Below are positions 1-64,000 of a stretch of DNA of 64,000 bases, in pieces. Both the position numbers and the translations under genes were made by a program. The stretch lies in contig JBLDXI010000017.1 in the NCBI GenBank assembly GCA_047495785.1, positions 744,001 through 808,000 of the forward strand. Direction: 5' to 3'. Positions within the stretch are counted from its first letter, which is position 1. Every line of letters begins with the position of its first letter. The DNA is from Lepidodermella squamata. Taxonomy: Eukaryota; Animalia; Gastrotricha. The notes beneath the pieces are model-generated. The model was given only the letters and a program-made list of their open reading frames with translations. It had not been told where the DNA came from and did no database searches.

Positions 1-345
1 ATTTAATTCAATTTTCTGAAATATTGTTCCCGCCCCTAGTCTGGTGACCCAACTTATTCAAGATTGGTCAAGAGCTTAGGAAAATCCGATTTTTCAAAGC
101 CCCTCCTTGAACCGTAACTTTTTCGACTAGGTCCAGTTGATGAAGCCTTGTAGAAGAATAGGCACTATACTCGAGACCTTGCGCAAGACAATATATAATG
201 TGGTGATAAAAGAAGGCAACAATTTAAAAAATCTAAATACAACTTCCCAATAACTAGATTCTCTATAGAGAATGAACATTCAAGATTCAATGGGCAGCAA
301 TAAGAAACTAATACCCAAGTCTGTTTTCACTAGTGCCGGTCATAG

Positions 346-511
346 ATGGATTTTAGATCTGACATTATATAGCCGTACAAACCCGCCGGTCATGTGGTGA
401 GATGGTAAAATGATTCATTTTTAATCTAAAAATAGCATCTCGAGTTTTTGTCGCGTGTCCAGTAGATCATCCCTTGCCAAGACTTTTTTAAGCGCGGGGC
501 CTTGTTGCTAG
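346..511. repeat. Dispersed ~165-bp repeat, copy 1 (copy 2 at ~6654-6817)
   Basis: Near-identical direct repeat 'gatctgacattatatagccgtacaaacccgccgg...ccagtagatcatcccttgccaagacttttt...ttgctag' seen at both places. Confidence 0.85.
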
Positions 512-800
512 AGTTTTTTATTAATCCGAATTGAGACACACTCTTTCTAGGCCCGCGAGAAATTCTTTATCGGATGCTGATTTGCGGTTTTTCGTCACAC
601 GTCGCGACAGTCGCGCACAGCTCTCCTTTTCGACAACTATTCATTAATTAATTCGTTAATTCATTACCGGGATTATTTATCAAAGAAAGCGAACCACAAG
701 TCAATATAAAGTTTCGACGTCACTTAGGCGCAAAATTTTAGAGTCGTTTCCGAGTCATAAAACTTTACCAGAATTTTATCGAAATATCGGAAATAATCTA

Positions 801-1168
801 CAGCGTGTCCCATAAGTAACGAAAGCAAAGAAAATACATGGAAATGGGCTCAGAAACTCTAAAATGAGAGACGAAGTCGTATCTCAATGCCAGAAAAATT
901 GTAGAAAATTTCAAATCATCCCGAGAATAGTAATCAGATTTGTCACTTGTTAATGAGATTAAAAAAGTCCGCAGAAATTTGGTCCAACTGGGTAAAATAC
1001 TGAAAATTACCGAACCAGTTACCATCGGGGTTTTTCGGTAATTTTTTTATTTCTTCGTTCAAATCGCGATGGAATATTCTCTCGGTAGGAGAAATTTAAT
1101 AAAATTAGTTGAATTTCTAACAAAAATATGCCAAATTTAAAAATAGTTGCGCAACTTCTGGGACACGC
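801..1168. mobile_element. Tc1/mariner-type MITE, copy 1
   Basis: Starts TA|CAGCGTGTCCCATAAGT and ends ACTTCTGGGACACGC (inverted repeat). Interior matches copies at ~4470-4760, ~4757-6190 and 15015-15345. Confidence 0.75.
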
Positions 1169-1313
1169 AAAAATTAATTATTGCAAAATTTGGTGAGATT
1201 TTCAACGGGGGTGGCAATTGCGCACCCGAAATTGAGTGTTCCAGCGCTAATTTTGAGACTACAGCACTAGATTTCCGCTAAATATGGTTTTTCGAGTTTC
1301 ATGTCTTCGTAAA

Positions 1314-2627
1314 CGCCTTACGACTAAGCCGCCCTTGACACTCCAGTCGCGACAACTCCGCACAGAAAACTCCGCAAAATCAATTAAAAATTAATTATTT
1401 ATTTATTTTGTCAACGACAACTCCGCAAACGTCTAATTTATTCGAATTTAAAGTTTTTATTCAATTATTTGAAATAATTTTTATCCGTCAACTGCGCAAA
1501 TGACAAGCCAGACAACGACAAGCCCGCAAATTATTTATTTCTGCTTATTTAACTAATCTTTCGACTCCGCTGACAGCGATTCTTAGTAAGGGTAAGATGG
1601 TTGTCAGATTAGGTTACGGTTGGAAATGGCTCGTTTTCGATAATTAAATAAATTATTTTGCGGAGTTTTCGTGGTGTGGCGACAAATCGGTGCGCGACTA
1701 TTGCGTCCGTAAACTTTGCGCCCCGACAATTACATCCAAAGACAGTCTAGCCCAAAAATGCGAGCGACTTATCCGTCCCCGACAAATTAGCCAAATTTTG
1801 GTTCATTCAGGCGACAATTTAGCTAGCGACACTTCCGATGACGACAACAGCGCTTTTTCTATATTATGAACAATATTTATTTACGACATTATAGCTAGCG
1901 ACTTTATAGCTGGCGACATAACAGCAAATAGAGACCGCATTCTAACCAGAGGTGGAAACAGGTAGATTTTTTGCAACCAAACTTGACCCATGACAGGACT
2001 GGGATTTTGTTGGCAAGACCTGGTGCACTGGAACCGTGACGTGGCCAGCAGGCAGTATCGCGTAGAGAGCATTGAAAAAGTTGAAGGTGGAATACGAATG
2101 ATGATTTGGATACCCTTCGCGTTCGCCTTTTAATGGCTCATCACGGCTCATAGCATATGACAGGGGCGTTAACGTCGCGTGCGTACAGGTCGCGAGCGAT
2201 CATGTCGCCATTAATTAATTAAAAAAATCAATTTTTTCACGCGTCATTTCCGCCCATTTTTGGGGCTGATATGTTGACGTTCATATATTTAAAATTATTA
2301 ACATTATGGCTATAACGTCGCCGGCGTTCATGTCGCCAGCGGTATTGTTGTGGGACGTATTTGTCGGGGCGCAAAGTTAACCGGCGGATTAGTCGGGGCG
2401 TATTTGTCACCCAACCGTTTTCGTTATCTGAAATGATCATTTGCGGAGTTGACGTGATAACAATTGTTTCAATTAATTGAATAAAAATATTGAATTCGAT
2501 TGAATTTGAATTTTGCGGAGTTGTCGTTGCCGAAATTATTAATTTATTAATTTTAAATTCACTTTGCGGTGTTGTCCGTGCGGAGTTGTCGCTATCTGTA
2601 TTGACGCTGCGGTTTAGTCGTAGAACC
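1314..2627. mobile_element. Non-autonomous foldback/Mutator-like DNA element with long TIRs
   Basis: ~1318-1505 is the imperfect reverse complement of ~2437-2623, and an inner arm ~1710-1740 pairs with ~2353-2378. Flanked by the direct repeat (c)ttcgtaaa at 1305-1313 and 2627-2635 (8-9-bp TSD). Confidence 0.75.
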
Positions 2628-3585
2628 TTCGTAAAAGTAGAAACTACATTTTTTGCCTATCATGCCTAGCCAATAGATCTTCATATTACGCGTATTTCGC
2701 GCTATGAGTGGTCAGTTTATGATTTATACTTCAGCCTGCAGAGCCGATATCGATTCCAAGTTTCGATTTTACAAATCAGTGATTTTCCCGATACCAGCCG
2801 CCTTGGAACTCAACATCAATATTTTTTCTACGCAGCTTAGGGTACCAGGTAGCTAAAATAGGAATAGGAACTGACTAATTAAACTGAAAAAATGCATTTT
2901 TTTATTTCAATGGAATAATTATCTCCCAGTAATAATTTAAAGTATAATCCAAAGTAATAATCCAAATAATTATCTCCAGGTCTCGTTTTTTCAATAAATA
3001 ATCGCAACGTCATTTTATGAAAAAAACAGCAGTTGGTCCTGCTCACTTTTACGCAGAATCTTTTGTTTTTATTCGAATCGGTGAGCAATTTTTCACAAGG
3101 TGATATCATTTTCAGTGCATCGTTTCCTTCTTTTTTCGCACGTAAATCCGATATACATTTTCCGCTTCCTCGCGAGTTAAATCGCCACCTTCCATTAATT
3201 CCGTCATCTGCAAATAATAACACAGTCATAAAGGCTTATATGCAAAAATTATGAAAAAAAATTCGTTTACAAGTGCTTCGGCAGCCGGCTCTGTTGCATC
3301 GCGCGCATGATAATCACGTATTTTCTCTAATAGCGTGCGAAGTTCGAGAAAAAACTTGGCTACCGAAACGACTGCATTAATAATTTTTTCAGCAACCGCA
3401 AGAACTTGTCCCATTTATGAAAATTCTTCACCCCTATAAATACAATTAAAATTCAATCGACAGTTGCATAATATTGCCTAAATAAAGCTATCAGCGAAAT
3501 TAGAATGAGCAGAATCGAAATCAATCGAATTTTGATCACAAATCACAAGAATAGTTCAGCTGCTCAAGTTCATGTTCCAACTAAA

Positions 3586-4389
3586 TTACGGCGCTACGAA
3601 TCCACCACGCGTTTCTTTGACAACATTCGAAATTTCACACAACAAGGCCTGCTCGTCGATGGGATGAAACTTGAACGGATCGCCGTGCAAACACTCCCTT
3701 AGCGTGTAATTGCTGATGTAGTACAAGGGAAGTTCCGGCAGGTATTCTTCTCTCAGGCTCGCGGAGAAATTCTCCGTTGTTATTTTCTTCGCCATTTCAA
3801 CGTACCACGCCTGCTGTTTCTTAGATAGCGCTTCGAATCGCAGTGATCCGTCATTCTTGTCTTCGCGTACCAAATTGTCCAGATCTTGGTCAGCTTTCGC
3901 GCGAACAACAATAATTCGCCGGCCGTAACGCATCAAGGTCTTGATGAAGTTGACGTCAAAGCTGGTTAGACGCTCGCCGATGACAACGATGAGGATGTCG
4001 AGAAAGTGCAGCGAGTATTTGTTGACGTACGCCTCGAAATCACTCGGCTGTTTCAGCGTACCAGCGCCCGGGATGTCCCATAGACGAACCGCCGGTAACT
4101 TGGTGAACACGTGCTGCGCCGGCGCGCTGGTTTGCTCGATGATATTGACAGCGCAAACTTTCGCCCCTACCAGGCTGTTCACCAGCGAAGACTTCCCCTT
4201 TCCAGTCCACCCGGCAACGCCGATGTTGATGTTTGACGTTGTGTCCATTCCATGTTTTGTGGCTTTATCTCGGAGACCAGTCTCGGCTTTTTTCGCCAAT
4301 TCCAAGGCGTCTTTCTTGCTTTCTTTTCTACCGCCAGGCCAACACGGCAAATCGTCGGATGAAAAGCTCGACACACCAAATGGAAACAT
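3586..4389 (-). CDS. IRG/IIGP (p47 immunity-related)-like GTPase; 5' end uncertain, upstream exons possible
   Basis: G1 NIGVAGWTGKGKSSLVNSL, G3 LWDIPGAGT, G4-like VVRAKADQDL, G5-like YYISNY. Motif spacing and context match the IRG family. Confidence 0.75.
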   Translation of the reverse strand: MFPFGVSSFSSDDLPCWPGGRKESKKDALELAKKAETGLRDKATKHGMDTTSNINIGVAGWTGKGKSSLVNSLVGAKVCAVNIIEQTSAPAQHVFTKLPAVRLWDIPGAGTLKQPSDFEAYVNKYSLHFLDILIVVIGERLTSFDVNFIKTLMRYGRRIIVVRAKADQDLDNLVREDKNDGSLRFEALSKKQQAWYVEMAKKITTENFSASLREEYLPELPLYYISNYTLRECLHGDPFKFHPIDEQALLCEISNVVKETRGGFVAP

Positions 4390-4469
4390 ATTGTATATCA
4401 GAGAAAGCATAAGTTCTAAAAAAAATGATTGTCCCATTTAAATAGTTATCAAAGACAAAATCAATTATA

Positions 4470-4983
4470 TACGGCAGGACATAAGTAACACAAGCAAAGA
4501 AAAAACACGAAGTCTATCAATTTAGAAAAATTCAAAAAATCACGAGAATAAAGAATAGTGGGATTAAAAAAGTCCGGAGGAATTTGGTCCATCCGGTTAA
4601 TATACCGAAAATTACCGAATCATCGGTATTTCCTGGTTCATTCTTCCGGTAAAATCGCGTATCAATATGAAATATTCTCTCAGTAGATTTTATTGAATAA
4701 AATTATTCAAATTTCTGAAAATATTCCAAATTAATAAATAGTTGAGCAACTTCTGGGTGCCCCATAAGTACCGCAAACAAAGAGAATATGGGGGAAAGGG
4801 ATCGGAAACTCTAAAATGAGGGGCGAAGTCTTATTTCCTGCCCAGAAAAATCGTACAATTATCAAAACTGCTATAAGAATAGTGTAATCAACTATGAATT
4901 GGATATAAAAAATCCGAAGAAGTATTATATTTTAACCAACCAGGTAAAAACCGAAAATTACCGATCCTGTTACCATCGGGGTT
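4470..4983. mobile_element. Two head-to-tail degenerate copies of the MITE; the second is interrupted by the LINE and resumes at 6062-~6190
   Basis: Shares 'cataagtaac/cataagtacc', 'ccgaaaattaccga', 'attctctcagt' and 'gcaacttctggg' with 801-1168. Confidence 0.7.
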
Positions 4984-6061
4984 GGCATATCGAGATTTTA
5001 TTTTCAGCCATACGCCTCGCAGCGCTCTCGGCGCGATAACTTGATGCCACGATGGTTCAGGGGGTACAATAACATTTCATAGATATAAAATTTGTGTGTA
5101 AGTAGACAGTATGTATAATGTAAAGCTTATAAACAAGAGATCATGGTTGATGTTTAGTGTTTGTTTTGATCGTTTTTATGTCGTTTATTCAATGATCAGC
5201 CAATCTCTGGTGTCGAATCGGAGGCGGTAGTCGGGCTTTGGCAGCTGTCTGATATGCCACGCTGGGCAGCGTTTTTCCAGTTCTGTCGCGATTTTGTCTG
5301 TAGCCGTTAAATGAGCGATGTATTCGATATATTTAGCAATATCGAGTTCTGCGGCAAGAGTTCGCTCGCCGTAGCGTTGGGTAGCGGTCTCAAACCGCAG
5401 GTCAATACCAGTGACGCCGGCGAAGGCGATCACATCGATAGGGTGCGTTTCTTGGGGGAGGTTCAGTAGGGCTCTAAGGGCATAGGCTTGAAGGTCCACA
5501 AGGCGACTCAGGGCTGAAGGGCTCATGCAGGACCAGGCCGGGGCACCATACAGCAACACCGGTTCTATGAGTGTCTGGTAAAATAAAACACAAACTCCTT
5601 TTGGCAAATTTTTAGCTCGGCAAAGGCCATACAGAGATCCGACGGTCTGTCGGATCTTTGACGAGATGACGTCGAGATGCGTCGACCATGAAAGGAGCGG
5701 CGTTAGGTGCAGACCTAGGTACCGGACTTGGGTAACCTGCGGGATGGCTTGGCCGTACAATCGTAGGTTGACAGTGGGTGGTGTGTTGCCGTAGTGGCCG
5801 AAGACGATCGCCTCGCACTTGGCAGGATTGAGTTTGAGGCGCCAGCGGTTGCACCAGCTTTCGATGGCGCAGAGCCGCCTCTGAAGGCGATGAGCGCAGA
5901 CGTGGTATTGGTCCCCGAAGGCCCAGTTAATGACGTCGTCGGCGAAGGTGCCCTTACCAACACGCCGAGCACCATCGTCAGGGAGACAGCTTTCGGGCTG
6001 CATGTCGCTGGTGTAAAAAATAAATAGCAATGGCGACAAAGGCGACCCTTGAGGCACGCCA
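4984..6061 (-). mobile_element. 5'-truncated non-LTR retrotransposon (LINE) with reverse transcriptase C-terminal half (ORF 5185-6057)
   Basis: RT motifs GVPQGSPLSPLLF, FADD, WRLKLNPAKC and YLG. Perfect 10-bp TSD CATCGGGGTT at 4974-4983 and 6062-6071. AATAAA near the 3' end on the minus strand. Confidence 0.93.
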
Positions 6062-6323
6062 CATCGGGGTTTTTTCCAGTAAATTTGTTATTTTTCGGTG
6101 AAATCGTGGATAATTGATGGGAGATTCTCTCAGTGAACTCAATAAAAACAATTGGTTTAATTTACTTTGAAAATTTGTATAATTAAAAAGTCGAACATTC
6201 TGTTCGAAAATCATACCTACTGGTTATAAAAGTCGACCTTATTTCCTGGCGATAATCTCGACCTAAGAGCCGTATTTATCGATAATACGGCTTCGAAAGC
6301 AACCTACTATTTCTTCTTCGAAT

Positions 6324-6407
6324 ATGACTCATCTTAAAACATCAACGGGTCAGAGATTTCTCTTTTTTATTTATCGATAATTAACACGTTGTTTTAAGAT
6401 GAGTCAT
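6324..6407. repeat. Perfect 18-bp inverted repeat with 48-nt spacer
   Basis: atgactcatcttaaaaca (6324-6341) and tgttttaagatgagtcat (6390-6407). Confidence 0.85.
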
Positions 6408-6653
6408 TATCAAGAAAGATGGTTTTGTTTAATATTCTAATTTTCTAACAGAGTAAGAATCTCATCGAGAAGGCTGAGATTACTTGGAATAAGTGAATAG
6501 CCGGCAATAACATGAAATTAGGGTTCGAAGGCTCGGGAAACCTAAAAGGTCCCGAAACTTAGAACGGACCCAGCGAAAATAAGAGAATGATTATATGATT
6601 CGATGGATTAGCAATCAGAAAAATCCGCCCATTTTCCCCTATTGCCGATCATC

Positions 6654-6817
6654 GATGGATGTTGGATCTGACATTATATAGCCGTACAAACCCGCCGGCC
6701 ATGTGGTGAGATGGTAGGATGATTCATATTTAATATAAAAATAGCATCACGAGTTTATGTCGCGTGTCCAGTAGATCATCCCTTGCCAAGACTTTTTATG
6801 CGGGACCTTATTGCTAG
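6654..6817. repeat. Dispersed ~165-bp repeat, copy 2
   Basis: Direct match to 346-511. Confidence 0.85.
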
Positions 6818-8789
6818 TTTTTCATAAGGGTGCTGTGTTTTTTTTATTCACCCCGAAATTTCGGGTCGCCCACTTCTGAAGCTCATCTTGAAATGAAAAC
6901 TTTAGAGCTGTTTAGAATACTTCATTGCCCGAGAACTTCCTTGAGAACTTCCACCAGGAAAGAAACCGAGGTATCCATTTTTCGAAATTTAAAACAGAGG
7001 ATTTCTTTCTGATCATATTGGCGTTATAACAGCATTGAAGTATCAAGCAAAATGAAATTTCAAGAATAAATAACATTTAATCAAATATTCGGGCTGCTAT
7101 ATCTGGCGGATTTATCAACCGATCAAAGAGATTTTGCAAAAAAATGCTCGAAAAGCAACAATAATTGTTATTATGCGAATAAGTGTGGGTCTCTTTTCTT
7201 TTCGATTTTTTTCTGCCAAAAATCGTTTACCGAAGGCGTTTTGCATAGCCGAATCATTCGTGAAATACCGGATACGATCCTCCGCGCCTTTCTGGAAATC
7301 TTCTAGACATATTGTTTCCTTCATCGCCACGCGGTTATCCGCGGTGAGAGAAAATTCACCGGAAATTACGCCAATTTTCATATTTCTAATGATAAATCAA
7401 AGTTGATTGTTTGTTCGATTTCATCTCTCTAAATCTCAAAAGGCAGTTTTTTGACGGCCATACGGCTAATTTTATAGCTATACCGAAAAATAAAAAAATG
7501 AATCTACATATTAAAATCGAAAACAACAGCGAATTCGTAATTTTCCAGTGTTACTTTTGTTTTTATTTATCAATTATATCGCTATCAGTACCAGGGCCTG
7601 AGACGTAGCTGGATTCGGGACAATCAATTTTATCGCCATAATTTTCATGTGATTTTTCAACCAGGTCTAAAGATCTTTGTGGCTAAAATGACTCTATTAT
7701 TGTTGGCAAGTGAAAAGTCATTCCGATGAGTGATTCCGAGGTAAATTCAACTCAAATTACCTCAAGACTCGCCATCATCAATTTGTTTGACTATTTTCAT
7801 TTCAAGCATCAACCTATAGCTATATCGACATAATTTCCGAATTTCCGACCGGCCTTTCCTTTATTTTCTGAAATTTTTCGAATCAGCCAAATTTCAACAA
7901 TCGATTGTTTGCTAGTTTTTTTTTGTTGCATGAATCATAATTTGTGTACTTGATGCCGTGATTTATCAGGCGATTTTTGCAATATGCAACGAAAAGAAAA
8001 CAATATCAAACTCTTTTAATTTTTTTTCAAAAACCGTTCCTCGGCCGGATTTTCTGGTTTGGCAAGCTTTGAATAGGAGGTGATTTTTTGGAAAAATCAA
8101 AGGAAGTGTTTTTTTTAGATAAATTTATTAAATTAACCACCCACTTTGGTCCGAGTTAACAATAGTTCTGGTTTTGATTCTCCGCCGCGTGCTCGGGCCG
8201 ACACCTTGACCGGCCCGGAATTCGTTCAGATTCGTTAAACTTGCCGTAAATTCGCTGCGTAAGGGCGCGTTTTAGACCGGCCCGCGCGCGGAGTGGTTTC
8301 AATCACCTGTTTTGAAGCCAAATCTTCCTAATCCGGCTGATTTTGGCGACTGGGTATAATTTTAATTGGAAGCGAAAACGTAATTAATTTTCCAAATCAA
8401 GCGAATTAAGTCTCGCCAGTGACATCACAGGAACTTCGACGAGGTGCTAAAAATAAGCCACCGAAAATTGCAGCCACTCAAGTCACTCGAGTCTCAACCT
8501 CGAAACAATAACACCACACTTGTCATTCAATATTGCTCAAATCCTGCACATTCAAGTGGCTAATAGCGGTCGAATTTCGTCGTTATTTGAAAATTGGCTC
8601 TCGCGCGCGCCCCACTGCGCAATGACCTCGCACGCGCGCAATATCGCGTGCGATTGTTGTTCTATTTTTGTCTATGCTTTATTATTTATTATCTCACGAA
8701 GCTGAAACAATGCCGACGCAACACGCGCCCGTTACGAAGACCTGTGTTACGCCGCCGCCGAGTGGCGCCACCTGCGGAGTCGGGTGCAC

Positions 8790-8796
8790 TATAAAA
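8790..8796 (+). promoter_or_regulatory. TATA box of the lectin gene
   Basis: TATAAAA about 80 nt upstream of ATG 8872, preceded by a GC-rich segment. Confidence 0.6.
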
Positions 8797-8871
8797 GCGA
8801 GGCCTTAACCCTCGCTAAAATCATCGATCCAGTTTCAGTCAAGCATTTTCACATACAACCACCTTAAAAAC

Positions 8872-10439
8872 ATGATGCTCTGTAGCTTGCTAGCCACGGC
8901 TTTTCTGTTCGCCTTCAGCGAGGCGAAAACGTGCGCCACCGAGCGCCACACGATGCTCAACTACTTCTTGTTGGGCGAGAAGAGCCGCTGGTTCGCCGAG
9001 CTGTACGCTACCCGTGGATCGACCCTGTTCAAGCCTGGCCAGTTCGCCAACTTCCGCCTGCTGCCGGCCTTCTTCGAGAACGACGACGACTTCAGCGCTT
9101 TCTCGCAGTTCTTCGTCCTCAACGGCAACTTCACGGCCCAGGAAGCTTGGACTGCCTGCAACAAATTCGACGACGGCGCCCGTCTCGCTTCGCTTCACAC
9201 CGCTAAGCGCCTCGAATTCGTCAACAAGCTCAGTAAGTTTTCGAAATTTCAAATTTAAACCTGAAACTCCGAAAAATGAAACTTACCGATTTTTTGGTCA
9301 ATAATTTGTTTCTATGATTCAAATAATCAAATATTGGAAAATTTCCGATAATTTTGTCCAAATTTTGCGAACATTTTAAAATTCACAAAAATCCTGCTAA
9401 AAATCAGCGTTAGCTCAATAAATTCTTAAATCTGATTCCCGATTTTTCTGCAAATTTAGAAAAATATTTGCTATTTTTTCCTGATTTTTGAACATTTTGA
9501 GCGTGCGTGACCTAGATTTGGACTAATTAGTGAGTAATTCATAAGATGCTCATTTGCATATTCCATTAGTTCCGAATTTCGCAATTAGAAATTTGAGAAA
9601 AAATTTGATAAATTTCCCGCCACTCCGACAAATTTGTACAACATTTTAAAATGCACCTTAAAATTATCTAAAAAATGTTTAATTATTAATTTTTCACTTC
9701 ATTAGTCTAATAATTGCTTGTTTTATTAGTTGTTGGCGGCAAGTACTGGTTTGGTCTGCAACGCTGGGCCGGCTGCCCGACCTTCACCTGGGCGAACGGC
9801 GAGAAGCTCGGCACCACCAACCTGTACTGGGCCAAGAACGAGCCGCAAGCCGTTTCGACCAACTACGACTGCGTCCGCACCGCCGACCCTGCCTCGCTGA
9901 AGTGCAACCTGACCACCTTGGTGTGCACCGCCGACGAGTTCGCGCCATGGCTCGCCGAGAAGTGCGACTCGACCGGATTCGCCGCCCTCTGCGAAGTCAC
10001 CTACCCGCGCCACCTGTACGGCGTCATCAAGGGCAAGTTCAACTACGAGTCTGCCAAGAAGGCCTGCAAGACCCAATTCGCTGCCTTCCCCGGCGCCAAC
10101 CTCGCCCAGGCCAAGACCGAGTCGGCGCTGAACCAGCTGTTCTACGGCACCAGCCTCACCTACTTCAAGTGGAACTGCTGGGCCGGTCTCACCCGCCTGT
10201 ACGAGGACAAGGTCTGGAAGCACAAGTACGCTGATGGCACCTGGGCGACCCGCTTCTCGTTCCTGCCCCGCCTCTACGGCAACGACTACTCCAAGTACGA
10301 CGACACTGAAACCTGCGCCTCGCTGCACGACCCGGCCTACTCGGCCTCGCTCGGCTTCGACCAGAAGGGCTTCTACACGTACAACGAGTGCAATCACGAG
10401 CTGGACTGCGCCGTCTGCGAATGGCAGTTGCCTCTTTAA
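8872..10439 (+). CDS. Secreted protein with two C-type lectin-like domains; exons 8872-9232 and 9730-10439
   Basis: Signal peptide MMLCSLLATAFLFAFSEA. CTLD 1: AWTAC..ARLASLH..YWFGL..FTWANG..WAKNEP..W..EKC..ALCE. CTLD 2: AKKAC..NLA..CWAGL..YADGT..C..AVCE. GT-AG intron 9233-9729 keeps the frame. AATAAA at 10617-10622. Confidence 0.88.
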
Positions 10440-13400
10440 ATCTATGCATCGACCTCGCAGTGCAATGACCTAGTTTAAATTGCGGTGATTTTCTACTCTA
10501 CTGTGCGTCGTGTTTTAACTTAAGACTGTTTTAATAACCTGTGTTGTTCTCTCTGCCGAATCATAAAGACATGAAAACATTTGAAATTCACGTTACAATG
10601 CAAAGTTTGAAGCTCGAATAAAACAACAGAAGAAGACAACCTTTTTCGTCTCATTTTCATCTCGTGCTTGAAGAAATCCAAATTTCAAAATAGCATCTCA
10701 AGCCACAACAGTAGCTGGTTATAGAAACTCCCGCGTAAATGGAAATTTAATAAACTAACGAAGCGTAGTTAGCAGGCACGTGACCCTCAGCAAGTTTTAT
10801 GCAGAAATACCTAATCGATTTCGCGCGGCAGCTTCAAAACGCACCCGATAGAGAGAGGAATTTTCCTGGTGGATGAAAAGCTTAAATAGCCAAATCCAGT
10901 GTAAACTGCATGTAATTGATTGGTTTTGACAATGTTGTCCAGGTGCGGAATTACCTTTGGGTCTTACTTTTAGCGGTACCAAATTTGACCGTAAACGCAA
11001 CCAAATTTCTAACTAAAAATGTTTTTTTCCCAGAATTTTCTGAAATTCCACGATTAATTAAACAAAATTCAAAAAATTATGTGAATATCCTCCGTGATTT
11101 TCTGAATGAGGCCCAATCCTCAATTTCAGAACGCGACGCAGTCATCGTAATTTAAAAAAAAAATTATTCGAAAATATGCTCGGAGCCAGGATTCTAAATT
11201 TGGTTCCACTAAAAAGCAAAATTGGGTCAGCTGAAACCGCTGACTTTTTCATTAGACATTGGACCAACATTAAGCTGGGTTGATAATTATATAACTTACA
11301 TCCCCTTCAATGTTTAGCTTCATCCGCCTTGATTTCAGGCACTTTTTAAATTGAAAATTAAAGATACCCTATAAGTTACAGATTTTTCCGATTTTTTCTT
11401 AGTTGCGCTGGACTCGGACAAAATTGAAACCCTGTGCGTTATTATCATAATAATATGCACTCTTTTTTAATTATTTTCCAAGCTATTGATTATGTGAATT
11501 TTCGCAGAAGTTTATTTTCCTTTTCAAAGTATATCGAGCTATAATCAGCGCCTATTGAATCTGCGTGGCTGGTCAACCGTTCCCACGTCAGAACTGGGAG
11601 ATTGATTAGCATAATCGCTCTCCCCGATTTAATTTAACTAATTTTGACAAAGTTTCTGTAGAGTATAGTCTTCATTAACCCTGAAAGTTGAGATGGCGAG
11701 AAATTAGTAGTATTTCTACAGGTTCTTCAATTCCGATCGATTTGATAATATTAAGAAAAGTAACACCTTGAGTTACGTGGTTTATCTTTTTTAAGTTTGT
11801 ATATTTATAGCCCCGTAATGCAGGTCGATATTGCGATTTTTGATTAAAGCCTCCGCGAGAAGTGGTAGTGCGACTTGGTGCAAAATTCTTGCACTGCAAA
11901 AACACCTTAATAAAATATGAGATATTGCAGAAAACTCCGTCGAGCACCGCGAATAAGAGCATTTTATGCCCTAATTTCCGAATGGGTAGGTACTTTAAGA
12001 TTAAGAGCTGTCTCCCCCAGTTTTTTCCACTATTTAATCGTCTCGTTTTACAGAATCGTGTCTAGCCACTTGATGTTCATCATTATCCAAAAAATGGCAT
12101 TATAATGTTGGTAAATTTAAATTTGATTAAATTGATTTTTTTCCGTAGCAAATATCGCAATTAATAATCGAATGCGGCAGCCGCATCATCGCGCTTGAAA
12201 ACGCTCAACGCGCAGACTTGCCCATCATTTCAGTGCGTCGGCCCTCAGCAAAAAACATTATTATGTAATAGCCGCACACAATAATGCCTGTATGTGTCGC
12301 GCCTGTGCGCGTGCGATGATGATCTAATTTGAGCAGGCACAGCGCGCGCGTACAGCGTCGTTTGGCAATAAAAACAAAGCAACACACGCGGAACTGCGCG
12401 AAAAAAACGCGATAGTCTCTGGGCATCGATGCGCGAGCCGCGGCTCATTGTCGCGCCGGTGTATATTTGATGCCTGTATGTATGTCGTAGCTCATTTTGT
12501 GAGCTGCGACAAAAATGTAATGAAATATCGTACAAGGCGCGATTTATTACTAGCAAGTAATATACTACACCGAAAAAATGCTAATACAATAATATACAGC
12601 CACAAATCCCTCCCATAGGGACGTAAATCATCGTGTTATACACACTCGTAAAAATTAACATCAACAACGGAAAAAAATTGAAATTTGCATTTTGCAGTCA
12701 ACCGCGCGAATTTTCGAGCCAAAAAGTAATTTTCTAAATCGGTTTTACTTTTTGCACTCACCTTGCAGTTTTCTTCAAGTGTCAATTAAAAATATTAAAA
12801 ATTTACTAGCCATATTTTCACTCAGGTTTGCGTCATACAACATAAGGACGCCGATACGCATGAGTGCTAGCGTAATATTATAATTAAGTTTAATTTCATT
12901 TACCTAAATAGCCAACATTATGCAGATAGGCAGACTATATATTTTGTTTCTTAGATCGTTTAATTATTTATCGATTATTTTTCAGTCTTCTTACAAGTCT
13001 TACTGCTGGCAAGTTGTGCTGGCCAATTTTCTTGTCGGGAAAAATGTTCCAGGGAATTAATTTAAGTGTTATTTGCATGCTATTTTGGTGTAACAATGAA
13101 TTTCCGAAATAGCTGTAGTAATGATGATTTAACTAAATTTCCTATATCTCAAGTTGAAGCTATTTTTCGGATCATGTGCACGGAGCGAGTATTACATACA
13201 CGGAGTGCTGTAGATTATTTTTTGCATTAAGCACCAATTTGCGTGTATAATTTAGCATGTTAAGGGCCGCTTTTTTAGCGGCTATATAACGCGCGGTGAA
13301 GATGATGCTTTCTCTCTTTTCACACTTATTATAATATATATATATACTTATTTTTGATAGGCGTTAAAACATTAAGGGCGCAGAAATCGACTGCCACGAG

Positions 13401-13772
13401 GAAAAAATCCCGCTTTTTATTTCCTGCTACTCGCACTTTTAAGTCCTTATGTGTGCGTAGCGTCGCAGATTTTTTTCGCACCTCCCATATAGAGAAACTA
13501 TTTAACCAGCCGGAAATTGTCGCAATACGCCAATTCTCAACTGAAATTTGGGTATTTTGTCCCATATATCAATCGAACCGCCTCATCGTGCTCGATATTT
13601 TTATGTCAACCCTAAAAATTGTGTAAAAAATCACCTTTTTCACTTGAATGAATAATAATGTTCTTTTTAGGACTGTTATTGTAATTTTGTTATTATTAAA
13701 GGAGAGGAAAACAATAACTTGCAGTCGCGCAACGATGATATTGTTCAACTGTTAGGCATAGTCATCTATGCG

Positions 13773-16700
13773 ATGATAAGGGCGGAACGTAACGTCGATG
13801 TTGTCATCAATTTTCCAACCTTCGAATCGGGCATCTACAACGAAAATGGCGAACTTCAGCGGTACATTCACGCCGGCAGTGGCCAGAAGGCGGTCGAGGT
13901 GGATGAAGATCATTTCCACAACGAATCAAACGTCTGCGCCGCTTTGCTGTCAGACGACGGCGAGTTGTGCAGTGAAAAGGGGCTCATTTTACCGTTTTGG
14001 GAGCCGACCGATGGCGGTACTAGATTTTTGATAATTTTCGTCTACCTGCTCGCGTTCGCTTACATCTTCATCGGAGTTTCGCTGCTCAGCGGCCGCGTTA
14101 TGATGGCGGTTGAAGTTATCACGTCGAAGTTGAAGGTTGTCTCCATGATTCGGGATAGGAATGGCAAGTTGAAGCCGGTTCAAAAGCCGATATGGTCGGA
14201 TGTTGTCAAAAACTTAACCCTGTACGTCCTCGGCTTTTCAGCGCCTGAAATTCTCATAACACTCGTTGAAATCGCGAAACACGACTTTGAAAAGGTGAGT
14301 GAAAAATTCAGAAAAATCCTTATTTTTTTTATATTATAAATTTTGAAATGGGTTAAAGCAAAGAACGGTGAGTTGAATTGGGTTGATTTTTTTCTATTCA
14401 CTTTGACTGCTGTGGGAATTTTTTTTCACAAAATCGCTTTTCGAACACTTGATTTCGGGGTGTTAATTTTGTTGCTCACCTTTAATAAGCCTTTCGTCCC
14501 TTTTTCGAATTTTAGGCTGATTTAGGTCCGGAGACGATTGTCGGCAGTCGCGCTTACCATTTATTCGTTATTACGGCAATATGCATTGTTTCGGTGCCGC
14601 GGAATGAGGTCAAGCGAGTTCGCCGATTGCGCGTCTACATCATTACGTCATTTTGGTCAATTTTCGCGTATCTTTGGATTTATCTCATCATTGCGCTATC
14701 AAGCCGGGAAATTATCGAGATTTGGGGTAAGATATTTTTATACTCCTCAACAGCATTACATTTCGAGTGAATATTTGATTTATTTCCCGTATTTGATCAA
14801 TATATATTTGATATATATTTCCGATAGTTATAGCTTCACGGGCTACTACAATTTCAACATTGAAATTTAAATGGAAACATTTGAAAATTAGTTTTTGGGG
14901 AAACCCTGGGCTAGAAGCTCTTTCAAAGTGGCTTCCTTGACCTCTTGTATCGGGAAAATCACTGATTTGTAAGATCGATACCTTGAATCGATATCAGATC
15001 TGCAGGCTGAAGTACAGCGTGCCCATAATTTGTGCACCATTTTGTAATTTCGAAATTTTTTAAGGAAATTCAACTAATTTTTTGAATTTTTGCCCACTCG
15101 GGGAATCGGGAATCTTCCATCCTTTATCCACGATTTTACCGAAGAAATTGAAAATTTACCGGAGAATACTCTGAATTCCCCGATTGTAACTGGTTCGGTA
15201 ATTTTCGGTTTTTACCTGGTTAGATCAAATTCCTTCGGATTTTTGTAATCCGATCCACAAGGGACATGACTTCCCCTCTCATTTCAGAGGTTCTGATCCC
15301 TTTTCGCGACGATTCCTTTGTTTGCGTTACTTATGGGACACGCTGTATAATTCGAGGAGATCTATCGGTAAATAAAATGATCGAGATACTAAGGAAGACG
15401 TTAATATAGAAAAACCCACTTCTATTGGAGAAATTAAGGCCATTTTTGAATTTTTGAATTTTTTACCATTTAATTTCGATTTATTTTGTATTTTTCAGAG
15501 GCACTGCTAACATTTTCATTCTATCCCATCGTTGTAATAACGGCTTGGCTATTCGAGCGATTTAACATTTTCAAGAGAAGAAAAAGGCCACCGCCAACTA
15601 AGCGAACGAAAGCCTCCTTGACGCGGCAAAAAACCATCCGAAAACGAGTTGGAAACAGCCCGTCGCGAAGCAGCCGTTCGACGGTTCGAGGCCCCAGCCG
15701 CGGTTCAAGTTCTCACGTGTTCACGCAGGCTGATGGCAGTATTTCCATGAGCCAGCTACAACCGATGCAACAACAACAAATAGCTGGGCTGAATTTGATA
15801 GTCAATAGTTCGAGCTTCAATAGCACAAATAATCAATTGAGCCCGAATAACAACGGCTCGAGTTTGCCGCCCTTGCTTGCCGGTCAAGCGGATCCGTTGC
15901 TGTTGAAAGAGAACGCGTTTTTTCGCAACGGGAGTGCGGGCGACCTTCAGCAGTACCGCAGCAATGAAGACACCTTGGAAGATGGCTGCGAGAATACCGA
16001 TCACGAAGAGCACGATGACGAAAATACAGACGGGGATGAAGAGGCGGTTGCCTCGCCAGAAACGGTATGAAATATACAAATTAGGAATTTTTTAATTTAG
16101 GATTACATTTTAAAAAAATTAAAAATTTTTGAAAAATTTCAATTTTAATTTTTTAAATTAGGATTAAATTTTAATTTCATTTTATTTTTTTTTAAATTTA
16201 GGAACAAAAAGCAGCTCGTGAGCTGTTGTGGCTGAGGTTGAAAGCTTTGAAGGACCGATTTCCTGGCCGGTCCCAGATCGAGTTGGAAACAATGGCGGGT
16301 AAGTTGGCCTATTTCTATCGATCCCCAATCAGCTTCGAAAATTAGATGTTCACGTTGTTATCAAAAATTATAAAAAAACAATGTGTTTTGCTCAGTTATG
16401 GGTTCGTTTTATGAGCTCCCTTAGACAATTAGACCGTGTCAAACTTTTCACTATGCACTTATTTCTATTAGAATGTCAACTTATTAGGAACCCGGCATGT
16501 AGATTTCCACAGAATTATGGGGAGAAAATCGCTGAAAAGAATTCATGAAAAAATCTGCTTCAAAATAAGCCTTGAAACGCCAAATTTCCCAAGGATAATT
16601 TTATTTCCTTACTAGGGGAAAATGTAAGGTAATTGAAATTACTTTTAGGATCTCCTTAAAAATAGGTAGTTCTAGCCGCATTTCAAATTTCAAAATTTGT

Positions 16701-19700
16701 CGAATTTTAAAATTCGATATTACCAACTATAATTAATTCTATCAATAGCGACCTTTTTTGGTTCCTTTTTCTCGGCCTTATTCCTCCGGCTAAAATACCC
16801 CTTGAAGCACCGATGGAAATTGGGCCATAAAATCGAATTTTTTTGACCTGTAAACCTAATCAGACTCACGTTTTTTTGCCTGCAGAGATGAGCTATCTTC
16901 ATGAGATGCCGAAAAATCAATCCTACTATCGCATAATGACGACAAGGGCTTTCACTGGTGAAGGCGACGTGATAACTCGTGATAAAATTCGCGCTAAACT
17001 GGTATGTCCCAAAAATTGAAATTTTTCGTAAACAAAAAATGTCCCAATATAATTCTGCTTAAAATCGCTTAAATAAAAACCATTTTTTTTCTCGCAGCCT
17101 TTTCTATTAGTAGAAATTAGCAATATTTTTCCCCGTAAATTATTATTACCGGATGCCGCTTCCACTAAAAAATTGTTAATTGTGAAAACATGATCCTTAT
17201 AGCTAGTTGGCATTGCTGCTCCGGAGGTGAGTCTTGCATCGCGACTCTTACAAATAGTTCGTTTTGTTTATAGCTTTAATTTTCACACTGACAAAGCATG
17301 ATTTTTTAGTTGATTTAAAATCTAATTATTATCGCTTTCCACACGTGTATTATTATTATTATTAACAGCCTCAGCTTTTTAGCCGGTGATTTTCCTAGCT
17401 TCTTCTCTCTTAGTAGCTTAAAGGCGTCACGCACCGAGTGAAAATTCTACTAATTTTTTCATTCGATTTTAGTTTAAATTTAATTTGAATATTTTTCTGA
17501 TTTTGCAATGCTCGAAACTTATTTTTTCGGTTGCGTTAATTACAGGTTAAAGAGTCGAAGGTGATTGAGAAGCGAAGGCGGCTTCGAGTTGGCGAACAAC
17601 GCGTTTTTTTCTGCCCTTCGCATTACGTTGTAGTCGAATGTGAACCCTTCGTCGAGGTCAAGGTCATGCGCGAAGGCGCAATTTACCTCCCAATCGAAGT
17701 CTCTTACGAAACCTACGATGGTTAGTTTTAATTGAATTTTTGAATATTTCTTTAAAAATTTGAACAATTTAGGAACTGCTTCGGCTGGTGATGACTATAT
17801 AGCTACCTCAGGGAAACTCATTTTCGAAGCCAACGAAACTACGAAATCCATCGCTATACCTATAATCGACGATGAAGAGTACGAAGATGACGAGTATTTC
17901 TTCGTGAAAATCACCTCGGCCAACTACATCGAAGTGCCCGATGCTATTCCTGAAGAGGACGTTAATGCAGCTAGTTGTGTTGGCGGCGATAAGTCGCTGA
18001 AACCTTCACCGGCCCGGGCGGCTGTGAAAAGGGCGAAGAGTAGTGTTGGCAAGAGGCGCGTGATTGAAATCGGCCCGCAGACTGAGGCTTGCGTGACGAT
18101 TTTGGACGATGACCACTGCGGGGTGTTCACATTTCCAGGCGCTAGCATCGTAGTTCCTGATAACTTAAAATACGTAAGGAAATTTATCTTAAAAGTTTCA
18201 AAATTGGAAAATTGATATTACCAATGACAGTAGAACATTTTTTGAAATTTTGAGATTAAATTTGGTCTTACTAATTTTTTGAAATTTTTGAAATTTAAAA
18301 ATTTAAATTATACGAATCAGAAAAAATTCGAAATTTTAAATGTAGGCCAATTGATTTTATTAGGAAACCAGACTGGATTTTTCAGCAAAACCTTAAATTT
18401 GCATTTTCTTCCTAATTAAGGCGGAGGTAAAGGTCATGAGAACAATGGGCGCTCATGGTCGAATTGTCGTGCCCTTCGAGTTGACCCCGGTGAATGCGAT
18501 ACTCGACCGCGACTACCAAGAACCAACGACTTACTCTATCACATTCGAACACCGCGAATTAGAGTAAATTTCCGCCAATTCTCCTATTTTTTTCCAATTT
18601 TTATTCACCGAATTTTTAGAAAAACAATAAAAGTAGGAATTATCGATAGACAACGCGCCGGTGATGACTCGATATTCACTCTAAGATTGCTGACCCCTAA
18701 CTTGATCGATGGTAATTTTTTGAAAATTTCATAAAATTTCATTAAAATTCCACAATTTTTATAGAAGAGCCACCCGATCGGTCTGAAGGGTTGCCGCGCA
18801 TTGGCGATCAGCCGCTGATAAAAGTGATAATTACCGAAAGTGATGAGATGAAAGAAACGCTCGATCGGTTGCAAACCGTCGGCGAGTTGGGCAATTTATT
18901 TCGAACAACTTGGCGCTCGCAATTCATCGATGCAATAACGCTGCAAACTACGTCATTCGTACAGCAAGACGATGGCGCCGTTTTGGGCGCCAACCGACAG
19001 CCTCAGTGGTACGAATACGTCCTACATGCCCTAACATTGCCTTGGAAAGTGGCCTTTGCCCTCCTACCTCCTACAGGTAAATTTAAATAATTTTCAAAAA
19101 ATTTCAAAATTTTCAATTAAATTATAGGATATATAGTTATAGGACTTCTTTGTGCAATAAATTGAATTTTCAATTTTTTTTTAGGATTACTCGATGGCTG
19201 GCTGACATTTTTGTCCTGCATCGTTGTAGTCGGCTTTATATCGATACTCATCGAAGACCTTAGCGCTCATTTCGGCTGCGTTTGCGGCATAGCCAAGCCT
19301 ATAACTGCCATCACGATAGTCGCTATCGGCACCTCACTACCGGACATGTTCGCATCTAGGGCAGCTGCTGTGCACGAAAAAACCGCCGACGCAGCTCTGG
19401 CACACATTTCAGGCTCTAATGCCGTCAACGTCTACCTCGGTCTCGGTCTCGCTTGGACGGTCGCCTCGCTACATCATCGCTACTGGAAAGGCGCGACTGA
19501 ATACAGACCCACTGTAAGTTCAATATCAGTGGCGAATTTTCTTAATTTATTTGTTCCTAAATTTCAAAAATTTCAAAAATTAAAAAATTTTCAAAAAATT
19601 TCCAGAAATTTCAATAAATTTCAAAATAATTTTATTAAATTTGTTTAACGGGGTATTTTTTAAATTTTCTAATTTTTTGTATTTTTCAAGTGCTTCCCTC

Positions 19701-19918
19701 AACATTTGGCTGCCAACGTGCTCTTATTTTTCGCCTTCTCCATCGCCGGTCTTGCCGTTCTGATTTTTCGCCGCTTCACCCACATGTCCGGTCGAGCGGA
19801 ACTGGGCGGCCCGTTGCCAATGCGACTACTCACCGCCGGCATTCTAGTCCTGCTCTACGTCATCTACATCACTCTCACGATTCTAGTCAACGAAAACATC
19901 ATCAACATCGACGTTTGA
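13773..19918 (+). CDS. NCX/SLC8-like exchanger copy 1 (most divergent, about 13 exons, start uncertain)
   Basis: NLTLYVLGFSAPE; LGPETIVGSRAYHLF (exon 14516-14726); Calx-beta IIDDEEYEDDE and ILDDDHCG; alpha-2 GTSLPD..AHISGSNAVNV; ELGGP. Exons join in frame at the GT-AG sites checked. Confidence 0.88.
14947..15014 (-). repeat. Dispersed repeat fragment, reverse complement of ~2727-2795
   Basis: gtatcgggaaaatcactgatttgtaa...ctgcaggctgaagta versus tacttcagcctgcag...ttacaaatcagtgattttcccgatac. Confidence 0.75.
15015..15345. mobile_element. Complete Tc1/mariner-type MITE in an intron of NCX copy 1
   Basis: TA|CAGCGTGCCCATAA ... TTATGGGACACGCTG|TA, i.e. TIRs plus TA duplication. Inverted relative to the copy at 801-1168. 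Confidence 0.85.
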
Positions 19919-20617
19919 ATCTCTCGGAAAAAAAATTATGGCAGTCTACAATAATTAATTTTACATGAAGACAATTAAAGACAAAAAAATGCATTTTTTA
20001 GTTTGATACAATGAGAAGAATTTAATCGATATTTTTTTATTACGGCGGAGTCTTCCAGCAAGTGAAATTTTCAAAAAAAATAAATTCAGCTAAAAATGAC
20101 CGGCTTTTTTTTTTACTCTCGAAAAATCCAGGTATGTATATTCTAGTTGATATAATTATCCCTTGTCTATGTAGGCCGTTTTCCCTTGCGCGTGGCGCTG
20201 TATAATAATTTTTTCGAAAACTGCATTCGTCCCCTGCGTCATCGATATATGTGGGCCATAGCAACAAGTGCTCAAGGTATTACCGTATAAAAGTGGCGCC
20301 ATCGCCATTGTAACCGGCAAAGTAATCAACGAAAAGAGGTCACGCAATTATATTATAGAAAAAAGGGCAGGGAATAAAAGCATCAGCAATGGGTGTATAT
20401 TAAGAATAGTTTTGACTACGCTAAAAATGAAATTTCCTGCCGATATATAAAACAATATGTGTCATTACGGAAAAGCAGGACAATCGGCCATTTTTTCGTA
20501 GTTATGGCTAAAAATTGCCTTATTATTTTATAATAACGCCCTGAATAAAGCAAATTGAACGGCTTACATAACCGCCAGTCGACCTTGGGCCGAGTTCTGG
20601 CCACCCTGGTGTTAACA

Positions 20618-22225
20618 ATGGAAGCGTTATCGAGCTCTGAAACCGAAATTTCCGACCATTTTAACGCCAGTTTCAACAACGCCAGCTCGGCCCAGATTGA
20701 GTCTCATTTCAACCTAACGAATTCCCATGAAGAAAACGGCCATGAAACCAGCAGTTCTAGCCATGGTCATCATCAAGTTGGACATGCGAATAATCATTCA
20801 AGCGATAATTACTGCTCGTTATCGCATCATATAATATGCACGAATGGTAAAATTATACCGCTGTGGCAACCGAATCCTATCACCCAATCTGGGCCTGTTC
20901 GAGCTGGCCGGTCGATTGTGCTAATGCTGGGTATGACGTGGCTGTTTTTCGGCGTCTCCGTTATTTCGGATAAATTTGTCGAAGCTATCGAAGTTGTCGT
21001 GTCGCAGAAGAAAAAAGTCCGCGTTGTTTCGCGCGTTACCGGACTCGAGGAGTACCATTACATTCCGATTTGGAACGAAACTGTCGCGCATGTAAGCATT
21101 TAATACAGGATTATGAGACATGACCCAATTTGGGACATAAGCTGTTTCCCTTTCGCACACTATTTTAAATCTCTTTTTACTTTAATTTTGAATTTTTTCA
21201 TAATTTTCCGATGACCCAGTTTCGGACAAAACTTTTCCGGTTATTTTTTGAAGGTTTTAATTTCTGTGAATTTTTAATTTTTTTTCAATTTTTTTGTTGA
21301 CTGGAAAGGGGATTTTTTAGATTTTTTAATTAAATTTTAATTTCATTTAAAAAAAATATGTTACCGTTTTCTAGCTTGCTCTTGCCGTAGTTGGCTCTTG
21401 CTCACCTGAAATTCTGCTAACAACGGTCGAAGTTCTGGCTCATAATTTCGACCTGGGCGAATTAGGACCGGCAACTATTGTCGGATCCGGTGCTTATAAC
21501 CTGTTCATAATTACCGCAATTTGTATCCTGTCGGTCAAAAAAGGCGAATCACGCAAAATCGAAGATATGCACGTATTTTTCGTCACAGGCAAGCCGTCGC
21601 GATTAATTCAAAATCTTAAATTTCAAATTTTTTTATAAAGGTGCTTGGGCAATATTTGCCTATATATGGCTGTATCTTATGATCTCTGTCATTTCTGTCG
21701 GCATTGTCGAAGTTTGGGAAGCACTTCTCACCCTGGCTTTCTTCCCACTGACCATTATTACTAGTTACCTGGCTAATAAACGCTGTTTTGGCTTGCGCGA
21801 GAAACTGAGACGAACAAATCAATCAGTTCACCCGGTTAACGAAACCCCAGATGGCAATAATGGGGAAAATTGTGATAATTCGGCCGAGACTCAAAATGGC
21901 AATTTAGCGAATGGAAACGGGGTGACTGGTGATCATCAAAATCATGACAACGGCAGCTTGGCGCATCAAGCTAACGGGAAAGCTAATCCGGCGACGGCGT
22001 CTGCTATACACATTGCGACCCATTTGAGATTTTTGACGAACAAATCAGCGCGAAATAGAGCGAATAGCAGAAAAATGGCGAATCGCCTGGAGCTTCAGAA
22101 ACAAAATGGTGACGCGCCAACTGAACAAACAGGTAAATTGATTGCTTTAATCCATATTTTGGTATTAAAAATAAAATAAAATAAAAAATAAAAAAAAATA
22201 AAAAGTGTCGCTCCTGGGTGGGCTC

Positions 22226-22265
<40 letters not shown>

Positions 22266-24739
22266 AATTGCGCCACAGAAGCACTTGAGAAAAGTAGATA
22301 GCACTTAAAACAAGTACTCACGCGTTGACAAAGCTGCATTTAGCCTTTTCTTATCAATTCACCTGTGAGCTAAGTGTTGCATACCGCATCAAAAGCTATA
22401 CCTCTAAGTTAGGAATAAAGAGCAGCGCGAAAATGGGAAATAATTGCACAATTTTGCGCAACATTCATATCATTTTCGTTATTGGAACTACCGAAGAATG
22501 CGGATGTAAGATTATTTTGATTTTTGTCAGCTGCAAATTATAAAGCAATTAACGAGTCAAATTGGAAATCAATTTCTTTTGGCCCAGTAAAATGTTGCTA
22601 TACTCTGTTATTAGGAATGTCTTAAATCTCTACTATTATATTCATAGGTAACAGCCTGCCAGTTGTTCAAAGCCCTGCTTTCAACACTGAAGACTACAAC
22701 GAATCAGGAGATGAAGACCGCACCGAAACCGCCCGGCGAATGATTGAGTCTCGAGAGCAAAATTTCCTCAGCATCGAAGCTGATTTGCGTAAACGTTACC
22801 CGGAAAAATCAAGCGCTGAAATCTACGAAATGGCCGAGATGGAACTAATTAAAAAAATCCCGAAATCCCGCGCATATTACCGAAGCCAAACCATGCGTCG
22901 CTTAGCCGGTTCTGAGGATGTTATCACGCAGAAAAAATTGAGGCAAACGATATCGCGAGCTCTTCAGAAAGTTAACGACCCAACTGCGGCGAGTTCGAAA
23001 ACTGTCTCACCACCGGACCCGACTAAACAAACCGTTTATTTCGACCCTTGCATTTACACGGTCGTTGAAGACGTTGGTAAATTTTCGTTAACTGTTGTCC
23101 GCGATGGGTTGGATTTGGATAACGAAATCTCAGTGGGTTACTCGACTCAAGACGGTACCGGCAAAGCTGGTATCGACTACAAACGCGTCGAGGGTCGTCT
23201 GAAGTTCTTACCTGGTGAATCGAAGAAATCGATCGAAGTAGAGGTGATTGACGATGAGGTGTTCAATGAAGACACGGTGTTTTATGTTAATTTGACCGAG
23301 CCTACGGTTCTGAGTAAAGGCATGGTTGCGGCTGCTTTACAACAAAATATGGGCGTGGCAACTGCGGTTCCGCTTCAGGTACGACTCGGACCTAATAGCC
23401 GGGCGATTGTGACAAAACTGGACGACGACCATGGCGGAATATTTCACGTAAGAGAAACTATTAAAAAGGTTTAGTGTTTTTTCATTTTTTCCACTTAGTT
23501 TGAGTCCGATTCGATGACAATAGAGGAAAGTGTTGGAGAAGCTTCTATCAAGGTCATTCGAAGCGCTGGTGGTAAAGGAGCTGTCACCGTGCCGCTAAGA
23601 ATCAAACCCGTCACTGCTCTAGCTAACCAGCAATACGTCGATCCCGGCCTTGTTGAAATCAAATTCGACAGCCGGGTAACAGAGGGTGTCTTCAAACTGA
23701 AAGTCATCGACGAGGGGAAGCTGAACAAACACGTATTGCTGCACTTGATCCTGGAAGAACCCAGCTGGTCGCAGCTACAACAGGATGATTTGAAAGATTT
23801 GGCTCGACTGGGCAAACCGCGGCTCAAACCGCCGATCTCTTTAGCAATTACAATAACCGAAAGCTCAAAATTGAAGCAGATAGTCGATGATTTAGCAAAT
23901 ATGGATGTTTATGCTAATTTCGTGGCGACAACAACTTGGCGGGAGCAATTTAAAGCTGCTATTACAGTTTCGGGCGGGGCCGAGAATGGCCATGAAAACG
24001 GAGAAGTAGCCAGTACGGTCAAGCCCAAGTGGTACGACTACGTTCTGCATGTTATCGCTTTCTTCTGGAAAGTCCTCATTGCCTTTGTTCCTCCTTCAGG
24101 TTAGTGTAAAATTATTTCATCATTCAGCCAGTTATGATTATTTCTTTCTTAGCTCTATGGCATGGCTGGCCAGCTGCTTTCTGCTGTTTAATCCTTATGG
24201 GCTTTACAACAGCCGTCATAGCAGACCTTGCTAATCAACTCGGTTGCACGATGGGCCTTCACGAAGACCTAACTGCTATAACCTTCGTATCTCTCGGCAC
24301 CAGCTTACCCGATCTATTCGCCTCGAGAATTGCCGCGAAAAACGAAGAAACTGCCGATGCAGCAATTGGTCATATATCCGGCGCATCGGCCATCAACGTG
24401 TTCTTCGGCATTGGGTTCGCTTGGTCGATCGCTGCCATCAAAAACTGGTCGGATGGCCGTAAACTTGTGATAAAGCCCGGCTCGCTGGGCTTCAGCGTTA
24501 CGCTCTACTTTTCATTCGCCTTTCTTGCAATTATGACGCTTATGCTTCGCCGATTGCCGCCTATCAATGGCGAACTAGGCGGGCCTACCTTCTTCCGATA
24601 TCTCACTTTCGGAGTCTTTATCACATTTTGGGTGATATACGGTGAGTCAGTCGAAATTTCGTTAATATTTTCAAAAGCACTTATATTTTTAGTTGGCCTA
24701 ACTGCATTGGATCAATATTGCGCCATTACGACGTTTTGA
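20618..24739 (+). CDS. NCX/SLC8-like exchanger copy 2 (multi-exon)
   Basis: IWNETVAH|LALAVVGSCSPE; KSRAYYR; VIDDEVFNED; KLDDDHGG; GTSLPD..GHISGASAINV; GELGGP. Confidence 0.92.
22209..22282 (-). tRNA. tRNA-Asn (GTT), antisense within an intron of NCX copy 2
   Basis: Reverse complement GCTTCTGTGGCGCAATTGGTTAGCGCGTTCGGCTGTTAACCGAAAGGTTGGTGGTTCGAGCCCACCCAGGAGCG folds as a cloverleaf with A/B boxes. A T-run terminator follows. Confidence 0.97.
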
Positions 24740-25259
24740 AATATCTTTTTAGGACTTTCAGGCCAGTGAAATCCGGTTTAAGACTGCTATTAATAAACCA
24801 CGAAATGGTTTGATTTAAATTAAGAGTTTGAATACCGTACGGGATTGTATTGATCCGCTGGGCTGCAAAAAGCTGATACGCTATTGACCTTCAACGAGTA
24901 CAAAGAGATACTGTTAGCCTTTTTGTGGCCAAATGCATAGATAATACGTTTAGAGATTACATTTTTATGACCTTTTTGTTTCGGTAATAATCAATGAACA
25001 TCTCCTATTTACGTCAAGACGCAGGATTTGTCGTGTTCGTTCCCACATTCATAATTAATAGGAAAGAAGGGAAGAACAAAGACATAGGCAACGATTAACG
25101 ATTGATGCATCGCTATGGAGCAGCAAAGGAAAACTTGTTTATGATCGATTTGATACAAGACACCGTCGACGTTTTGTTAGTCCTTTTCGCTGGTGAATCT
25201 TGTACAAAAGAGCATGTTTACTCAAATGATAAGTCCTACTTAAATCGTAATTTTGTAAA

Positions 25260-28200
25260 ATGGCTGAGGTTTCTACATCCGAGGAACCTTGGTCATCAAA
25301 TGATACAACAACTCCAGAGCATGGCCACGCTAGACTGATTCTGCTACCAAACTCAAGTCTTCCAGAAGAATTGGTTCAAGATAGCCACGGTTCCGGAATT
25401 TCAGGTAGTGGCAGCCATGACGCCGGACTTGACCACCATGACAGCAATGAAGACCACGGAATCTCTCACAACTTGGAAAACCATACCTCAATTCACTCGT
25501 CTGAGGAACACAGTAGCCATGGTAATAATTCATGCCACGCCTCTGTCCACTGCATACCGGGTACATTGTTACCCCTATGGAACCCTGCGCCTATAAAAGC
25601 TCGACTCGAAGATCGCGTCGCTTGGGCCATCTTCTACATCATATTAATGGTCTACATCTTCATCGGAATGTCCATTGTTTCAGACATCTTTGTCTGCGCA
25701 TTGGAGAAGATCATTTCCCAAAAGCGTCGTGTCAAAGTTTCTGAGTCGAAATCGGGCCAAGTTGTCTACGCAAATGTCCACATTTGGAACCATGTCGTAG
25801 CGCATTTGACTCTCCTTGTTTTAGGCTCCTGCGCGCCTGAAATTTTGCTATCTGTCATTGAAACCATCGCCCATTCGTTCACAGCGGGCGAATTGGGCCC
25901 TGGAACTATTGTTGGAGCGGGGGCCTATAACTTGTTCATAATACAAGCGATATGCATAGCCTCTGTTAGAAATGGGAAGTCTAAGAAGATCCGCGATTTG
26001 CGAATCTATTTCGTAACAGCAGCCTTCGCAATTTTCGCCTATATTTGGCTTTATATCATTTTGGTACCTTCGAGTCGGGGCGTTGTCGAAGTTTGGGAGG
26101 CTGTCCTTACCTTCCTAATGTACCCGCTATTGGTCTTCACAGCTTATGCCATCGACAAACATTTTTTCGGAATTTTTTCGAAAAAGAGGCGATCCTCCGC
26201 GGTAGTTCCCATCATTACGGTCGAGGAGGCCACAAGCAGTAGTGAAAGCTCGACCCCGCTACCAAACAACGCTGCTTCATCCAGCGCTGAACCTCCAGCT
26301 GAGCGAAGTAACGATGTTTTCAGTAAGATTGAGAAACGTTACCTCGAGATTACTGATGAGGTTCGAGCGAAGAATCCTAACTTGCCCACGGCAGAGATAA
26401 CACAAATTGCTGCGGTTCAGTTGCTGAAGGAGCTGCCTAAAGGTCACGGCTACTACAGAATGCAGACAGGTCGTGGCGTGGCTGGTGGTGGGGAAATTAT
26501 CAATATGAAAAGATTGCAAGAAATGCTCGCGGCGCAAGAAGAAGAGCGAAATCGAACGTTAGACCGAAATATGCAAGTCATCAGTTTCGATCCTGACCAA
26601 TACAAAGTGATGGAAAATGTTGGGGTCTTCTACGTTAATGTCTCGAGGCAAGGACGAGATCTTGACAATATTGTATTGGTTGATTATCGAACAAAAGATG
26701 GTAAAAAATCCATTCCATTTGGCTTCAATAATTAGGTACTTTTTCAGGCTCTGGAAAAGCTGGGATTGATTACGACAGCGTTCAAGGAACATTAGTTTTC
26801 AACAAAGGCGAAAAGCTGAAGCAAATACCTATTCACATCATTGACGACGATGAATTTACGAACGACTGCGATTTTCATGTAACCCTATCAAACCCGAAAC
26901 TAATTACAATTGGTCTTGCCGGCAGGGTCAGTTATCTTTAGGGTGTCATACACCTTATATATATATATATATAACCATATTCACAGGACACCAAAGTTTC
27001 ATTGGGCGAAAAAAGCACAGCAACAGTTTTTAAGATGGACGACGACCAAGGCGGACTGTTCCATTTTATGAAAGATTCTGAGAAAATTGACGAAAATGTC
27101 GGGGAAGCTTCATTAACTATTGTTCGATCTTCTGGAGTGAAAGGCCGAGTGGACGTTCCTTATAGGATAATTCCTATCACTGCGTTTCCTTACGTCCACT
27201 ACGAGGAAACTAGTACTTCAAATGTAGTTACGTTTGAAGTCCGTCAAACTGAGTAAGTTTCCTATATTCACGTATCCGTTGTTTAATCTAATTTACTTAG
27301 ACAACATGTCAAGGTCAAGATAACGAACGAAGGGAAGCTGAAAAAGGAGAAGACCTTCAAAATCGAACTAGGTGAACCGATTTGGAGTGCTAATCAACGT
27401 CAGCCCACTTTGATCAACAAAAAGCCCAAATCAAACTCTCGAAGGATGTCAGCTATGAAGTACGAACTCAACGACTTACTGAACGAGTCGCTAAATGGAG
27501 ATGGCGTAGTGGAAACATCGAAATTGGGTCGGCCTAGATTGGGCGAACCCAGTTCAATGACCGTTACGATACGAGAAAGTGAAGAGCTGCGAGCCACGCT
27601 GGAAGAGATCGTAGAAATCAGCGAGAACGTCGGCGGTCTTGTGGGAACAACTTCGTGGTCGGATCAATTTCGAAATGCAATGAAACTATACGGAGATATC
27701 GATCCAGATAGCGGGGAGATGAAAGAACCAAATTGGCGCAACTTTGTTATCCACTTCATTACAATCTTTTGGAAGGTCCTCTTTGCTTCGATACCCCCTG
27801 TTTCAATAGGGTTTGGCTGGTTATCGGCCTTTATGGCCTTGCTATTCATAGCCCTCATGACAGCGATTATTGGCGATCTTGCGTCGCATTTAGGCTGTAC
27901 AATTGGTATGCCGGATGAATTGACGGCAATAACTTTCGTCGCGTTGGGTACCAGCTTACCAGACATGTTCGCCTCTCGTTTAGCTGCGATTCGTGAAGAA
28001 TCCGCAGATGCAGCGATTGGGCACGTTAATGGAGCTGTGGCTGTCAATGTTTTTCTGGGCCTTGGCCTGCCCTGGTCTATAGCTGCGATATATCAGAACA
28101 GCATAGGGAAGCAGCTACATGTCCCACCCGGGAGTTTGACGTTTAGCTTCACTACTTTTTTGTCATTCGGCGCTGCCGGCATCTGTGTTGTGCTATTACG

Positions 28201-28339
28201 GCGTCTGAAGCCGGTTCACGGTGAACTCGGCGGCCCTGTAGTTATCCGAACGTTAACCGTAGTGTTTTTTGGTCTTCTATGGCTTGTTTACGTTATTTTA
28301 TCTGCTTTGGATAATTATTGTATAATCGTGACATTTTGA
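25260..28339 (+). CDS. NCX/SLC8-like exchanger copy 3
   Basis: VAHLTLLVLGSCAPE; GPGTIVGAGAYN; two Calx-beta domains; GTSLPD..GHVNGAVAVNV; GELGGP. Confidence 0.93.
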
Positions 28340-28517
28340 CGTGAGAAATTATAATGAATAAAACTGAGCAGATCGAACCTGTGATTTCCGGAAATGTTCT
28401 TTTTCTCAAGACTTCCGGCTGAGCTACGTTCCTTGGCGACATGGAATAACAAACGGAAAACAAATCTTTCTCAGCTATGAACTCGTGCTAATTCTGAAAA
28501 TAAGTCTATATGTTAGA

Positions 28518-31145
28518 ATGAGTAGCCACGAGCTTTCTGCTCAGCTGTTAAATGACGCCGATTTTCTGAATGGATCCGAGACCAATGATTCAAATCATAC
28601 GATACTGCATCAATCTCACTGTGCAAGGGAGCGATGCGTCGAGGGTCTCATAATTCCGATATGGCTACCGGACAATCAACACATCCCAACTGCGGAGAGA
28701 GCAGGACGAATCGTCGTCTATATTCTAGTGCTCGCCTACCTTTTCGTTGGCATGTCCATTGTCGCGGATCATTTTGTCGAAGCCATTGAAGTTATAACAT
28801 CAAAAAAGCGAAAGGTTAAGGTGGTGTCGACCAATGGTGACGTTAAAACAATTCATGTCCCGGTTTGGAACGAACAAGTCGCACATTTCACGCTGTTTGT
28901 TCTCAGCGGCTGTGCCCCTGAAATTATATTATCAGTGGTCGAAACTGTGAAAAACGACTTCGAAACGGAAGAATTAGGTCCTGGTACTATCATCGGATCC
29001 GGCTGCTACAACTTGTTCATCATCACAGGTATCTGCATTGCATCCGTAGGAAAACCAAAAAGAATCGAGGAGTTGCATGTATTCTTCATGACTTGTAAGA
29101 TTTTCATACTCAATCCTCAATAGCTCACTTCAAATGTTAATCTGTTTCAGCTACTTGGATGATTTTCGCCTATCTTTGGCTTTATTTCATCGTCGTAATC
29201 AACTCACACTCAATAATCGAGGTTTGGGAAGCTGTTGTCACACTGGCGTTCTACCCGTTGCTCGTGATATCGGCTTACCTCGTCGACAAGTACGCTCGTA
29301 ACCTTCGAAATTGCTTCAAGCGAGAGAATTCGGTATTACCTCACGTTTCACTAGCAGAACAGTCGCGTGAGGCATTGAATTGGCGCGAAAAACGATTCGC
29401 TGTTCTAATGAAGGAGCTGAGAGGAAAGAACCCTAGCTTGGCCCCTGCTGAAATTCAAGAACTAGCCGAATTGGAGATGTTGAAAGAAATGCCGAAAGGG
29501 CGTAACTACTATCGCATGCAAGCCGCGCGTCAACTCGCCGGCGGGGGAGATTTGATCAATCGCGAAAAGTTACGCGAGAAATTCATCCGTTCTGAGGGTG
29601 CATTTTCCGACCCCGAGTATCAAATGATTACTTTCGAACCGAAAACATATGTGGCTATGGAGGACAGTGGCCAATGCAAACTCACCCTAATTCGAAGAGG
29701 TTTCATCGCAAATTCAGTGAGCATTGACTATTCCACCAAGGACGGGAGTGGGAGAGCGGGGACCGACTACGTTCAGACCGACAAGTCGCTAACGTTCTTG
29801 CCACATGAGAGTCAGAAGACAATCTATATCCAGATTGTTGATGATGATGAGTTCAAAGAAAGCACGCAGTTCTTCGTTACCATCTCAAACCCTGTATTTG
29901 TTAGTGGAAAGGGGAAAGCCCCTGTTCTTGAAGGAGATACTGCCACAATAACGAAGTTGGATGACGACCATGGGGGCAATTTCCATTTTACGACAGAGAA
30001 GCTCGAGGTGGAGGAAAACTGCGGCCAAATCTCCATTCGAGTTGCTAGATCTTCGGGGGCTAAAGGCAGTGTGATCTTACCTTTGAAACTATTGCCAATA
30101 TCAGCTGAGGCTGATATCCATTACGAAGATCCTAAGATAACAGAGTTACTCTTCGATAGCCGGCAGACCGAATACGATATCCCTTTTCGAATCATAGACG
30201 AATGCACTTTGGAGCAAAAATCGGTCGAGCTCGATATCGAGTTGGGCCAACCGAGATGGGCGCCGAAACAAGATGGGAATTTGACTGTCACGAAACTCGG
30301 CCAACCCAAGCTGAAACCTCCCTCGAAGTTGCGCCTCACAATCACAGAAAATAAGAGTCTTAAGCGTATTGTCAGTGAGATTGCTGAAACCGAAGTTGGA
30401 GATTTGGTCGGTTCAACTAGCTGGAAACAGAAGTTTGTCGATGCCGTCACTCTCCAGCAAGAGAAAGGTGAATCTAAAAGGAAAATATGCCTCAAATATT
30501 GCATGCACGGTTTGACTATTTTCTGGAAAATTGTCTGCGTCTTCATCCCTCCAACAGGTATTTTTTCATCTCCCAAAATTAAAGCAGTATTCTCAGATTT
30601 TTATAGCTTATCTCGATGGATGGCCTGCGTTCTTCGTCGCCCTTTGTCTCGTTGGGATACTGACAGCAATAATTGGTGATATCGCGAACGCATTAGGCTG
30701 TACGATAGGTTTAGCGGATGAGCTCACTGCTGTTACCTTTGTATCATTGGGGACCAGCTTACCAGATCTGTTCGCAAGTCGCATCGCTGCGTTGAAAGAG
30801 GACTCAGCCGACGCGGCAATAGGACATGTATCCGGTGCGAACGCGGTCAACGTATTTCTCGGCATTGGGCTAGCTTGGTCGATGGCTTCTATCAAGCAGC
30901 AAAGTGATGGACATGCTCTGCATATCAATGTCGGAAGTTTCCCGTACTGCATCATTCTGTTTTTCAGTTTTGCGACTTGTGCTGTTGTCGTACTTTTCCT
31001 TCGAAGATTGCCACCAATTCGCGGCGAACTTGGTGGGCCTAAAATTCTGAAGTATCTGACTCTAGGCTTCTTCGTATCATTATGGCTGGCTTATATTGTA
31101 TTGGTAGCCTTGGACACGTACTGTATTGCTAGGCCGAATTTATGA
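28518..31145 (+). CDS. NCX/SLC8-like exchanger copy 4
   Basis: VAHFTLFVLSGCAPE; IVDDDEF; KLDDDHGG; GTSLPD..GHVSGANAVNV. Confidence 0.93.
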
Positions 31146-31418
31146 GCAATTAAATTTTCTTTTGTATTTTGTGATATGATTCATTCGTACTGGCTTTTGG
31201 CATAATAATGTTGTCAACACAGTTTAGTTTGTAAAATTGATTTTACACAGGTCAGACTTACGCGGTGTTCGCAAAGCCCCTAGGGAAATGCATCCACGGA
31301 GACCGTTTATCGCTATTCGCGATTTTATTACAACGATGGAAAAATCGATTTTAAAACCTTGCTGCGATTTCAAAGCTGATAGCTGAAAGCTGTCTAAGGC
31401 TGGTTCGAGAAAGGCTCA

Positions 31419-34103
31419 ATGACAGTCTCTGATATCAGCAATCATCTCAAATTGAATTCAAGTAATTATAGCTTAGAAAATCGCACGAATTCGACGATTC
31501 GGTGCGCCACTGAAAAATGCACGGATGGCAAATTGATTCCACAATGGCTTCCTGATGTCCACTACGCCTCACCAGTGGACCGAACTGGTCGCATCATAGT
31601 CTATATCCTATCACTTTTCTATTTATTCGTCGGCATGTACGTTGCATCTGACCGTTTTGTGGCCGCTATTGAGGTGGTTACCTCACAAAAGCGGCGTGTC
31701 AAAGTCGTCTCGAAAAGTGGCCATGTCGAATACGTTCGAGTTAAAGTCTGGAATGAAACAGTCGCTCATTTAACGCTATTCGTTCTGGGCAGTTGTGCCC
31801 CTGAAATTTTTCTCTCCGTTGTTGAAATTGTCACTAATGACTTTCAAACCGAGGAATTAGGTTTGAAAAATGTCTTTTTCTGGGCATATTGAGGTCATTG
31901 TCCCTCTTTATAACAGGTCCTGGAACGATTGTTGGTTCAGGATGCTACAATCTATTCGTGATAACAGGAATATGCATTGCATCTGTCGGCAAGCCTGCGA
32001 AGAAAATTGGCGAATTGCCGGTGTTTTTCACTACTGGTAAGGATTGAATAGCTTTTCTGTTATCATTCAATTTTACCTATGTTAACAGCTGCTTGGAGCT
32101 TATTCGCTTACCTATGGTTGTACTACATTATCGTTCTCAATTCTTATGCCGTTATTGAAGTTTGGGAGGCTTTGTTGACCCTAATCTACTACCCCGCCAT
32201 GGTAATATCAGCTTACCTTGTCGAGAAGTACGCTCCTTTAGTAAAGGCATGCCTGAAAAAAGGCAGCGCAGTTCAACCTCACAGCGAAGCTCAACAAGCC
32301 ATCGAAGCGATAGACTGGCGAGAGCGGCGCATTGCCGTCATAATGAAGGACTTGAGAGCAAAATACCCGGACAAGTCATCGACAGACATTCAAGAAATGG
32401 CCGAGCTCGAACTGTTGAAGGAGATACCTAAAGACCGAAACTTCTACCGAGTGCAGGCTGCTAGGCAAATGGCTGGTGGAGGTGATATTATAAACCGAGA
32501 GAAGGTTCGCAGCGTATTTGCCCGAAATGAATCTCGAAATATCGAAGTGAAAGACTATGATTCTCATGTAATTTCTTTCGATCCCGTCTCGTACACTGTT
32601 ATGGAAGACTGCGGAAAATGCAAGCTAACGGTCGTCCGCCAGGGCCTAAACCTCGGCAACACAATTACCGTTGACTATTCGACAAAAGAATATACAGGGA
32701 AGCCTGGGGTCGATTACGTCCACATTGCGAAGAAGCTTACATTTCATCCCCACGAAAACAGCAAAAACATCTACGTCGAGATTATCGACGACGAATTTTA
32801 CAATGCTGATACTCAATTCTTTGTGGAGCTTAGTAATCCAGTTCTCATCAGTGGCAACGGCGTTGTGCCTAAATTACGTGATGAAACGGCAACAGTCACG
32901 AAGTTGGAAGATGATCAGGGTGGATTTTTCAGTTTTGAAACCAGCGAGACTACAGTGGAAGAAAATTGCGGCCAGGTCAGCATTAAAATTCTCAGAAGCA
33001 GCGGCGCTAAAGGAACTGTAATTCTGCCGTTCAAATTGGAACCAATCACCGCAAAACCAGACGTTGATTACGATGATCCGGGGCGGAACGAAATCGTATT
33101 CGATCACCATCAAACTGAGTATGAAATGCGAGTCGCAATCATTGATGAATGTAAGGTCGACGTGAAAAATGTCCAATTTGCTATGACTATCGGGAATCCT
33201 GTGTGGGCGACACCCGATCAACACGACGTAGCCAATGTTGACACTCAACATCTCGGTAAACCAGGACTTGGATCACCGTCAAGATGCGTGATAACCATAA
33301 CGCAAAACAAAGGGCTCGAGAAGATTTTGAACGACATAGCTGAAACTGATGTTGGTCAATTGATTGGGACAACTACTTGGACTGAGCAGTTTAAGGAGGC
33401 GATCACAATACCGCGCGATCCTTCGAATCAATCAAAGATGCGCTTGGTACTAGATTTTGCCTTTCACATTCTTACAGTTTTCTGGAAAATACTGTTCGCA
33501 GCCATACCACCAACAGGTAATTCTTGCAATGGCGATTTTGAATCTTATTGACAGTATTTCATAGGTTATTTAGGCGGCTGGGCTGCTTTTTTCACTTCGT
33601 TTGGTTTAATCGGCCTTATGACGGCCGTGATTGGTGATTTGGCTAACGCTATCGGCTGCACCCTCGGGCTTGCTGATGAACTAACTGCTGTTACATTTGT
33701 CTCCCTCGGAGCATCTCTCCCTGACTTATTCGCAAGCCGAATCGCAGCTATTCGCGAGGACTCGGCCGACTCAGCTATAGGCCACGTAAATGGGGCCAAC
33801 GCTGCAAATGTGTTTCTCGGAATCGGATTAGCCTGGTCAATTGCAGCAATCAAGCAAAGCAATGACGGCCATGATCTTCACATAAATGTCGGCAGTTTCC
33901 CGTATTGTGTCGTCCTATTTTTCAGTTTCGCCAGTTTTGCCTTGATGATTTTGTTGCTACGCCGGTTACCACCAGTTCGCGGAGAACTTGGCGGTCCATT
34001 GGTGATCAAATGTGCAACTGTCGGGGTGTTCTGGGCCCTCTACGCTTCTTACGTGGTGCTGGTTGCCCTAGATACTTACTGCATAGTAAGACCGAATTTA
34101 TAA
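31419..34103 (+). CDS. NCX/SLC8-like exchanger copy 5
   Basis: VAHLTLFVLGSCAPE; Calx-beta pair; GASLPD..GHVNGANAANV. Confidence 0.93.
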
Positions 34104-34570
34104 ATTTCGTGCTAATGGTTACATATATATATGAGAATTTAGACGTGTTTACTTTCAATCGATATTTAATGGTATATAATAAAACATGTCTCGAAATTTG
34201 TCCAAATCTCAAATTTAGGAATGTGGGTCTCACGTTGCTAAGCAATAGCAGCATATAACATAGCAATTACACGTGCCTGTAAATTATCGTTGCCCGGCGA
34301 GGTAATGTATCGATACATCATTGCCATGGCGTGTCGCAGCTCTCGCTCTCGAGCATGAAAAAGGTTTCCCTTCCGATTTAGCCACTCGTGCTGCAGCGCC
34401 GCCCAGGGGAAATGACGTATAACACATGTTGGCTTATAGAGCTGCATAGCGAATTCATTTATTTCTATCAGAAAAAAATCTAGAATTTCAGTCGATATGT
34501 CCAATTAAACCATTTATATATATGCTTTTCATGTTCAAAATTCAACCCATGGCGTGAAACGCTGGTGGCC

Positions 34571-37269
34571 ATGAGCCTCGTGGTAAATGAAACATGGTTC
34601 AACAACGCAACATTGGATGTCGAGCTGGAAATCGAAAATGGGTCAAATCATTCCCATGCCCATACCCAGCATCACTGCGCAAGTGAGAAATGTGTTAGTG
34701 GCAAAATTATACCGCTTTGGCTCCCTACAATTGACAAAATTTCGTCTGGTGAACGAGCCGGTCGAGTTATCTTATACGTGCTTTCACTCGCCTACCTATT
34801 TCTCGGCATGTCAATAGTCTCAGATCGTTTTGTAGCCGCTATTGAAGTGATTGTTAGCCGAAAGCGTAAAACCAAAATTCTCAAACCCAATGGCCAAACT
34901 GAGGAAGTTAGCGTTCCGATTTGGAACGAGGTTGTCGCACATCTTACGCTGCTTGTGTTGGGTGGATGCGCGCCGGAAATTATACTATCTATTGTCGAAA
35001 CGATCTCGAATGGCTTTCAAACTGAAGAGCTCGGTAAATTACGCTTACGATAAATTGTGTCAATTCGGCTGAACTTGTTTGTAGGACCCGGTACCATAGT
35101 GGGATCTGGTTGCTACAACTTGTTCATTATAACTGGCATTTGTATTGGCTCGGTCGGAGAACAATCGAAACGCGTTGTCGATATGCCGGTATTTTTTACA
35201 ACTGGTAAGTTTCGCTTTCATCTGCCAATAATTTAAACAATGTGTTTATTTTATTCATTTCTGATTTTTAGCTGCTTGGAGCATATTTGCTTACCTATGG
35301 CTCTATTTTATCTGCGTTATGAATACTCACGCGATCATCGATGTCTGGGAAGCCCTCGTTACCTTATTCTTCTACCCAGTGATGGTTGTTACTGCTTACC
35401 TCGCCGACGAATACGTTCCCGTTTTAATCCAATGCGTGAGAAAGAAAACTATACACCCTGAAATGGGTCACAACCATACAGGAAACGAAGAAGAGACGTC
35501 GCGGGCGAAGCGATTTTCAGATCTGTTAAAGGAAAAGCGGGCTCAAAATCCGGGTGCGTCGGCCAACGAAATCGAGGAAATGGTTGAGATGGAGATGCTC
35601 AAAGAGCTTCCGAAAGACAGAAGCTACTACAGGATGCAAGGATCACGGCATATCAACAAGGACATGCTCAAGGAAAAATTGTCAATCATATCAAACGAGA
35701 GCTTCACGTCAAAACACGCAGATAACCCTGATTTACAGACTATTGCATTCGACCCGGCGAACTATGAGGTACCCGAGGATTGTGGAAAATGCAAACTCAC
35801 AGTAATCCGTCACGGTCAAAAGCTGAACAATTCCGTAACCGTTGATTACTTCACCAAAGAGGGCACGGGCAAAGAAGGAGCCGACTACGTCAAAACTTCT
35901 GGAAGTCTGAAATTCGAGCCCAATGAAACATCGAAAGAAATAAGCGTCGAAATTATTGACGATGATGATTTCAATGAAGATACCGAGTTTTTCGTCTGCC
36001 TCAAGAATCCCCAGCTGCATGGCGGTAAAGGCAGGCTCGAGTTACATAACGATGGCATAGCGAAAGTTAAAAAGCTGGACGACGATCACGGCGGAATCTT
36101 CCACTTTGAAGCCTCAGAGCTATCAGTTCAAGAAAACTGGGCGACTTATCATCTAGTCGTTCACAGGAGCTCTGGTTGCAAAGGTTCTGTCATAATTCCA
36201 TTCAAAATCAACCCTGTTAGCGCTGAGCCAGGCGTTCACTTCAAAATTCCGAATGTTACGGAAGCCCTTTTCGAGGATCATCAAACAGAATATGCAATTC
36301 CTATCGAGATCATTGACGAAAGCAAGTTGGAAGCTAAAGCAGTCACTTTCCGAGTGAATCTCGAACCGCCTCGCTGGAACAAAAAGCAATTAACTGGAAA
36401 GATTGATACCGACAATTTAGGAGCTCCTCTATTGAAAGAGCCAAAATCTGTCGTAGTAACCATTACTGAAAACAAGCACCTCGAGAAAGTTATGCATGCT
36501 ATTGCTGAAACTGAAGCGGCAGAACTTATTGCTACAACAACTTGGCACAGCCAATTCAAAGAAGCATTCACCGTCGATATCGAACCAGATTCGTCAATCC
36601 CTAGGCGGATTCTCGCATATTTTACTTATGGGTTGACCTTCTTCTGGAATTTTTTGTTTGCCTTCATACCCCCAACTTGTGAGTTATTTCGGGAATCGCC
36701 TCCTTAAAGTAATTAATCTTTACTTTCCAGCATTATTAGGAGGCTGGCCAGCCTTTTTCACTGCTTTCCTCCTTATTGGTCTGAAAACTGCAGTAATTGG
36801 AGATTTGGCAAACGCTATCGGATGCACTATTGGTTTGGCTGACGAGTTGACGGCGGTAACATTTGTCTCATTGGGAACCAGCTTGCCTGATTTATTCGCG
36901 AGTCGAATCGCAGCATTGAAGGAAGAAAGAGCCGATGCTGCGATTGGACACGTGTCCGGGGCAAATGCTACAAACGTGTTCCTCGGCATAGGAATAGCCT
37001 GGTCTATAGCTGCGATCAAGCAAAGCTACGATGGAAATGTTCTTCATATCAACGTCGGCAGTTTTTCGTATTGTATCGTTTTATTTTTAAGTTTCGCTTG
37101 CTGTGCAATCATAATCCTTCTTCTACGGCGCCTACCTCCTATTCATGGCGAATTAGGGGGCCCTAGAACGTTGAAATACCTTACGGTTGCGACTTTTTTC
37201 AGCTTCTGGGCTGCTTACATTATTCTAGTGGCATTAGACACTTATTGCATACTAAGGCCAAACTGGTAA
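34571..37269 (+). CDS. NCX/SLC8-like exchanger copy 6
   Basis: VAHLTLLVLGGCAPE; IIDDDDFNED; GTSLPD..GHVSGANATNV. Confidence 0.93.
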
Positions 37270-37798
37270 AAGTTTTGAACTGTGATACTTTTCGATCTTC
37301 CATATAGATGCAACGAGTGCATTTTAAATAATAAATAAACGACTGTGCTGTTTATGTTTAAGGTGGATGATTTTTGACATTTGACATTTGAATCAACCCG
37401 AAATTTCACAGAGCGATGGGTTTTCAAGTACATATGGTCATGTACGGTTGCATGACAGTAGATATTGATTGTTTCCAGTCATGCAGTGAATAATAACTGA
37501 CAGCACAGGTTGATAACGGCAAAGCTCAGCCGCATAACAATATATTGCAATTTATATTTGTTTTTATCGACCGAGGCTAAACGTATAATCCTGAAATTGC
37601 GAGAGGGCGACACTCCCAGGTTTAGCTTTAATTCCGCAATAGTAGTCACCCGTTTTTTCGTCGCGCCGCGTCTCTAGACTTTATGGCGGAAGCAGAAAGC
37701 AGCGGAAGCCTTATAAAAAAAATAGCTCTGATTTTCAAAATAAAGTAGGGGATTTTTTTGTATGAATAGCTCTAACTCAGTTCTTGCAATCCAAGAGC

Positions 37799-40672
37799 AT
37801 GACTAGCCACGAGAAGTCGATCAGCCAAAAACCAACCGTGCGAGATCATGAAATCGAAAATGCCACTTCATCGCATATTTCCAACCACTCCAACTCAACG
37901 AATAGCGACCACGGACAATGCGGAGCGTCGGGGTGCTCATCGAATATCATCCTACCCCTATGGTTCCCAGTACCCGAAAGTGTGTCACCTGGCGAGCGAG
38001 CCGGTCGAGCCATCCTCCTACTTGTTGTGCAAATTTACCTCTTCGTCGGAATTTCTATCTTGGCTGATCGCTTTGTTGCGGCGATAGAAGTCATTGTTTC
38101 CAAGAAACGGAAAATAAAAGTTTTGTCTGAAGCTACTGGCCAGATCGACTATGTTCACGTTCCGGTGTGGAACGAAACAGTTGCTCATCTGACACTGTTC
38201 GTACTCGGCGGTTGTGCCCCTGAAATCATGCTTTCCGTTGTAGAGACAATTACCCATGGCTTTCAGACTGAGGAGCTCGGTAAAGATGATACATTCTTGG
38301 ATTTCGAATGCTATTACTCGTCTCTTCTTAGGTCCAAGTGTTATTGTCGGCTCTGGTTGCTACAACTTGTTCATAATCACTGGAATTTGCATTGGATCAG
38401 TTGGAGAAAAAGCGAAGCGAGTAACAGAGTTGCCTGTGTTCTTCACCACAGGTATGATATTCTTGATTTGCGACAATCCCCAGACTCCAAACGTCAATCG
38501 ATAGGAAGGGGATAATAGAATGGTCTATTCATAGCAGCAGTTGGGCCTGATCTGATTTCATTTTATTCATCTTATAGGGGGCTTATAAAGAAAAGTAAGG
38601 CGTGCGGCTCCTAGGATTTTCTATGAATTTTACCTAAAGCGCAATATTTCTGATATATCTATGATTTTAGCTGCCTGGAGTATTTTTGCTTACCTATGGC
38701 TCTATTTCATCATTCTACTCAACTCACCGGAGATTGTCGAAGTCTGGGAAGCACTTACAACCCTAGCATTCTTTCCAGCTCTCGTCATCTCCGCTTATCT
38801 TACCGATAAATACTTTCATCGCCTTGCTAACTTCTGCTGTCGGAACAAAGAAGTCCACGCCCATCATACAGAGGCAGAGGATGCGAGAAGCGCTCTTGAC
38901 AAATACGGCAAGCGTTTCGGAGCTATCGTTGAAGAGTTGAGAGCTGCTCATCCAAGCGCATCGGCTTCAGAAATACAAGAAATGGCAGAGTTGGAGATGT
39001 TGAAGGAAATTCCGAAAGGACGGAATTTTTACCGAATACAAGCATCTCGCCAATTAGCTGGCGGAGGCGACTTGATCAGTAAGGAGAAACTGCGCGAAAA
39101 ATTCACTCACAAAGACATTAACAAAGATGAAGACATTGATCCAGACCTTCAAACGATTTACTTCGACCCATCCTCATATACAGTTATGGAAGATGCTGGT
39201 GAGTGCGTCCTTACCGTCAAACGAGAGGGTCAAAACCTGAATAATACCCTACTTGTGGACTACCGAACGATAGAGGGCACAGGCCACGACGGAAGTGACT
39301 TTTTGCACACGAATGGAACGATATCTTTCAGCCCATGTGAGTCTTCTAAGGAGATAGTTGTCGATATTGTCGATGACGATACTTACAATGCCGATAAGGT
39401 GTTCTACGTCGTCCTTAGTAATCCTCAATTATTCGCTATCAGAGGTAGAACTGTATTGCTGAACGAAGGCATTGCGACGGTCACGAAACTTGACGACGAT
39501 CATGGCGGGCTGTTTCATTTCCCAACAGCTTCACTGGAAATTGAAGAAAACTGTGGAGACCTGATCGTCAAAATTCTTCGTAGTTCCGGAGCAAAAGGTG
39601 TAGTTAGGGTGCCAGTCGTATTTACGGCCTTAACTGCAGTGGCGAATGTCGACTTCATCGATCCGGGTGTTTCGGAGGCGGTTTTCCAGGACAGGCAGAC
39701 TGATTTTGAAATCAAAATCAAAATAATCGATCAAAGCTTGGTGCGGTCGAAATGTGTCACTTTTTCGCTTGAATTAGGCGAACCCTTTTGGTCTGAGCAA
39801 AATCCCAGTGACTTCGACCGATCCAAACTTGGTCAACCCTCCTTAAGAAATCCGCCATCGATCACAGTCACTGTTACGGAAAATAAAGGTCTTAAAAGAT
39901 TGATTACTGAAATAGCGGAGGCAGATGTTGGCGAGTTGGTTGGAACGGAGAGTTGGACCGAACAGGTGAAAAGTGCGGTGACAGTACCCGTAAACGACTC
40001 GGGAAAGGCTACTACTGTCGACTTTGTGGTTCACGTCCTTACCCTATTTTGGAAGCTGCTTTTCTCGCTAATACCGCCAACATGTGAGTTACACTTTACA
40101 TGACATCAGAAATGTAATTTACTGTTTCTCCAGCAATCGGAGGTGGTTGGATAGCCTTTCTTGTCGCATTCGCGCTGCTCGGTGTTCTCACGGCAATTAT
40201 TGGAGACATTGCATCAATGATCGGATGTACTGTCGGGTTGGCTGAAGAGCTGACGGCTGTTACTTTTGTATCTCTCGGAACCAGTTTACCAGATCTTTTC
40301 GCCAGTAGAATCGCGGCTATTAAGGAAGAGTCAGCCGATGCGGCGATTGGACATGTCTCTGGTGCTAATGCGGTCAACGTTTTCCTCGGAATCGGCCTGG
40401 CTTGGTCTATCGCGGCGATAAAGCAGCAAAGCGATGGTCATAGACTTCACATTCACGTCGGAAGCTTCTCATACTGTGTTGTGCTATTTTTCAGCTTCAC
40501 ATGCTGTGCTATGATTGTTCTATTCTTGAGACGGTTACCACTTGTTGGAGGTGAATTAGGCGGGCCGAGAATCTTCAAATATCTCACTGTTGGATTTTTC
40601 TGGAGTCTTTGGGTAGCCTACGTCATTTTAGTTGCGTTAGACAGCTACTGCATCGCAAAGCCAAACTTATGA
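37799..40672 (+). CDS. NCX/SLC8-like exchanger copy 7
   Basis: VAHLTLFVLGGCAPE; IVDDDTYNAD; GTSLPD..GHVSGANAVNV. Confidence 0.93.
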
Positions 40673-40825
40673 ATAGAGAATGTATGAGTAATATCTGCTT
40701 GTCTATAAATTCTACTAGATGTTTGTACGTTTACGCAGCTGTTAGCAGTTTAAGATGGTGGAGCAATAAATCAAAATGTTAAGAAAGTGCTAAACTAATA
40801 AAAGTTATATCATTCATTCGCAAAT

Positions 40826-42602
40826 ATGTTCGTGCGCACCACCTTGGTTTTGTTATTAGCTCAGACTTTCGGCCTGAGCCAAGATCTGGACATTACAGCT
40901 TGTAACGATTATGTGGGTACGATTCGCTGTAATTTATGCTGTCTTTTTCTTTCAATTCTGTTGAAATTCAGTTTCGGAGCGAGACGTTATCAAGCATATC
41001 TTCTTGAATTACACGAAGTTAGCGAGGCCGAGGAAGCAAGCGTCAAACCCAGTTAACGTAACGATAGGTTTTCGGCTGTCAGGAATTCAAGACTTTGTAG
41101 GTGACATTATGGATTAAAATCCACGATATTCATCTGTATTTCCCGCAGATTGAACGGCAAAATCTGTTGATCCTGAGTGGATATTTAACACTGGTACCTA
41201 TATTTTTATATCGAGTTCTTCTGAAGAGATGCAAACCTTATATTCCTGTATCAAGGGTTGGTACGATGATTACTTAACTTGGAGCGAGAATTTTCCTCTG
41301 AACTGCATCAACAAAATTTATATCCCATCGGAAGAAATTTGGCTTCCTGATGTGGCACTGGTAAAGCGTTCACCTTTCCCAATACTTTATCTATTGGTAA
41401 TATTAACAGGTCAACAGCCGGTTGGTTATCGAGATTTTATTAGGATAGCTATCACAGCTCAATTTTAGTGGTAATATGTTTACAGTCCTTACAATGCCTG
41501 ATGTTCGAGTTGCGATCAGCAGTAGCGGAAAAGTTGTTCACTACCCAGGCGGGCAATTTGAAGTTTTCTGCGGACTCGATCTGTTTTACTTTCCGTTCGA
41601 TGTTCAAGTAATTTTCAGGCTAACGTATTTCTTAAGAAGTGAACTTTAAAACTTGCAGACATGCCAAATGAATTTTCGCAACTGGAACGTTCCAGAAAAC
41701 CTACAGCATCTCGAGCTATACAATCCACCAGGCGAAGGAAACAATGCTTTCAAAACTTTCGAGTACGTTGAAAGCAAGCTTTGGCATCTGTTGAGTTACG
41801 ATGCTAAAATCAAGTCCTCTCGACCTGTAGAAACCGTAAGAAATTCTGAAAACAGAACTATTACTCTCAAGTTCTGCAATTGCTTTCAAGGCCAGCTTCA
41901 ACATTGTCATTGCGAGACGAACTCTTTACTACTACGTCATTTACATATTTCCAAGTGTGGCAATATCTGTCGTTCATTTATCAACCTTTCTTCTTCCGGT
42001 TTCATTCTTTCCCAATCCACCTTAATTTATGATTGGATCTTCTAATTTTCAGATGGAACAAAATGATAAAATGGCTATGTCGATAACTTGCCTTTTAGCG
42101 TATGCAGTTTTTCAGGTATTAATAGGTAGATTTTAAATTATTATTTAATAATCTCCTCCCTTTTTAGACCACTGTTGCTAACGAGTTACCTAAATCTTCG
42201 GAGACAACGCCTTTACTTTTCCTATACATTACAATCCAACTGGCTTTCATTGCGTTCTCGATCATCACTGAAGGAATAATTACTCTGCTAGTTGGGGTGA
42301 GAATGAAACGCAAAAGCGTACCCCGTTCCATTCAAGTGGCAGCTTTATTTTTCGGATGGCCTCTGCGCGTGAAAGCTGAGGCAAAAAAGCCCCAGAAAAG
42401 CGGAAGAAGCAGCAAATCAAGCTATGGATCTACAAACATCGAGGAAAATACGCTGCACGGCAAGTCTGCGGAAGTTGATTGGTACTACGTTGCCCGTGTT
42501 GTAGACCGATTCATTTTCGTTTTATACCTGGCAGCTACTCTGACTATACCTCTGATTCTCTTCGTTTTTCTTCCTTGGGTTATTTTCAAAAAGTATGATT
42601 GA
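40826..42602 (+). CDS. Divergent Cys-loop pentameric ligand-gated ion channel subunit (nAChR/5-HT3-like, non-alpha), about 10 short exons
   Basis: Signal peptide; NYTKLARP..PVNV; WYDDYLTW; IWLPDVAL; Cys-loop CGLDLFYFPFDVQ|TC; RRTLYY + M1; DKMAMSITCLLAYAVF (M2); ELPKSSETTPLL; DWYYVARVVDR + M4. Confidence 0.9.
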
Positions 42603-42911
42603 CCTACGCACGACATTTTTCACAAAAAACTGTGTCATAAGCGTTTTGATCGATTTTATTATAAATTGCTGGCGGTATTGCCTTTTCTCTAACCATACCT
42701 GGTATGCGGATTGATTTAGACGTAGGCAAGGGGCAGAAACGTGCACCTGGCTGCGGATATTGACGTATAAATATTACGAGTCGCGGCGGCGTCGAAGTTT
42801 CGATATAAACAAGCGCAAATATTTGCTTAACGGAAACTGCTCGACTGCTTTTGCGCTTCACGAAGAAAAAATAAAAAGCTGTTCGTTGAGTAGCAGAATT
42901 CAGTATTCAAC

Positions 42912-45547
42912 ATGGCGAGCCACGAATCTAATCACGCTACTATCGGCATCATCGAATTAATTAATGGGAGTAACAGCAGCAACGCAAGTCACGCTGTTCA
43001 ATGCGCCCATGAGAAGTGTGAAAATGGCATACTGATTCCAATGTGGCTGCCACATGTTCATGAGATCTCAACTGCTGCTCGAGTAGGTCGGTGTTTCGCC
43101 TACATCTTCGTTCAAATGTACCTCTTTCTCGGCATGTCAATAGTCGCTGATCATTTTGTCGCAGCTATTGAGGTGATTGTCTCAAAGAAGCGAAAGGTTA
43201 AGGTGGTGTCCGCAAGCGGCGAAGTCGACTACGTTCACGTTCCGATTTGGAATGAAACCGTCGCCCATTTGACACTTTTCGTCTTGGGAGGTTGCGCACC
43301 GGAAATTTTGTTGTCGGTAGTTGAGACGATAACTCAAAACTTCGAAACTGGGGAACTAGGACCTAGTGTTATCATAGGTTCTGGCTGCTATAATCTTTTC
43401 ATCATAACCGGGATTTGCATCGGCTCGGTCGGAAGCAGGGCAAAACGCGTCACTGAACTACATATCTTTTTCACAACAGGTAAGCTATTGAAAGAAAGGT
43501 ATCACTCTCGATAATGGCCTCATTTTAGCCGCTTGGAGCATCTTTGCGTATCTGTGGCTCTACTTCATAACAGTTGTCAATTCGCATAGTGTTATCGAAG
43601 TTTGGGAGGCCTTGACAACTTTGGCGTTTTTCCCTGCCGTCGTGTTATCAGCTTACTGCGTTGACAAACATTTCTTCGGACTATTCAGATGTTGTGGGAA
43701 GAAAGGAGTGCATCCCCATCATTCAGCGGCGGAGGATGCCAAGGAGGCAATGGAACGGCGCGAAAAGCGATTTATCGCTCTCATGGACGACTTGAGGGCG
43801 AAAAACCCTGGCAAGGCAACCGTAGAAATCCAGGAGCTGGCCGAGCTAGAGCTGCTTAAGGAGTTACCGAAAGGCAGGAATTACTATCGAATGCAATCAG
43901 GCCGCCAAATGGCTGGAGGTGGGGATTTAATAAATAAGGAGAAGCTTCGTGAAAAGTTCACTCACAAAACGCAAAAGCACACGGATCCTGACCTTCAGAC
44001 TATATCATTTGATCCCAATTCCTACACGGTTATGGAGGATTGTGGAAAATGCCAGCTTAACGTAATTCGAGAAGGCGAGAATTTACATAACACAGTGACA
44101 GTCGATTACGCAACAAGAGATGGAACGGGCAAAAACGGGGCAGATTACCGTGAAATCAAAGGCACGTTAACGTTCCAGCCGAACGAAGCGTTGAAGCATG
44201 TTTTCGTCGAAATCGTCGATGACGATCATTACAAAGCCGATACAACGTTTTTTGTCGATCTATTTCGGCCTCAGGTTACAGGAGGAAATGCAAAGTCAAA
44301 GGTCCAGCTTGGCGAGGGAAAGTCGACAGCAACCGTTGTGAAGTTGGACGACGATCACGGAGGCCAGTATCACTTCGAATCTGCTGAACTCACGTTTGAA
44401 GAGAGCTGTGGCGACGCTGTAATAAAAGTTGTCCGATCCTCTGGGGCGAAGGGAAAAGTATCGATGCCGATCATCCTGAAATGCATCGATGCATTGCCTG
44501 GGGTTAACTTCGAAGATCCAAAATTGGCCGTAGTTGTGTTCCAAGATAGAGAGGTTGAACAGCTCATTAATATCAAACTCATCGATGGTGGAAAGTTCGA
44601 CCCGAAAGCAGTGAAGTTCTCGCTGGAGCTTGGGAAACCTAAATGGACGTCAAATCAAGCGTTTGACTCAAGCAAGTTGGGGAAACCATGCTTGAGGGAG
44701 CCATCGAAAATTGTTGTAACAATCACTGAGAACAAAGGCCTGAAGAAACTGGTCGCTGAAATTGCGGAGGCTGATATGGCAGATTTAGTTGCAAGTACAA
44801 CTTGGAGTGAACAATTCATCGCCGCTTTCACAGTGGCTGCTGCCGAGCCAGAGAAAGAAGGAGATCCGCCTAAAAAGGGTTGCTGGGAATACGCCGTTCA
44901 CATTATCACATTTTTCTGGAAATTTCTGTTTGCATTCATTCCTCCAACGGGTAACCAAACTTTTTTTGCATGCGGCAAATAACGATGAATAATTTATTCA
45001 TGTTTTAGCTTACCTTGGTGGATGGGCAGCCTTTCTGACCGCATTCGCAATGATCGGCTTAATTACAGCTGTAATTGCCGATATCGCCTCAGCTCTCGGT
45101 TGCACTATTGGCTTGGCTGCTGAACTAACTGCTGTGACTTTTGTGTCTCTTGGCACGAGCTTACCCGATCTTTTCGCAAGTAGAATAGCTGCTAAGAAGG
45201 AAGACACAGCTGATGCAGCAATTGGGCATATATCCGGTGCGAATGCCGTGAATGTATTCCTCGGAATCGGTCTTGCTTGGTCGATAGCTGCTGTTAAACA
45301 AAGCATCGACGGGCATGTCCTGCACATTCACGTCGGAAGCTTTTCCTACTGTATCATTCTTTTCTTCAGCTTCGCGACCTGTGCAATCCTGGTTCTTTTC
45401 CTGCGGAGGCTGCCGCCTATTCGCGGTGAACTTGGCGGGCCCCGCGTATTTAAATATCTGACTGTTGCTCTTTTCGTCAGCCTGTGGGCTGCTTATGTTG
45501 TTCTTGTGGCTTTAGATGGTTACTGCATTTTCAAGCCTAATATATAA
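42912..45547 (+). CDS. NCX/SLC8-like exchanger copy 8
   Basis: VAHLTLFVLGGCAPE; GSGCYN; IVDDDHYKAD; GTSLPD..GHISGANAVNV. Confidence 0.93.
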
Positions 45548-46007
45548 TTCTGCTATAGGTATACAATATATACCGTTGATACCACTACAAGTGGGATGTT
45601 TCTCGAATAAATTCAATTGATTCATCGCTAGCTTTTCTCATTCGTTCACATCGATTCGCCGCCGGGGTGAGAATGCGCAGTTAAATCCCGACCCACGCGA
45701 GCTAGGGGCTAGGTTATTGAATACCGAAACAAAAGAAACGGTCGACCGAACCGACTTGTCGAAAGGCCGCCTAGCACCTTGGCGCGAATTCACACATGCC
45801 ACTTACGAAATCGATGTCGAAATGTGTTTTCTTAAGAATGTAACGGCAAGTGCTGCGAGATGATGAATAATTCATCATAGGATAAGCCTGGGCTTGTTTT
45901 AACATTCTGTTTTCCCCTTAGTAGCAAAGCTGTCTTTAACTCGATTAGCAACGAAATAATTTTTACAGCACTAATTATATCGAATTAACAATGTTATCAT
46001 AAGAAAT

Positions 46008-49000
46008 ATGGGAGTTCAAGAACATCCAGTTGAAGACCATGGGGGTGGAGATCACGGTGATGATCACGGAGATGGCGGAAATTCGACAGGAGAATGCTCG
46101 CCCATCCTAAAAAAATGCACCCATCCCCATTTCCTTCCAGAATGGCAACCAAGTCCTCTGACGCTACCCATAGAAATGCGAGCGGCTCGAGCTGCTATTC
46201 TGTTCGTCAGCCTTTTCTACATCTTTGTCGGTCTTTCATTCATATCAGATAAGTTCAACTCAGCAATCGACGTCATCGTTTCGAGAAAACGAAAAGTCAA
46301 AGTCGTTTCTCGAGTGACTAATACAGAGCAATACGTGAACATCCCTATATGGAACGAATCAGTCGCGCATCTGACTCTGTTCGTTCTGGGCAATTCAGCT
46401 CCGGAAATTCTCCTCTCCGTTATCGAGACGATAATGGGCGGTTTCAAAATCGGCGAACTAGCTCCGATGGTCATTCTAGGCAGCCAATTCAACCTTTTTG
46501 TAACAGGAGGAATCTGCATTCTGGCCGCTTGTCCAAAAGCGAAGAAACAGCACGAACTGCGAAATTTCTTCGTCACGAGTGAGTCCCATTTTAGCCCAGT
46601 GTTCAAGAGTAATTATCGAATTTGTTGAATTCATCTTTCAGCCGGGTCAGGAATAATTGCATACGGCTGGCTGTATGCTGTTCTCAGCGTTATCACTCCT
46701 GGAATAGTCGAGCCCTGGGAGGCCATTCTTACACTATCGTTCTTTCCGGTAACAAGTAAGGCTGAAGTTTTTGATTTTTTTGAGAATTTTTATGATCTCT
46801 GTCTATTTCAAAGTTGTTGTCGCTTACATTGTGGATCGTGAGTTTTTCGGGGCTTTCAAACGGCTGAAGAGACGATATGGGAGCAGACGAGTCGCTGCTG
46901 TGAATAACGAGGTGACCGACCTTACTTCCCACTCTGGCGCGAGTAGATCAACCGATGACTCCGTTGCCATTGAGCTGGGTCGCGATATATCAGTTGTAGA
47001 GGATGACGATCTTACTGAGGTGGAGGCTGCAAGGATCGCCATGGAGAAGCGACAGACTCACTATTTGGCCCTGGTCAAAGAGCTCAGGGTTAAACATCCA
47101 AATTTAACATCAGCGAAAATCAACGAAATGGCTGAGCTGCAAATTATCGACGAAATGCCCAAGACTATGGGTTACTACCGCATGTTGGCATCGAAAGGAA
47201 TGTCTGGCAATGAAAGCATCATAAACATGGACAAACTTCACGCAGCTTTTGAGGTAATATGAGTATTTAAGTACCTGAAATTCAATATAACTCAACGATT
47301 TTCAGCCTTTGGTCCAAAAACGGGTCTTAAAACCCGGCCAGCAAGTTATTTCGTTTGACCCTTGTGAATATCGCGTCATGGAGGATTGTGGCACAATGGA
47401 ATGCAACGTCATTCGGGAAGCTCTGTCAGATAAAACTCTAAAATCAACTGTTCAAGTGAATTATGCAACAAAAGATGGTTTGTTTTCACTTGATAGCTGA
47501 AAGCTGATTTGAGCTCATTATTTACAGGAACCGGGGTATCCGGCAGTGATTACGTGGCAAAAAAGGGAACTTTGATATTCAAGCCCGGCGAGAAGCTGAA
47601 GAAGATTCCCATTAAAATCATTGACGATGACGAATTCAACTTGGATACCCAGTTCTACGTTGAACTATCCGCGCCAATGATCACAACCGGGAAGAGTCCA
47701 AAGCCGACATCATCGCCTGACGTCATAATCGACCCTGATCTCAAGAAGGCAACTATAACAAAAATTGACGACGACCATGCTGGTATTTTCTGCTTTGAGC
47801 ATCCTGAATTATCTTTCGAAGAAGATTGCGGCGAAGCTAAAATCAAAATCGTGAGGAATTCCGGGGCAAAGGGTGTAGTCACCCTACCCTACAAGATCAT
47901 ACCGGAAACGGCAATCCCAAAAGTCCACTTCACTGAGGTCGGCCTGCCTCAAGCAAACAACAAACAAACGACTCAAAGTCAAGTGATAAAATTTCAGGGT
48001 AAACAAACTGAGTAAGTACTTTTTTGCTTGAAATAATGGCGCCATAACCTCGTTGCTCTTTCAAGGCACATTCTGCGTTTCAAACTTGTCAACGAAGGTA
48101 GCTTCTCAAAGAAGGCAATATTCCGCATCGAACTAAGCCCACCAGTCGAGGGCAATGCTAACAATTGGTCCAGCTTGATGAAAACTGTCAGCAAGAATCC
48201 GAAACAGCCACCCACAAAGGAAACCTCCAAAGCAGAGAAAGCTCGACTGGGAGAAGTATCCAGTGTTCGCGTTACAATAACTGAAAATCAAAAACTGAAA
48301 TCTGTTGTCGATCGCATCTCAAGCTTGGACGTAAACGATTTCATCGGCTCATCATCATGGGGACAACAGTTTGTAGACGCTGTCACAGTTCGGCATGATG
48401 CCCATGTCGAAGAGGAGCAAGAAGAAGAGGAAGAACAGGGTGAGAGTTCAGCCCCCGCTAAGCCCAGCAAAGCTGAATACTGCAAGATGTATTTCTTCCA
48501 CATAATCACGTTTTTCTGGAAGATCCTTTTCGCATTCATCCCGCCAACTGGAATGGCCGGCGGATGGGTTACATTCTTCTCTTCTCTGATTTTGGTAGGC
48601 GGTATGATGGCTTTAGCCGCAGATATCGCTATCCAACTCGGCTGCACGATTGGTTTGAAAATCGAAATGACAGCTATTACATTAGTTGCGTTTGGTGTTA
48701 GCCTGCCTGATATATTCGCTAGTAGATTAGCTGCGGTTAAGGAGGAACATGCTGATGCTGCTCTTGGCCATATGATGGGCCGTATTGGTGTCAGCATTTA
48801 CGTAGGATTTGGTCTCAGTTGGACGCTGGCGTCTATCAAACAAGCACTGTCCGGGAACGTGCTGAAAATCCCGGTTAAAGAACTACCTTTCAATATTATT
48901 CTCTTTTTCATATTTGTGGGCGTAGCAGTTTTTGTTTTGCTGATTCGACGACTGCCACCGGTTCGTGGTGAACTCGGTGGGCCGAAACCTGCAGCAATAG

Positions 49001-49089
49001 CGACAGGTGTCTTATTCTTTTCGTTATGGGTGCTTTATATAACACTGACAGCACTTGAGAGCTATTGTGTTCTGAATGTTTCTTTCTAG
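46008..49089 (+). CDS. NCX/SLC8-like exchanger copy 9 (strongly altered ion site)
   Basis: VAHLTLFVLGNSAPE; APMVILGSQFNLF; Calx-beta pair; GVSLPD..GHMMGRIGVSIY. Confidence 0.92.
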
Positions 49090-49835
49090 CGTATTACTAA
49101 TAAATAAATTGATAAAGTAACAAATAATGGGTTCTCATTTATTCAGTAAATAGCTTCCCTCGCTCACTCAAGAGTGTAAATCATAAATCTTGAGAATAGC
49201 GCAAAAAGAACTTCCGGAAATTGCTACTGCCCTAAAGAGGAAAACTGCCCAGTTTCATTGATTATGCGTTCCAATATGTGCATAGTAGGTCGACCTTTTC
49301 GGGAAGTGCAACGAGGATATTCCGCCGACTGTGCATCGATTAGTCGAGCAATTTCAATTTATTTAATCCGATTCACAGTGATTTTTATAGTTCTAATTGT
49401 TGTTATAGCATCTGCAGTAATTATTAGTGTTTTAAAAATAGGAAGTTTGCTCACGAGCACCATGTGTAGGCAAATGACGCAACGCCGTGCATCAAATGCA
49501 TGAATCGATCACCCAGCGGTATTTCGCATTTGATGCGCGCAATGTCTGCCTGCTTGCTGGCCTTGTAGAATTAATAAAAAATGAACAATTATCAAAAGTT
49601 GTGTGTACCTTTGCGTCGACTGGCAGCAAAAAATTAACTCCTAGCAACCGCACTTGCTCGCAGGCAGAAGCAAGCTGCTTTTGTCATCCAAATCGCATCG
49701 ATCAGCGATGTAAAAGCAAACAACCGGGATTCGTTTTGTTTTAATTTTTCGCTCGCTGCTTTTTTGCGTGCTCCTGAGTAGTCATAACAAACATACGACG
49801 ACAAGTACTTTTGGTGATTTTTACATCGTTTTGCC

Positions 49836-52800
49836 ATGGGCGGCGGATCAGCTGCAACAGCTGGTAACGGCACTGTATCGTGTGCAACTATCACTTGCAG
49901 CCATTCAGAGTTTATACCGCAATGGATGCCTTACCCCAACCAAATCTCTGTCGGGGAACGAGTTGGAAGAGCCATCGTATATATCCTCATACTCGCTTAT
50001 CTTTTCATCGGAATGTCAATGGTATCAGACACATTCTGCGCAGCAATCGACCACATCATCACACGGAAGAGGAAGGTGAAAATCACATCTCGACTAACTG
50101 GATCTGTCCAATATGTGCAAATACCCATTTGGAACGAAACAGTGGCTCATCTAACCTTGTTTGTATTGGGCAATGTCGCTCCAGATATCCTACTCACCTT
50201 AATCGAGGTGATACTCAACGACTTTGATCCCGGACATCTTGGTCCTTCTGTGATTATCGGAACCGGTGCGCTTAATCTTTTCTTCATACAAACGGTATGC
50301 ATATGCGTGGTTGAAAAGAATCATGCGAAAAAAGTGGAACACATGCGATTGTACTTCCTAACTAGTAAGTCCCACTTAAATTTCATACTGTGTTTATGAC
50401 CTATTATTTTTTAGCCGGTTGGTTTTTGTTCGGCTATCTATGGCTATATTTTATTTTGGTCCCAATTTCAAATGGAATAATCGAGCCATGGGAATCCTTT
50501 CTGACCCTGTGCTATTTCCCGATGCTCGTCGTCTCTGCATATATTGTCGACCGCAATTTTTTCGGCTGCTGTGCTCGACTGAAGCGGCGAGCTATTAGGA
50601 CAATTTCCCCTTCTCTAAGTAAAGCTACAACAAACGTTTCTGTGATACCCATGCCTGCGCAATCAGTCTCGGATTCAACCACTGAGGTTACAACAGAAGG
50701 ACTGGAAACCCACATGGATCATGAGGATGAATTCGAAGCAGCCCGACAGGTCAGCTATCTTTTTTCTCCCTAGGAATGCTCTTTAAACGTTTTTAATCAA
50801 AATAGGCTTTAGAGAAAAGACAGCATCGCTTCTTGGCACTTCTCAAAGAGATGCGGGCGAAACACCCGAATAAAACTCAGCAGCAAATTCAGGAATTAGC
50901 CGAGCGCGAGCTTATTAAAGAGCTCCCGAAGAGCCCTGGCTATTATCGAATGTTGGCTTCAAAAGGCTTATCAGGTGGTGGTGATATTATCAACAAGGAA
51001 AAACTCAGAATGAAATTTGACGTAAGTCAATTTGGATGGGGGTCAAATTTGTGTCTAATTCCAGGATATCGATTTATAGATAAATAAGAAAAAAGACGTT
51101 CGACTGAGTGACCCAGCAGCTCAGGTCCTGACATGCGACCCTGCCGAATATATCGTGATGGAGGATTGTGGGTCATTCCAAGCAAATGTGACCAGGCTTG
51201 GTAACAACCTGGACAACGTAGTGTCAGTGGATTACGAAACCGAGGACGGCACTGGTGTTGCTGGGAGTGACTATGAAACCGTTAGAGGACGCCTGATATT
51301 CAAAAATGGGGAACACACCAAGCATGTGACAATCAAAATTATCGACGACGATGTATTCAATCTGGATACCGTTTTTTATTTGAAACTTTCCAATCCAGTC
51401 CTAGTTGATCCTGGACCTCACAAAAAACTCGTAATTTCGAGGTTCCGTGTTTCATTCCTAATATTCTTTTATATTACAGATCCCGAAACTATCACTCGAC
51501 CCTGAGGGCAGTAAAGCGAAGATAACAAAAGTTGACGACGACCATGGCGGAATTTTTCACTTCCAGAAGTCAAAAGTCACAATAGAAGAGGATGTTGGTG
51601 TAGCTGCGTTTCATGTTACTCGAAGTTCAGGAGCTAAGGGCTGCGTTGCTGTCCCATTCCATATAGAAGCCGCATCAGCCCAACCCGGTATTCACTTCAT
51701 TCCACCCTCGTCGAACCTAATAATATTCCAAAATCGAGAGACTGAGTAATTTCACCATATCCCTCTTAATCATTGTTAACATTATTCCCTTTCAGAAAAT
51801 TATTGAAGATGAAAGTTATCAATGAAGACCGTCTCGTGAAAAAGGTTCAGTTTGAAATAGAACTGGAGGAACCCTATTTCTATGAGGGCAAATTGGAGCA
51901 GAGCAATGGCTTCCCCCATAAAGCAAAGTTAACAAAACAACAATCAGAACAGTCTGCCGAAGAAAAAATCGAGACAAAAAACCTTGGAAAACCGAAACTT
52001 GGCGAGGACTCGAAAGTCGTTGTGACTATCACAGAGAACACTGGACTTCGAAATGCTGTCGATAACATAGCGAATATCGACCTGAACGATTTAGTGGGTG
52101 CTGTTTCTTGGAAGGCGCAGATTAAGGAGGCTATCGCTCTACCAACTCAGGCCCTTAACGATGAAGATGGAGATGGCGATGTCGACGAAGATGATGCAGT
52201 TGTTAGGAAAACACCATGGAAAGTCTATATATTCCACTATCTAACTCTCTTCTGGAAAATTCTCTTCGCCCTCATCCCTCCGACATGTAAGATTGATCTA
52301 TAAAATATCGCAATTCTCATTAAGAATTTTTGAAATTTTAGATATGCTTGGTGGCTGGTTCTCATTTTTCTGGGCCTTTGGTTACATTGGTGTAATCGTT
52401 GCAATAATTGCCGATATTTCCAAGCAATTGGGCTGTGTCCTTGGCTTGAAAGATGAAATTACAGCTATCACGCTTGTCTCATTTGGCACTAGCTTGCCTG
52501 ATCTTTTCGCAAGTATCCTCGCCGCGAAACGGGAGGAACACGCCGATTCAGCTATTGGTCACGTTAATGGGTCGTGTGGCGTCCTCGTCTTTCTCGGCAT
52601 CGGCATCAGCTGGACGGTGTGCTCGGTGAAAAAAGCCATCGATGGCAAAGAGCTGCGCGTTCAACTGCGTGGTTTTACGTTTTCCATCACAATTTTCCTT
52701 ATATTCGCGCTTCTTACAATCGCTGTGCTTCTGTTCCGCCGACGGCCAGCTGTCGGCGGTGAACTGGGCGGGCCGACGTTCTACCGCGTGTTAACCGGCG

Positions 52801-52880
52801 TTTTCTTCATGTTCTTATGGTTCACTTACGTCTTGTTGAGTGCGTTGTCAAGTTACTGCATAATCAATCCGCTATTTTAA
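49836..52880 (+). CDS. NCX/SLC8-like exchanger copy 10
   Basis: VAHLTLFVLGNVAPD; IIDDDVFNLD; GTSLPD..GHVNGSCGVLVF. Confidence 0.92.
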
Positions 52881-53533
52881 GTGTTTGAACGACACAGCTA
52901 CATAGTTTTGTATATTATGAGTCATTTTTACGCCTGAATATTATAATATAATTCACTTGTGAGTGACGCAACCAATAAATTTAAAACGAATCTATAAGGC
53001 TTCCTGCAACAGACTGAAACAGCCATTATGATGGGAAATCCAGGCGGATGATACCAGGAACCTCTAAGCTTTGTTGCCGAAATTCGTTAGATACGTTATT
53101 GATGATTCTTTGGCATTTCAATCGCACCCGTTTCCTCGACGGAAGTTATATAACATTCGGAAAGAGGCATAGGCCTTTTTACTTGAGTGACCACCACCTT
53201 GAGAACTAGCTAGACAGGATATGCTGTAAGCTGTAAGACGAACACTCTATAGGCTTAAATGAGTGGGATGAAAAGTCCCGAACATACAATTAATCGATCG
53301 AGTACTTGTTGTGAGCAATAAATCGAAGACAATCCTGGTTAAGTGAGACAACTTGCTCAATCCATCGATTTATAGCGGAGCAAGTTGTTGTGGTGCAGCC
53401 GATCGAAAAAGCTCGTTTTGCATCATGAATATTGAATGAAAAAAATCTCCCAGAAAGAAATTAAGCCCAGATATATCAGCATATAACTGTCATTTTCCCA
53501 ATAACTCGAGCGCCACTACTATATTCTTCAGCA

Positions 53534-56500
53534 ATGACCGGAGATTCTCATGGGTAATTTTTGACGAAATATAAATATCAAGTAACATAGTTGTCATCTT
53601 TAACGTCAGAGTCCACTCTTCAGAAACAGCTGAGCATGAAAGCTCCGGTGGCTGTGGCGCTGTCGGTTGCAGCCACACTGAATTCATACCGAATTGGAAC
53701 CCTTCGGCTTATCTCCTGTCGACCGAGGAACGCGTCGGCCGCGCAGTGGTCTACATCACAGTTCTTGCCTACTTATTTCTCGGAATGTCGTTAGTTTCTG
53801 ACAAATTCTGCGCTGCAATTGACCGAATTATCACGCAGAAGCGAAGAGTCAAGATCACATCGAGACTTACAGGAAGCGTGGAGTATGTTCAAATTCCTGT
53901 TTGGAATGAAGCTGTAGCTCATTTGAGCTTGTTCGTTCTGAGCAATGTTGCTCCAGATATTCTGTTATCACTCATTGAAGTTATTACTAATGATTTCAAT
54001 GCTGGAAAATTAGGACCTGAGATCGTCATCGGCTCTGGAGCTATCAACTTGTTCCTAATCCAAACGGTTTGCATTCTTGTCGTTGAGCCGAACAAAGCTA
54101 AACGAGTAGAACATCGAAGGCTCTACTTCCTAACAGGTGATTTGGTTGTAATGAATTCTCAATAGATTAGCATGTTTTTCCCACAGCTGGTTGGTTTCTC
54201 TTCGGATACCTATGGCTATACCTCATCCTGGGACAAATATCTCCTGGAGTGATAGAGCCTTGGGAATCTCTAGTCACCCTATCATATTTCCCACTGCTTG
54301 GTAAGTGGCTGTTTAGAGTGGACTATGTATTCCCTAATCTTTGAATTTTCCAAGTAATTACTGCTTACATCGTTGATCGAAATTTCTTCGGTCTCTGCAA
54401 ACGGCTTCAAGCTAGGTCCGGTGCAGTGAGCCCAGAATCTCACCGCAGTCAGTCAGAAATACAGACAGAAGACCTTGACCACGAGGACGAACTTGAGATC
54501 GCGCGGCGAACCCTTGAACAGCGCCAACTCCGCTTCATCGAGTTAATGAAGGATATGCGGAAAAATCATCCTAATAAAACTCAGCAGCAAATACAAGAGC
54601 TAGCTGAGCAAGAAGTCATCAATGAAATGCCGAAATCACCGGGTTATTATCGAATGCTTGCTTCGAAAGGATTATCAGGAGGTGGGGATGTTATAAACAA
54701 AGAAAAGCTCCGCATGAAATTTGAGGTAAGTAATAATCAGCCAATGCCATAACCACATTAATTTGATCGGCTTAAAAGATGAACAAGGTGAGCGACTCAC
54801 GTTTCAGCGACCCTTCAGTTCAAATAATCGCTTTCGACCCGGCTGAGTACATTGTTATGGAGGACTGTGGATCATTCAACGCTCACGTTACACGGCAAGG
54901 AAAAAATCTCGATAACGTTGTCGCGGTGGACTACTCAACCGAAGACGGTAAGAAAAACCGAATTGCTGAGTCGAAGTCACCAGGCCTTTACATCTCCGCT
55001 AGGTACTGGAATTGCGGGCAGTGATTACGAGGCAGCTAGCGGGCAGTTGTTTTTTGAAAAAGGAGAATCGTTGAAACATATCACGATCAAAATCATTGAC
55101 GACGATTTTTTCAACGTTGATACGGTCTTCTATTTAAAGCTGTCTAATCCTACTGTTGTTGACTCAGGTGTTAACAAGAAAATTGTGAGTTGCACTTTCC
55201 AGCTTTGCATTTATCTAACACTTACTTCAAAATCTAGACACCATGGGTTTCGCTAGACAAAGAAGCAATGAAAGCTAGAATTGTTAAAGTGGATGACGAT
55301 ACGGGTGGTATTTTCAAGTTCCCAAAGCCTACCATGGTAATTGAAGAACATGTCGGAACGGCTGTTTTAAAAATTTCCAGAAATTCTGGTGCCAAAGGGA
55401 CGGTAGCTGTTCCTTTCAAAATTATACCAGGTACGGCTCTGCCGGGCGAGCATTTTCTACCCCCACGCGAAACTGAAATCGTCTTCGAACACAGGCAGAC
55501 TGAGTAAGCCTTGCCATCACTATAAGCACATTAAAGTTGGCCTATTTACATTTAGGAATTCCATTCATGTCGGAATTATTAATGAAGATAAACTGGCCAA
55601 AAAAGTTGAATTCGCCATCGAGCTGGGAGAGCCTTACTTCTTAGAAACAGGCATTGTTCAGAAAGTTAAAGAAGGTGCGTTGCGTAATCGTCAAGCTAGA
55701 GGCGGAGATAAGGTTATTGACGTGAAAAACCTTGGCAAACCGAAACTGGGAGATGAGCCTAAGCTTATGGTTACCATCTCTGAAAACAGCAATCTTCGAC
55801 ACGCCGTAGATAACATTGCGAACATTGACATGAATGAACTAGTAGGGGCTGTTTCTTGGAAGGCGCAATTTATTGAGGCAGTCACACTTCCTAAAGCGAC
55901 AGTGAATACAGATGAGGACGACGATAGTTCGGCAAGCAAGCGGCCTCCAATCAAGGCCTACATCTTTCACTTTTTAACCCTTTTCTGGAAAGTTGCTTTT
56001 GCCTTCATCCCTCCGACACGTAAGTCCTGTCTAAACAAATTAACACTCTTCTTATCACATATTTATTTTAGACATTTTGAAAGGTTGGGCTTCTTTCCTC
56101 GTTGCCTTCATTTTCATCGGAGTTATAATTGCTATTATCGCCGATATTTCAAAGCAGCTTGGATGCTGCTTAGGCCTACGTGATGAAATCACTGCAATCA
56201 CTCTCGTCTCATTCGGAACCGGCTTGCCTGATTTATTCGCTAGCATTTTAGCCGCAAAGCGGGAAGAAACAGCCGACGAGGCTATAGGTCACGTCAATGG
56301 ATCCTGCGCAGTTTTGGTTTTTCTCGGTATCGGTTTGAGCTGGACAGTTTGTTCGTTCAAGCACGCCATCGACGGCAACGAGATGAGGATACAACTACGA
56401 GGCTTTTCGTTCTCAATAACGGTTTTCTTGACCTTCGCCGTTTTAGCTATAATAGTTCTACAGCTGCGACGGCTTGCGCCAGTTAACGGCGAATTGGGAG

Positions 56501-56610
56501 GATCCACACTGTTTCGCATAATTACGGCGATTTTCTTTGTATCGCTTTGGGTTATTTACGTCACTCTGAGTGCACTTTCAAACAATTGCACCATAAATCC
56601 ACCGTTTTAG
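53534..56610 (+). CDS. NCX/SLC8-like exchanger copy 11 (short first exon MTGDSHG)
   Basis: ATG 53534 splices in frame to VHSSETAEHES..CGAVGCSHTEFIPNW; VAHLSLFVLSNVAPD; GTGLPD..GHVNGSCAVLVF. Confidence 0.9.
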
Positions 56611-57195
56611 TTAATTTCCTTGTATTTACGGTTTCGAAGTCTGGTTCAGACTTGTTGAATAAAATCGTGTTTTTATTGCAAATTTTTGCTAAATGATTGA
56701 TAGTCCAGGGCCTTCGGATAAGGCGCATCTCACAGAAAGAAGATACCTCAATACCTTTTAATTGGGGGAAGGAATTCCTAATGTTTCGATTAGTCCTGGG
56801 TATGCTTGGTGACGCGAATCAATTGCCGCGCTGATATTGATTAACCCAGTAGAAAAACAATAACACTTTAACAAAAGACGACATTAATTACTTGTAATAT
56901 AGAAAATTGAAAAGCTTATTCATCAGAAATACCTCGCTAGATTTATTGGTCTTGAAAAGTATGAACTAACGTAGGCAGAACGTATTACGAAACATTGCAT
57001 TATTTATTGCAAACTCCATCACAGATTCAACTACGACGAAGAGTTTCGTAAATTTTTGCGTCAGAAAATCAATCCCAGGCAACGCATTTTGACCTCTCTG
57101 AAGAGTTTGAGCGAGTGGCGTAGTCCGTTCATTTTTTTATTTGAAGCAAGTACGTTTTTACTTCAACCTTTTGAAATTTTTTATCGGCATTGCCC

Positions 57196-60100
57196 ATGGC
57201 TGGCGATTACTATGAGGGGCTCAGAGAAGAAGTCCAGCCAACGAAAAGCCAACGGTATGAGAATGCCACATCGGAACCATCCGTTTACCCAGAATCTCGA
57301 GGTGACATTCACAGCCATACCGATAGTCACGATTTCAACGTTTCAAGCTACAATCACAGCTCAAAAACGAGTCACAGTGAACATGACCATTGCTCTGTTA
57401 CTGGCGATTGTGAAGCCGGTCTATTGATCCCAAGCTGGCAGCCTCCTCCTAATCAGATATCAGTAGAAGAGCGAGCTGGTCGAGCTATTCTTTACATAAT
57501 TTGCATGGCCTACCTTTTTCTAGGCGTCTCAATCGTCGCCGATAAATTTGTTACTGCTATCGAAGTTATCGTCTCGAAGACACGAAAAGTAGAGGTCGTC
57601 TCCAGGACGACTGGTCGGAAAACGTATGTTCGGATCCCTATCTGGAATGAAACTGTAGCACATCTGACGTTATTTGTCTTGGGTAACTGCGCTCCTGAAA
57701 TTCTGCTGACAGCTATCGAAGTAATAAATCGTGATTTCAAGGAAGGCGAACTTGGGCCAGGTTTTTCCCTAAGAGCGCATTTGAGAAAATTATTCATTTT
57801 TCAATTTACAGGAGCTATCATCGGATCTGGCGCTTACAACTTGCTAGTAATAACTGGAATATGCTGTCTATCTGTTCCACAAGGCCGAGTTTTGCGACTG
57901 CATGAACTGAGAATCTTCTTTGTAACCGGTAATAAGCCCGCAAAGCTCCAGCTAATCAATTAATTTTGTGAATTAAACATTTCTAGCTGCATGGATGATT
58001 TTCGCTTATCTATGGGTCTACATTATAACAATAGTTTCCACGAAGGGAGTCGTAGAAGTTTGGGAGGCAGTTACAACGCTGTTTTTCTTTCCGCTATGCG
58101 TTACATCCGCCTACGTAGCAGACAAGCGATGTTTTGGAATTTTCAAACGAAATCGAGTCGCTCCTGACGCTGAAACTGATGTTGAAAAGGCTCAAAGTGC
58201 CTTGGAAATTCGTGAACAGCGGTTTCTTTCTATTTTAGCCCAAGTGAAGAAGAAACATCCAAATCTGAGTATGGCAGAAAAGCGGGAGAGAGCAGAAATG
58301 GAGCTATTGAGAGAGGGCCCAAAGAATCTAAATTACTACAGAATGGAAGCCGGAAAACGAGTTGCTGGCGGCAGTGTAATCAATAGAGAAAAGCTTCGCG
58401 AAAAAATAGCGGTGAGTTAATATGATTGATCCTCCAAAGTCGGCCTTGAACTTCTCCTAGGCTGATGAAAATTCTCGAGACAAATTCAACGATCCATCCA
58501 TTCAAGAAATCGGATTCGATCCAACTGATTATTCTGTAATGGAGAATGCAGGAACGTTAATGCTTCACGTCGTCCGCCGAGGTGCTGATCTGAACAACTC
58601 CATCTCCGTAGACTTTAAAACCGTCGATGGGACAGGCAAAGCTGGCTTCGATTACTATCAGTCGGTGGGCACTCTAGTATTCAATAATAAAGAGTGTGGC
58701 AAATTGATTTCCATTAAAATCATTGACGATGACGAATTCAACATGGATACGCAATTCTACCTAGTTCTCGAAAATCCCAAACCGATAATTCCAAAAGGAG
58801 CATCACAGGCTGTAGCTGTAAGTTATGCATTCAAATTACAGGTTAATATTGTGTCTTGGATATAGGCCAAACTTAACGGATTGCAACTTCGAATCAAAGA
58901 TACAGGGACAGCAACGGTCAACAAACTAGATGATGATCAAGGTGGAATTTTTTCTTTCGATGCAGACGAAACTACCGTTGATGAAGGTTGTGGTTATGCA
59001 AACATTAGAATCACGAGAAGCGGTGGTGCAAAGGGAGACGTCTCCTTGCCTGTGAGTTTCTTGCCACTGACCGCCAAAAAGGGACTACATTACGACGATG
59101 CTGGAACTCAAAGCTTGCTATTTGTAAACGGCTGCGTTGAGTGAGTCTTCTAAAACTTGAAATTCAACCTTGGAGTTTTACATTGCTATAATCAGAAATA
59201 TTCTTCGGATCAAAATCATCGACGAAGGCTCGCTGAATTCAAAATCTGCGGTTCTCAACTTGCAGTTAGGCGAGCCCGAATGGGTAACCCCTGACAGCGA
59301 GCATGTTGGAGCCAAGCTGCGCAAAAGACGCTCCACGGCAGACATGGGAACTTCGAAACTGGGAAAGCCCCGTCTTGGGGATATCAAGTCTATTAAAATA
59401 ACAATAACTGAGGACCCTGAATTAGGAAGAGCAGTTGCTGATTTAGCAAACACCGAGCTGGGCAGTCTCGTCGGCTCTGCATCTTGGGCGGGGCAATTTC
59501 GAGAGGCGGTCACTCTACCAAAAATCGAAACCTGCGATGAAGTTGAGGAGATTGAAAATGGTAACAAATCCCGCTCTTCGTCAGGAGTGAAATGCCGCAA
59601 TGTTCTTCACTTCTTGACATTATTTTGGAAAATTGTATTTGCCTTCATACCACCACCCAGTATCGGCCAAGGCTGGCCCGCGTTTTTCGGTTGTTTAGCT
59701 GCAATTGGTCTGCTAATAGCTTTAGTTGGGGATTTCGCCAGCTATCTAGGCTGCACTGTTGGCTTGAAAGATGAACTAACCGCTATCACTTTTGTATCTC
59801 TTGGCGCTAGCTTGCCGGACACTTTCGCCTCTAGAATAGCTGCTATGAAGGAAGACACAGCCGATGCAGCCATCGGGCATGTAACTGGCGCTTGTGCTGT
59901 CAATATTTTTCTCGGAATTGGCATAGCCTGGAGCTTGGGTGCGTTCTATCAAACGGCTGTGAATGGCGCTGATGGCCTTACGATAGAACCTGGCACCCTA
60001 TCTTTCAGCTTGACGCTGTTTTTCTCCCTCGCCTCTGCTGCTGTTATCATTCTTCTACTCAGGAGGTTACCTCCTGTACGTGGCGAGCTAGGGGGAAAAC

Positions 60101-60201
60101 AGCCCGTTCGTCTATTAACTACGCTAGTTTTGTGGTTTTTATGGATCTTGTACGTCGTGTTGTCTGCGTTAGACAGTTATTGCGTAATTCAAACTTTTTA
60201 G
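57196..60201 (+). CDS. NCX/SLC8-like exchanger copy 12
   Basis: VAHLTLFVLGNCAPE; IIDDDEFNMD; KLDDDQGG; GASLPD..GHVTGACAVNIF. Confidence 0.93.
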
Positions 60202-62332
60202 TTCCTGCTCTCTTCGTAACGGGTATGAAGACATCTTAGTGCAATGCTCTGTTTACGGCTATTCTATCGGTTTGCAAATCGACGTAGAAAAGCATTGCTC
60301 TTTTGTATCTTCTAGTGGCCTGTGCGCATGAGAAAATAAAATTCTGGACAGTCGGCATTGCTCTAGTTTATTCAATGCTATGAAATTGGGCGCCGGTAGC
60401 CAACAGCAACGAACACACAGCAGGCAAATGTCGCCTTGTCAACATTTTCATTCGATGTGTATCGCTGATAAATAATTAAAGATGTGCGCCAAAATGTCGA
60501 TGCCATACTCTGCTCCATATCACACGTGAAATACATCAGTAGGCTTCGGCCTGGTAAAGGCTCATTTCCGCTTAATTTGCCTCTGTGCAAGCGGCTCAGG
60601 GATGGCAATAATATGCCGTTTACGTCAAGCGAGGGATATCCGCTCTTCAAATCAAGTGTTGATAATGAATCACCCGAGAATAAAAAAAGCGGCGTTTAAG
60701 AAAGATTTTCCCCTTTTATTCATAATAGTAATGATGATATTTTTTGTTATAATTATTATACAACGCTAAAGCGCATTTGCAGATCCCAATGGACAACGAC
60801 AACAGCGAGCAGTAATAAAGAATAATAAGTAAAAAAATCAGGTTTTAATCGAAAGTAATTAACGCATCACATATTATAACGGATCCTCGAATATAATTAT
60901 GAAGGCATTTTAATCAATCGAACCAATTCTGCGATAAAACTAGCGTATGGCGAGAAGGCACTTGATAGAGCGTGCGACTTGGAAAAACACTATTTCTCCG
61001 TCAAGGAACGAAATTTAAAGGTCCGCTTGAAAGTTCATTCCTTCCTCGTTTTTTTTCAACGCAATTGAAAAAATTTCGTACTGGAAATGTCGCGTCGTTA
61101 GCGAAAAATGTGACACCGGGTCCTTGCCAATTACGTAAGTCTGTCCATCGTCGAGCCGTTCAATATGTATGTTGTTTCAGTGGGTAGTAGTTGTTGTTGT
61201 TTTTGGTGTATGACCACAGAAATTTCTCATCACAATAATATACAGCAAAAAGCAATCAAATGAGAACAGCAGAAAATGTACGGATTCATTGTATTTTTTT
61301 TCTCTTGATAATAATAGAAGACAAATCACGATGAATTTACAACGTCGTAAATCAAAAATGCATCCGACTCTACACAACAGTTCCAAGAAAAATTTAGTAA
61401 TATAGTAAAATGTTAATAGTAACATTCCATCATGAATGATGACAGCAAGAATAAGAAAAATTGAAATGAAAAGCACCACGCAACAAAATCTAGTCGTCAT
61501 TTATGGATATGTTGTATATATCAGAATCATGCTGTTCACGGCCCAAAAGCTTTCACGCATATAGATGACGCTCACAGCTTCTTTAAACCTACATTTGACT
61601 CGACATGATTTCGATGGCCTCCAGGATCTCTGTCGTCTGTAGTAGTTGGATGGGGTTTTTCGTCAAAAGCGTAGCTAAATTTTTTCCTTCTAGTCACGAG
61701 ACTACACCTTTTCTACTTTGGCTTGGAAATTTAAAAGCGGACGGTAAATTTTTGCTAATAACTTTCGGTTGGATGTTCAAAGCAACGTCACTACGATGTT
61801 TTTTAGGTTGATGAACAACGGGATGTGTATAGACGGCGCCTATTGACGGCTTTTTACTACTAGGCAAAGTGTTGTTCCGGCGATTTTGATGTAGAGGCAA
61901 CTTAAGCGGCACATTGTTCACAAGAGGCGGTAGGTTTGGCGTTGTTGTGGTCGGACTAACTATTGGCAACGGGCCAACGGTATAACTAAAATAAGCGTTG
62001 TTCATTTTACTGGAAGCGGCTAGATTATTGTACGGGTTTGTAGGAGTTTGTCTAATCGGGGTTGAATAGTCATTATAATTACCACCAGTGTTGTTAGTTG
62101 TAACAGAGATCCCTCGGCCTATATCAAGTAATTCGTAGGCAGATGGTGATGATGGGCAGATTCCGGAGTTAGTGATATATCACAGGGGTTAAATGAGGAA
62201 TGAACAGAAAAAAATAACATGTTAATAAAACTTGTATAGAAATAAATTGTAAAAATATAAATTTTTTGCGTGAAAGTTTGTTCTTTAAGACGGATTTTGT
62301 TTTCGTTCGCTTCACGCCGACTCACCTGCGAG

Positions 62333-64000
62333 TCAAATGTTAGGCAAGTGGTGGTCGTTGGCGCCAGGCCGTTGCTGGCCAATGCCGGCGACCACCATGC
62401 TCTGCTGCGGGCCGCCTTGAATCGGCCCGCCCTGTTTAGCCCTCTGCTGCTGTTGCTGCGCCTGTTGCTGCGCTTGCATTTGAGCTTGCATCTGTTGCTG
62501 CGCCGCGTACTGCGCCTGTTGCGCTTGCGCCGCCATCATAGCCTGATACTGTTGAAATTGCTGTTGCTGCTGTTGTTGATAGATCATCTGAGGCGAGGGT
62601 CCCATCGGCTGTGAATTTGGTGGTTGTGGCGGGTGCTGAAATTTCGCCGGTGGGATGGGCGATGCATTTGAAGGCGGTTGTGTGTAAAATTGACTGTTGT
62701 TATTTGTCAAATGCGGCAGTGAATTGTACTGAAAAAAAACAGCAATTCTCAGGTCAATCTAAGCCTCAGACATCAAGTGCACATCAACTATTGTTTCAAT
62801 TCTCTCTCTCAATTATCAGTACACCTTGATTTGTCCCGTTGACCTAGCTTGCATATTCACGTAATTTCTCATTATAATTATAATTTTTCCTTTCATTTTC
62901 CTCCCAGGTTTGCGTAAGCATTTAACCAATTCGCAAGCGTTTTCTTTCACCGCACCGGCAGGCTATGAAAGCGTCTCATGTGGGCGCGGCTAGAAAAACA
63001 TTCCAAGTCGCTGAGGTAAAGAAAAACTGTTGCGTGACCTAGCTGCGAAAAGTAGAAAAAGCACACGCGTCATCGATTTGCGTTCAACTTTTGAATACCC
63101 AGGCTCCACTTGAAACTCTGTATATAGGCGCTGCACTTGCGCGCGCGCGCCACGGCATGGCTGAAAAATCGGAAATGCGATTGTGATGTGAAAGAAAGGC
63201 TTGCGCTCTTAAGCCAAACATTAAGAGGAGTGGCAACCGTTGTTCGTCGGTTGGTTGGGTGGTTGGTACATTGCGATAATAATAATAAAAATGTTGTGTA
63301 AAATAGATCGATTCAACACGCAACACAGCAGACGCGTTGCTACGGGCGCCAATCGCGCGCGAGTTGCCGTAAACGCAATATAATCGTAACAATTATTATT
63401 CCAACGATACACGTCGTATTATTTTTTCGCTCACGCTCCTGCTATTATGTCAACATTCGAACAGCAGCCATCGTTAATTAAAGCAGCTATGACGAAGCAC
63501 AGGCGGGTGAAGAATTATTACAACGAAATGAGCAGCCGTTCATTATGCGGAAAAAAATTGCAGACAGAGAACATTAACCCCCACTCGAAGAATTGCGTAG
63601 CGGAAGTAGTGCTTCAGCAAATTATACTCGATACGCCGACAATAATTCCGTCACGGAAATTCTACCACAAAGCGCCAAGATTCGGAAACGTAAAAAAAGT
63701 AATGAATGTAAATAAAAGCCGCGCTAGTAACAGATCAAGGTTGTGGTGGACTCAAAAACCCCTAAATACCGTTGTTTCGGATCGTATCAAAGGCGCCTAA
63801 CAAGCAGAAGCCAAGGCCCTGATTGCTAATTGATCGATTGAAGTATTAAACTTACATTATTTAGCCTGGATAGCTGAGCCCGAACTCGATTCATTTGTTG
63901 CTGATTTTGACTCCGGCGTTGCAGCTCAGCAGCAGCCAACGGGTATTGTGCGTAGAAAATTTCTTCGTATTTATCAAAATACGGATGATTGAGCAGCTCT
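62333..64000 (-). CDS. 3' end of a CMGC kinase, CDKL-like; exons >=64000-63856 and 62728-62333, Gln-rich tail
   Basis: ELLNHPYFD is a typical end of kinase subdomain XI. A phase-0 GTAAGT donor at 63855 joins ttttcag|YNSLPHLT. The tail LPHLT...HHLPNI* resembles the CDKL1-type LPQLT...FPNI* ending (recalled). The catalytic domain lies outside the window. Confidence 0.6.

What the first reader, a model, noticed from the sequence alone, without database searches (positions are those of the whole stretch)
13773..60201. Tandem array of 12 intact NCX-type exchanger genes
Seen: 12 co-oriented genes over ~46 kb, each with both alpha-repeats, two Calx-beta domains and an intact C-terminus; copies differ widely at synonymous sites. 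Known: well-studied animals carry only about 1-4 SLC8/NCX genes, not arrayed. Inference: an old lineage-specific expansion kept by selection, pointing to a specialised ion-handling function such as osmoregulation, mineralisation, metal handling or sensory cells. Subgroups are visible by eye: copies 4-8, copies 10-11, and the outliers 1 and 9.
Basis: partly seen in the sequence, partly recalled or inferred. Interest (0 to 1): 0.88.

Follow-up and report, generated by a model that had tools for sequence, protein, structure and literature searches.

The report
Exchanger array missing one sodium site
Twelve neighbouring, intact genes in a tiny invertebrate (probably a gastrotrich) descend from the sodium/calcium exchanger, but most have lost ligands of one of its three sodium-binding sites while all keep the calcium site, so they probably move calcium with a different partner ion or ratio, which nobody has measured.

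Summary
Confirmed: 12 co-oriented NCX (SLC8)-derived genes at 13773-60201 give intact spliced frames of 840-1063 aa. Synonymous sites are saturated, omega is about 0.04, and copies 6 and 7 appear spliced in a probable RNA run. A Cys-loop channel gene interrupts the array. The array is not one clade: copy 1 and copies 2-12 belong to two old subfamilies, both also arrayed in a distant relative and sister to its canonical NCX. Copies 2-12 keep the Ca2+ carboxylates and mostly the outer Na+ site. They have replaced ligands of the inner Na+ site (S110 to Cys/Val in 10 of 11; S838 to Ala/Arg in 9 of 11), added two histidines, and altered the CBD Ca2+ sensors. Canonical NCX is 97-99% invariant at these positions. 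NCLX lacks the same two serines and is an H+/Ca2+ or non-selective exchanger. Best reading: Ca2+/cation exchangers no longer coupled 3Na:1Ca (0.55, untested). This scan had already noted sister arrays of this family 167-265 kb upstream. I found no paper on it. The host is probably Lepidodermella squamata (circumstantial).

The parts
13773..19918 (+). Copy 1, subfamily A; 1063 aa, 11 introns; keeps N101, S110, S838 equivalents and CBD1 acids; has S109F, N143H and His at the Mj-N232 position
   Evidence: start codon uncertain
20618..24739 (+). Copy 2, subfamily B; 1038 aa; orthologue of relative gene R1
22207..22283 (-). tRNA-Asn(GTT) inside intron 3 of copy 2 (passenger)
25260..28339 (+). Copy 3, subfamily B; 974 aa; orthologue of relative genes R2/R3; His-rich N-terminus; S139A in addition
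28518..31145 (+). Copy 4, subfamily B, group 4-8; 840 aa
31419..34103 (+). Copy 5, group 4-8; 842 aa; Thr of the alpha2 motif replaced by Ala
   Evidence: only sparse RNA contigs
34571..37269 (+). Copy 6, group 4-8; 842 aa; intron 36679-36730 spliced in run X2
37799..40672 (+). Copy 7, group 4-8; 850 aa; junction across intron 38280-38331 present in run X2
40826..42602 (+). Cys-loop ligand-gated ion channel-like gene inside the array (full model not completed)
   Evidence: Pfam Neur_chan_LBD and Neur_chan_memb above cut-off
42912..45547 (+). Copy 8, group 4-8; 842 aa; His101 codon 43266, Cys110 codon 43293, alpha2 His 45227, Ala at S838 position 45239
46008..49089 (+). Copy 9, group 9-11; 934 aa; Arg at the S838 position, one-residue deletion in TM3; candidate non-transporter
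49836..52880 (+). Copy 10, group 9-11; 908 aa; alpha1 GNVAPD (NCLX-like), Leu at N842 position
53534..56610 (+). Copy 11, group 9-11; 883 aa; alpha1 SNVAPD, alpha2 GTGLPD
57196..60201 (+). Copy 12, subfamily B; 914 aa; alpha1 GNCAPE, alpha2 GASLPD

Best explanation
The lineage's canonical NCX gene was duplicated long ago into a derived family (subfamilies A and B), which grew by tandem duplication and was kept by purifying selection (shown). Subfamily B (copies 2-12) keeps the 10-helix alternating-access fold and the central Ca2+ site (Glu/Asp113, Asp of alpha2). Most copies also keep the outer Na+ site, but the hydroxyl ligands of the inner Na+ site Sint are lost (shown at sequence level). 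I infer that these proteins still exchange Ca2+ across a membrane but no longer at 3Na+:1Ca2+. The likely modes are 2 cations per Ca2+ (electroneutral) or NCLX-like H+ / non-selective cation exchange, with the two new cytosol-side histidines possibly acting as proton or pH sites (inferred). Loss of CBD1 E451/E454, R532K, loss of CBD2 acids and a degenerate XIP suggest weaker Ca2+ activation and no Na+-dependent inactivation (inferred). Several pocket variants (2, 3, 4-8, 9, 10-11, 12) imply different tuning per copy. Ca2+ handling independent of a Na+ gradient would suit a minute freshwater animal (speculative).
For: Sint ligands are A47, T50, S51, E213, S236 and Sext ligands A206, T209, S210, E54, S77 (PMC5133943). 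In copies 2-12: A47V 11/11, S51 to C/V 10/11, S236 to A/R 9/11, T50-position G/N 8/11. E54 is acidic 11/11, D213 11/11, S77 9/11, S210 10/11, T209 8/11. In 144 background NCX these sites are 97-99% invariant. Only 11 of 106 near-invariant columns are switched in subfamily B, and three are Sint ligands (p 0.008, post hoc). The new residues use varied synonymous codons and are shared with the relative's R1/R2. NCLX lacks S51, S236 and S77 yet transports Ca2+, as H+/Ca2+ (PMC12571890) or with Na+, K+, Li+ or possibly H+ (PMC13483046). AlphaFold of the relative's R3 (pLDDT 85) matches human NCX1 over the full length. Omega is 0.03-0.04.
Against: No transport measurement exists. S51 is one of six side chains essential for transport in NCX_Mj single mutants (PMC8366772), so loss could mean little or no transport. 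Cys may partly replace Ser. Unlike NCLX, the outer Na+ site is mostly kept, so pure H+ coupling is not implied. Replacing ion ligands in NCX_Mj did not reproduce other properties of mammalian NCX (PMC9820601), so residue tables predict imperfectly. The positions of the two histidines relative to the pocket were not measured (no coordinates available).
Confidence: 0.55

Rival explanations
1. Transition-metal or Mg2+ / H+ exchangers, an animal parallel of plant MHX: Cys110 and the two new His provide soft ligands, and the His-rich N-termini gather metal.
For: S110C in 8/11, N101H in 11/11, and alpha2 His in 12/12. N-termini are 9-14% His in 9 of copies 2-12 versus 1-3% in the rest of the protein, with no signal-peptide-like hydrophobic stretch. 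MHX arose from NCX and exchanges H+ for Mg2+, Zn2+ and Cd2+ (PMC3679957).
Against: The two-carboxylate Ca2+ site is intact. The relative's R3 lacks both His and R2 lacks one, and copies 5 and 10 have few N-terminal His. Geometry of a Cys/His cluster was not shown.
Confidence: 0.17
2. Non-transporting or uncoupled proteins: ion or pH sensors, scaffolds, or passive Ca2+ uniporters. Most plausible for copy 9 (Arg in the pocket) and copies 10-11.
For: S51 is essential in NCX_Mj. A positive charge placed in the NCLX pocket suppressed transport (S468K), and copy 9 has Arg at the S236 position. Large tandem families are often sensory, and a Cys-loop channel gene sits in the array.
Against: Both carboxylates, both helix-breaking prolines and the pocket glycines stay almost invariant in all copies. 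The changes are concentrated on one site instead of spread as decay.
Confidence: 0.14
3. Ordinary 3Na+:1Ca2+ exchangers with retuned affinity; the expansion serves dosage or cell-type-specific expression.
For: Fold, both CBDs, the Ca2+ site and the outer Na+ site are retained, and backbone carbonyls of A47 and S236 positions remain available.
Against: Two or three Sint hydroxyls are lost at sites that are 97-99% invariant across eukaryotic NCX. A canonical NCX is retained separately in the relative.
Confidence: 0.12
4. Assembly artefact or decaying pseudogenes.
For: The probable source genome was made from amplified single-animal DNA (PMC11660948). RNA support was checked only for copies 5-7.
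Against: Nucleotide identity is 65% or less, omega is 0.04, and all 12 frames are intact (about 55 stops expected per gene at 0.5 neutral substitutions per site). Spliced RNA contigs and syntenic orthologues exist.
Confidence: 0.02

Closest known systems
NCX / SLC8A1-4, Drosophila CALX (3Na+:1Ca2+ exchangers)
   Same: Same architecture (alpha1, alpha2, CBD1-CBD2); about 35-40% identity; nested in the animal NCX clade, sister to the lineage's canonical NCX; Ca2+-site carboxylates kept.
   Different: Sint ligands replaced, His at N101 and Mj-N232 positions, CBD1 E451/E454 lost, R532K, CBD2 E580 lost, XIP degenerate, no evident signal peptide; 12 tandem copies (more nearby) versus 1-3 genes in studied invertebrates and up to 7 in teleosts.
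NCLX / CCX (SLC8B1)
   Same: Loss of the same two Sint serines with the Ca2+ site kept; copies 10-11 approach the GNG(A/S)PD alpha1 motif (Asn50, Asp54).
   Different: NCLX has no CBDs, also lacks S77, and has a different alpha2 motif. These genes descend from NCX, so the resemblance is convergent.
Plant MHX (Mg2+,Zn2+/H+ exchanger)
   Same: Precedent for an NCX offshoot that changed its ions.
   Different: Plant-restricted (PMC3679957); independent origin; no MHX sequence was compared directly here.
Caenorhabditis ncx-6 to ncx-10 expansion
   Same: Lineage-specific, partly tandem expansion of a Ca2+/cation antiporter in a small invertebrate (PMC4232491).
   Different: CCX/NCLX type, 4-5 genes; nematode NCX proper keep GSSAPE and number 2-3.

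Membership tests
NCX (SLC8A) | Two alpha-repeat halves in a 10-helix membrane domain | tested here: met
   Pfam Na_Ca_ex, alignment, hydropathy, model of relative R3 matches 8SGJ at E 1e-54
NCX (SLC8A) | Tandem Calx-beta domains CBD1-CBD2 (diagnostic versus CCX, PMC4232491) | tested here: met
NCX (SLC8A) | Phylogenetic placement within the animal NCX clade | tested here: met
   derived clade sister to relative's canonical NCX, 97/98; long branches are a caveat
NCX (SLC8A) | alpha1 consensus G(S/G)SAPE and full Sint ligand set | tested here: not met
   no copy has GSSAPE; S110 kept only in copies 1 and 9, S838 position only in 1, 10, 11
NCX (SLC8A) | alpha2 consensus GTS(I/V/L)PD | tested here: inconclusive
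   met in 8 of 12; altered in copies 5, 9, 11, 12
NCX (SLC8A) | CBD1 four-Ca2+ ligand set including E451, and R532 tether | tested here: not met
   E451 and E454 lost and R532 is Lys in copies 2-12; copy 1 keeps E451/E454 (roles in PMC9820601)
NCX (SLC8A) | 3Na+:1Ca2+ electrogenic exchange | not testable with these tools
   needs electrophysiology or flux assay
NCLX/CCX | No CBDs; GNG(A/S)PD and (G/S)(N/D)SxGD motifs | tested here: not met
   CBDs present; alpha2 is not CCX-type; alpha1 only resembles it in copies 10-11
NCLX/CCX (works-like) | S51 and S236 replaced with Ca2+ site kept | tested here: met
   both replaced in copies 2-8 and 12; S77 lost only in copy 3 (Thr in 10)
NCKX (SLC24) | Asp at the NCX_Mj D240 position | tested here: not met
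   Asn, Ser or Leu in all copies; NCKX differs from NCX_Mj only at T50 and E213
CAX | GNXXE repeats in both alpha regions | tested here: not met
   Gly at the matching position in copies 4, 6, 7, 8 but Cys, not Asn, follows; alpha2 NCX-like
MHX | Plant-restricted clade with MHX-specific residues | not tested
   no MHX sequence was retrieved; animal NCX ancestry argues against membership

The most novel reading that the evidence does not exclude
Gastrotrichs evolved from NCX a large family of Na+-independent, H+-coupled exchangers for Ca2+ or transition metals that still carry CBD sensors. This would be an animal counterpart of plant MHX and a convergent copy of NCLX chemistry, with each paralogue tuned to a different ion.
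Probability: 0.3. Interest if true: 0.87.

Novelty: new variant of a known kind. Interest (0 to 1): 0.68.

Why it matters
How Ca2+/cation antiporters set counter-ion and stoichiometry is an open question; even NCLX is disputed (H+ versus non-selective cations, PMC12571890 and PMC13483046). Single mutations of Sint in NCX_Mj mostly cripple transport. Here evolution supplies about six selection-maintained pocket variants on the NCX scaffold that lose mainly Sint ligands, with a canonical NCX from the same lineage as control. They allow a direct test of whether removing one Na+ site yields a 2:1 or H+-coupled exchanger. They also point to unusual ion physiology in a barely studied animal phylum.

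Tried and rejected
Assembly artefact, recent duplication and gene conversion: rejected (no long high-identity nucleotide match between copies). Pseudogenes: rejected. Single-clade origin of the 12 copies: rejected. Nematode host, my first guess from intron style: disfavoured because the relative carries a CFAP65/HYDIN-type motile-cilium gene (nematode absence is from my own knowledge) and nematode NCX branch elsewhere. Two JGI metagenome scans with alpha1 and alpha2 alignments found no further relatives. A symplekin search for the relative's taxonomy gave only 33-41% hits across animals. The relative's BioSample was in no paper, so its habitat is unknown and 'freshwater adaptation' could not be tested. 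A single-sequence AlphaFold run failed (pLDDT 38). Spliced window proteins could not be folded by reference and no coordinates are returned, so His/Cys geometry is untested. Literature searches for an NCX expansion in invertebrates or gastrotrichs found none, and the genome paper never mentions exchangers. Searches for NCX1 S110/N101 mutant data found nothing usable. The general excess of changes in the alpha repeats was not significant (p 0.06-0.2). Pairwise dN/dS is undefined because of saturation; the codon-model omega is only approximate.
Full report
Observation. A six-frame scan and Pfam show repeated Na_Ca_ex, Na_Ca_ex_C and Calx-beta pieces on the + strand from 13.7 to 60.2 kb. tblastn with a full-length intronless relative resolves 12 units. 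A spliced aligner needed no frameshift, and hand-refined models give intact proteins of 1063, 1038, 974, 840, 842, 842, 850, 842, 934, 908, 883 and 914 aa. There are 57 GT/GC-AG introns, several at positions shared by up to ten copies, as expected for tandem DNA duplication. Each gene has a poly(A) signal within 135 nt of its stop. A Cys-loop channel gene lies between copies 7 and 8, and a tRNA-Asn lies in an intron of copy 2.

Age and selection. Copies share 34-69% aa and 46-65% nt identity; pS is 0.71-0.82 and pN 0.20-0.47. A codon model gives omega 0.037 for all twelve and 0.031 for copies 4-8, 827 log-likelihood units better than omega=1 with kappa fixed at 2. Saturation makes the value approximate. 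DNA run X1 reproduces 31400-37300. Run X2 (RNA by guess) holds many contigs over copy 6, including a joint that skips exactly the predicted intron 36679-36730. It also holds a 30-nt end found only in the spliced copy 7.

Relatives and history. The best hit of copy 3 (54%) lies on ENA metagenome contigs with three tandem exchanger genes R1-R3. The representative search led to two more clusters in the same samples: seven tandem genes, and two derived genes beside a canonical NCX. A mixture-model tree (wider set) places all derived genes in one clade (100/98) sister to the relative's canonical NCX (97/98). Subfamily A holds copy 1 and the relative's other arrays. Subfamily B holds copies 2-12 and R1-R3 (100/100), with copy 2 = R1 and copy 3 = R2/R3 in the same gene order. 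Groups 4-8 and 9-(10,11) and copy 12 have no counterpart in the retrieved contigs. Holding the 12 window genes together is rejected (p-AU 1e-86). So both subfamilies predate the split of two species whose orthologues are 57-61% identical. Earlier notes of this scan report sister arrays and a canonical gene 167-265 kb upstream; I did not see that DNA.

Host. Earlier notes suggest the gastrotrich Lepidodermella squamata. Consistent but circumstantial: the genome paper reports 122 Mb, 157 contigs and 43% GC, sequenced together with C. elegans (PMC11660948). The window is about 42% GC, the scan lists 147 pieces, and the same-study run X3 has 100.6 million letters and no match. The relative is unidentified and its habitat unknown.

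The transport site. In NCX_Mj the inner Na+ site Sint uses A47, T50, S51, E213 and S236; the outer site Sext uses A206, T209, S210, E54 and S77; the Ca2+ site uses E54, E213 and two further residues, T50 and T209 (PMC5133943). In 144 background NCX-type proteins these positions are 97-99% invariant. Copies 2-12 show A47V in 11/11, S51 to Cys (8) or Val (2), S236 to Ala (8) or Arg (1), and Gly or Asn at T50 in 8. Both carboxylates are acidic in 11/11, and S77, S210 and T209 are kept in 9, 10 and 8. Asn101 and the Asn at Mj-232 become His in 11/11; the second His is also in copy 1 and several subfamily-A genes, so it probably arose on the stem of the family (inference). Of 106 near-invariant columns only 11 are switched in subfamily B, three of them Sint ligands (p 0.008, chosen after seeing the data). 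Copy 1 differs: S51 and S236 are kept, with T50F and N81H. Copies 10-11 have Asn50 and Asp54, as NCLX does. Copy 9 has Arg in the pocket.

Regulation. CBD1 keeps E385, D421, D446-447 and D499-500 but loses E451 and E454 in copies 2-12; R532 becomes Lys. E451 bridges several Ca2+ ions and R532 tethers the CBDs (PMC9820601). CBD2 loses E579, E580 and mostly D552. In NCX1, E579 and E580 help form the acidic pocket that receives the XIP lysine needed for Na+-dependent inactivation (PMC10897212), and XIP itself is degenerate. N-termini lack a hydrophobic signal stretch and are mostly His-rich. An AlphaFold model of R3 (pLDDT 85) matches human NCX1 across its length.

Mechanism. Shown: descent, intactness, selection, partial expression and residue changes. 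Inferred: function. [quoted passage not shown] By analogy I favour Ca2+ exchange with reduced or no Na+ coupling (0.55). Because Sext is largely kept, a two-cation electroneutral mode is as plausible as pure H+ coupling. Rivals are MHX-like metal/H+ exchange (0.17); non-transporting or uncoupled proteins (0.14), supported by the essential role of S51 in NCX_Mj and most likely for copy 9; ordinary 3:1 exchange (0.12); and artefact (0.02).

Known systems and novelty. By descent and architecture these are SLC8/NCX. By signature motif and Na+-site ligands they fail the canonical definition, and they are not NCLX, NCKX or CAX. Studied invertebrates have one to three NCX genes with conserved motifs (PMC2408596, PMC4232491). 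I found no paper on this family. Verdict: a real new variant of a known kind, already noticed by this scan at neighbouring clusters. This window adds the second subfamily with syntenic orthologues and the Sint-focused pattern. Interest 0.68.

Noticed in passing
window 40826-42602 +: Cys-loop ligand-gated channel-like gene inside the exchanger array, same strand; full spliced model not completed.
   Followed up: partly
His101 codons, e.g. window 43266, 25803, 57661: The new alpha1 His is encoded by CAT in all 11 subfamily-B copies and in R1, although His codons in these genes are 55% CAT (p about 0.0015, post hoc). Unexplained.
   Followed up: partly
window ~28700-28790 (copy 4): Loose ends in DNA run X1 match copy 4 with three differences, all synonymous: an allele or a further close copy.
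   Followed up: partly
window 3586-4437 -: Intronless IRG/IIGP-type GTPase ORF.
   Followed up: no
window 5185-6087 -: Reverse transcriptase fragment of a non-LTR element.
   Followed up: no
window 8872-10439 +: Secreted-looking, GC-rich gene with C-type-lectin-like domains (weak Pfam hit).
   Followed up: no
window 1349-2592; 324-488 and 6633-6797; 14933-15230: Inverted and dispersed repeats, probably non-autonomous transposons; one family also sits in intron 2 of copy 1.
   Followed up: no
   Followed up: no
L009 105-2802; L009 18532-21251: Two subfamily-A genes of the relative have lost the alpha2 carboxylate (His or Gly) yet keep open frames: candidate pseudo-exchangers.
   Followed up: partly
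L011 65-2542 (P0301): An unrelated NCX lineage independently shows His at the same alpha2 Asn and at N143, with Ser for E113.
   Followed up: partly
window 61600-62800 -: Gln/Pro-rich exons of an unidentified gene downstream of the array.
   Followed up: no

What the first reader, a model, noticed from the sequence alone, without database searches (positions are those of the whole stretch)
20618..60201. Coordinated rewiring of one Na+ site: Ser->Cys (TM2), Ser->Ala and Asn->His (TM8), suggesting a new substrate or stoichiometry
Canonical NCX motifs are GSSAPE (alpha-1) and IGNVTGSNAVN (alpha-2/TM8). Seen: all 12 copies have His in place of the TM8 Asn (GH/AH). Copies 2-8 and 12 have Cys at the second Ser of alpha-1 (GSC/GGC/SGC/GNC-x-PE), and exactly the same 8 copies have GA in place of GS in TM8. 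In 11/12, VAH replaces VSN/VAN at the start of TM2. Known from the archaeal NCX_Mj structure (recalled): the equivalent T50, S51 and S236 ligate the inner Na+ site and N232 lies one helical turn away, while the outer-site and Ca2+ ligands (PE, GTSLPD, TM3 GS) are mostly retained here. Inference: the inner Na+ site is replaced by a Cys/His pocket, giving proton-coupled or electroneutral exchange or soft-metal (Zn/Cu/Cd) transport. This would parallel the separate origin of plant MHX from NCX.
Basis: partly seen in the sequence, partly recalled or inferred. Interest (0 to 1): 0.93.

Follow-up and report, generated by a model that had tools for sequence, protein, structure and literature searches.

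The report
Sodium-calcium exchanger genes with rebuilt ion site
An invertebrate genome carries twelve old, intact, tandem copies of a sodium/calcium exchanger in which residues of one of the three sodium sites, almost unchanging across 150 other exchangers, are replaced by cysteine, alanine and histidine, so these proteins probably no longer exchange 3 Na+ for 1 Ca2+; this is untested.

Summary
Twelve intact NCX1-type (SLC8) genes lie head to tail on the + strand. The first, at 13.7-19.9 kb, lies outside the stated range.

- All twelve have His at the TM8 Asn (NCX_Mj N232), and 11 of 12 have His at the TM2 "VSN" Asn.
- Copies 2-8 and 12 have Cys at S51 and Ala at S236.

S51 and S236 are two of the five ligands of the inner Na+ site (Sint). 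N232 hydrogen-bonds T50, a third ligand, at the cytosolic entrance.

Among the 150 nearest database cluster representatives, none has Cys51. Only a metagenome orthologue has Ala236. Only that orthologue and one nematode fragment have His232.

The paralogues are old: silent sites are saturated and synonymous codons vary at the conserved Cys, His and Ala. Orthologues in a second species keep the pattern.

The "coordination" is not shown. Cys and Ala map to one or two events on the tree, giving a single independent contrast.

Function is untested. Most likely Sint is lost or occupied by a basic side chain, giving Ca2+ exchange with fewer Na+ or with H+, as published for NCLX. Soft-metal transport and ordinary exchange are not excluded.

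The scan earlier noted a similar nine-gene array 246 kb upstream in the same genome.

The parts
13773..19915 (+). Copy 1, divergent NCX gene, 9 exons, about 811 aa. TM2 VKN and GFSAPE; TM8 LAH and GSNAVN. His232 codon at 19403. It belongs to the sister clade, not to clade X.
20618..24736 (+). Copy 2, about 942 aa. VAH / intron / GSCSPE; IGH..GASAIN. His42 21089, Cys51 21399, His232 24371, Ala236 24383. Orthologue of metagenome gene LA.
25260..28336 (+). Copy 3, about 974 aa. VAH GSCAPE; TM3 VGAGAYN (S77->Ala); IGH..GAVAVN. His42 25803, Cys51 25830, His232 28022, Ala236 28034. Orthologue of LB and LC.
28518..31142 (+). Copy 4, about 840 aa. SGCAPE (T50->Gly, S51->Cys); IGH..GANAVN. Cys51 28911, His232 30825, Ala236 30837.
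31419..34100 (+). Copy 5, about 842 aa. GSCAPE; GASLPD (T209->Ala); IGH..GANAAN. Cys51 31794, His232 33783, Ala236 33795.
34571..37266 (+). Copy 6, about 849 aa. GGCAPE; IGH..GANATN. Cys51 34967, His232 36949, Ala236 36961.
37799..40669 (+). Copy 7, about 850 aa. GGCAPE; IGH..GANAVN. Cys51 38213, His232 40352, Ala236 40364.
42912..45544 (+). Copy 8, about 842 aa. GGCAPE; IGH..GANAVN. Cys51 43293, His232 45227, Ala236 45239.
46008..49086 (+). Copy 9, about 930 aa. GNSAPE (Ser51 kept); GVSLPD; LGH..GRIGVS. Arg at the S236 position (48781) and Ser at 240.
49836..52877 (+). Copy 10, about 870 aa. GNVAPD; IGH..GSCGVL. Val51, Asp54, Ser236, Cys237, Leu240.
53653..56607 (+). Copy 11, about 855 aa; the true start was not found. 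SNVAPD; GTGLPD; IGH..GSCAVL.
57196..60198 (+). Copy 12, about 914 aa. GNCAPE; GASLPD; IGH..GACAVN. Cys51 57688, His232 59878, Ala236 59890, plus Cys237. In-frame 51-nt intron at 57761-57811.

Best explanation
Shown: the twelve genes are intact members of the SLC8 (NCX1-type) exchanger family. Each has ten TM helices, two alpha-repeats and two Calx-beta domains. Eleven of them (copies 2-12) form an old clade, here called clade X, shared with at least one other species. In eight of these, the inner Na+ site (Sint) has lost its hydroxyl ligands: S51->Cys, S236->Ala, and in four copies T50->Gly as well. The Asn that braces T50 at the cytosolic mouth (N232) is His. The two carboxylates of the Ca2+ site and most outer-site ligands are kept. 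Inferred: these proteins still carry Ca2+ but can no longer bind a third Na+ at Sint. A protonatable His may take the place of that cation; copy 9 has an Arg at position 236 itself, and LB has an Arg at position 42. The exchange would then run with fewer Na+ (for example 2Na+:1Ca2+, electroneutral) and/or with H+, and would depend on pH. The published parallel is NCLX. It lacks the same serines (S51, S236, S77), shows no Na+ sites, and was reported to exchange H+ for Ca2+.
For: Family and fold: human NCX1 is the best PDB sequence match, E 1.6e-85 and 2.5e-83. Pfam finds Na_Ca_ex twice, Na_Ca_ex_C and Calx-beta. An AF2 model of orthologue LC has pLDDT 83.5 and its best fold match is human NCX1 8sgj, E 3.7e-55. 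Residue mapping. Site chemistry: PMC5133943, PMC4753433, PMC10897212. Rarity. Age and selection: all 12 models are open. Fourfold sites differ at 0.67-0.74 in every pair, while TM dN is 0.16-0.44. Cys is coded by TGC or TGT, His232 by CAT or CAC, and Ala by all four GCN codons. Orthologues LA and LB keep Cys, His and Ala at 53-57% protein identity. Basic residues in or near Sint: copy 9 Arg236, LB Arg42. NCLX precedent. The copy 3, LA, LB and LC lineages also lost S77, giving the full NCLX-like set of three serines.
Against: No transport data exist. In NCX_Mj, S236A has almost no effect and S51A keeps 10-25% of kcat/Km, so the single changes alone do not abolish Na+/Ca2+ exchange. Cys is nearly isosteric with Ser, and a water molecule could complete the site. 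No coordinates were available, so the His-to-Cys distance is inferred from the published N232-T50 hydrogen bond, not measured. LC has Thr232, Gln42 and Gly236, so the His residues are not obligatory in the clade. The tethered-cation idea rests on my own knowledge of other transporter families.
Confidence: 0.45

Rival explanations
1. These are ordinary Na+/Ca2+ exchangers with tuned kinetics. Sint still binds Na+ through backbone carbonyls, Asp213 and water. The His shifts the inward/outward equilibrium, as N232A does in NCX_Mj. The paralogues differ in affinity, regulation or tissue.
For: S236A is near wild type and S51A is partly active in NCX_Mj. N232A changes Kint about 20-fold with little effect on kcat. 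The Ca2+-site carboxylates, Sext and N81/N240 are kept in most copies.
Against: Positions 51, 232 and 236 are nearly invariant across NCX in the 150 nearest cluster representatives, so the combined loss is unlikely to be neutral. Four copies also lose the T50 side chain. NCLX, with the same serine losses, shows no Na+ sites.
Confidence: 0.28
2. These are soft-metal transporters or metal-gated exchangers. Cys51, His232 and His42, together with Glu54 and Asp213, form a Zn2+/Cd2+/Co2+-type site. The protein then moves or senses a transition metal.
For: The 97-residue alpha-repeat core has no Cys or His in 12 of 13 canonical rows, but 3-5 in the window copies. Extra Cys occur at position 79 (copies 4-8) and 237 (copies 10-12). 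The extracellular N-tails of copies 2-9 and 12 are 11% His (57 of 514) against about 2.5% overall.
Against: The His-rich tails are absent from LA, LB and LC, which share the Cys/His pocket. LC lacks both His residues. The geometry was not measured. There is no precedent for metal transport in SLC8 proper. The tails are low-complexity sequence.
Confidence: 0.17
3. The copies are decaying or non-transporting duplicates, such as pseudo-transporters or sensors, and their odd residues reflect relaxed constraint.
For: Many pocket positions vary between subclades. The CBD1 acidic cluster is partly lost in clade X.
Against: All 12 reading frames are open. Silent sites are saturated while the TM domains keep dN at 0.16-0.44. 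Cys, His and Ala are conserved with varying codons and across species.
Confidence: 0.08

Closest known systems
Human/mammalian NCX1 (SLC8A1; PDB 8sgi, 8sgj, 8jp0)
   Same: Ten TM helices, two alpha-repeats, CBD1 and CBD2. TM halves are about 45-50% identical. The Glu/Asp carboxylates, N81, N240 and most Sext ligands are kept.
   Different: In 8jp0 chain numbering (my residue count from the alignments): N136->His, S145->Cys, S144->Ser/Gly/Asn, N833->His, S837->Ala. A141->Val. The CBD1 E451 and E454 equivalents are lost. Some copies have His-rich N-tails.
NCX_Mj (M. jannaschii, PDB 3V5U and 5HWY)
   Same: Same alpha-repeat core, and it provides the residue map for Sint, Sext, SCa and Smid.
   Different: NCX_Mj has no cytosolic loop. 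It carries T50, S51, S236 and N232 where these copies have S/G/N, C, A and H.
NCLX (SLC8B1), reported as an H+/Ca2+ exchanger (PMC12571890)
   Same: Loses the Na+-ligating serines S51 and S236 (and S77, as in copy 3, LA, LB and LC). It is the precedent that such loss removes the Na+ sites.
   Different: NCLX belongs to a different branch (CCX), has no Calx-beta domains, and has GNGAPD/GNSIGD motifs with Asp at both carboxylate positions. Here the scaffold is SLC8, and the replacements are Cys and His rather than Gly and Ala.
Plant MHX (Mg2+/H+, Zn2+ exchanger derived from NCX)
   Same: An NCX-derived lineage with a changed substrate.
   Different: MHX replaces Glu-113 with Gln and has lost the long loop and the CBDs. 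The window genes keep both.
Nine-gene divergent NCX array 246 kb upstream in the same genome (scan note s1-379568)
   Same: Same genome, tandem, intact, with ion-site residues replaced. The ordinary NCX gene lies beside it.
   Different: I could not read that DNA. Whether it belongs to clade X or to the copy-1-like clade is unknown.

Membership tests
SLC8 / NCX (Na+/Ca2+ exchanger) | [quoted passage not shown] | tested here: met
   [quoted passage not shown] NCX1 alignments cover TM1-5 and TM6-10.
SLC8 / NCX (Na+/Ca2+ exchanger) | Large cytosolic loop with two Calx-beta domains (CBD1, CBD2) and Na_Ca_ex_C | tested here: met
   PF03160 with two stretches and PF16494. The fold search matches CBD12 structures. 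The CBD1 acidic cluster is partly substituted.
SLC8 / NCX (Na+/Ca2+ exchanger) | Groups phylogenetically with animal NCX rather than with NCKX, CCX or CAX | tested here: met
   Tree: clade X plus the copy-1 clade (100/99) sits within the canonical animal NCX rows. The best named full-length relatives are fish NCX1 at 52-56% identity over TM6-10. No NCKX, CCX or CAX rows were included in the tree.
SLC8 / NCX (Na+/Ca2+ exchanger) | Canonical twelve ion-coordinating residues (GSSAPE, GS..N, GTSxPD, GSN..N) | tested here: not met
   S51->Cys/Val, S236->Ala/Arg, T50 variable and A47->Val. In some copies S77, T209, E54 and N240 also change.
SLC8 / NCX (Na+/Ca2+ exchanger) | Electrogenic 3Na+:1Ca2+ exchange | not testable with these tools
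   Needs flux or patch-clamp measurement.
NCLX / CCX (SLC8B1) | GNGAPD and GNSIGD signatures, no Calx-beta domains | tested here: not met
   Calx-beta domains are present. Only copies 10 and 11 approach GN-APD in alpha-1. The NCLX structure is a weak fold match, E 9e-5.
Plant MHX | Glu-113 -> Gln and a short loop without CBDs | tested here: not met
   Glu (Asp in copies 10 and 11) is kept at position 54, and the CBDs are present (PMC3355786).
CAX (H+/Ca2+) | GNxxE(H) alpha-repeat signatures, 11 TM helices, no CBDs | tested here: not met
   The alpha-repeats are of the G-x-C/S-A-P-E and GTSLPD type. CAX structures did not appear among the sequence matches.

The most novel reading that the evidence does not exclude
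On an SLC8 scaffold, a Cys/His (or Arg) lined inner site has replaced one Na+ site. This yields a new coupling mode within the NCX family proper. One version is H+-coupled or electroneutral Ca2+ exchange through a titratable His acting as a built-in cation. The other is exchange or gating by a transition metal such as Zn2+, with the His-rich extracellular tails acting as metal collectors. Either way the eleven paralogues (plus nine more upstream) would be a lineage-specific radiation of ion specificities.
Probability: 0.3. Interest if true: 0.85.

Novelty: new variant of a known kind. Interest (0 to 1): 0.62.

Why it matters
How CaCA exchangers choose their counter-ion and set their stoichiometry is still debated. 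NCLX was reassigned from Na+/Ca2+ to H+/Ca2+ exchange only in 2025.

This array offers natural variation on the best-understood scaffold, NCX1, for which structures and assays exist. It provides graded variants of one defined site:
- Ser/Ser/Asn in the canonical gene elsewhere in the genome;
- Cys/Ala/His in eight copies;
- Ser/Arg/His in copy 9;
- Val/Ser/His in copies 10 and 11;
- Cys/Gly/Thr in a relative from another species.

Each variant has been kept by selection for a long time. Expressing a few of them would test directly which ligands set the third Na+ and electrogenicity.

Tried and rejected
- A word-indexed protein search with the central 506-aa ORF of copy 4 found nothing close, only Calx-beta hits and one 33% NCX. 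It was too insensitive and was abandoned.
- NG86 dN/dS could not be computed. dS was undefined for every pair because of saturation. I used fourfold-site divergence and codon variation instead.
- The test of 'coordination' by independent contrasts gave only one contrast, so it has no power.
- Literature on the TM2 Asn (NCX1 N101) and on S110C or S838A mutants was not retrievable. The search found nothing relevant and the 1996 JBC paper is not held. I cite no mutational data for NCX1 itself.
- P0170 (apparent Thr232/Ala236) and P0046 (apparent His51) were rejected as a mis-called gene and an alignment artefact.
- P0121 (Soboliphyme, His232) did not group with the window genes. It sits on a long branch, so I treat it as possibly independent.
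- The organism was not resolved. Introns of about 50 nt with GTAAG...TTTCAG ends fit a nematode or a rotifer, and earlier scan notes disagree.
- Residue distances could not be measured, because the structure tool returns no coordinates.
Full report
**What is there**

The window is eukaryotic. Introns are mostly 47-67 nt with GTAAG...TTTCAG-type ends. On the + strand lie twelve head-to-tail genes, each with two Na_Ca_ex membrane domains, a Na_Ca_ex_C segment and Calx-beta domains. Their best solved relative is human NCX1, with E 1.6e-85 for the N-terminal half and 2.5e-83 for the C-terminal half of copy 3.

I built spliced models with a small protein-guided script. All twelve give open frames of 811-974 codons. 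The junction search only accepts stop-free joins, so openness across exon junctions is partly by construction. Copy 11 lacks an identified start. Copy 12 has an in-frame 51-nt intron at 57761-57811.

The first copy (13773-19915) lies outside the finding's coordinates. The range 20618-60201 runs exactly from the ATG of copy 2 to the stop of copy 12. A Cys-loop channel gene interrupts the array between copies 7 and 8 (scan note s1-402318).

**Check of the observation**

- His replaces the TM8 Asn in 12 of 12 copies.
- VAH replaces V[SA]N in TM2 in 11 of 12 copies; copy 1 has VKN.
- Cys replaces the second Ser of G-S-S-A-P-E in copies 2-8 and 12.
- The same eight copies have G-A for G-S in TM8.

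The claim that the other ligands are "mostly retained" holds, with exceptions: copy 3 S77->Ala; copies 5 and 12 T209->Ala; copy 9 S236->Arg and N240->Ser; copies 10 and 11 S51->Val, E54->Asp and N240->Leu.

**Is it unusual?**

An exhaustive HMMER search of 1.84 billion cluster representatives, using the C-terminal domain of copy 3, returned 150 best NCX proteins. These include vertebrate and nematode sequences; most carry no source name. In an alignment of them:
- Position 42 is Asn in 70 of 76 and never His.
- Position 51 is Ser in 78 of 84 and never Cys.
- Position 232 is Asn in 143 of 150.
- Position 236 is Ser in 147 of 150.

The only His232 rows are P0030, which is the orthologue of copy 3 from a metagenome, and P0121, a partial Soboliphyme baturini protein. 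The only real Ala236 is P0030; P0170 is a mis-called gene.

A second search with the metagenome orthologue LC found, after itself, only fish NCX1 at 52-56% identity. No named proteome in that collection therefore holds a closer relative. Published nematode NCX have GSSAPE and GTS(I/V/L)PD (PMC4232491).

**Where the residues sit**

HMMER aligns copy 3 to NCX_Mj with His on N232, Ala on S236 and the retained Asn on D240. The alignment to human NCX1 places Cys on the S51 equivalent and the TM2 His on the Asn that corresponds to Mj position 42.

The published structural work states the following.
- Sint is formed by A47, T50, S51, E213 and S236. Sext is formed by A206, T209, S210, E54 and S77 (PMC5133943).
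- N232 is not a ligand. It sits at the cytosolic entry and hydrogen-bonds T50. N232A shifts the inward/outward equilibrium about 20-fold (PMC4753433).
- In inward-facing human NCX1.3 the equivalents A141, S144, D813 and S837 are the cytosol-accessible ones (PMC10897212).
- G833, the residue before the TM8 Asn by my count from the alignment, lines the cytosol-accessible SEA0400 pocket (PMC12119087).

So Cys51, Ala236 and His232 do cluster at Sint. This follows from the alignment plus published contacts. I could not measure distances, because the modelling tool returns no coordinates. The position of His42 near the cytosolic path to Sint is inference from helix periodicity only.

An AF2 model of the intronless orthologue LC is confident (pLDDT 83.5, above 90 in the TM helices). 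Its best fold match is human NCX1.

**History**

A maximum-likelihood tree gives a fully supported clade X (100/100). It holds copies 2-12 and three tandem genes (LA, LB, LC) from a metagenome contig of another species (L001). The subclades are (c2, LA), (c3, (LB, LC)), (c4-c8), (c9, (c10, c11)) and c12; their order is unresolved.

Copy 1 groups with further metagenome genes of that same species, which has a second array (L005). An earlier scan note reports nine more divergent NCX genes, plus the ordinary NCX gene, 246 kb upstream in this genome.

Fourfold-degenerate sites differ at 0.67-0.74 in every pair, even c10/c11 at 66% protein identity. dN in the TM domains is only 0.16-0.44. The duplicates are therefore old and under purifying selection.

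At the key sites the amino acid is constant while the codon drifts: Cys is TGC or TGT, His232 is CAT or CAC, and Ala uses all four GCN codons. LA and LB keep the Cys, His and Ala pattern. LC has Cys51 with Gly236, Thr232 and Gln42.

**"Coordinated"?**

On the tree Cys51 needs two changes and Ala236 three. Only one independent contrast exists (sign test p = 1). A tree holding all Cys bearers together is not rejected (AU p = 0.14). The perfect overlap of the two traits across eight copies is therefore what shared ancestry alone would give. It is compatible with functional coupling but is not evidence for it.

**Mechanism**

In the eight copies Sint keeps only the Val47 backbone carbonyl, the Asp213 carboxylate and a variable residue 50, which is Gly in four copies. 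The Ca2+-site carboxylates and, in most copies, Sext are intact. I infer that Ca2+ is still bound and that the third Na+ is not.

Three further observations point the same way.
- Copy 9 puts an Arg at position 236 itself.
- LB puts an Arg at position 42.
- The copy 3, LA, LB and LC lineages have also lost S77. That gives the same three-serine loss (S51, S236, S77) noted in NCLX, which has no Na+ sites and was reported to exchange H+ for Ca2+ (PMC12571890).

A His next to two carboxylates would plausibly be protonated and act as a built-in cation. That idea is my inference from other transporter families and is not tested here.

Against this reading, S236A is nearly silent and S51A keeps 10-25% activity in NCX_Mj. 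Ordinary exchange with altered kinetics therefore remains a serious rival.

The soft-metal idea gains some support.
- The alpha-repeat core has 3-5 Cys plus His, against none in 12 of 13 canonical rows.
- The extracellular N-tails of copies 2-9 and 12 are 11% His.

It is weakened because the orthologues in the other species lack those tails, and LC lacks both His residues.

**Verdict**

The structural reading is supported. Coordination is not shown. Function is untested. This is a new variant within SLC8, not a new kind of system. The same genome holds a sister array that the scan already noted.

Noticed in passing
window 20618-20851, 25260-25565, 34571-34705, 46008-46130, 57196-57423 (N-terminal tails of copies 2, 3, 6, 9, 12): The extracellular tails before TM1 are His-rich: 57 of 514 residues (11%) over copies 2-9 and 12, for example EHPVEDHGGGDHGDDHGDGG in copy 9. 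The whole proteins have about 2.5% His. The tails are absent from the orthologues LA, LB and LC.
   Followed up: partly
window 48781 (copy 9) and L001 4071 (LB): Arg occupies the S236 ligand position in copy 9. Arg occupies the TM2 position 42 in LB. Both are basic side chains in or near the inner Na+ site.
   Followed up: partly
CBD1 of copies 2-12 (for example window 29159-30562 for copy 4): The CBD1 acidic cluster DDDxFEEDE is DD[DE]xF[NKT]x[DS]T in clade X, so the E451 and E454 equivalents are lost. Copy 1 keeps DDEEYEDDE. The regulatory Ca2+ sensor may also be altered.
   Followed up: partly
window 49836-56607 (copies 10, 11): These copies combine GNVAPD or SNVAPD in alpha-1 with N240->Leu and Cys237. 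This is a second, different remodelling that resembles the NCLX alpha-1 motif (scan note s1-402143).
   Followed up: partly
window 40826-42602: A Cys-loop ligand-gated channel gene fragment sits between copies 7 and 8 of the array. ORF 42297-42602 ends in a TM4-like helix.
   Followed up: no
window 3586-6057 (- strand) and 8872-10439 (+): Upstream of the array lie an IRG-like GTPase ORF, a non-LTR reverse-transcriptase ORF and a C-type-lectin-like ORF.
   Followed up: no
L005 1-12571 (metagenome contig, same samples as L001): A second tandem array holds at least four copy-1-like NCX genes. They have N81->His, S210->Gly and Ser, Gly or Gln at position 232.
   Followed up: partly
window 57761-57811: An in-frame 51-nt GT..AG intron lies inside the TM3 coding region of copy 12. 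If left unspliced it would insert 17 residues between the alpha-1 helices.
   Followed up: yes

Follow-up and report, generated by a model that had tools for sequence, protein, structure and literature searches.

Animal Na+/Ca2+ exchangers (NCX) are multipass membrane proteins that bear a signal peptide. The mature N-terminus of NCX1 is extracellular and glycosylated (PMC2217150). In NCX1 and in 64 of 69 animal homologues, a cleaved leader leaves a mature tail of about 15–35 amino acids, with one sequon (N-x-S/T) and without His richness. The signal sequence of NCX1 is dispensable for functional membrane integration, according to the work of Sahin-Toth (1995) as it is cited in PMC3667879.

Here we describe a tandem array of 12 NCX genes from the gastrotrich Lepidodermella squamata. 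Unlike NCX1, copies 3–12 of this array appear to have no leader, and their tails are 25–102 amino acids long, with up to 4 sequons and 9–15% His (except copies 5 and 10, which lack His tracts and have 1 His each). We consider it likely that in copies 3–12 the signal peptide was lost, the first transmembrane helix (TM1) became an N-out anchor, and the tails form ectodomains that are disordered and carry glycans.

An array of NCX paralogues

The window (the whole 64,000-nucleotide stretch that we analyzed) holds the 12 tandem copies, which are SLC8-type genes with small introns. A gene for a Cys-loop receptor sits between copies 7 and 8. Genome-wide, NCX genes have expanded to a minimum of roughly 45 first exons.

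By sequence similarity, the array genes belong to the NCX/SLC8 family of Na+/Ca2+ exchangers, as paralogues specific to this lineage. Exons were searched against the databases singly. In Pfam searches, the N-terminal and C-terminal ORFs of copy 3 both matched Na_Ca_ex (PF01699; E = 1.8e-13 and 1.8e-20), Na_Ca_ex_C (PF16494), which is part of the large cytosolic loop, was found among the copies, and copy 4 has two stretches of Calx-beta (PF03160, E = 1e-33). The layout with two Na_Ca_ex repeats is the same across all 12 copies (tblastn). Human NCX1 and squid NCX-SQ1 have the same two Na_Ca_ex repeats, Na_Ca_ex_C, and two Calx-beta domains. With copy 8 as the query, the solved structures of NCX1 (8jp0 and 8sgi) were matched with E of about 5e-39, and residues 34–189 align with residues 53–207 of human NCX1, including the second Cys and ILPIW.

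The array and animal NCX1–3 have this Cys..Cys..ILPxW segment in common, which in NCX forms the mature N-terminus, and in both TM1 is followed by a cluster of basic residues. When 10 copies and 2 relatives were aligned, the Cys..Cys..[IL][IL]PxW motif proved invariant at both Cys, at the Pro, and at the Trp, which bears out a preliminary description of this DNA that noted a conserved two-Cys and IPxW motif after the tails.

The ion site has changed. The canonical ligands in the alpha-1 repeat are G-S-S-A-P-E, and where NCX1 has the second Ser, copies 2–8 and 12 have Cys. In copies 10 and 11, N-V stands in place of the Ser pair. These substitutions bear on ion selectivity, not on membership in the fold.

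The tails had been described as extracellular, and several features of the sequences support this. They precede a segment that is homologous to the glycosylated, extracellular mature N-terminus of NCX1, and there are five transmembrane helices between the tail and the cytosolic Calx-beta loop. In all sequences tested, the net charge before TM1 is 0 to -14 and the net charge of the 25 amino acids after TM1 is +2 to +6. Finally, the tails have an excess of sequons (see below).

Composition of the tails

The N-terminal tails before the Cys..Cys motif are 25–102 amino acids long (12 copies; Table 1). All of the peptides that were quoted in the preliminary description are present at the places given there. 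(Its range runs from 20618, the first ATG of copy 2, to 57420, in the LIPSW motif of copy 12.)

Table 1. Features of the N-terminal ends of the NCX copies, in window coordinates. A slash marks a splice junction.
Feature	Coordinates	Strand	Remarks
Copy 1 tail, from first in-frame ATG	13773..13985	+	outside the range of the preliminary description
Copy 2 candidate upstream exon	20096..20131	+	ATG .. CAG/GTATGT; from sequence scan
Copy 2 in-frame hydrophobic stretch, directly upstream of ATG 20618	20579..20617	+	
Copy 2 tail	20618..20851	+	78 aa, 14.1% His, 4 sequons
Copy 3 tail	25260..25565	+	102 aa, 13.7% His, 4 sequons, net charge -15
Copy 4 tail	28518..28649	+	44 aa, 9.1% His, 3 sequons, starts M-S-S-H-E
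Copy 5 tail	31419..31532	+	38 aa, 1 His, 4 sequons
Copy 6 tail	34571..34705	+	45 aa, 11.1% His, 4 sequons
Copy 7 tail	37799..37948	+	50 aa, 10% His, 3 sequons, starts M-T-S-H-E
Copy 8 tail	42912..43031	+	40 aa, 10% His, 3 sequons, starts M-A-S-H-E
Copy 9 tail	46008..46130	+	41 aa, 14.6% His, 1 sequon; 12-nt repeat (x2.1) encodes DHGD
Copy 10 tail	49836..49910	+	25 aa, 1 His, 1 sequon
Copy 11 mini-exon 1	53534..53553	+	ATG + 17 nt, donor G/GTAATT
Copy 11 intron	acceptor at 53609	+	56 nt, acceptor CGTCAG/
Copy 11 remaining tail	53610..53682	+	joined tail 31 aa, 12.9% His, 0 sequons
Copy 12 tail	57196..57423	+	76 aa, 9.2% His, 3 sequons, net charge -9

The tails had been called rich in His and in sequons, and both claims hold up statistically. 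His makes up 65 of their 641 residues (10.1%), versus 2.2% of the roughly 10,000 other residues in the same ORFs (binomial p ~8e-24), and 10 of the 12 tails are at least 9% His. HxH, HH, and HG-repeat types of clusters occur. In the window copies, His clusters beside the Cys pair (the Cys-pair region has 0–4 His), and Met is not enriched in the tails. As for sequons, the tails have 31, versus 11.5 ± 2.8 expected from shuffling within each tail, so the excess goes beyond composition (none of 5,000 shuffles reached 31). The density of sequons is 4.8 per 100 amino acids in the tails and 0.53 elsewhere in the ORFs. To our knowledge, such a strong and lineage-wide enrichment of His beside the extracellular ion entrance has not been described for NCX.

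Evolution of the tails

Between copies, the tails cannot be aligned except for short motifs, such as the M-[SAT]-S-H-E start that is common to copies 4, 7, and 8. His-rich tails are also present in more distant NCX paralogues at other loci of this genome (L012, L021, and L026). We found just one relative (L001), with genes A, B, and C, which are orthologues of copies 2 and 3 (support of 97/81 and 100/98); gene A is the orthologue of copy 2. Each of these three genes has a single His in its tail, so the His tracts are not conserved in this relative. Genes B and C do resemble copies 3–12 in lacking a leader and having sequons. A scan of JGI metagenomes with alignment A2 gave no further relatives, and a word search gave no close orthologue of copy 12 (the best match was 49% identical, across the membrane part only). 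Public assemblies contain another family of leaderless first exons of NCX, which are acidic and bear sequons but do not have His.

The tail of copy 3 is evolving rapidly within the species. It has 5 nonsynonymous and 2 synonymous changes as well as a codon deletion, while the next 263 codons have 1 nonsynonymous and 9 synonymous changes. One of the changes in the tail is a His-to-Arg polymorphism.

Why are the tails rich in histidine?

We suggest, tentatively and as less likely than not, that selection in this lineage may have maintained the abundance of His, with the tails serving near the ion entrance as a charge switch that responds to pH or to divalent metals.

It is also quite possible that the histidines have no function of their own. 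The tail might need only to be unfolded, glycosylated, and poor in Lys and Arg, with its His richness arising incidentally, through turnover of low-complexity sequence or through gene conversion among the tandem copies. Neutral drift would fit with tails that cannot be aligned, with the rapid evolution of the tail of copy 3, and with the lack of His tracts in the relative and in the other leaderless family. However, a fivefold excess of His in 10 paralogues, and at distant loci as well, is hard to obtain by drift alone. Slippage does not account for the tracts, since only copy 9 has a repeat; apart from this 2.1-copy DHGD repeat, a microsatellite origin is ruled out.

The preliminary description proposed a more specific role: that the tails are extracellular sensors of metals or of pH, consistent with the remodeling of the ion site with Cys/His. 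If the His tracts were dedicated sensors (of Zn, Ni, or Cu, or of pH) coupled to this remodeling, these proteins would be metal-regulated or metal-carrying exchangers. We view this as unlikely. In its favor, His is at about 10% in 10 of the 12 tails, the clusters lie beside the Cys pair and recur in L012, L021, and L026, and a concerted, lineage-wide enrichment in tails that are otherwise unalignable suggests selection. Also, the plant MHX, a relative of NCX, transports Zn2+ as well as Mg2+. (MHX is described as a Mg2+/H+ exchanger in PMC3679957.) And if the initial Met were removed, then copies 4, 7, and 8 would show X-X-His, an ATCUN pattern like that of CTR1 (PMC8867124), although N-terminal acetylation would block this site. 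But the His-to-Arg polymorphism and the high nonsynonymous load in the tail of copy 3 speak against it, as do the single histidines of the relative's orthologues. Furthermore, the link between the tails and the ion site fails: genes B and C of the relative carry the same ion-site Cys without His tails, and copies 9 and 11 lack this Cys despite their His tails. Copies 5 and 10, without tracts, do not fit either.

Signal peptides

As a test for leaders, we used the best hydropathy across 8 residues, which is a heuristic that was calibrated on NCX homologues. This value is at least 2.4 in 64 of 69 complete metazoan NCX homologues, and at most 2.15 in copies 3–12. We also scanned every intergenic gap for upstream exons that might encode a leader, both with a splice-aware method and with fully permissive GT-AG rules. 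For most copies, these gaps are merely 180–750 nt. The splice-aware scan of the gaps found no leader-encoding exon for copies 4, 5, 7, 9, or 12. For copy 6, the permissive match has only a weakly hydrophobic stretch (LYICFSCS), and the candidates for copies 10 and 11 have poor donors and acceptors. The candidate for copy 8, at 40826, is the sole strong leader, and it is part of the Cys-loop receptor gene. Three candidates for copy 3 (ATG at 24994, 25105, or 25141) were rejected using run X1, whose depth is zero at 25000–25199.

Run X1 was mapped onto 6,000 bases, which cover copies 3 and 4 only. We take X1 to be RNA because its joints, which skip 47 and 48 nt, are at GT..AG and because its depth is zero between the genes. 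On this evidence, copy 3 is expressed and spliced, and X1 also sets its 5' limit: a contig covers 25247–25340, including the in-frame stop at 25248–25250 that precedes the ATG at 25260. This contig is short, and the 29 letters at its 5' end could not be placed. (Trans-splicing of a spliced leader there is unsupported, as no AG precedes 25247.) The 5' end of copy 4 is not covered by X1.

Together, these results support the absence of a signal peptide from copies 3–12, as judged from their sequences. For these copies, the earlier statement that no hydrophobic leader is visible stands. It is doubtful for copy 2, where 23 open codons directly upstream of ATG 20618 include a VLATLVLTM-type stretch. 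If the candidate upstream exon of copy 2 (Table 1) is spliced to the acceptor at 20578/20579 (a 447-nt intron), then it could supply the Met, and a signal-peptide-like leader would result. Similarly, an upstream exon or leader is likely for copy 1 because its frame is open and hydrophobic at 13671–13772. Copies 1 and 2 probably have leaders.

We also considered that our gene models might be incomplete, with unseen upstream exons giving cleavable signal peptides to most of the copies. They would then be conventional NCX proteins with somewhat long mature N-termini. The plausible exon of copy 2, with its good donor, points in this direction, as do copy 1, which resembles copy 2, and the orthologue of copy 2 in the relative (gene A), which bears a leader. 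Also, copy 11 requires a 20-nt first exon, so mini first exons do exist in the array. However, seven copies (3, 5, 7, 8, 9, 10, and 12) have an in-frame stop 3–11 codons before their ATG, and our scans of the short gaps before copies 3–12 found no credible leader exon. For copy 3, the RNA-like contig spans the upstream stop, and there is no transcription in the preceding 250 nt. The conserved start of copies 4, 7, and 8 and the leaderless orthologues in the relative also speak against incomplete models, which we consider improbable.

A proposed topology

We propose that copies 3–12 lost the cleavable signal peptide that is typical of animal NCX and that TM1 took over as an N-out (type III, or "reverse") signal anchor, like those of CTR1 and of most GPCRs. 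N-out anchors with a negative outer flank are common, and the charge difference across TM1 supports the proposal. The 42–119 residues before TM1 would be pushed into the lumen of the ER. For tails of about 50 amino acids, an Oxa1-type insertase (EMC, for example) would probably do this; longer ones may be handled by either EMC or Sec61. Inside the lumen, N-glycans would be added to the tail at several sites. The result would be a disordered, acidic, Ser/Asn/His-rich appendage on the outside of the cell, held beside the outer mouth of the transporter by the Cys-pair/ILPxW hairpin.

Leaderless translocation is typical for N-tails of ~50 amino acids or less, while tails of over 100 amino acids usually need a signal sequence (PMC13220792). 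The length before TM1 is 42–67 amino acids in seven copies, 93–95 in copies 2 and 12, and 119 in copy 3, which is longer than what is usually translocated without a signal sequence. These natural tails form a set for testing the length limits of leaderless translocation. If the histidines do bind metals or titrate with pH, then an important Ca2+ transporter would have gained a new module for its regulation. If they have no function, then they are an instance of compositional drift in glycosylated ectodomains.

Comparison to known systems

Other NCX-type proteins work without a signal peptide, including plant MHX, CrNCX from Chlamydomonas, and the archaeal NCX_Mj (PMC3679957, PMC3667879). Unlike the array's proteins, they have short N-termini without enrichment of His or sequons, and they are not Cys-pair NCX of the animal plasma membrane. 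It seems very improbable that the His/Cys tails and the Ser-to-Cys change in alpha-1 mark a branch of transition-metal (Zn2+/Cu2+/Ni2+) or metal-gated exchangers, an animal counterpart of MHX in which the tail would capture metal at the outer mouth (with the ATCUN-type X-X-His of copies 4, 7, and 8) as a functional analogue of the CTR1 ectodomain.

Transporters of the ZIP/LIV-1 family also have His-rich extracellular or loop segments that are tied to metal handling (PMC4915132, PMC7949119), but the family is unrelated, and the large ectodomains of LIV-1 are folded. CTR1 (SLC31A1) is similar in its N-terminus, which is leaderless, extracellular, unstructured, 67 amino acids long, and N-/O-glycosylated, with His clusters, an X-X-His N-terminus, and poor conservation between species (PMC8867124). 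However, its fold is unrelated, and it has clusters of Met and demonstrated metal binding. The N-out anchors of the GPCR type share with the array the lack of a signal sequence (copies 3–12), a tail that is poor in Lys and Arg, and a TM1 whose flanks are negative outside and positive inside (PMC13220792, PMC6269167). Their tails are short and glycosylated, and those of the array are predicted to be glycosylated as well. These proteins have another fold and function, and at 93–119 amino acids before TM1, copies 2, 3, and 12 are at or beyond their usual range. A tandem family that dropped its leader and uses TM1 as a reverse signal anchor would be a real but modest variation on known transporters, and the array would be a natural counterpart to the 1995 experiment on the dispensability of the NCX1 leader.

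A tandem array of NCX genes

Twelve NCX (SLC8-type) genes, numbered here as copies 1–12, lie on the same strand across about 13.7–60.2 kb of the window (C17:744001-808000 within the 121-Mb assembly). The copies match Pfam's Na_Ca_ex and Na_Ca_ex_C and have two Calx-beta domains. The first exon of copy 8 matches human NCX1 (8jp0, 8sgi; E about 5e-39): residues 53–207 of NCX1 align to residues 34–189 of copy 8, including the second Cys and ILPIW. Introns, placed by homology, are mostly 50–58 nt, with a few of 200–450 nt. The array's single long gap (2.2 kb) is due to a Cys-loop receptor gene: two of its exons match Neur_chan_LBD, its C-terminal ORF is TM4-like, and it starts with a clear signal peptide of its own. 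Three ORFs lie upstream of the array: a GTPase-like one, a reverse-transcriptase fragment, and a leader-bearing, lectin-like ORF rich in Cys and Trp. In copy 12, GELGPG and AIIGSGAYN of the first ORF are separated by extra in-frame sequence (57820-57900) that is absent from the other copies; this is probably a short in-frame intron that the ORF finder read through.

Features of the array and related loci (window coordinates unless a contig is named)
Feature	Position	Strand	Details
ORF upstream of array	3586-4437	-	
ORF upstream of array	5185-6057	-	
ORF upstream of array	8872-10439	+	
Copy 2 candidate upstream exon	20096-20131		Donor CAG/GTATGT, 447-nt intron, acceptor 20578/20579
Alpha-1 sites with Cys	21375-21590 and 25800-25830		Plus equivalent sites, copies 2-8 and 12
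Post-TM5 His cluster, copy 6	~35400-35440		
Post-TM5 His cluster, copy 7	~38800-38830		
Post-TM5 His cluster, copy 8	~43690-43720		
Cys-loop ligand-gated channel gene, small	40826-42602	+	Between copies 7 and 8
Copy 11 first exon	53534-53553		20 nt; donor G/GTAATT, then 56-nt intron
Second large NCX cluster, same contig	C17:435000-572000		
NCX gene elsewhere	C19:3471828-3472328		
NCX first-exon match elsewhere	C101:6640-6924		

The N-terminal tails are rich in histidine and sequons

Each of the 12 copies has the motif Cys-x4-10-Cys-x3-4-[ILF][IL]PxW ahead of TM1, and an alignment of two relatives with ten of the copies shows no variation in its two Cys, Pro, or Trp. The tails (from the first ATG to this motif) are 25–102 amino acids long. 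His makes up 65 of their 641 residues (10.1%), whereas the figure elsewhere in these ORFs is 2.2% (about 10,000 residues; p about 8e-24), and 10 of the 12 tails have at least 9% His. N-x-S/T sequons number 31 in the tails, a density of 4.8 per 100 amino acids that compares with 0.53 elsewhere. Permuting the residues within each tail gave 11.5 ± 2.8 sequons, and none of 5,000 shuffles reached 31, so the sequons exceed what Asn/Ser/Thr richness alone would produce. Six of the 31 are N-H-S/T. The only tandem repeat is small (DHGD twice, in copy 9). All of the peptides quoted in the preliminary description were found, and the enrichment it reported is borne out with strong statistical support.

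Copies 6, 7, and 8 have a further small His cluster (VHPHHS, VHAHHT, and IHPEMGHNHT types) in the segment that follows TM5. That segment is cytosolic, across the membrane from the tails.

Copies 3–12 lack a signal peptide

That these N-termini have no signal peptide holds for copies 3–12, but probably not for copy 2. As a hydropathy heuristic, calibrated on homologues, we used the best 8-residue Kyte-Doolittle mean in the first 45 amino acids. Sixty-four of 69 complete animal NCX matches score at least 2.4; copies 3–12 score –0.34 to 2.15. An in-frame stop lies 3–11 codons 5' of the ATG in copies 3, 5, 7, 8, 9, 10, and 12, and, except for copy 8, only about 180–750 nt separate the previous gene's stop from the ATG. 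A scan for ATG-initiated, GT/AG-linked exons with realistic splice sites found no leader-like upstream exon for copies 3–12. A fully permissive GT-AG scan yielded chance candidates only: those for copy 3 fall where RNA-like run X1 has zero depth, ATG 40826 for copy 8 belongs to the Cys-loop receptor gene, those for copies 10 and 11 have poor splice sites, and those for copy 6 contribute only a weakly hydrophobic stretch (LYICFSCS). The open frame of copy 11 lacks an ATG; with the short first exon (see table), its start is leaderless.

X1 is RNA by a guess in its record. Its GT..AG joints skip 47 nt (26700–26746) and 48 nt (27253–27300), confirming both introns, and its depth is zero in both intergenic bins examined. 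Its coverage of copy 3 begins at 25247 and continues to the gene's end. One contig (25247–25340), whose 5'-most 29 letters are unplaced, takes in the in-frame stop at 25248–25250 and the ATG at 25260. No AG precedes 25247, so splicing at that point is unsupported, though conceivable. Coverage of copy 4 is weak and does not reach its 5' end. Many X1 contigs (25000–31000) have "opposite strands" fold-back joints about 70–180 nt apart, apparently an artefact of the library or the assembly. In one contig, 35 loose letters ahead of 29189 match nowhere in the window.

In copy 2, the first example in the preliminary description, a VLATLVLTM-type stretch is encoded within the 23 open codons 5' of ATG 20618. 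In the best model, which adds the candidate upstream exon, basic residues precede a hydrophobic core, as in a typical leader. Copy 2 probably has a signal peptide. Alternatively, the hydrophobic stretch could be what remains of a leader that was lost. A similar picture is seen in copy 1, which the preliminary description did not cover.

Relatives and the probable age of leader loss and the alpha-1 change

The close relatives found are all metagenome contigs (L001, L002, L036, L037). Their tandem NCX genes number exactly three (A, B, and C), flanked by symplekin at one end and by sulfotransferase, DnaJ, and Fringe genes at the other. A tree built on the N-terminal membrane part places gene A with copy 2 (support 97/81) and genes B and C with copy 3 (100/98). 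Copies 2–12 and genes A–C form one group (94/80, a fork that the program drew as unresolved), which adjoins canonical animal NCX and the long-branched copy 1. A hydrophobic leader of 14 residues is present in gene A but not in B or C; since these two group with copy 3, leaderlessness in that lineage is older than the split between the species. All three tails keep sequons, with one His each, and the His tracts appear not to be conserved in the relative's sequences.

Copies 2–8 and 12 and genes B and C have G-x-C-[AS]-[PS]-E at alpha-1 instead of G-S-S-A-P-E, and this Ser-to-Cys change falls on an ion-ligand position. As genes B and C share the Cys, the change is probably older than the species split and earlier than the His-rich tails. 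His-rich copies 9 and 11 lack the Cys (copies 10 and 11 have G/S-N-V-A-P-D). The suggested tie between the tails and a Cys/His ion-site change thus fails in both directions.

With at least 45 NCX first-exon matches, the expansion in this genome is unusually large. Genome-wide, some first exons have clear leaders (L018, L023, L031), and many others are leaderless and sequon-rich. His clusters adjoining the Cys pair recur in several of them (L012, L021, L026). Another first-exon family, in public assemblies, is leaderless, acidic, and sequon-bearing, without His.

Are the His tracts functional?

It is plausible that the His tracts are metal or pH sensors. Ten paralogues, with tails that otherwise defy alignment, retain the fivefold His excess, which recurs in distant paralogues. 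In addition, His is concentrated near the Cys pair, and the proteins of copies 4, 7, and 8 all begin M-x-S-H-E. Removal of the Met would leave X-X-His at the N-terminus, an ATCUN pattern that CTR1 uses (PMC8867124). However, the relative's orthologues lack His tracts, the tracts do not follow the alpha-1 change, and the copy 3 tail changes faster than the core. Between run X2 and the assembly (25260–26400), tail codons 1–102 have 5 nonsynonymous differences (including His59Arg), 2 synonymous differences, and a 3-nt deletion, versus 1 nonsynonymous and 9 synonymous in codons 103–365. This lack of conservation weakens the case for a sensor, which may still be the tails' role.

Topology and comparison with known transporters

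The extracellular placement of the tails, as first described, is well supported. Five TM helices lie between the tail and the cytosolic Calx-beta loop, and the homologous N-terminus of NCX1 is extracellular and glycosylated (PMC2217150, PMC3679957). Furthermore, the pre-TM1 segments (42–119 amino acids) have a net charge of 0 to –14, with +2 to +6 in the 25 amino acids past TM1, a charge signature typical of N-out signal anchors. Human multipass proteins without signal sequences commonly have anchors of this kind; N-out tails of about 50 amino acids or less use the EMC, and those of intermediate length use either route (PMC13220792, PMC6269167). The signal sequence of NCX1 is dispensable for functional membrane integration, according to Sahin-Toth et al. 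1995 as cited in PMC3667879. Given this charge signature, these insertion routes, and the dispensable signal of NCX1, leader loss would be mechanistically easy, and copy 3, with 119 amino acids before TM1, is the stretch case. Our literature search found no published description of such NCX tails. Leaderless, His-rich, N-out tails with multiple predicted glycosylation sites would be a variant of a known family of animal transporters.

Follow-up and report, generated by a model that had tools for sequence, protein, structure and literature searches.

Intact NCX-type exchanger paralogues with altered Na+-site residues in a tandem array of Lepidodermella squamata

The region 46008–56610 of the analysed window, a stretch of 64,000 nucleotides, contains three complete spliced NCX-type genes, which are members 9–11 of a tandem array of 12 genes; the genome has 121 Mb. 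Copies 9–11 are intact, old NCX paralogues under purifying selection and form a clade of their own in this lineage-specific array. On balance they probably still work as Ca2+ exchangers, with a degraded Na+ site (Sint/Smid) and an altered counter-ion coupling; we infer both the transport and the manner of the coupling change from the sequences.

The gene models were made with our own protein-to-DNA aligner followed by manual correction (Table 1). The model of copy 9 has an ATG, a stop, five GT-AG introns of 50–63 nt and no internal stops, copy 10 has six GT-AG introns of 49–58 nt, with two possible acceptors of intron 2 that lie 9 nt apart (50806 or 50815), and copy 11 has eight of 50–56 nt. 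The start codon of copy 11 is not within the large exon but in a 20-nt mini-exon that is followed by a 56-nt intron. Each copy encodes ten TM helices, two alpha repeats and two Calx-beta domains, and both Calx-beta domains can be aligned in all three, the second one being altered in copy 9. All three genes pass the Pfam cut-off for Na_Ca_ex (PF01699) in their first and in their last large exon, and two stretches of the copy 9 exon 47509–48012 match Calx-beta (PF03160). The best matches among solved structures are to NCX1; exons of copy 10 match the human NCX1 structures 8sgi/8jp0 with E values of 5e-36 and 6e-48, and its exon 51080–51430 matches the solved NCX1 CBD1/CBD12 chains. The GELGGP region is conserved in copies 9–11, and the acidic cluster of CBD1 is reduced, with N and T as the equivalents of E451 and E454.

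Table 1. Genes, coding exons and ion-site motifs of copies 9–11, with copy 12 (outside the finding) for context. Positions are those of the window.
Feature	Position	Strand	Motif	Remark
Copy 9 NCX gene	46008..49089	+		6 coding exons, 934 aa
Copy 9 coding exons	46008-46578, 46642-46755, 46814-47253, 47306-47477, 47528-48011, 48066-49089			
Copy 9 alpha-1	46389..46406	+	GNSAPE	Asn at NCX_Mj T50 position
Copy 9 TM3	46479..46493	+	GSQFN	one residue shorter than GS(G/A)AYN
Copy 9 alpha-2	48694..48711	+	GVSLPD	Val at T209 position
Copy 9 TM8	48778..48795	+	GRIGVS(IY)	Arg (CGT) at S236; Ser at D240/N842
Copy 10 NCX gene	49836..52880	+		7 coding exons, 908 aa
Copy 10 coding exons	49836-50364, 50415-50749, 50806-51021, 51080-51430, 51480-51745, 51796-52286, 52342-52880			
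Copy 10 alpha-1	50169..50186	+	GNVAPD	T50->N, S51->V, E54->D
Copy 10 TM3	50259..50276	+	GTGALN	
Copy 10 alpha-2	52485..52502	+	GTSLPD	
Copy 10 TM8	52569..52586	+	GSCGVL(VF)	Leu at D240/N842
Copy 11 NCX gene	53534..56610	+		9 coding exons, 883 aa
Copy 11 coding exons	53534-53553, 53610-54136, 54187-54300, 54355-54725, 54779-54947, 55003-55184, 55238-55503, 55556-56019, 56072-56610			
Copy 11 alpha-1	53941..53958	+	SNVAPD	G49->S; also T50->N, S51->V, E54->D
Copy 11 TM3	54031..54048	+	GSGAIN	
Copy 11 alpha-2	56215..56232	+	GTGLPD	Gly at S210 position
Copy 11 TM8	56299..56316	+	GSCAVL(VF)	Leu at D240/N842
Copy 12 (modelled part)	57391..60198	+	GNCAPE / GSGAYN / GASLPD / GACAVN	

Residues are numbered as in NCX_Mj, and alignments to the human NCX1 structures served to check the mapping. 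The sites are Sint (A47/T50/S51/E213/S236), Sext (A206/T209/S210/E54/S77), Smid (E54/N81/E213/D240) and SCa (T50/E54/T209/E213) (PMC5133943). All motif strings quoted for copies 9–11 in the first-pass annotation, including the two unusual alpha-2 strings of copies 9 and 11, are reproduced by the spliced models. The NCX alpha-1 signature G(S/G)SAPE is absent from copies 9, 10 and 11. T50 is replaced by Asn in all three, G49 is retained in copies 9 and 10 and is Ser in copy 11, and position 54 is Glu in copy 9 and, as had been claimed, Asp in the other two. The second carboxylate, D213, is unchanged together with P53, G208 and P212, and compared to GTS(I/V/L)PD the alpha-2 motif of copy 10 fits and those of copies 9 and 11 deviate at one position each. 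The reported loss of the last TM8 Asn holds for all three copies, with Ser in copy 9 and Leu in copies 10 and 11. Likewise, the Arg in place of Ser and the shortened TM3 of copy 9 are seen both in the model and in the alignments, the one-residue gap being reproduced in two independent MAFFT alignments, and the Arg aligns to S236, which is among the ligands of the Na+-specific Sint (site assignment from PMC5133943).

In the ML tree the three copies branch as (copy 9,(copy 10, copy 11)) with support of 100/99 within a 100/100 clade of copies 2–12, and they fall within the NCX radiation of the genome, which in turn groups inside the canonical animal NCX (100/100). The terminal branch of copy 9 is the longest in its clade (0.86), and a clade of copies 9–12 is not rejected (AU p 0.416); copy 12 has Asn50 and one intron position in common with copies 9–11. 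A metagenomic relative carries orthologues of copies 2 and 3, indicating that the lineage of copies 9–11 is older than the split from that relative. Synonymous sites are saturated in every pair (NG86, pS 0.79–0.84), and between copies 10 and 11 pN is 0.23 for the whole gene, 0.15 for TM1–5, 0.19 for TM6–10 and 0.235 for the Calx-beta region, so that the TM core is the most constrained part. The relaxed selection that the first-pass annotation had set against a remodelled site is thus not seen at the level of the gene, with pN of 0.15–0.23 against a saturated pS in copies 10 and 11. These two copies have the derived residues Val51, Ser236, Cys237 and Leu240 in common, encoded by different synonymous codons (GTC/GTT, TCG/TCC, TGT/TGC and CTC/TTG), and are identical at 10 of 12 ligand positions versus about 75% identity in the TM core, an excess that is not significant; three sequences are too few to prove selection at single sites. 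Between copy 10 and the canonical gene of the genome, the ligand positions differ at 7 of 12, a share close to that of the TM background, and past relaxed constraint is therefore as compatible with the ligand divergence as adaptive change.

A representative library of 1.84 billion proteins gave 1809 matches, of which the best 150 were examined. GSSAPE is found in 122 of these 150, and Asn at the second position or Asp at the last position of alpha-1 in none of them, indicating that the alpha-1 changes go beyond chance. Within the genome, position 50 is variable among the NCX paralogues (F, T, A, S, G, N). The 21 non-canonical paralogues have an invariant D213, an E54 that is altered only to Asp, and variable Na+-site ligands, which, judged from the residues, is the pattern expected if Ca2+ binding were retained and the coupling tuned. 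Other Na+-site classes in the genome are Cys51/Ala236 in copies 2–8 and 12, and His81/GMGLPD in a second array.

The pocket of copies 9–11 keeps the elements required for Ca2+ binding and alternating access, namely the carboxylates at positions 54 (E or D) and 213 (D) with P53, G208 and P212, and side chains that form the Na+-specific Sint site and Smid are lost or replaced. The change of the Na+ site consists of Asn for T50 in all three copies, joined by Val for S51 and Leu for N842 in copies 10 and 11, and by Arg for S236, Val for T209, Ser for N842 and a shifted TM3 register in copy 9. In the proposed function, this might lower the number of Na+ per cycle by one, as has been suggested for the NCLX-like mutant of NCX_Mj, or change the preference for the monovalent ion, and cytosolic control through the large loop should be retained. 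The earlier suggestion that the Arg of copy 9 could act as a built-in cation appears structurally sensible; adjoining the carboxylate of D213, it might also abolish Ca2+ binding.

Against the proposed transport, mammalian NCX1 is reported to be impaired by conservative substitutions of the alpha-1 Glu. The pocket changes might have stopped turnover altogether, through the loss of S51 and N842 with the shortening of E54, or through the Arg in copy 9. The proteins would then be Ca2+-binding or regulatory partners, possibly paired with members of the array, or Calx-beta sensors, an alternative also raised in the first-pass annotation. Several ion-coordinating residues have become non-coordinating Val and Leu, and a cation in copy 9, the conservation of the genes implies some function, and the turnover of NCX_Mj is sharply lowered by mutations of ion-coordinating residues (PMC5133943). 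We nevertheless regard non-transporting proteins as unlikely, as the strongest constraint lies in the TM core (in copies 10 and 11, pN 0.15–0.19 versus 0.235 in the Calx-beta region), and two carboxylates, three of four helix breakers, GELGGP and ten TM helices are kept, none of which a pure scaffold needs; the reduced acidic cluster of CBD1 also argues against a specialised Ca2+ sensor. That the genes decay as young pseudogenes, or are annotation artefacts of a degenerate array, is close to refuted. Dying copies are common in tandem arrays, and copy 9 is fast-evolving with its TM3 deletion and altered second Calx-beta domain, but frames of 2.65–2.8 kb over 5–8 introns of 49–63 nt, all GT-AG, are unbroken in all three copies despite saturated synonymous divergence, pN is far below pS, and the lineage is older than the species split, leaving this reading highly improbable.

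The substitutions might also simply be tolerated, with carbonyls and water substituting in exchangers of about 3Na+:1Ca2+ that differ mainly in expression or regulation. T50 gives a backbone carbonyl to the Ca2+ site, Smid holds water and no ion in the revised NCX_Mj model, and exchange rates are unaffected by N81A (PMC5133943, PMC8366772). A change from E to D is conservative, and the variability of position 50 among the paralogues points the same way. However, the side chains of S51 and S236 are direct Sint ligands for which Val and Arg are no substitutes, and since neither N50 nor D54 is carried by any of the best 150 of the 1809 matches, they are normally not tolerated in a 3Na+:1Ca2+ exchanger; ordinary exchange is slightly less likely than a non-transporting role.

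Convergence on CCX/NCLX, as the first-pass annotation had it, stands for two alpha-1 residues, Asn50 and Asp54, but not for alpha-2, TM3 and TM8, which are not CCX-like; even so, Asn50 is also found in copy 12, Asp54 only in copies 10 and 11, and part of the likeness may be coincidence given the variation of position 50 across the paralogues. Compared to the CCX/NCLX alpha-1 GNG(A/S)PD, copy 10 agrees at 5/6 positions (Val for Gly), copy 11 at 4/6, and copy 9 at 4/6 (Ser for the second Gly, Glu for Asp). The CCX alpha-2 signature (G/S)(N/D)SxGD is absent from copies 9–11, which have G(V/T)(S/G)LPD. The tandem Calx-beta in the TM5–TM6 loop is a marker that divides NCX from CCX (PMC4232491), and it is carried by copies 9–11 and lacking in a 623-aa CCX ORF at another locus (L010). 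The true CCX genes of the same genome have GNGAPD in alpha-1, WGNSLGD in alpha-2 and flanks unrelated to copies 9–11, and the copies lie deep in the NCX tree, in agreement with the view that the remodelling took place on an NCX scaffold with Calx-beta, independently of CCX. In alpha-2, tree placement and domain architecture the copies remain NCX.

Going further than an altered coupling, copies 10 and 11 could be natural NCX-NCLX hybrids with electroneutral exchange of 2Na+ (or Li+):1Ca2+, copy 9 reaching a similar end by another route, which we hold as a tentative possibility. In copies 10 and 11 the three Na+ sites would be reduced to two, through Asn50 and Asp54 and the missing side chains of Ser51 and Asn842, in an NCX of the plasma-membrane type that retains its regulation by Calx-beta, and the Arg at S236 in copy 9 would be a tethered cation that fills Sint permanently. 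Selectivity and stoichiometry in the CaCA superfamily are still debated from one archaeal structure and engineered mutants, with 3Na+:1Ca2+ for NCX, 4Na+:1Ca2+ + 1K+ for NCKX and probably 2Na+ or 2Li+:1Ca2+ for NCLX (PMC8366772, PMC9820601). The present genome holds naturally selected NCX proteins in which the Ca2+ carboxylates are constant and the Na+-site ligands vary in discrete conserved classes, one with two NCLX-type alpha-1 residues and another with Arg at a Sint ligand position, and an alpha-1 of this type is found in none of the nearest 150 public representatives (best 150 of 1809). If the copies are hybrids, they would form, with the Cys51/Ala236 and His81/GMGLPD classes, a natural series of mutated Na+ sites that all surround the same invariant Ca2+ site; if they behave as ordinary NCX, residues held to be essential would prove dispensable. 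The paralogues thus bear on the question of which ligands determine the number of Na+, the tolerance of Li+ and the electrogenicity of eukaryotic NCX.

Compared to animal NCX (SLC8; human NCX1 8sgi/8jp0, Drosophila CALX), the order of parts is the same, with TM1–5 containing alpha-1, an XIP-like basic stretch, two Calx-beta domains and TM6–10 containing alpha-2, and the Asp of alpha-2 is retained, as are three of the four helix-breaking Gly/Pro residues (G49 being Ser in copy 11). They differ in that copies 10 and 11 are without Ser51 and have Asp for Glu54, all three are without Asn842, copy 9 has Arg for Ser236, and the E451/E454 positions of CBD1 are non-acidic. The sister paralogues (array copies 2–8 and 12 and the metagenomic orthologues) share with copies 9–11 the array membership, strand, short introns and Val47, and likewise have a modified Sint (S51 to Cys, S236 to Ala/Gly), conserved across two species; copies 9–11 add Asn50 (also in copy 12), Asp54, Val51 and Leu/Ser240, and have Ser or Arg where the sisters have Ala at position 236. 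With CCX/NCLX (SLC8B1) and the engineered NCLX_Mj, the likeness consists of Asn50 and Asp54 in alpha-1; three of the four ion-binding residues of NCLX_Mj (N50/D54/N209/D213) are present in copies 10 and 11, D213 being common to all eukaryotic NCX (PMC9820601), and the mutant with these four residues carries out voltage-insensitive Na+/Ca2+ or Li+/Ca2+ exchange (PMC8366772, PMC9820601). A last relation, by analogy only, is to plant MHX, a vacuolar Mg2+/H+ exchanger derived from NCX, which has Gln rather than Asp at Glu113 (the E54 position) and offers a precedent for a selectivity changed by few alpha-1 substitutions (PMC3679957).

Twelve NCX-type genes, found by tblastn with pieces of the array, are arranged in tandem on the + strand at about 13.9–60.2 kb of the window, and copies 9, 10 and 11 of the first-pass annotation are the 9th to 11th genes of this array. 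The window belongs to a genome assembly of 121 Mb in 151 contigs and is eukaryotic in character, with many short GT-AG introns, a G+C content of about 43% and no long prokaryote-style ORFs. Copy 1 has long introns, and intron number is 2–3 in copies 4–8 versus 5–8 in copies 9–12. In copy 2 the intron at the conserved phase-1 position after TM5 is of the GC-AG type (donor GCAAGC). The gene looks broken if a GT donor is assumed, and its apparent stop was rejected as an artefact of missing this intron. Between copies 7 and 8 there are two pieces of a Cys-loop ligand-gated channel, a fragment matching Pfam Neur_chan_LBD and a TM4-like C-terminus. They represent a small gene or what is left of one. 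Ankyrin genes and an astacin-like ORF were also found. Among named proteins, a CDK20 fragment at a nearby locus is closest to those of molluscs, annelids, nemerteans and brachiopods (65–69% identity). We judge the source to be an invertebrate, probably a spiralian.

Features located in the window, in order of position
Feature	Position (nt)	Strand	Remark
IIGP-like GTPase ORF	3589-4437	-	upstream of array
Reverse-transcriptase fragment	5188-6087	-	upstream of array
C-type-lectin match	9714-10436	+	weak; upstream of array
Copy 1	13938-19792	+	
Copy 2 GC-AG intron	21589-21640	+	
Cys-loop channel piece	41229-41465		
Cys-loop channel piece	42297-42599		
Copy 9 acceptor, chosen	48066	+	
Copy 9 acceptor, rejected	48102	+	
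False intron	48145-48195	+	variable loop
CBD1 exon, copy 10	51080-51430	+	
False intron	51836-51898	+	variable loop
Copy 11 exon 1	53534-53553	+	20 nt, contains ATG
False intron	55656-55712	+	variable loop
False intron	59305-59367	+	variable loop

Splicing models were made with our own protein-to-DNA spliced aligner against P0001 (a canonical public NCX of 882 residues), the paralogues and an intronless 869-aa gene of a relative, and each junction was inspected by eye. Copy 9 encodes 934 aa in six exons, copy 10 encodes 908 aa in seven and copy 11 encodes 883 aa in nine, with a 56-nt intron after the first of these. The 19 introns are without exception GT-AG and measure 49–63 nt, the reading frames are stop-free, and in all three genes a stop codon follows the conserved C-terminus. 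Four short introns suggested by alignment to P0001, which is only 33% identical, are false, and these as well as an alternative acceptor in copy 9 were dismissed on read-through, splice consensus and paralogue alignment. The exons of copy 10 align with the solved human NCX1 structures 8sgi and 8jp0 and with CBD1 structures; database searches and structure comparisons used single exons, and the joined proteins entered the local analyses.

The motif strings quoted for the three copies in the first-pass annotation are all present in the spliced models at the window coordinates assigned to them, and by alignment to canonical NCX and NCX1 they were mapped onto the twelve NCX_Mj positions that coordinate ions. 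In copy 9 one residue is deleted between the Ser and the Asn of TM3, copy 11 has Ser at the G49 position, and P53, G208, P212 and D213 are kept in all three. Among the 21 non-canonical NCX paralogues of the genome D213 is invariant and the only change at E54 is to Asp, while the Na+-site ligands are variable. In the acidic cluster of CBD1 the equivalents of NCX1 E451 and E454 are Asn and Thr in copies 9–11; the E454 equivalent is non-acidic throughout copies 2–12, and acidic residues are kept in copy 1 and the canonical gene. With these acidic residues reduced, the array members may be regulated by Ca2+ in an altered way.

Residues at the twelve ion-coordinating positions (NCX_Mj numbering; the D240 position corresponds to N842)
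Gene	TM2 (A47, T50, S51, E54)	TM3 (S77, N81)	TM7 (A206, T209, S210, E213)	TM8 (S236, D240)
Canonical animal NCX, including that of this genome	A S S E	S N	A T S D	S N
Copy 9	V N S E	S N	A V S D	R S
Copy 10	V N V D	T N	S T S D	S L
Copy 11	V N V D	S N	S T G D	S L

There are 74 places in the genome that match Pfam Na_Ca_ex, and the stretches read, which cover the second array and the CCX loci in part, contain four groups: a canonical NCX, a second array together with copy 1, a clade of copies 2–12, and true CCX genes. The single canonical NCX has the motifs GSSAPE, GSAAYN, GTSLPD and GSNAVN; its locus is seen twice with identical scores, at 429–435 kb of the same contig and on the 13-kb contig C101 (both orientations), and the doubling probably reflects a duplicate in the assembly or a haplotig left uncollapsed. 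The second array, at 462–576 kb of the contig, groups with copy 1. The N81 position is His in this group, and the members of the array, unlike copy 1, have the alpha-2 motif GMGLPD and often Ser at D240. The array is part of a second, larger NCX expansion of distinct pocket design (L002–L007 and L009, at C17:462-572 kb and C19:3.47 Mb), where the N81 position is His, once Arg, GMGLPD corresponds to T209 to Met and S210 to Gly, and two members have Ala at P53. The true CCX genes carry GNGAPD and WGNSLGD, and Calx-beta is absent from the ORF tested. The genome's CCX family has expanded too: GNGAPD (once GNGAAD) and WGNSL(G/P)D occur at no fewer than five to seven loci of CCX type (L010–L016).

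By architecture and descent copies 9–11 are NCX. Family signatures and the Calx-beta criterion were taken from PMC4232491; the three copies lack the NCX alpha-1 signature, and none of the three CCX features tested is found in them. The first-pass annotation had described an NCX scaffold with a second remodelled ion site converging on the CCX/NCLX motif, and of this the remodelled scaffold stands, while the likeness to CCX comes down to two alpha-1 residues. A transfer of these residues by gene conversion from a CCX gene was rejected, the alpha-1 flanks and alpha-2 of the genome's CCX genes being unrelated. The motif itself is likely to be absent from public relatives. When 1.84 billion representative proteins were searched with a profile built from the alpha-1 exons of copies 9–11, 1809 matched, and in the best 150 of these, read by hmmalign, GSSAPE was found in 122 and GTSAPE in ten, and Asn50 or Asp54 in none; as the reading covered the best 150 of 1809 in a library clustered at 50% identity, absence is likely rather than proved. 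A word search with exon 1 of copy 10 found no relative carrying the motif, a protein-pattern scan of metagenomes gave no match, and a metagenome scan with a degenerate DNA pattern for VLxNVAPDILL gave a single match, on a high-GC bacterial contig in an antisense frame, which is due to chance and is no relative with the motif. The protein atlas returned generic Na_Ca_ex clusters only.

A careful maximum-likelihood tree was built from 38 sequences (the 12 window copies, 8 other NCX genes of this genome, 3 of the relative and 15 public NCX). Copy 9 is sister to copies 10 and 11 with support of 100/99, within a copies 2–12 clade supported at 100/100, the base of which has no resolved branching. 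The relative, known from ENA metagenome contigs (L019–L021, G+C 0.40), has a three-gene NCX array flanked by symplekin and sulfotransferase, comprising a copy-2-like gene, a copy-3-like gene and the intronless copy-3-like gene. They are orthologous to copy 2 (100/100) and copy 3 (100/100), at about 53% identity, and since copies 9–11 are nested in neither pair, their lineage is older than the split from the relative. Cys at S51 and Ala or Gly at S236 are common to copies 2–8, copy 12 and the relative's genes, position 236 being readable there only in the intronless gene, indicating that a modified Sint is ancestral to the copies 2–12 clade and conserved between the species. One intron position is common to copies 9–12 and found in no other array member, and a clade of copies 9–12 is not rejected by the AU test (p 0.416); a single origin is therefore possible for Asn50, a residue also present in copy 12.

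The proportion of synonymous differences is 0.77–0.85 for every pair of array members, copies 10 and 11 included, so that synonymous sites are saturated and neither dS nor a numerical dN/dS is computable. Between copies 10 and 11 the non-synonymous proportion is 0.23 over the whole gene, 0.15 in TM1-5, 0.19 in TM6-10 and 0.235 in the Calx-beta region. With pS saturated and pN low, and lowest in the TM regions, the duplicates are old, and purifying selection has acted on them ever since they arose, with most force in the membrane core. Derived pocket residues of the two copies are the same amino acid in different codons: Val51 (GTC/GTT), Ser236 (TCG/TCC), Cys237 (TGT/TGC) and Leu240 (CTC/TTG). 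Relaxed selection, which the first-pass annotation had set against its own reading, is contradicted at gene level by a pN far under the saturated pS, three sequences allowing no formal single-site test. On the intact ORFs and the same low pN, a reading of copies 9–11 as pseudogenes was rejected.

In NCX_Mj the Sint site consists of A47, T50, S51, E213 and S236, Sext of A206, T209, S210, E54 and S77, Smid of E54, N81, E213 and D240, and SCa of T50 and T209 with E54 and E213 (PMC5133943), T50 giving a backbone carbonyl to Ca2+ in SCa (PMC9820601). An NCLX-like NCX_Mj engineered to N50, D54, N209 and D213 performs voltage-insensitive Na+ or Li+/Ca2+ exchange and has been modelled with two monovalent sites (PMC8366772, PMC9820601); three of these four residues are present in copies 10 and 11. 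In these two copies the substitutions alter the Sint ligands T50 and S51, the latter to a non-coordinating Val, replace the Smid Asn by Leu and shorten E54 to Asp. In copy 9 an Arg enters Sint at the S236 position, T209 is lost from Sext, and the TM3 deletion shifts S77 or N81 out of register. From the pocket changes, and from the three residues shared with the NCLX-like NCX_Mj in copies 10 and 11, we infer as the best reading that copies 9–11 are working Ca2+ exchangers with one degraded Na+ site and altered coupling. Basic residues sit at former Na+ sites in Na+-independent relatives in other transporter families, and a tethered cation is one possible role for the Arg of copy 9; alternatively, this Arg might neutralise D213 and abolish Ca2+ binding. 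A search of the literature on NCX1 point mutants found no usable data.

Copies 9–11 are thus a variant within a known family, with a function predicted from the residues of the pocket, and their interest lies in forming a natural series of Na+-site designs. MHX of plants sets a precedent, being a branch of the NCX family whose selectivity changed with a replacement of the Glu at the E54 position (PMC3679957).
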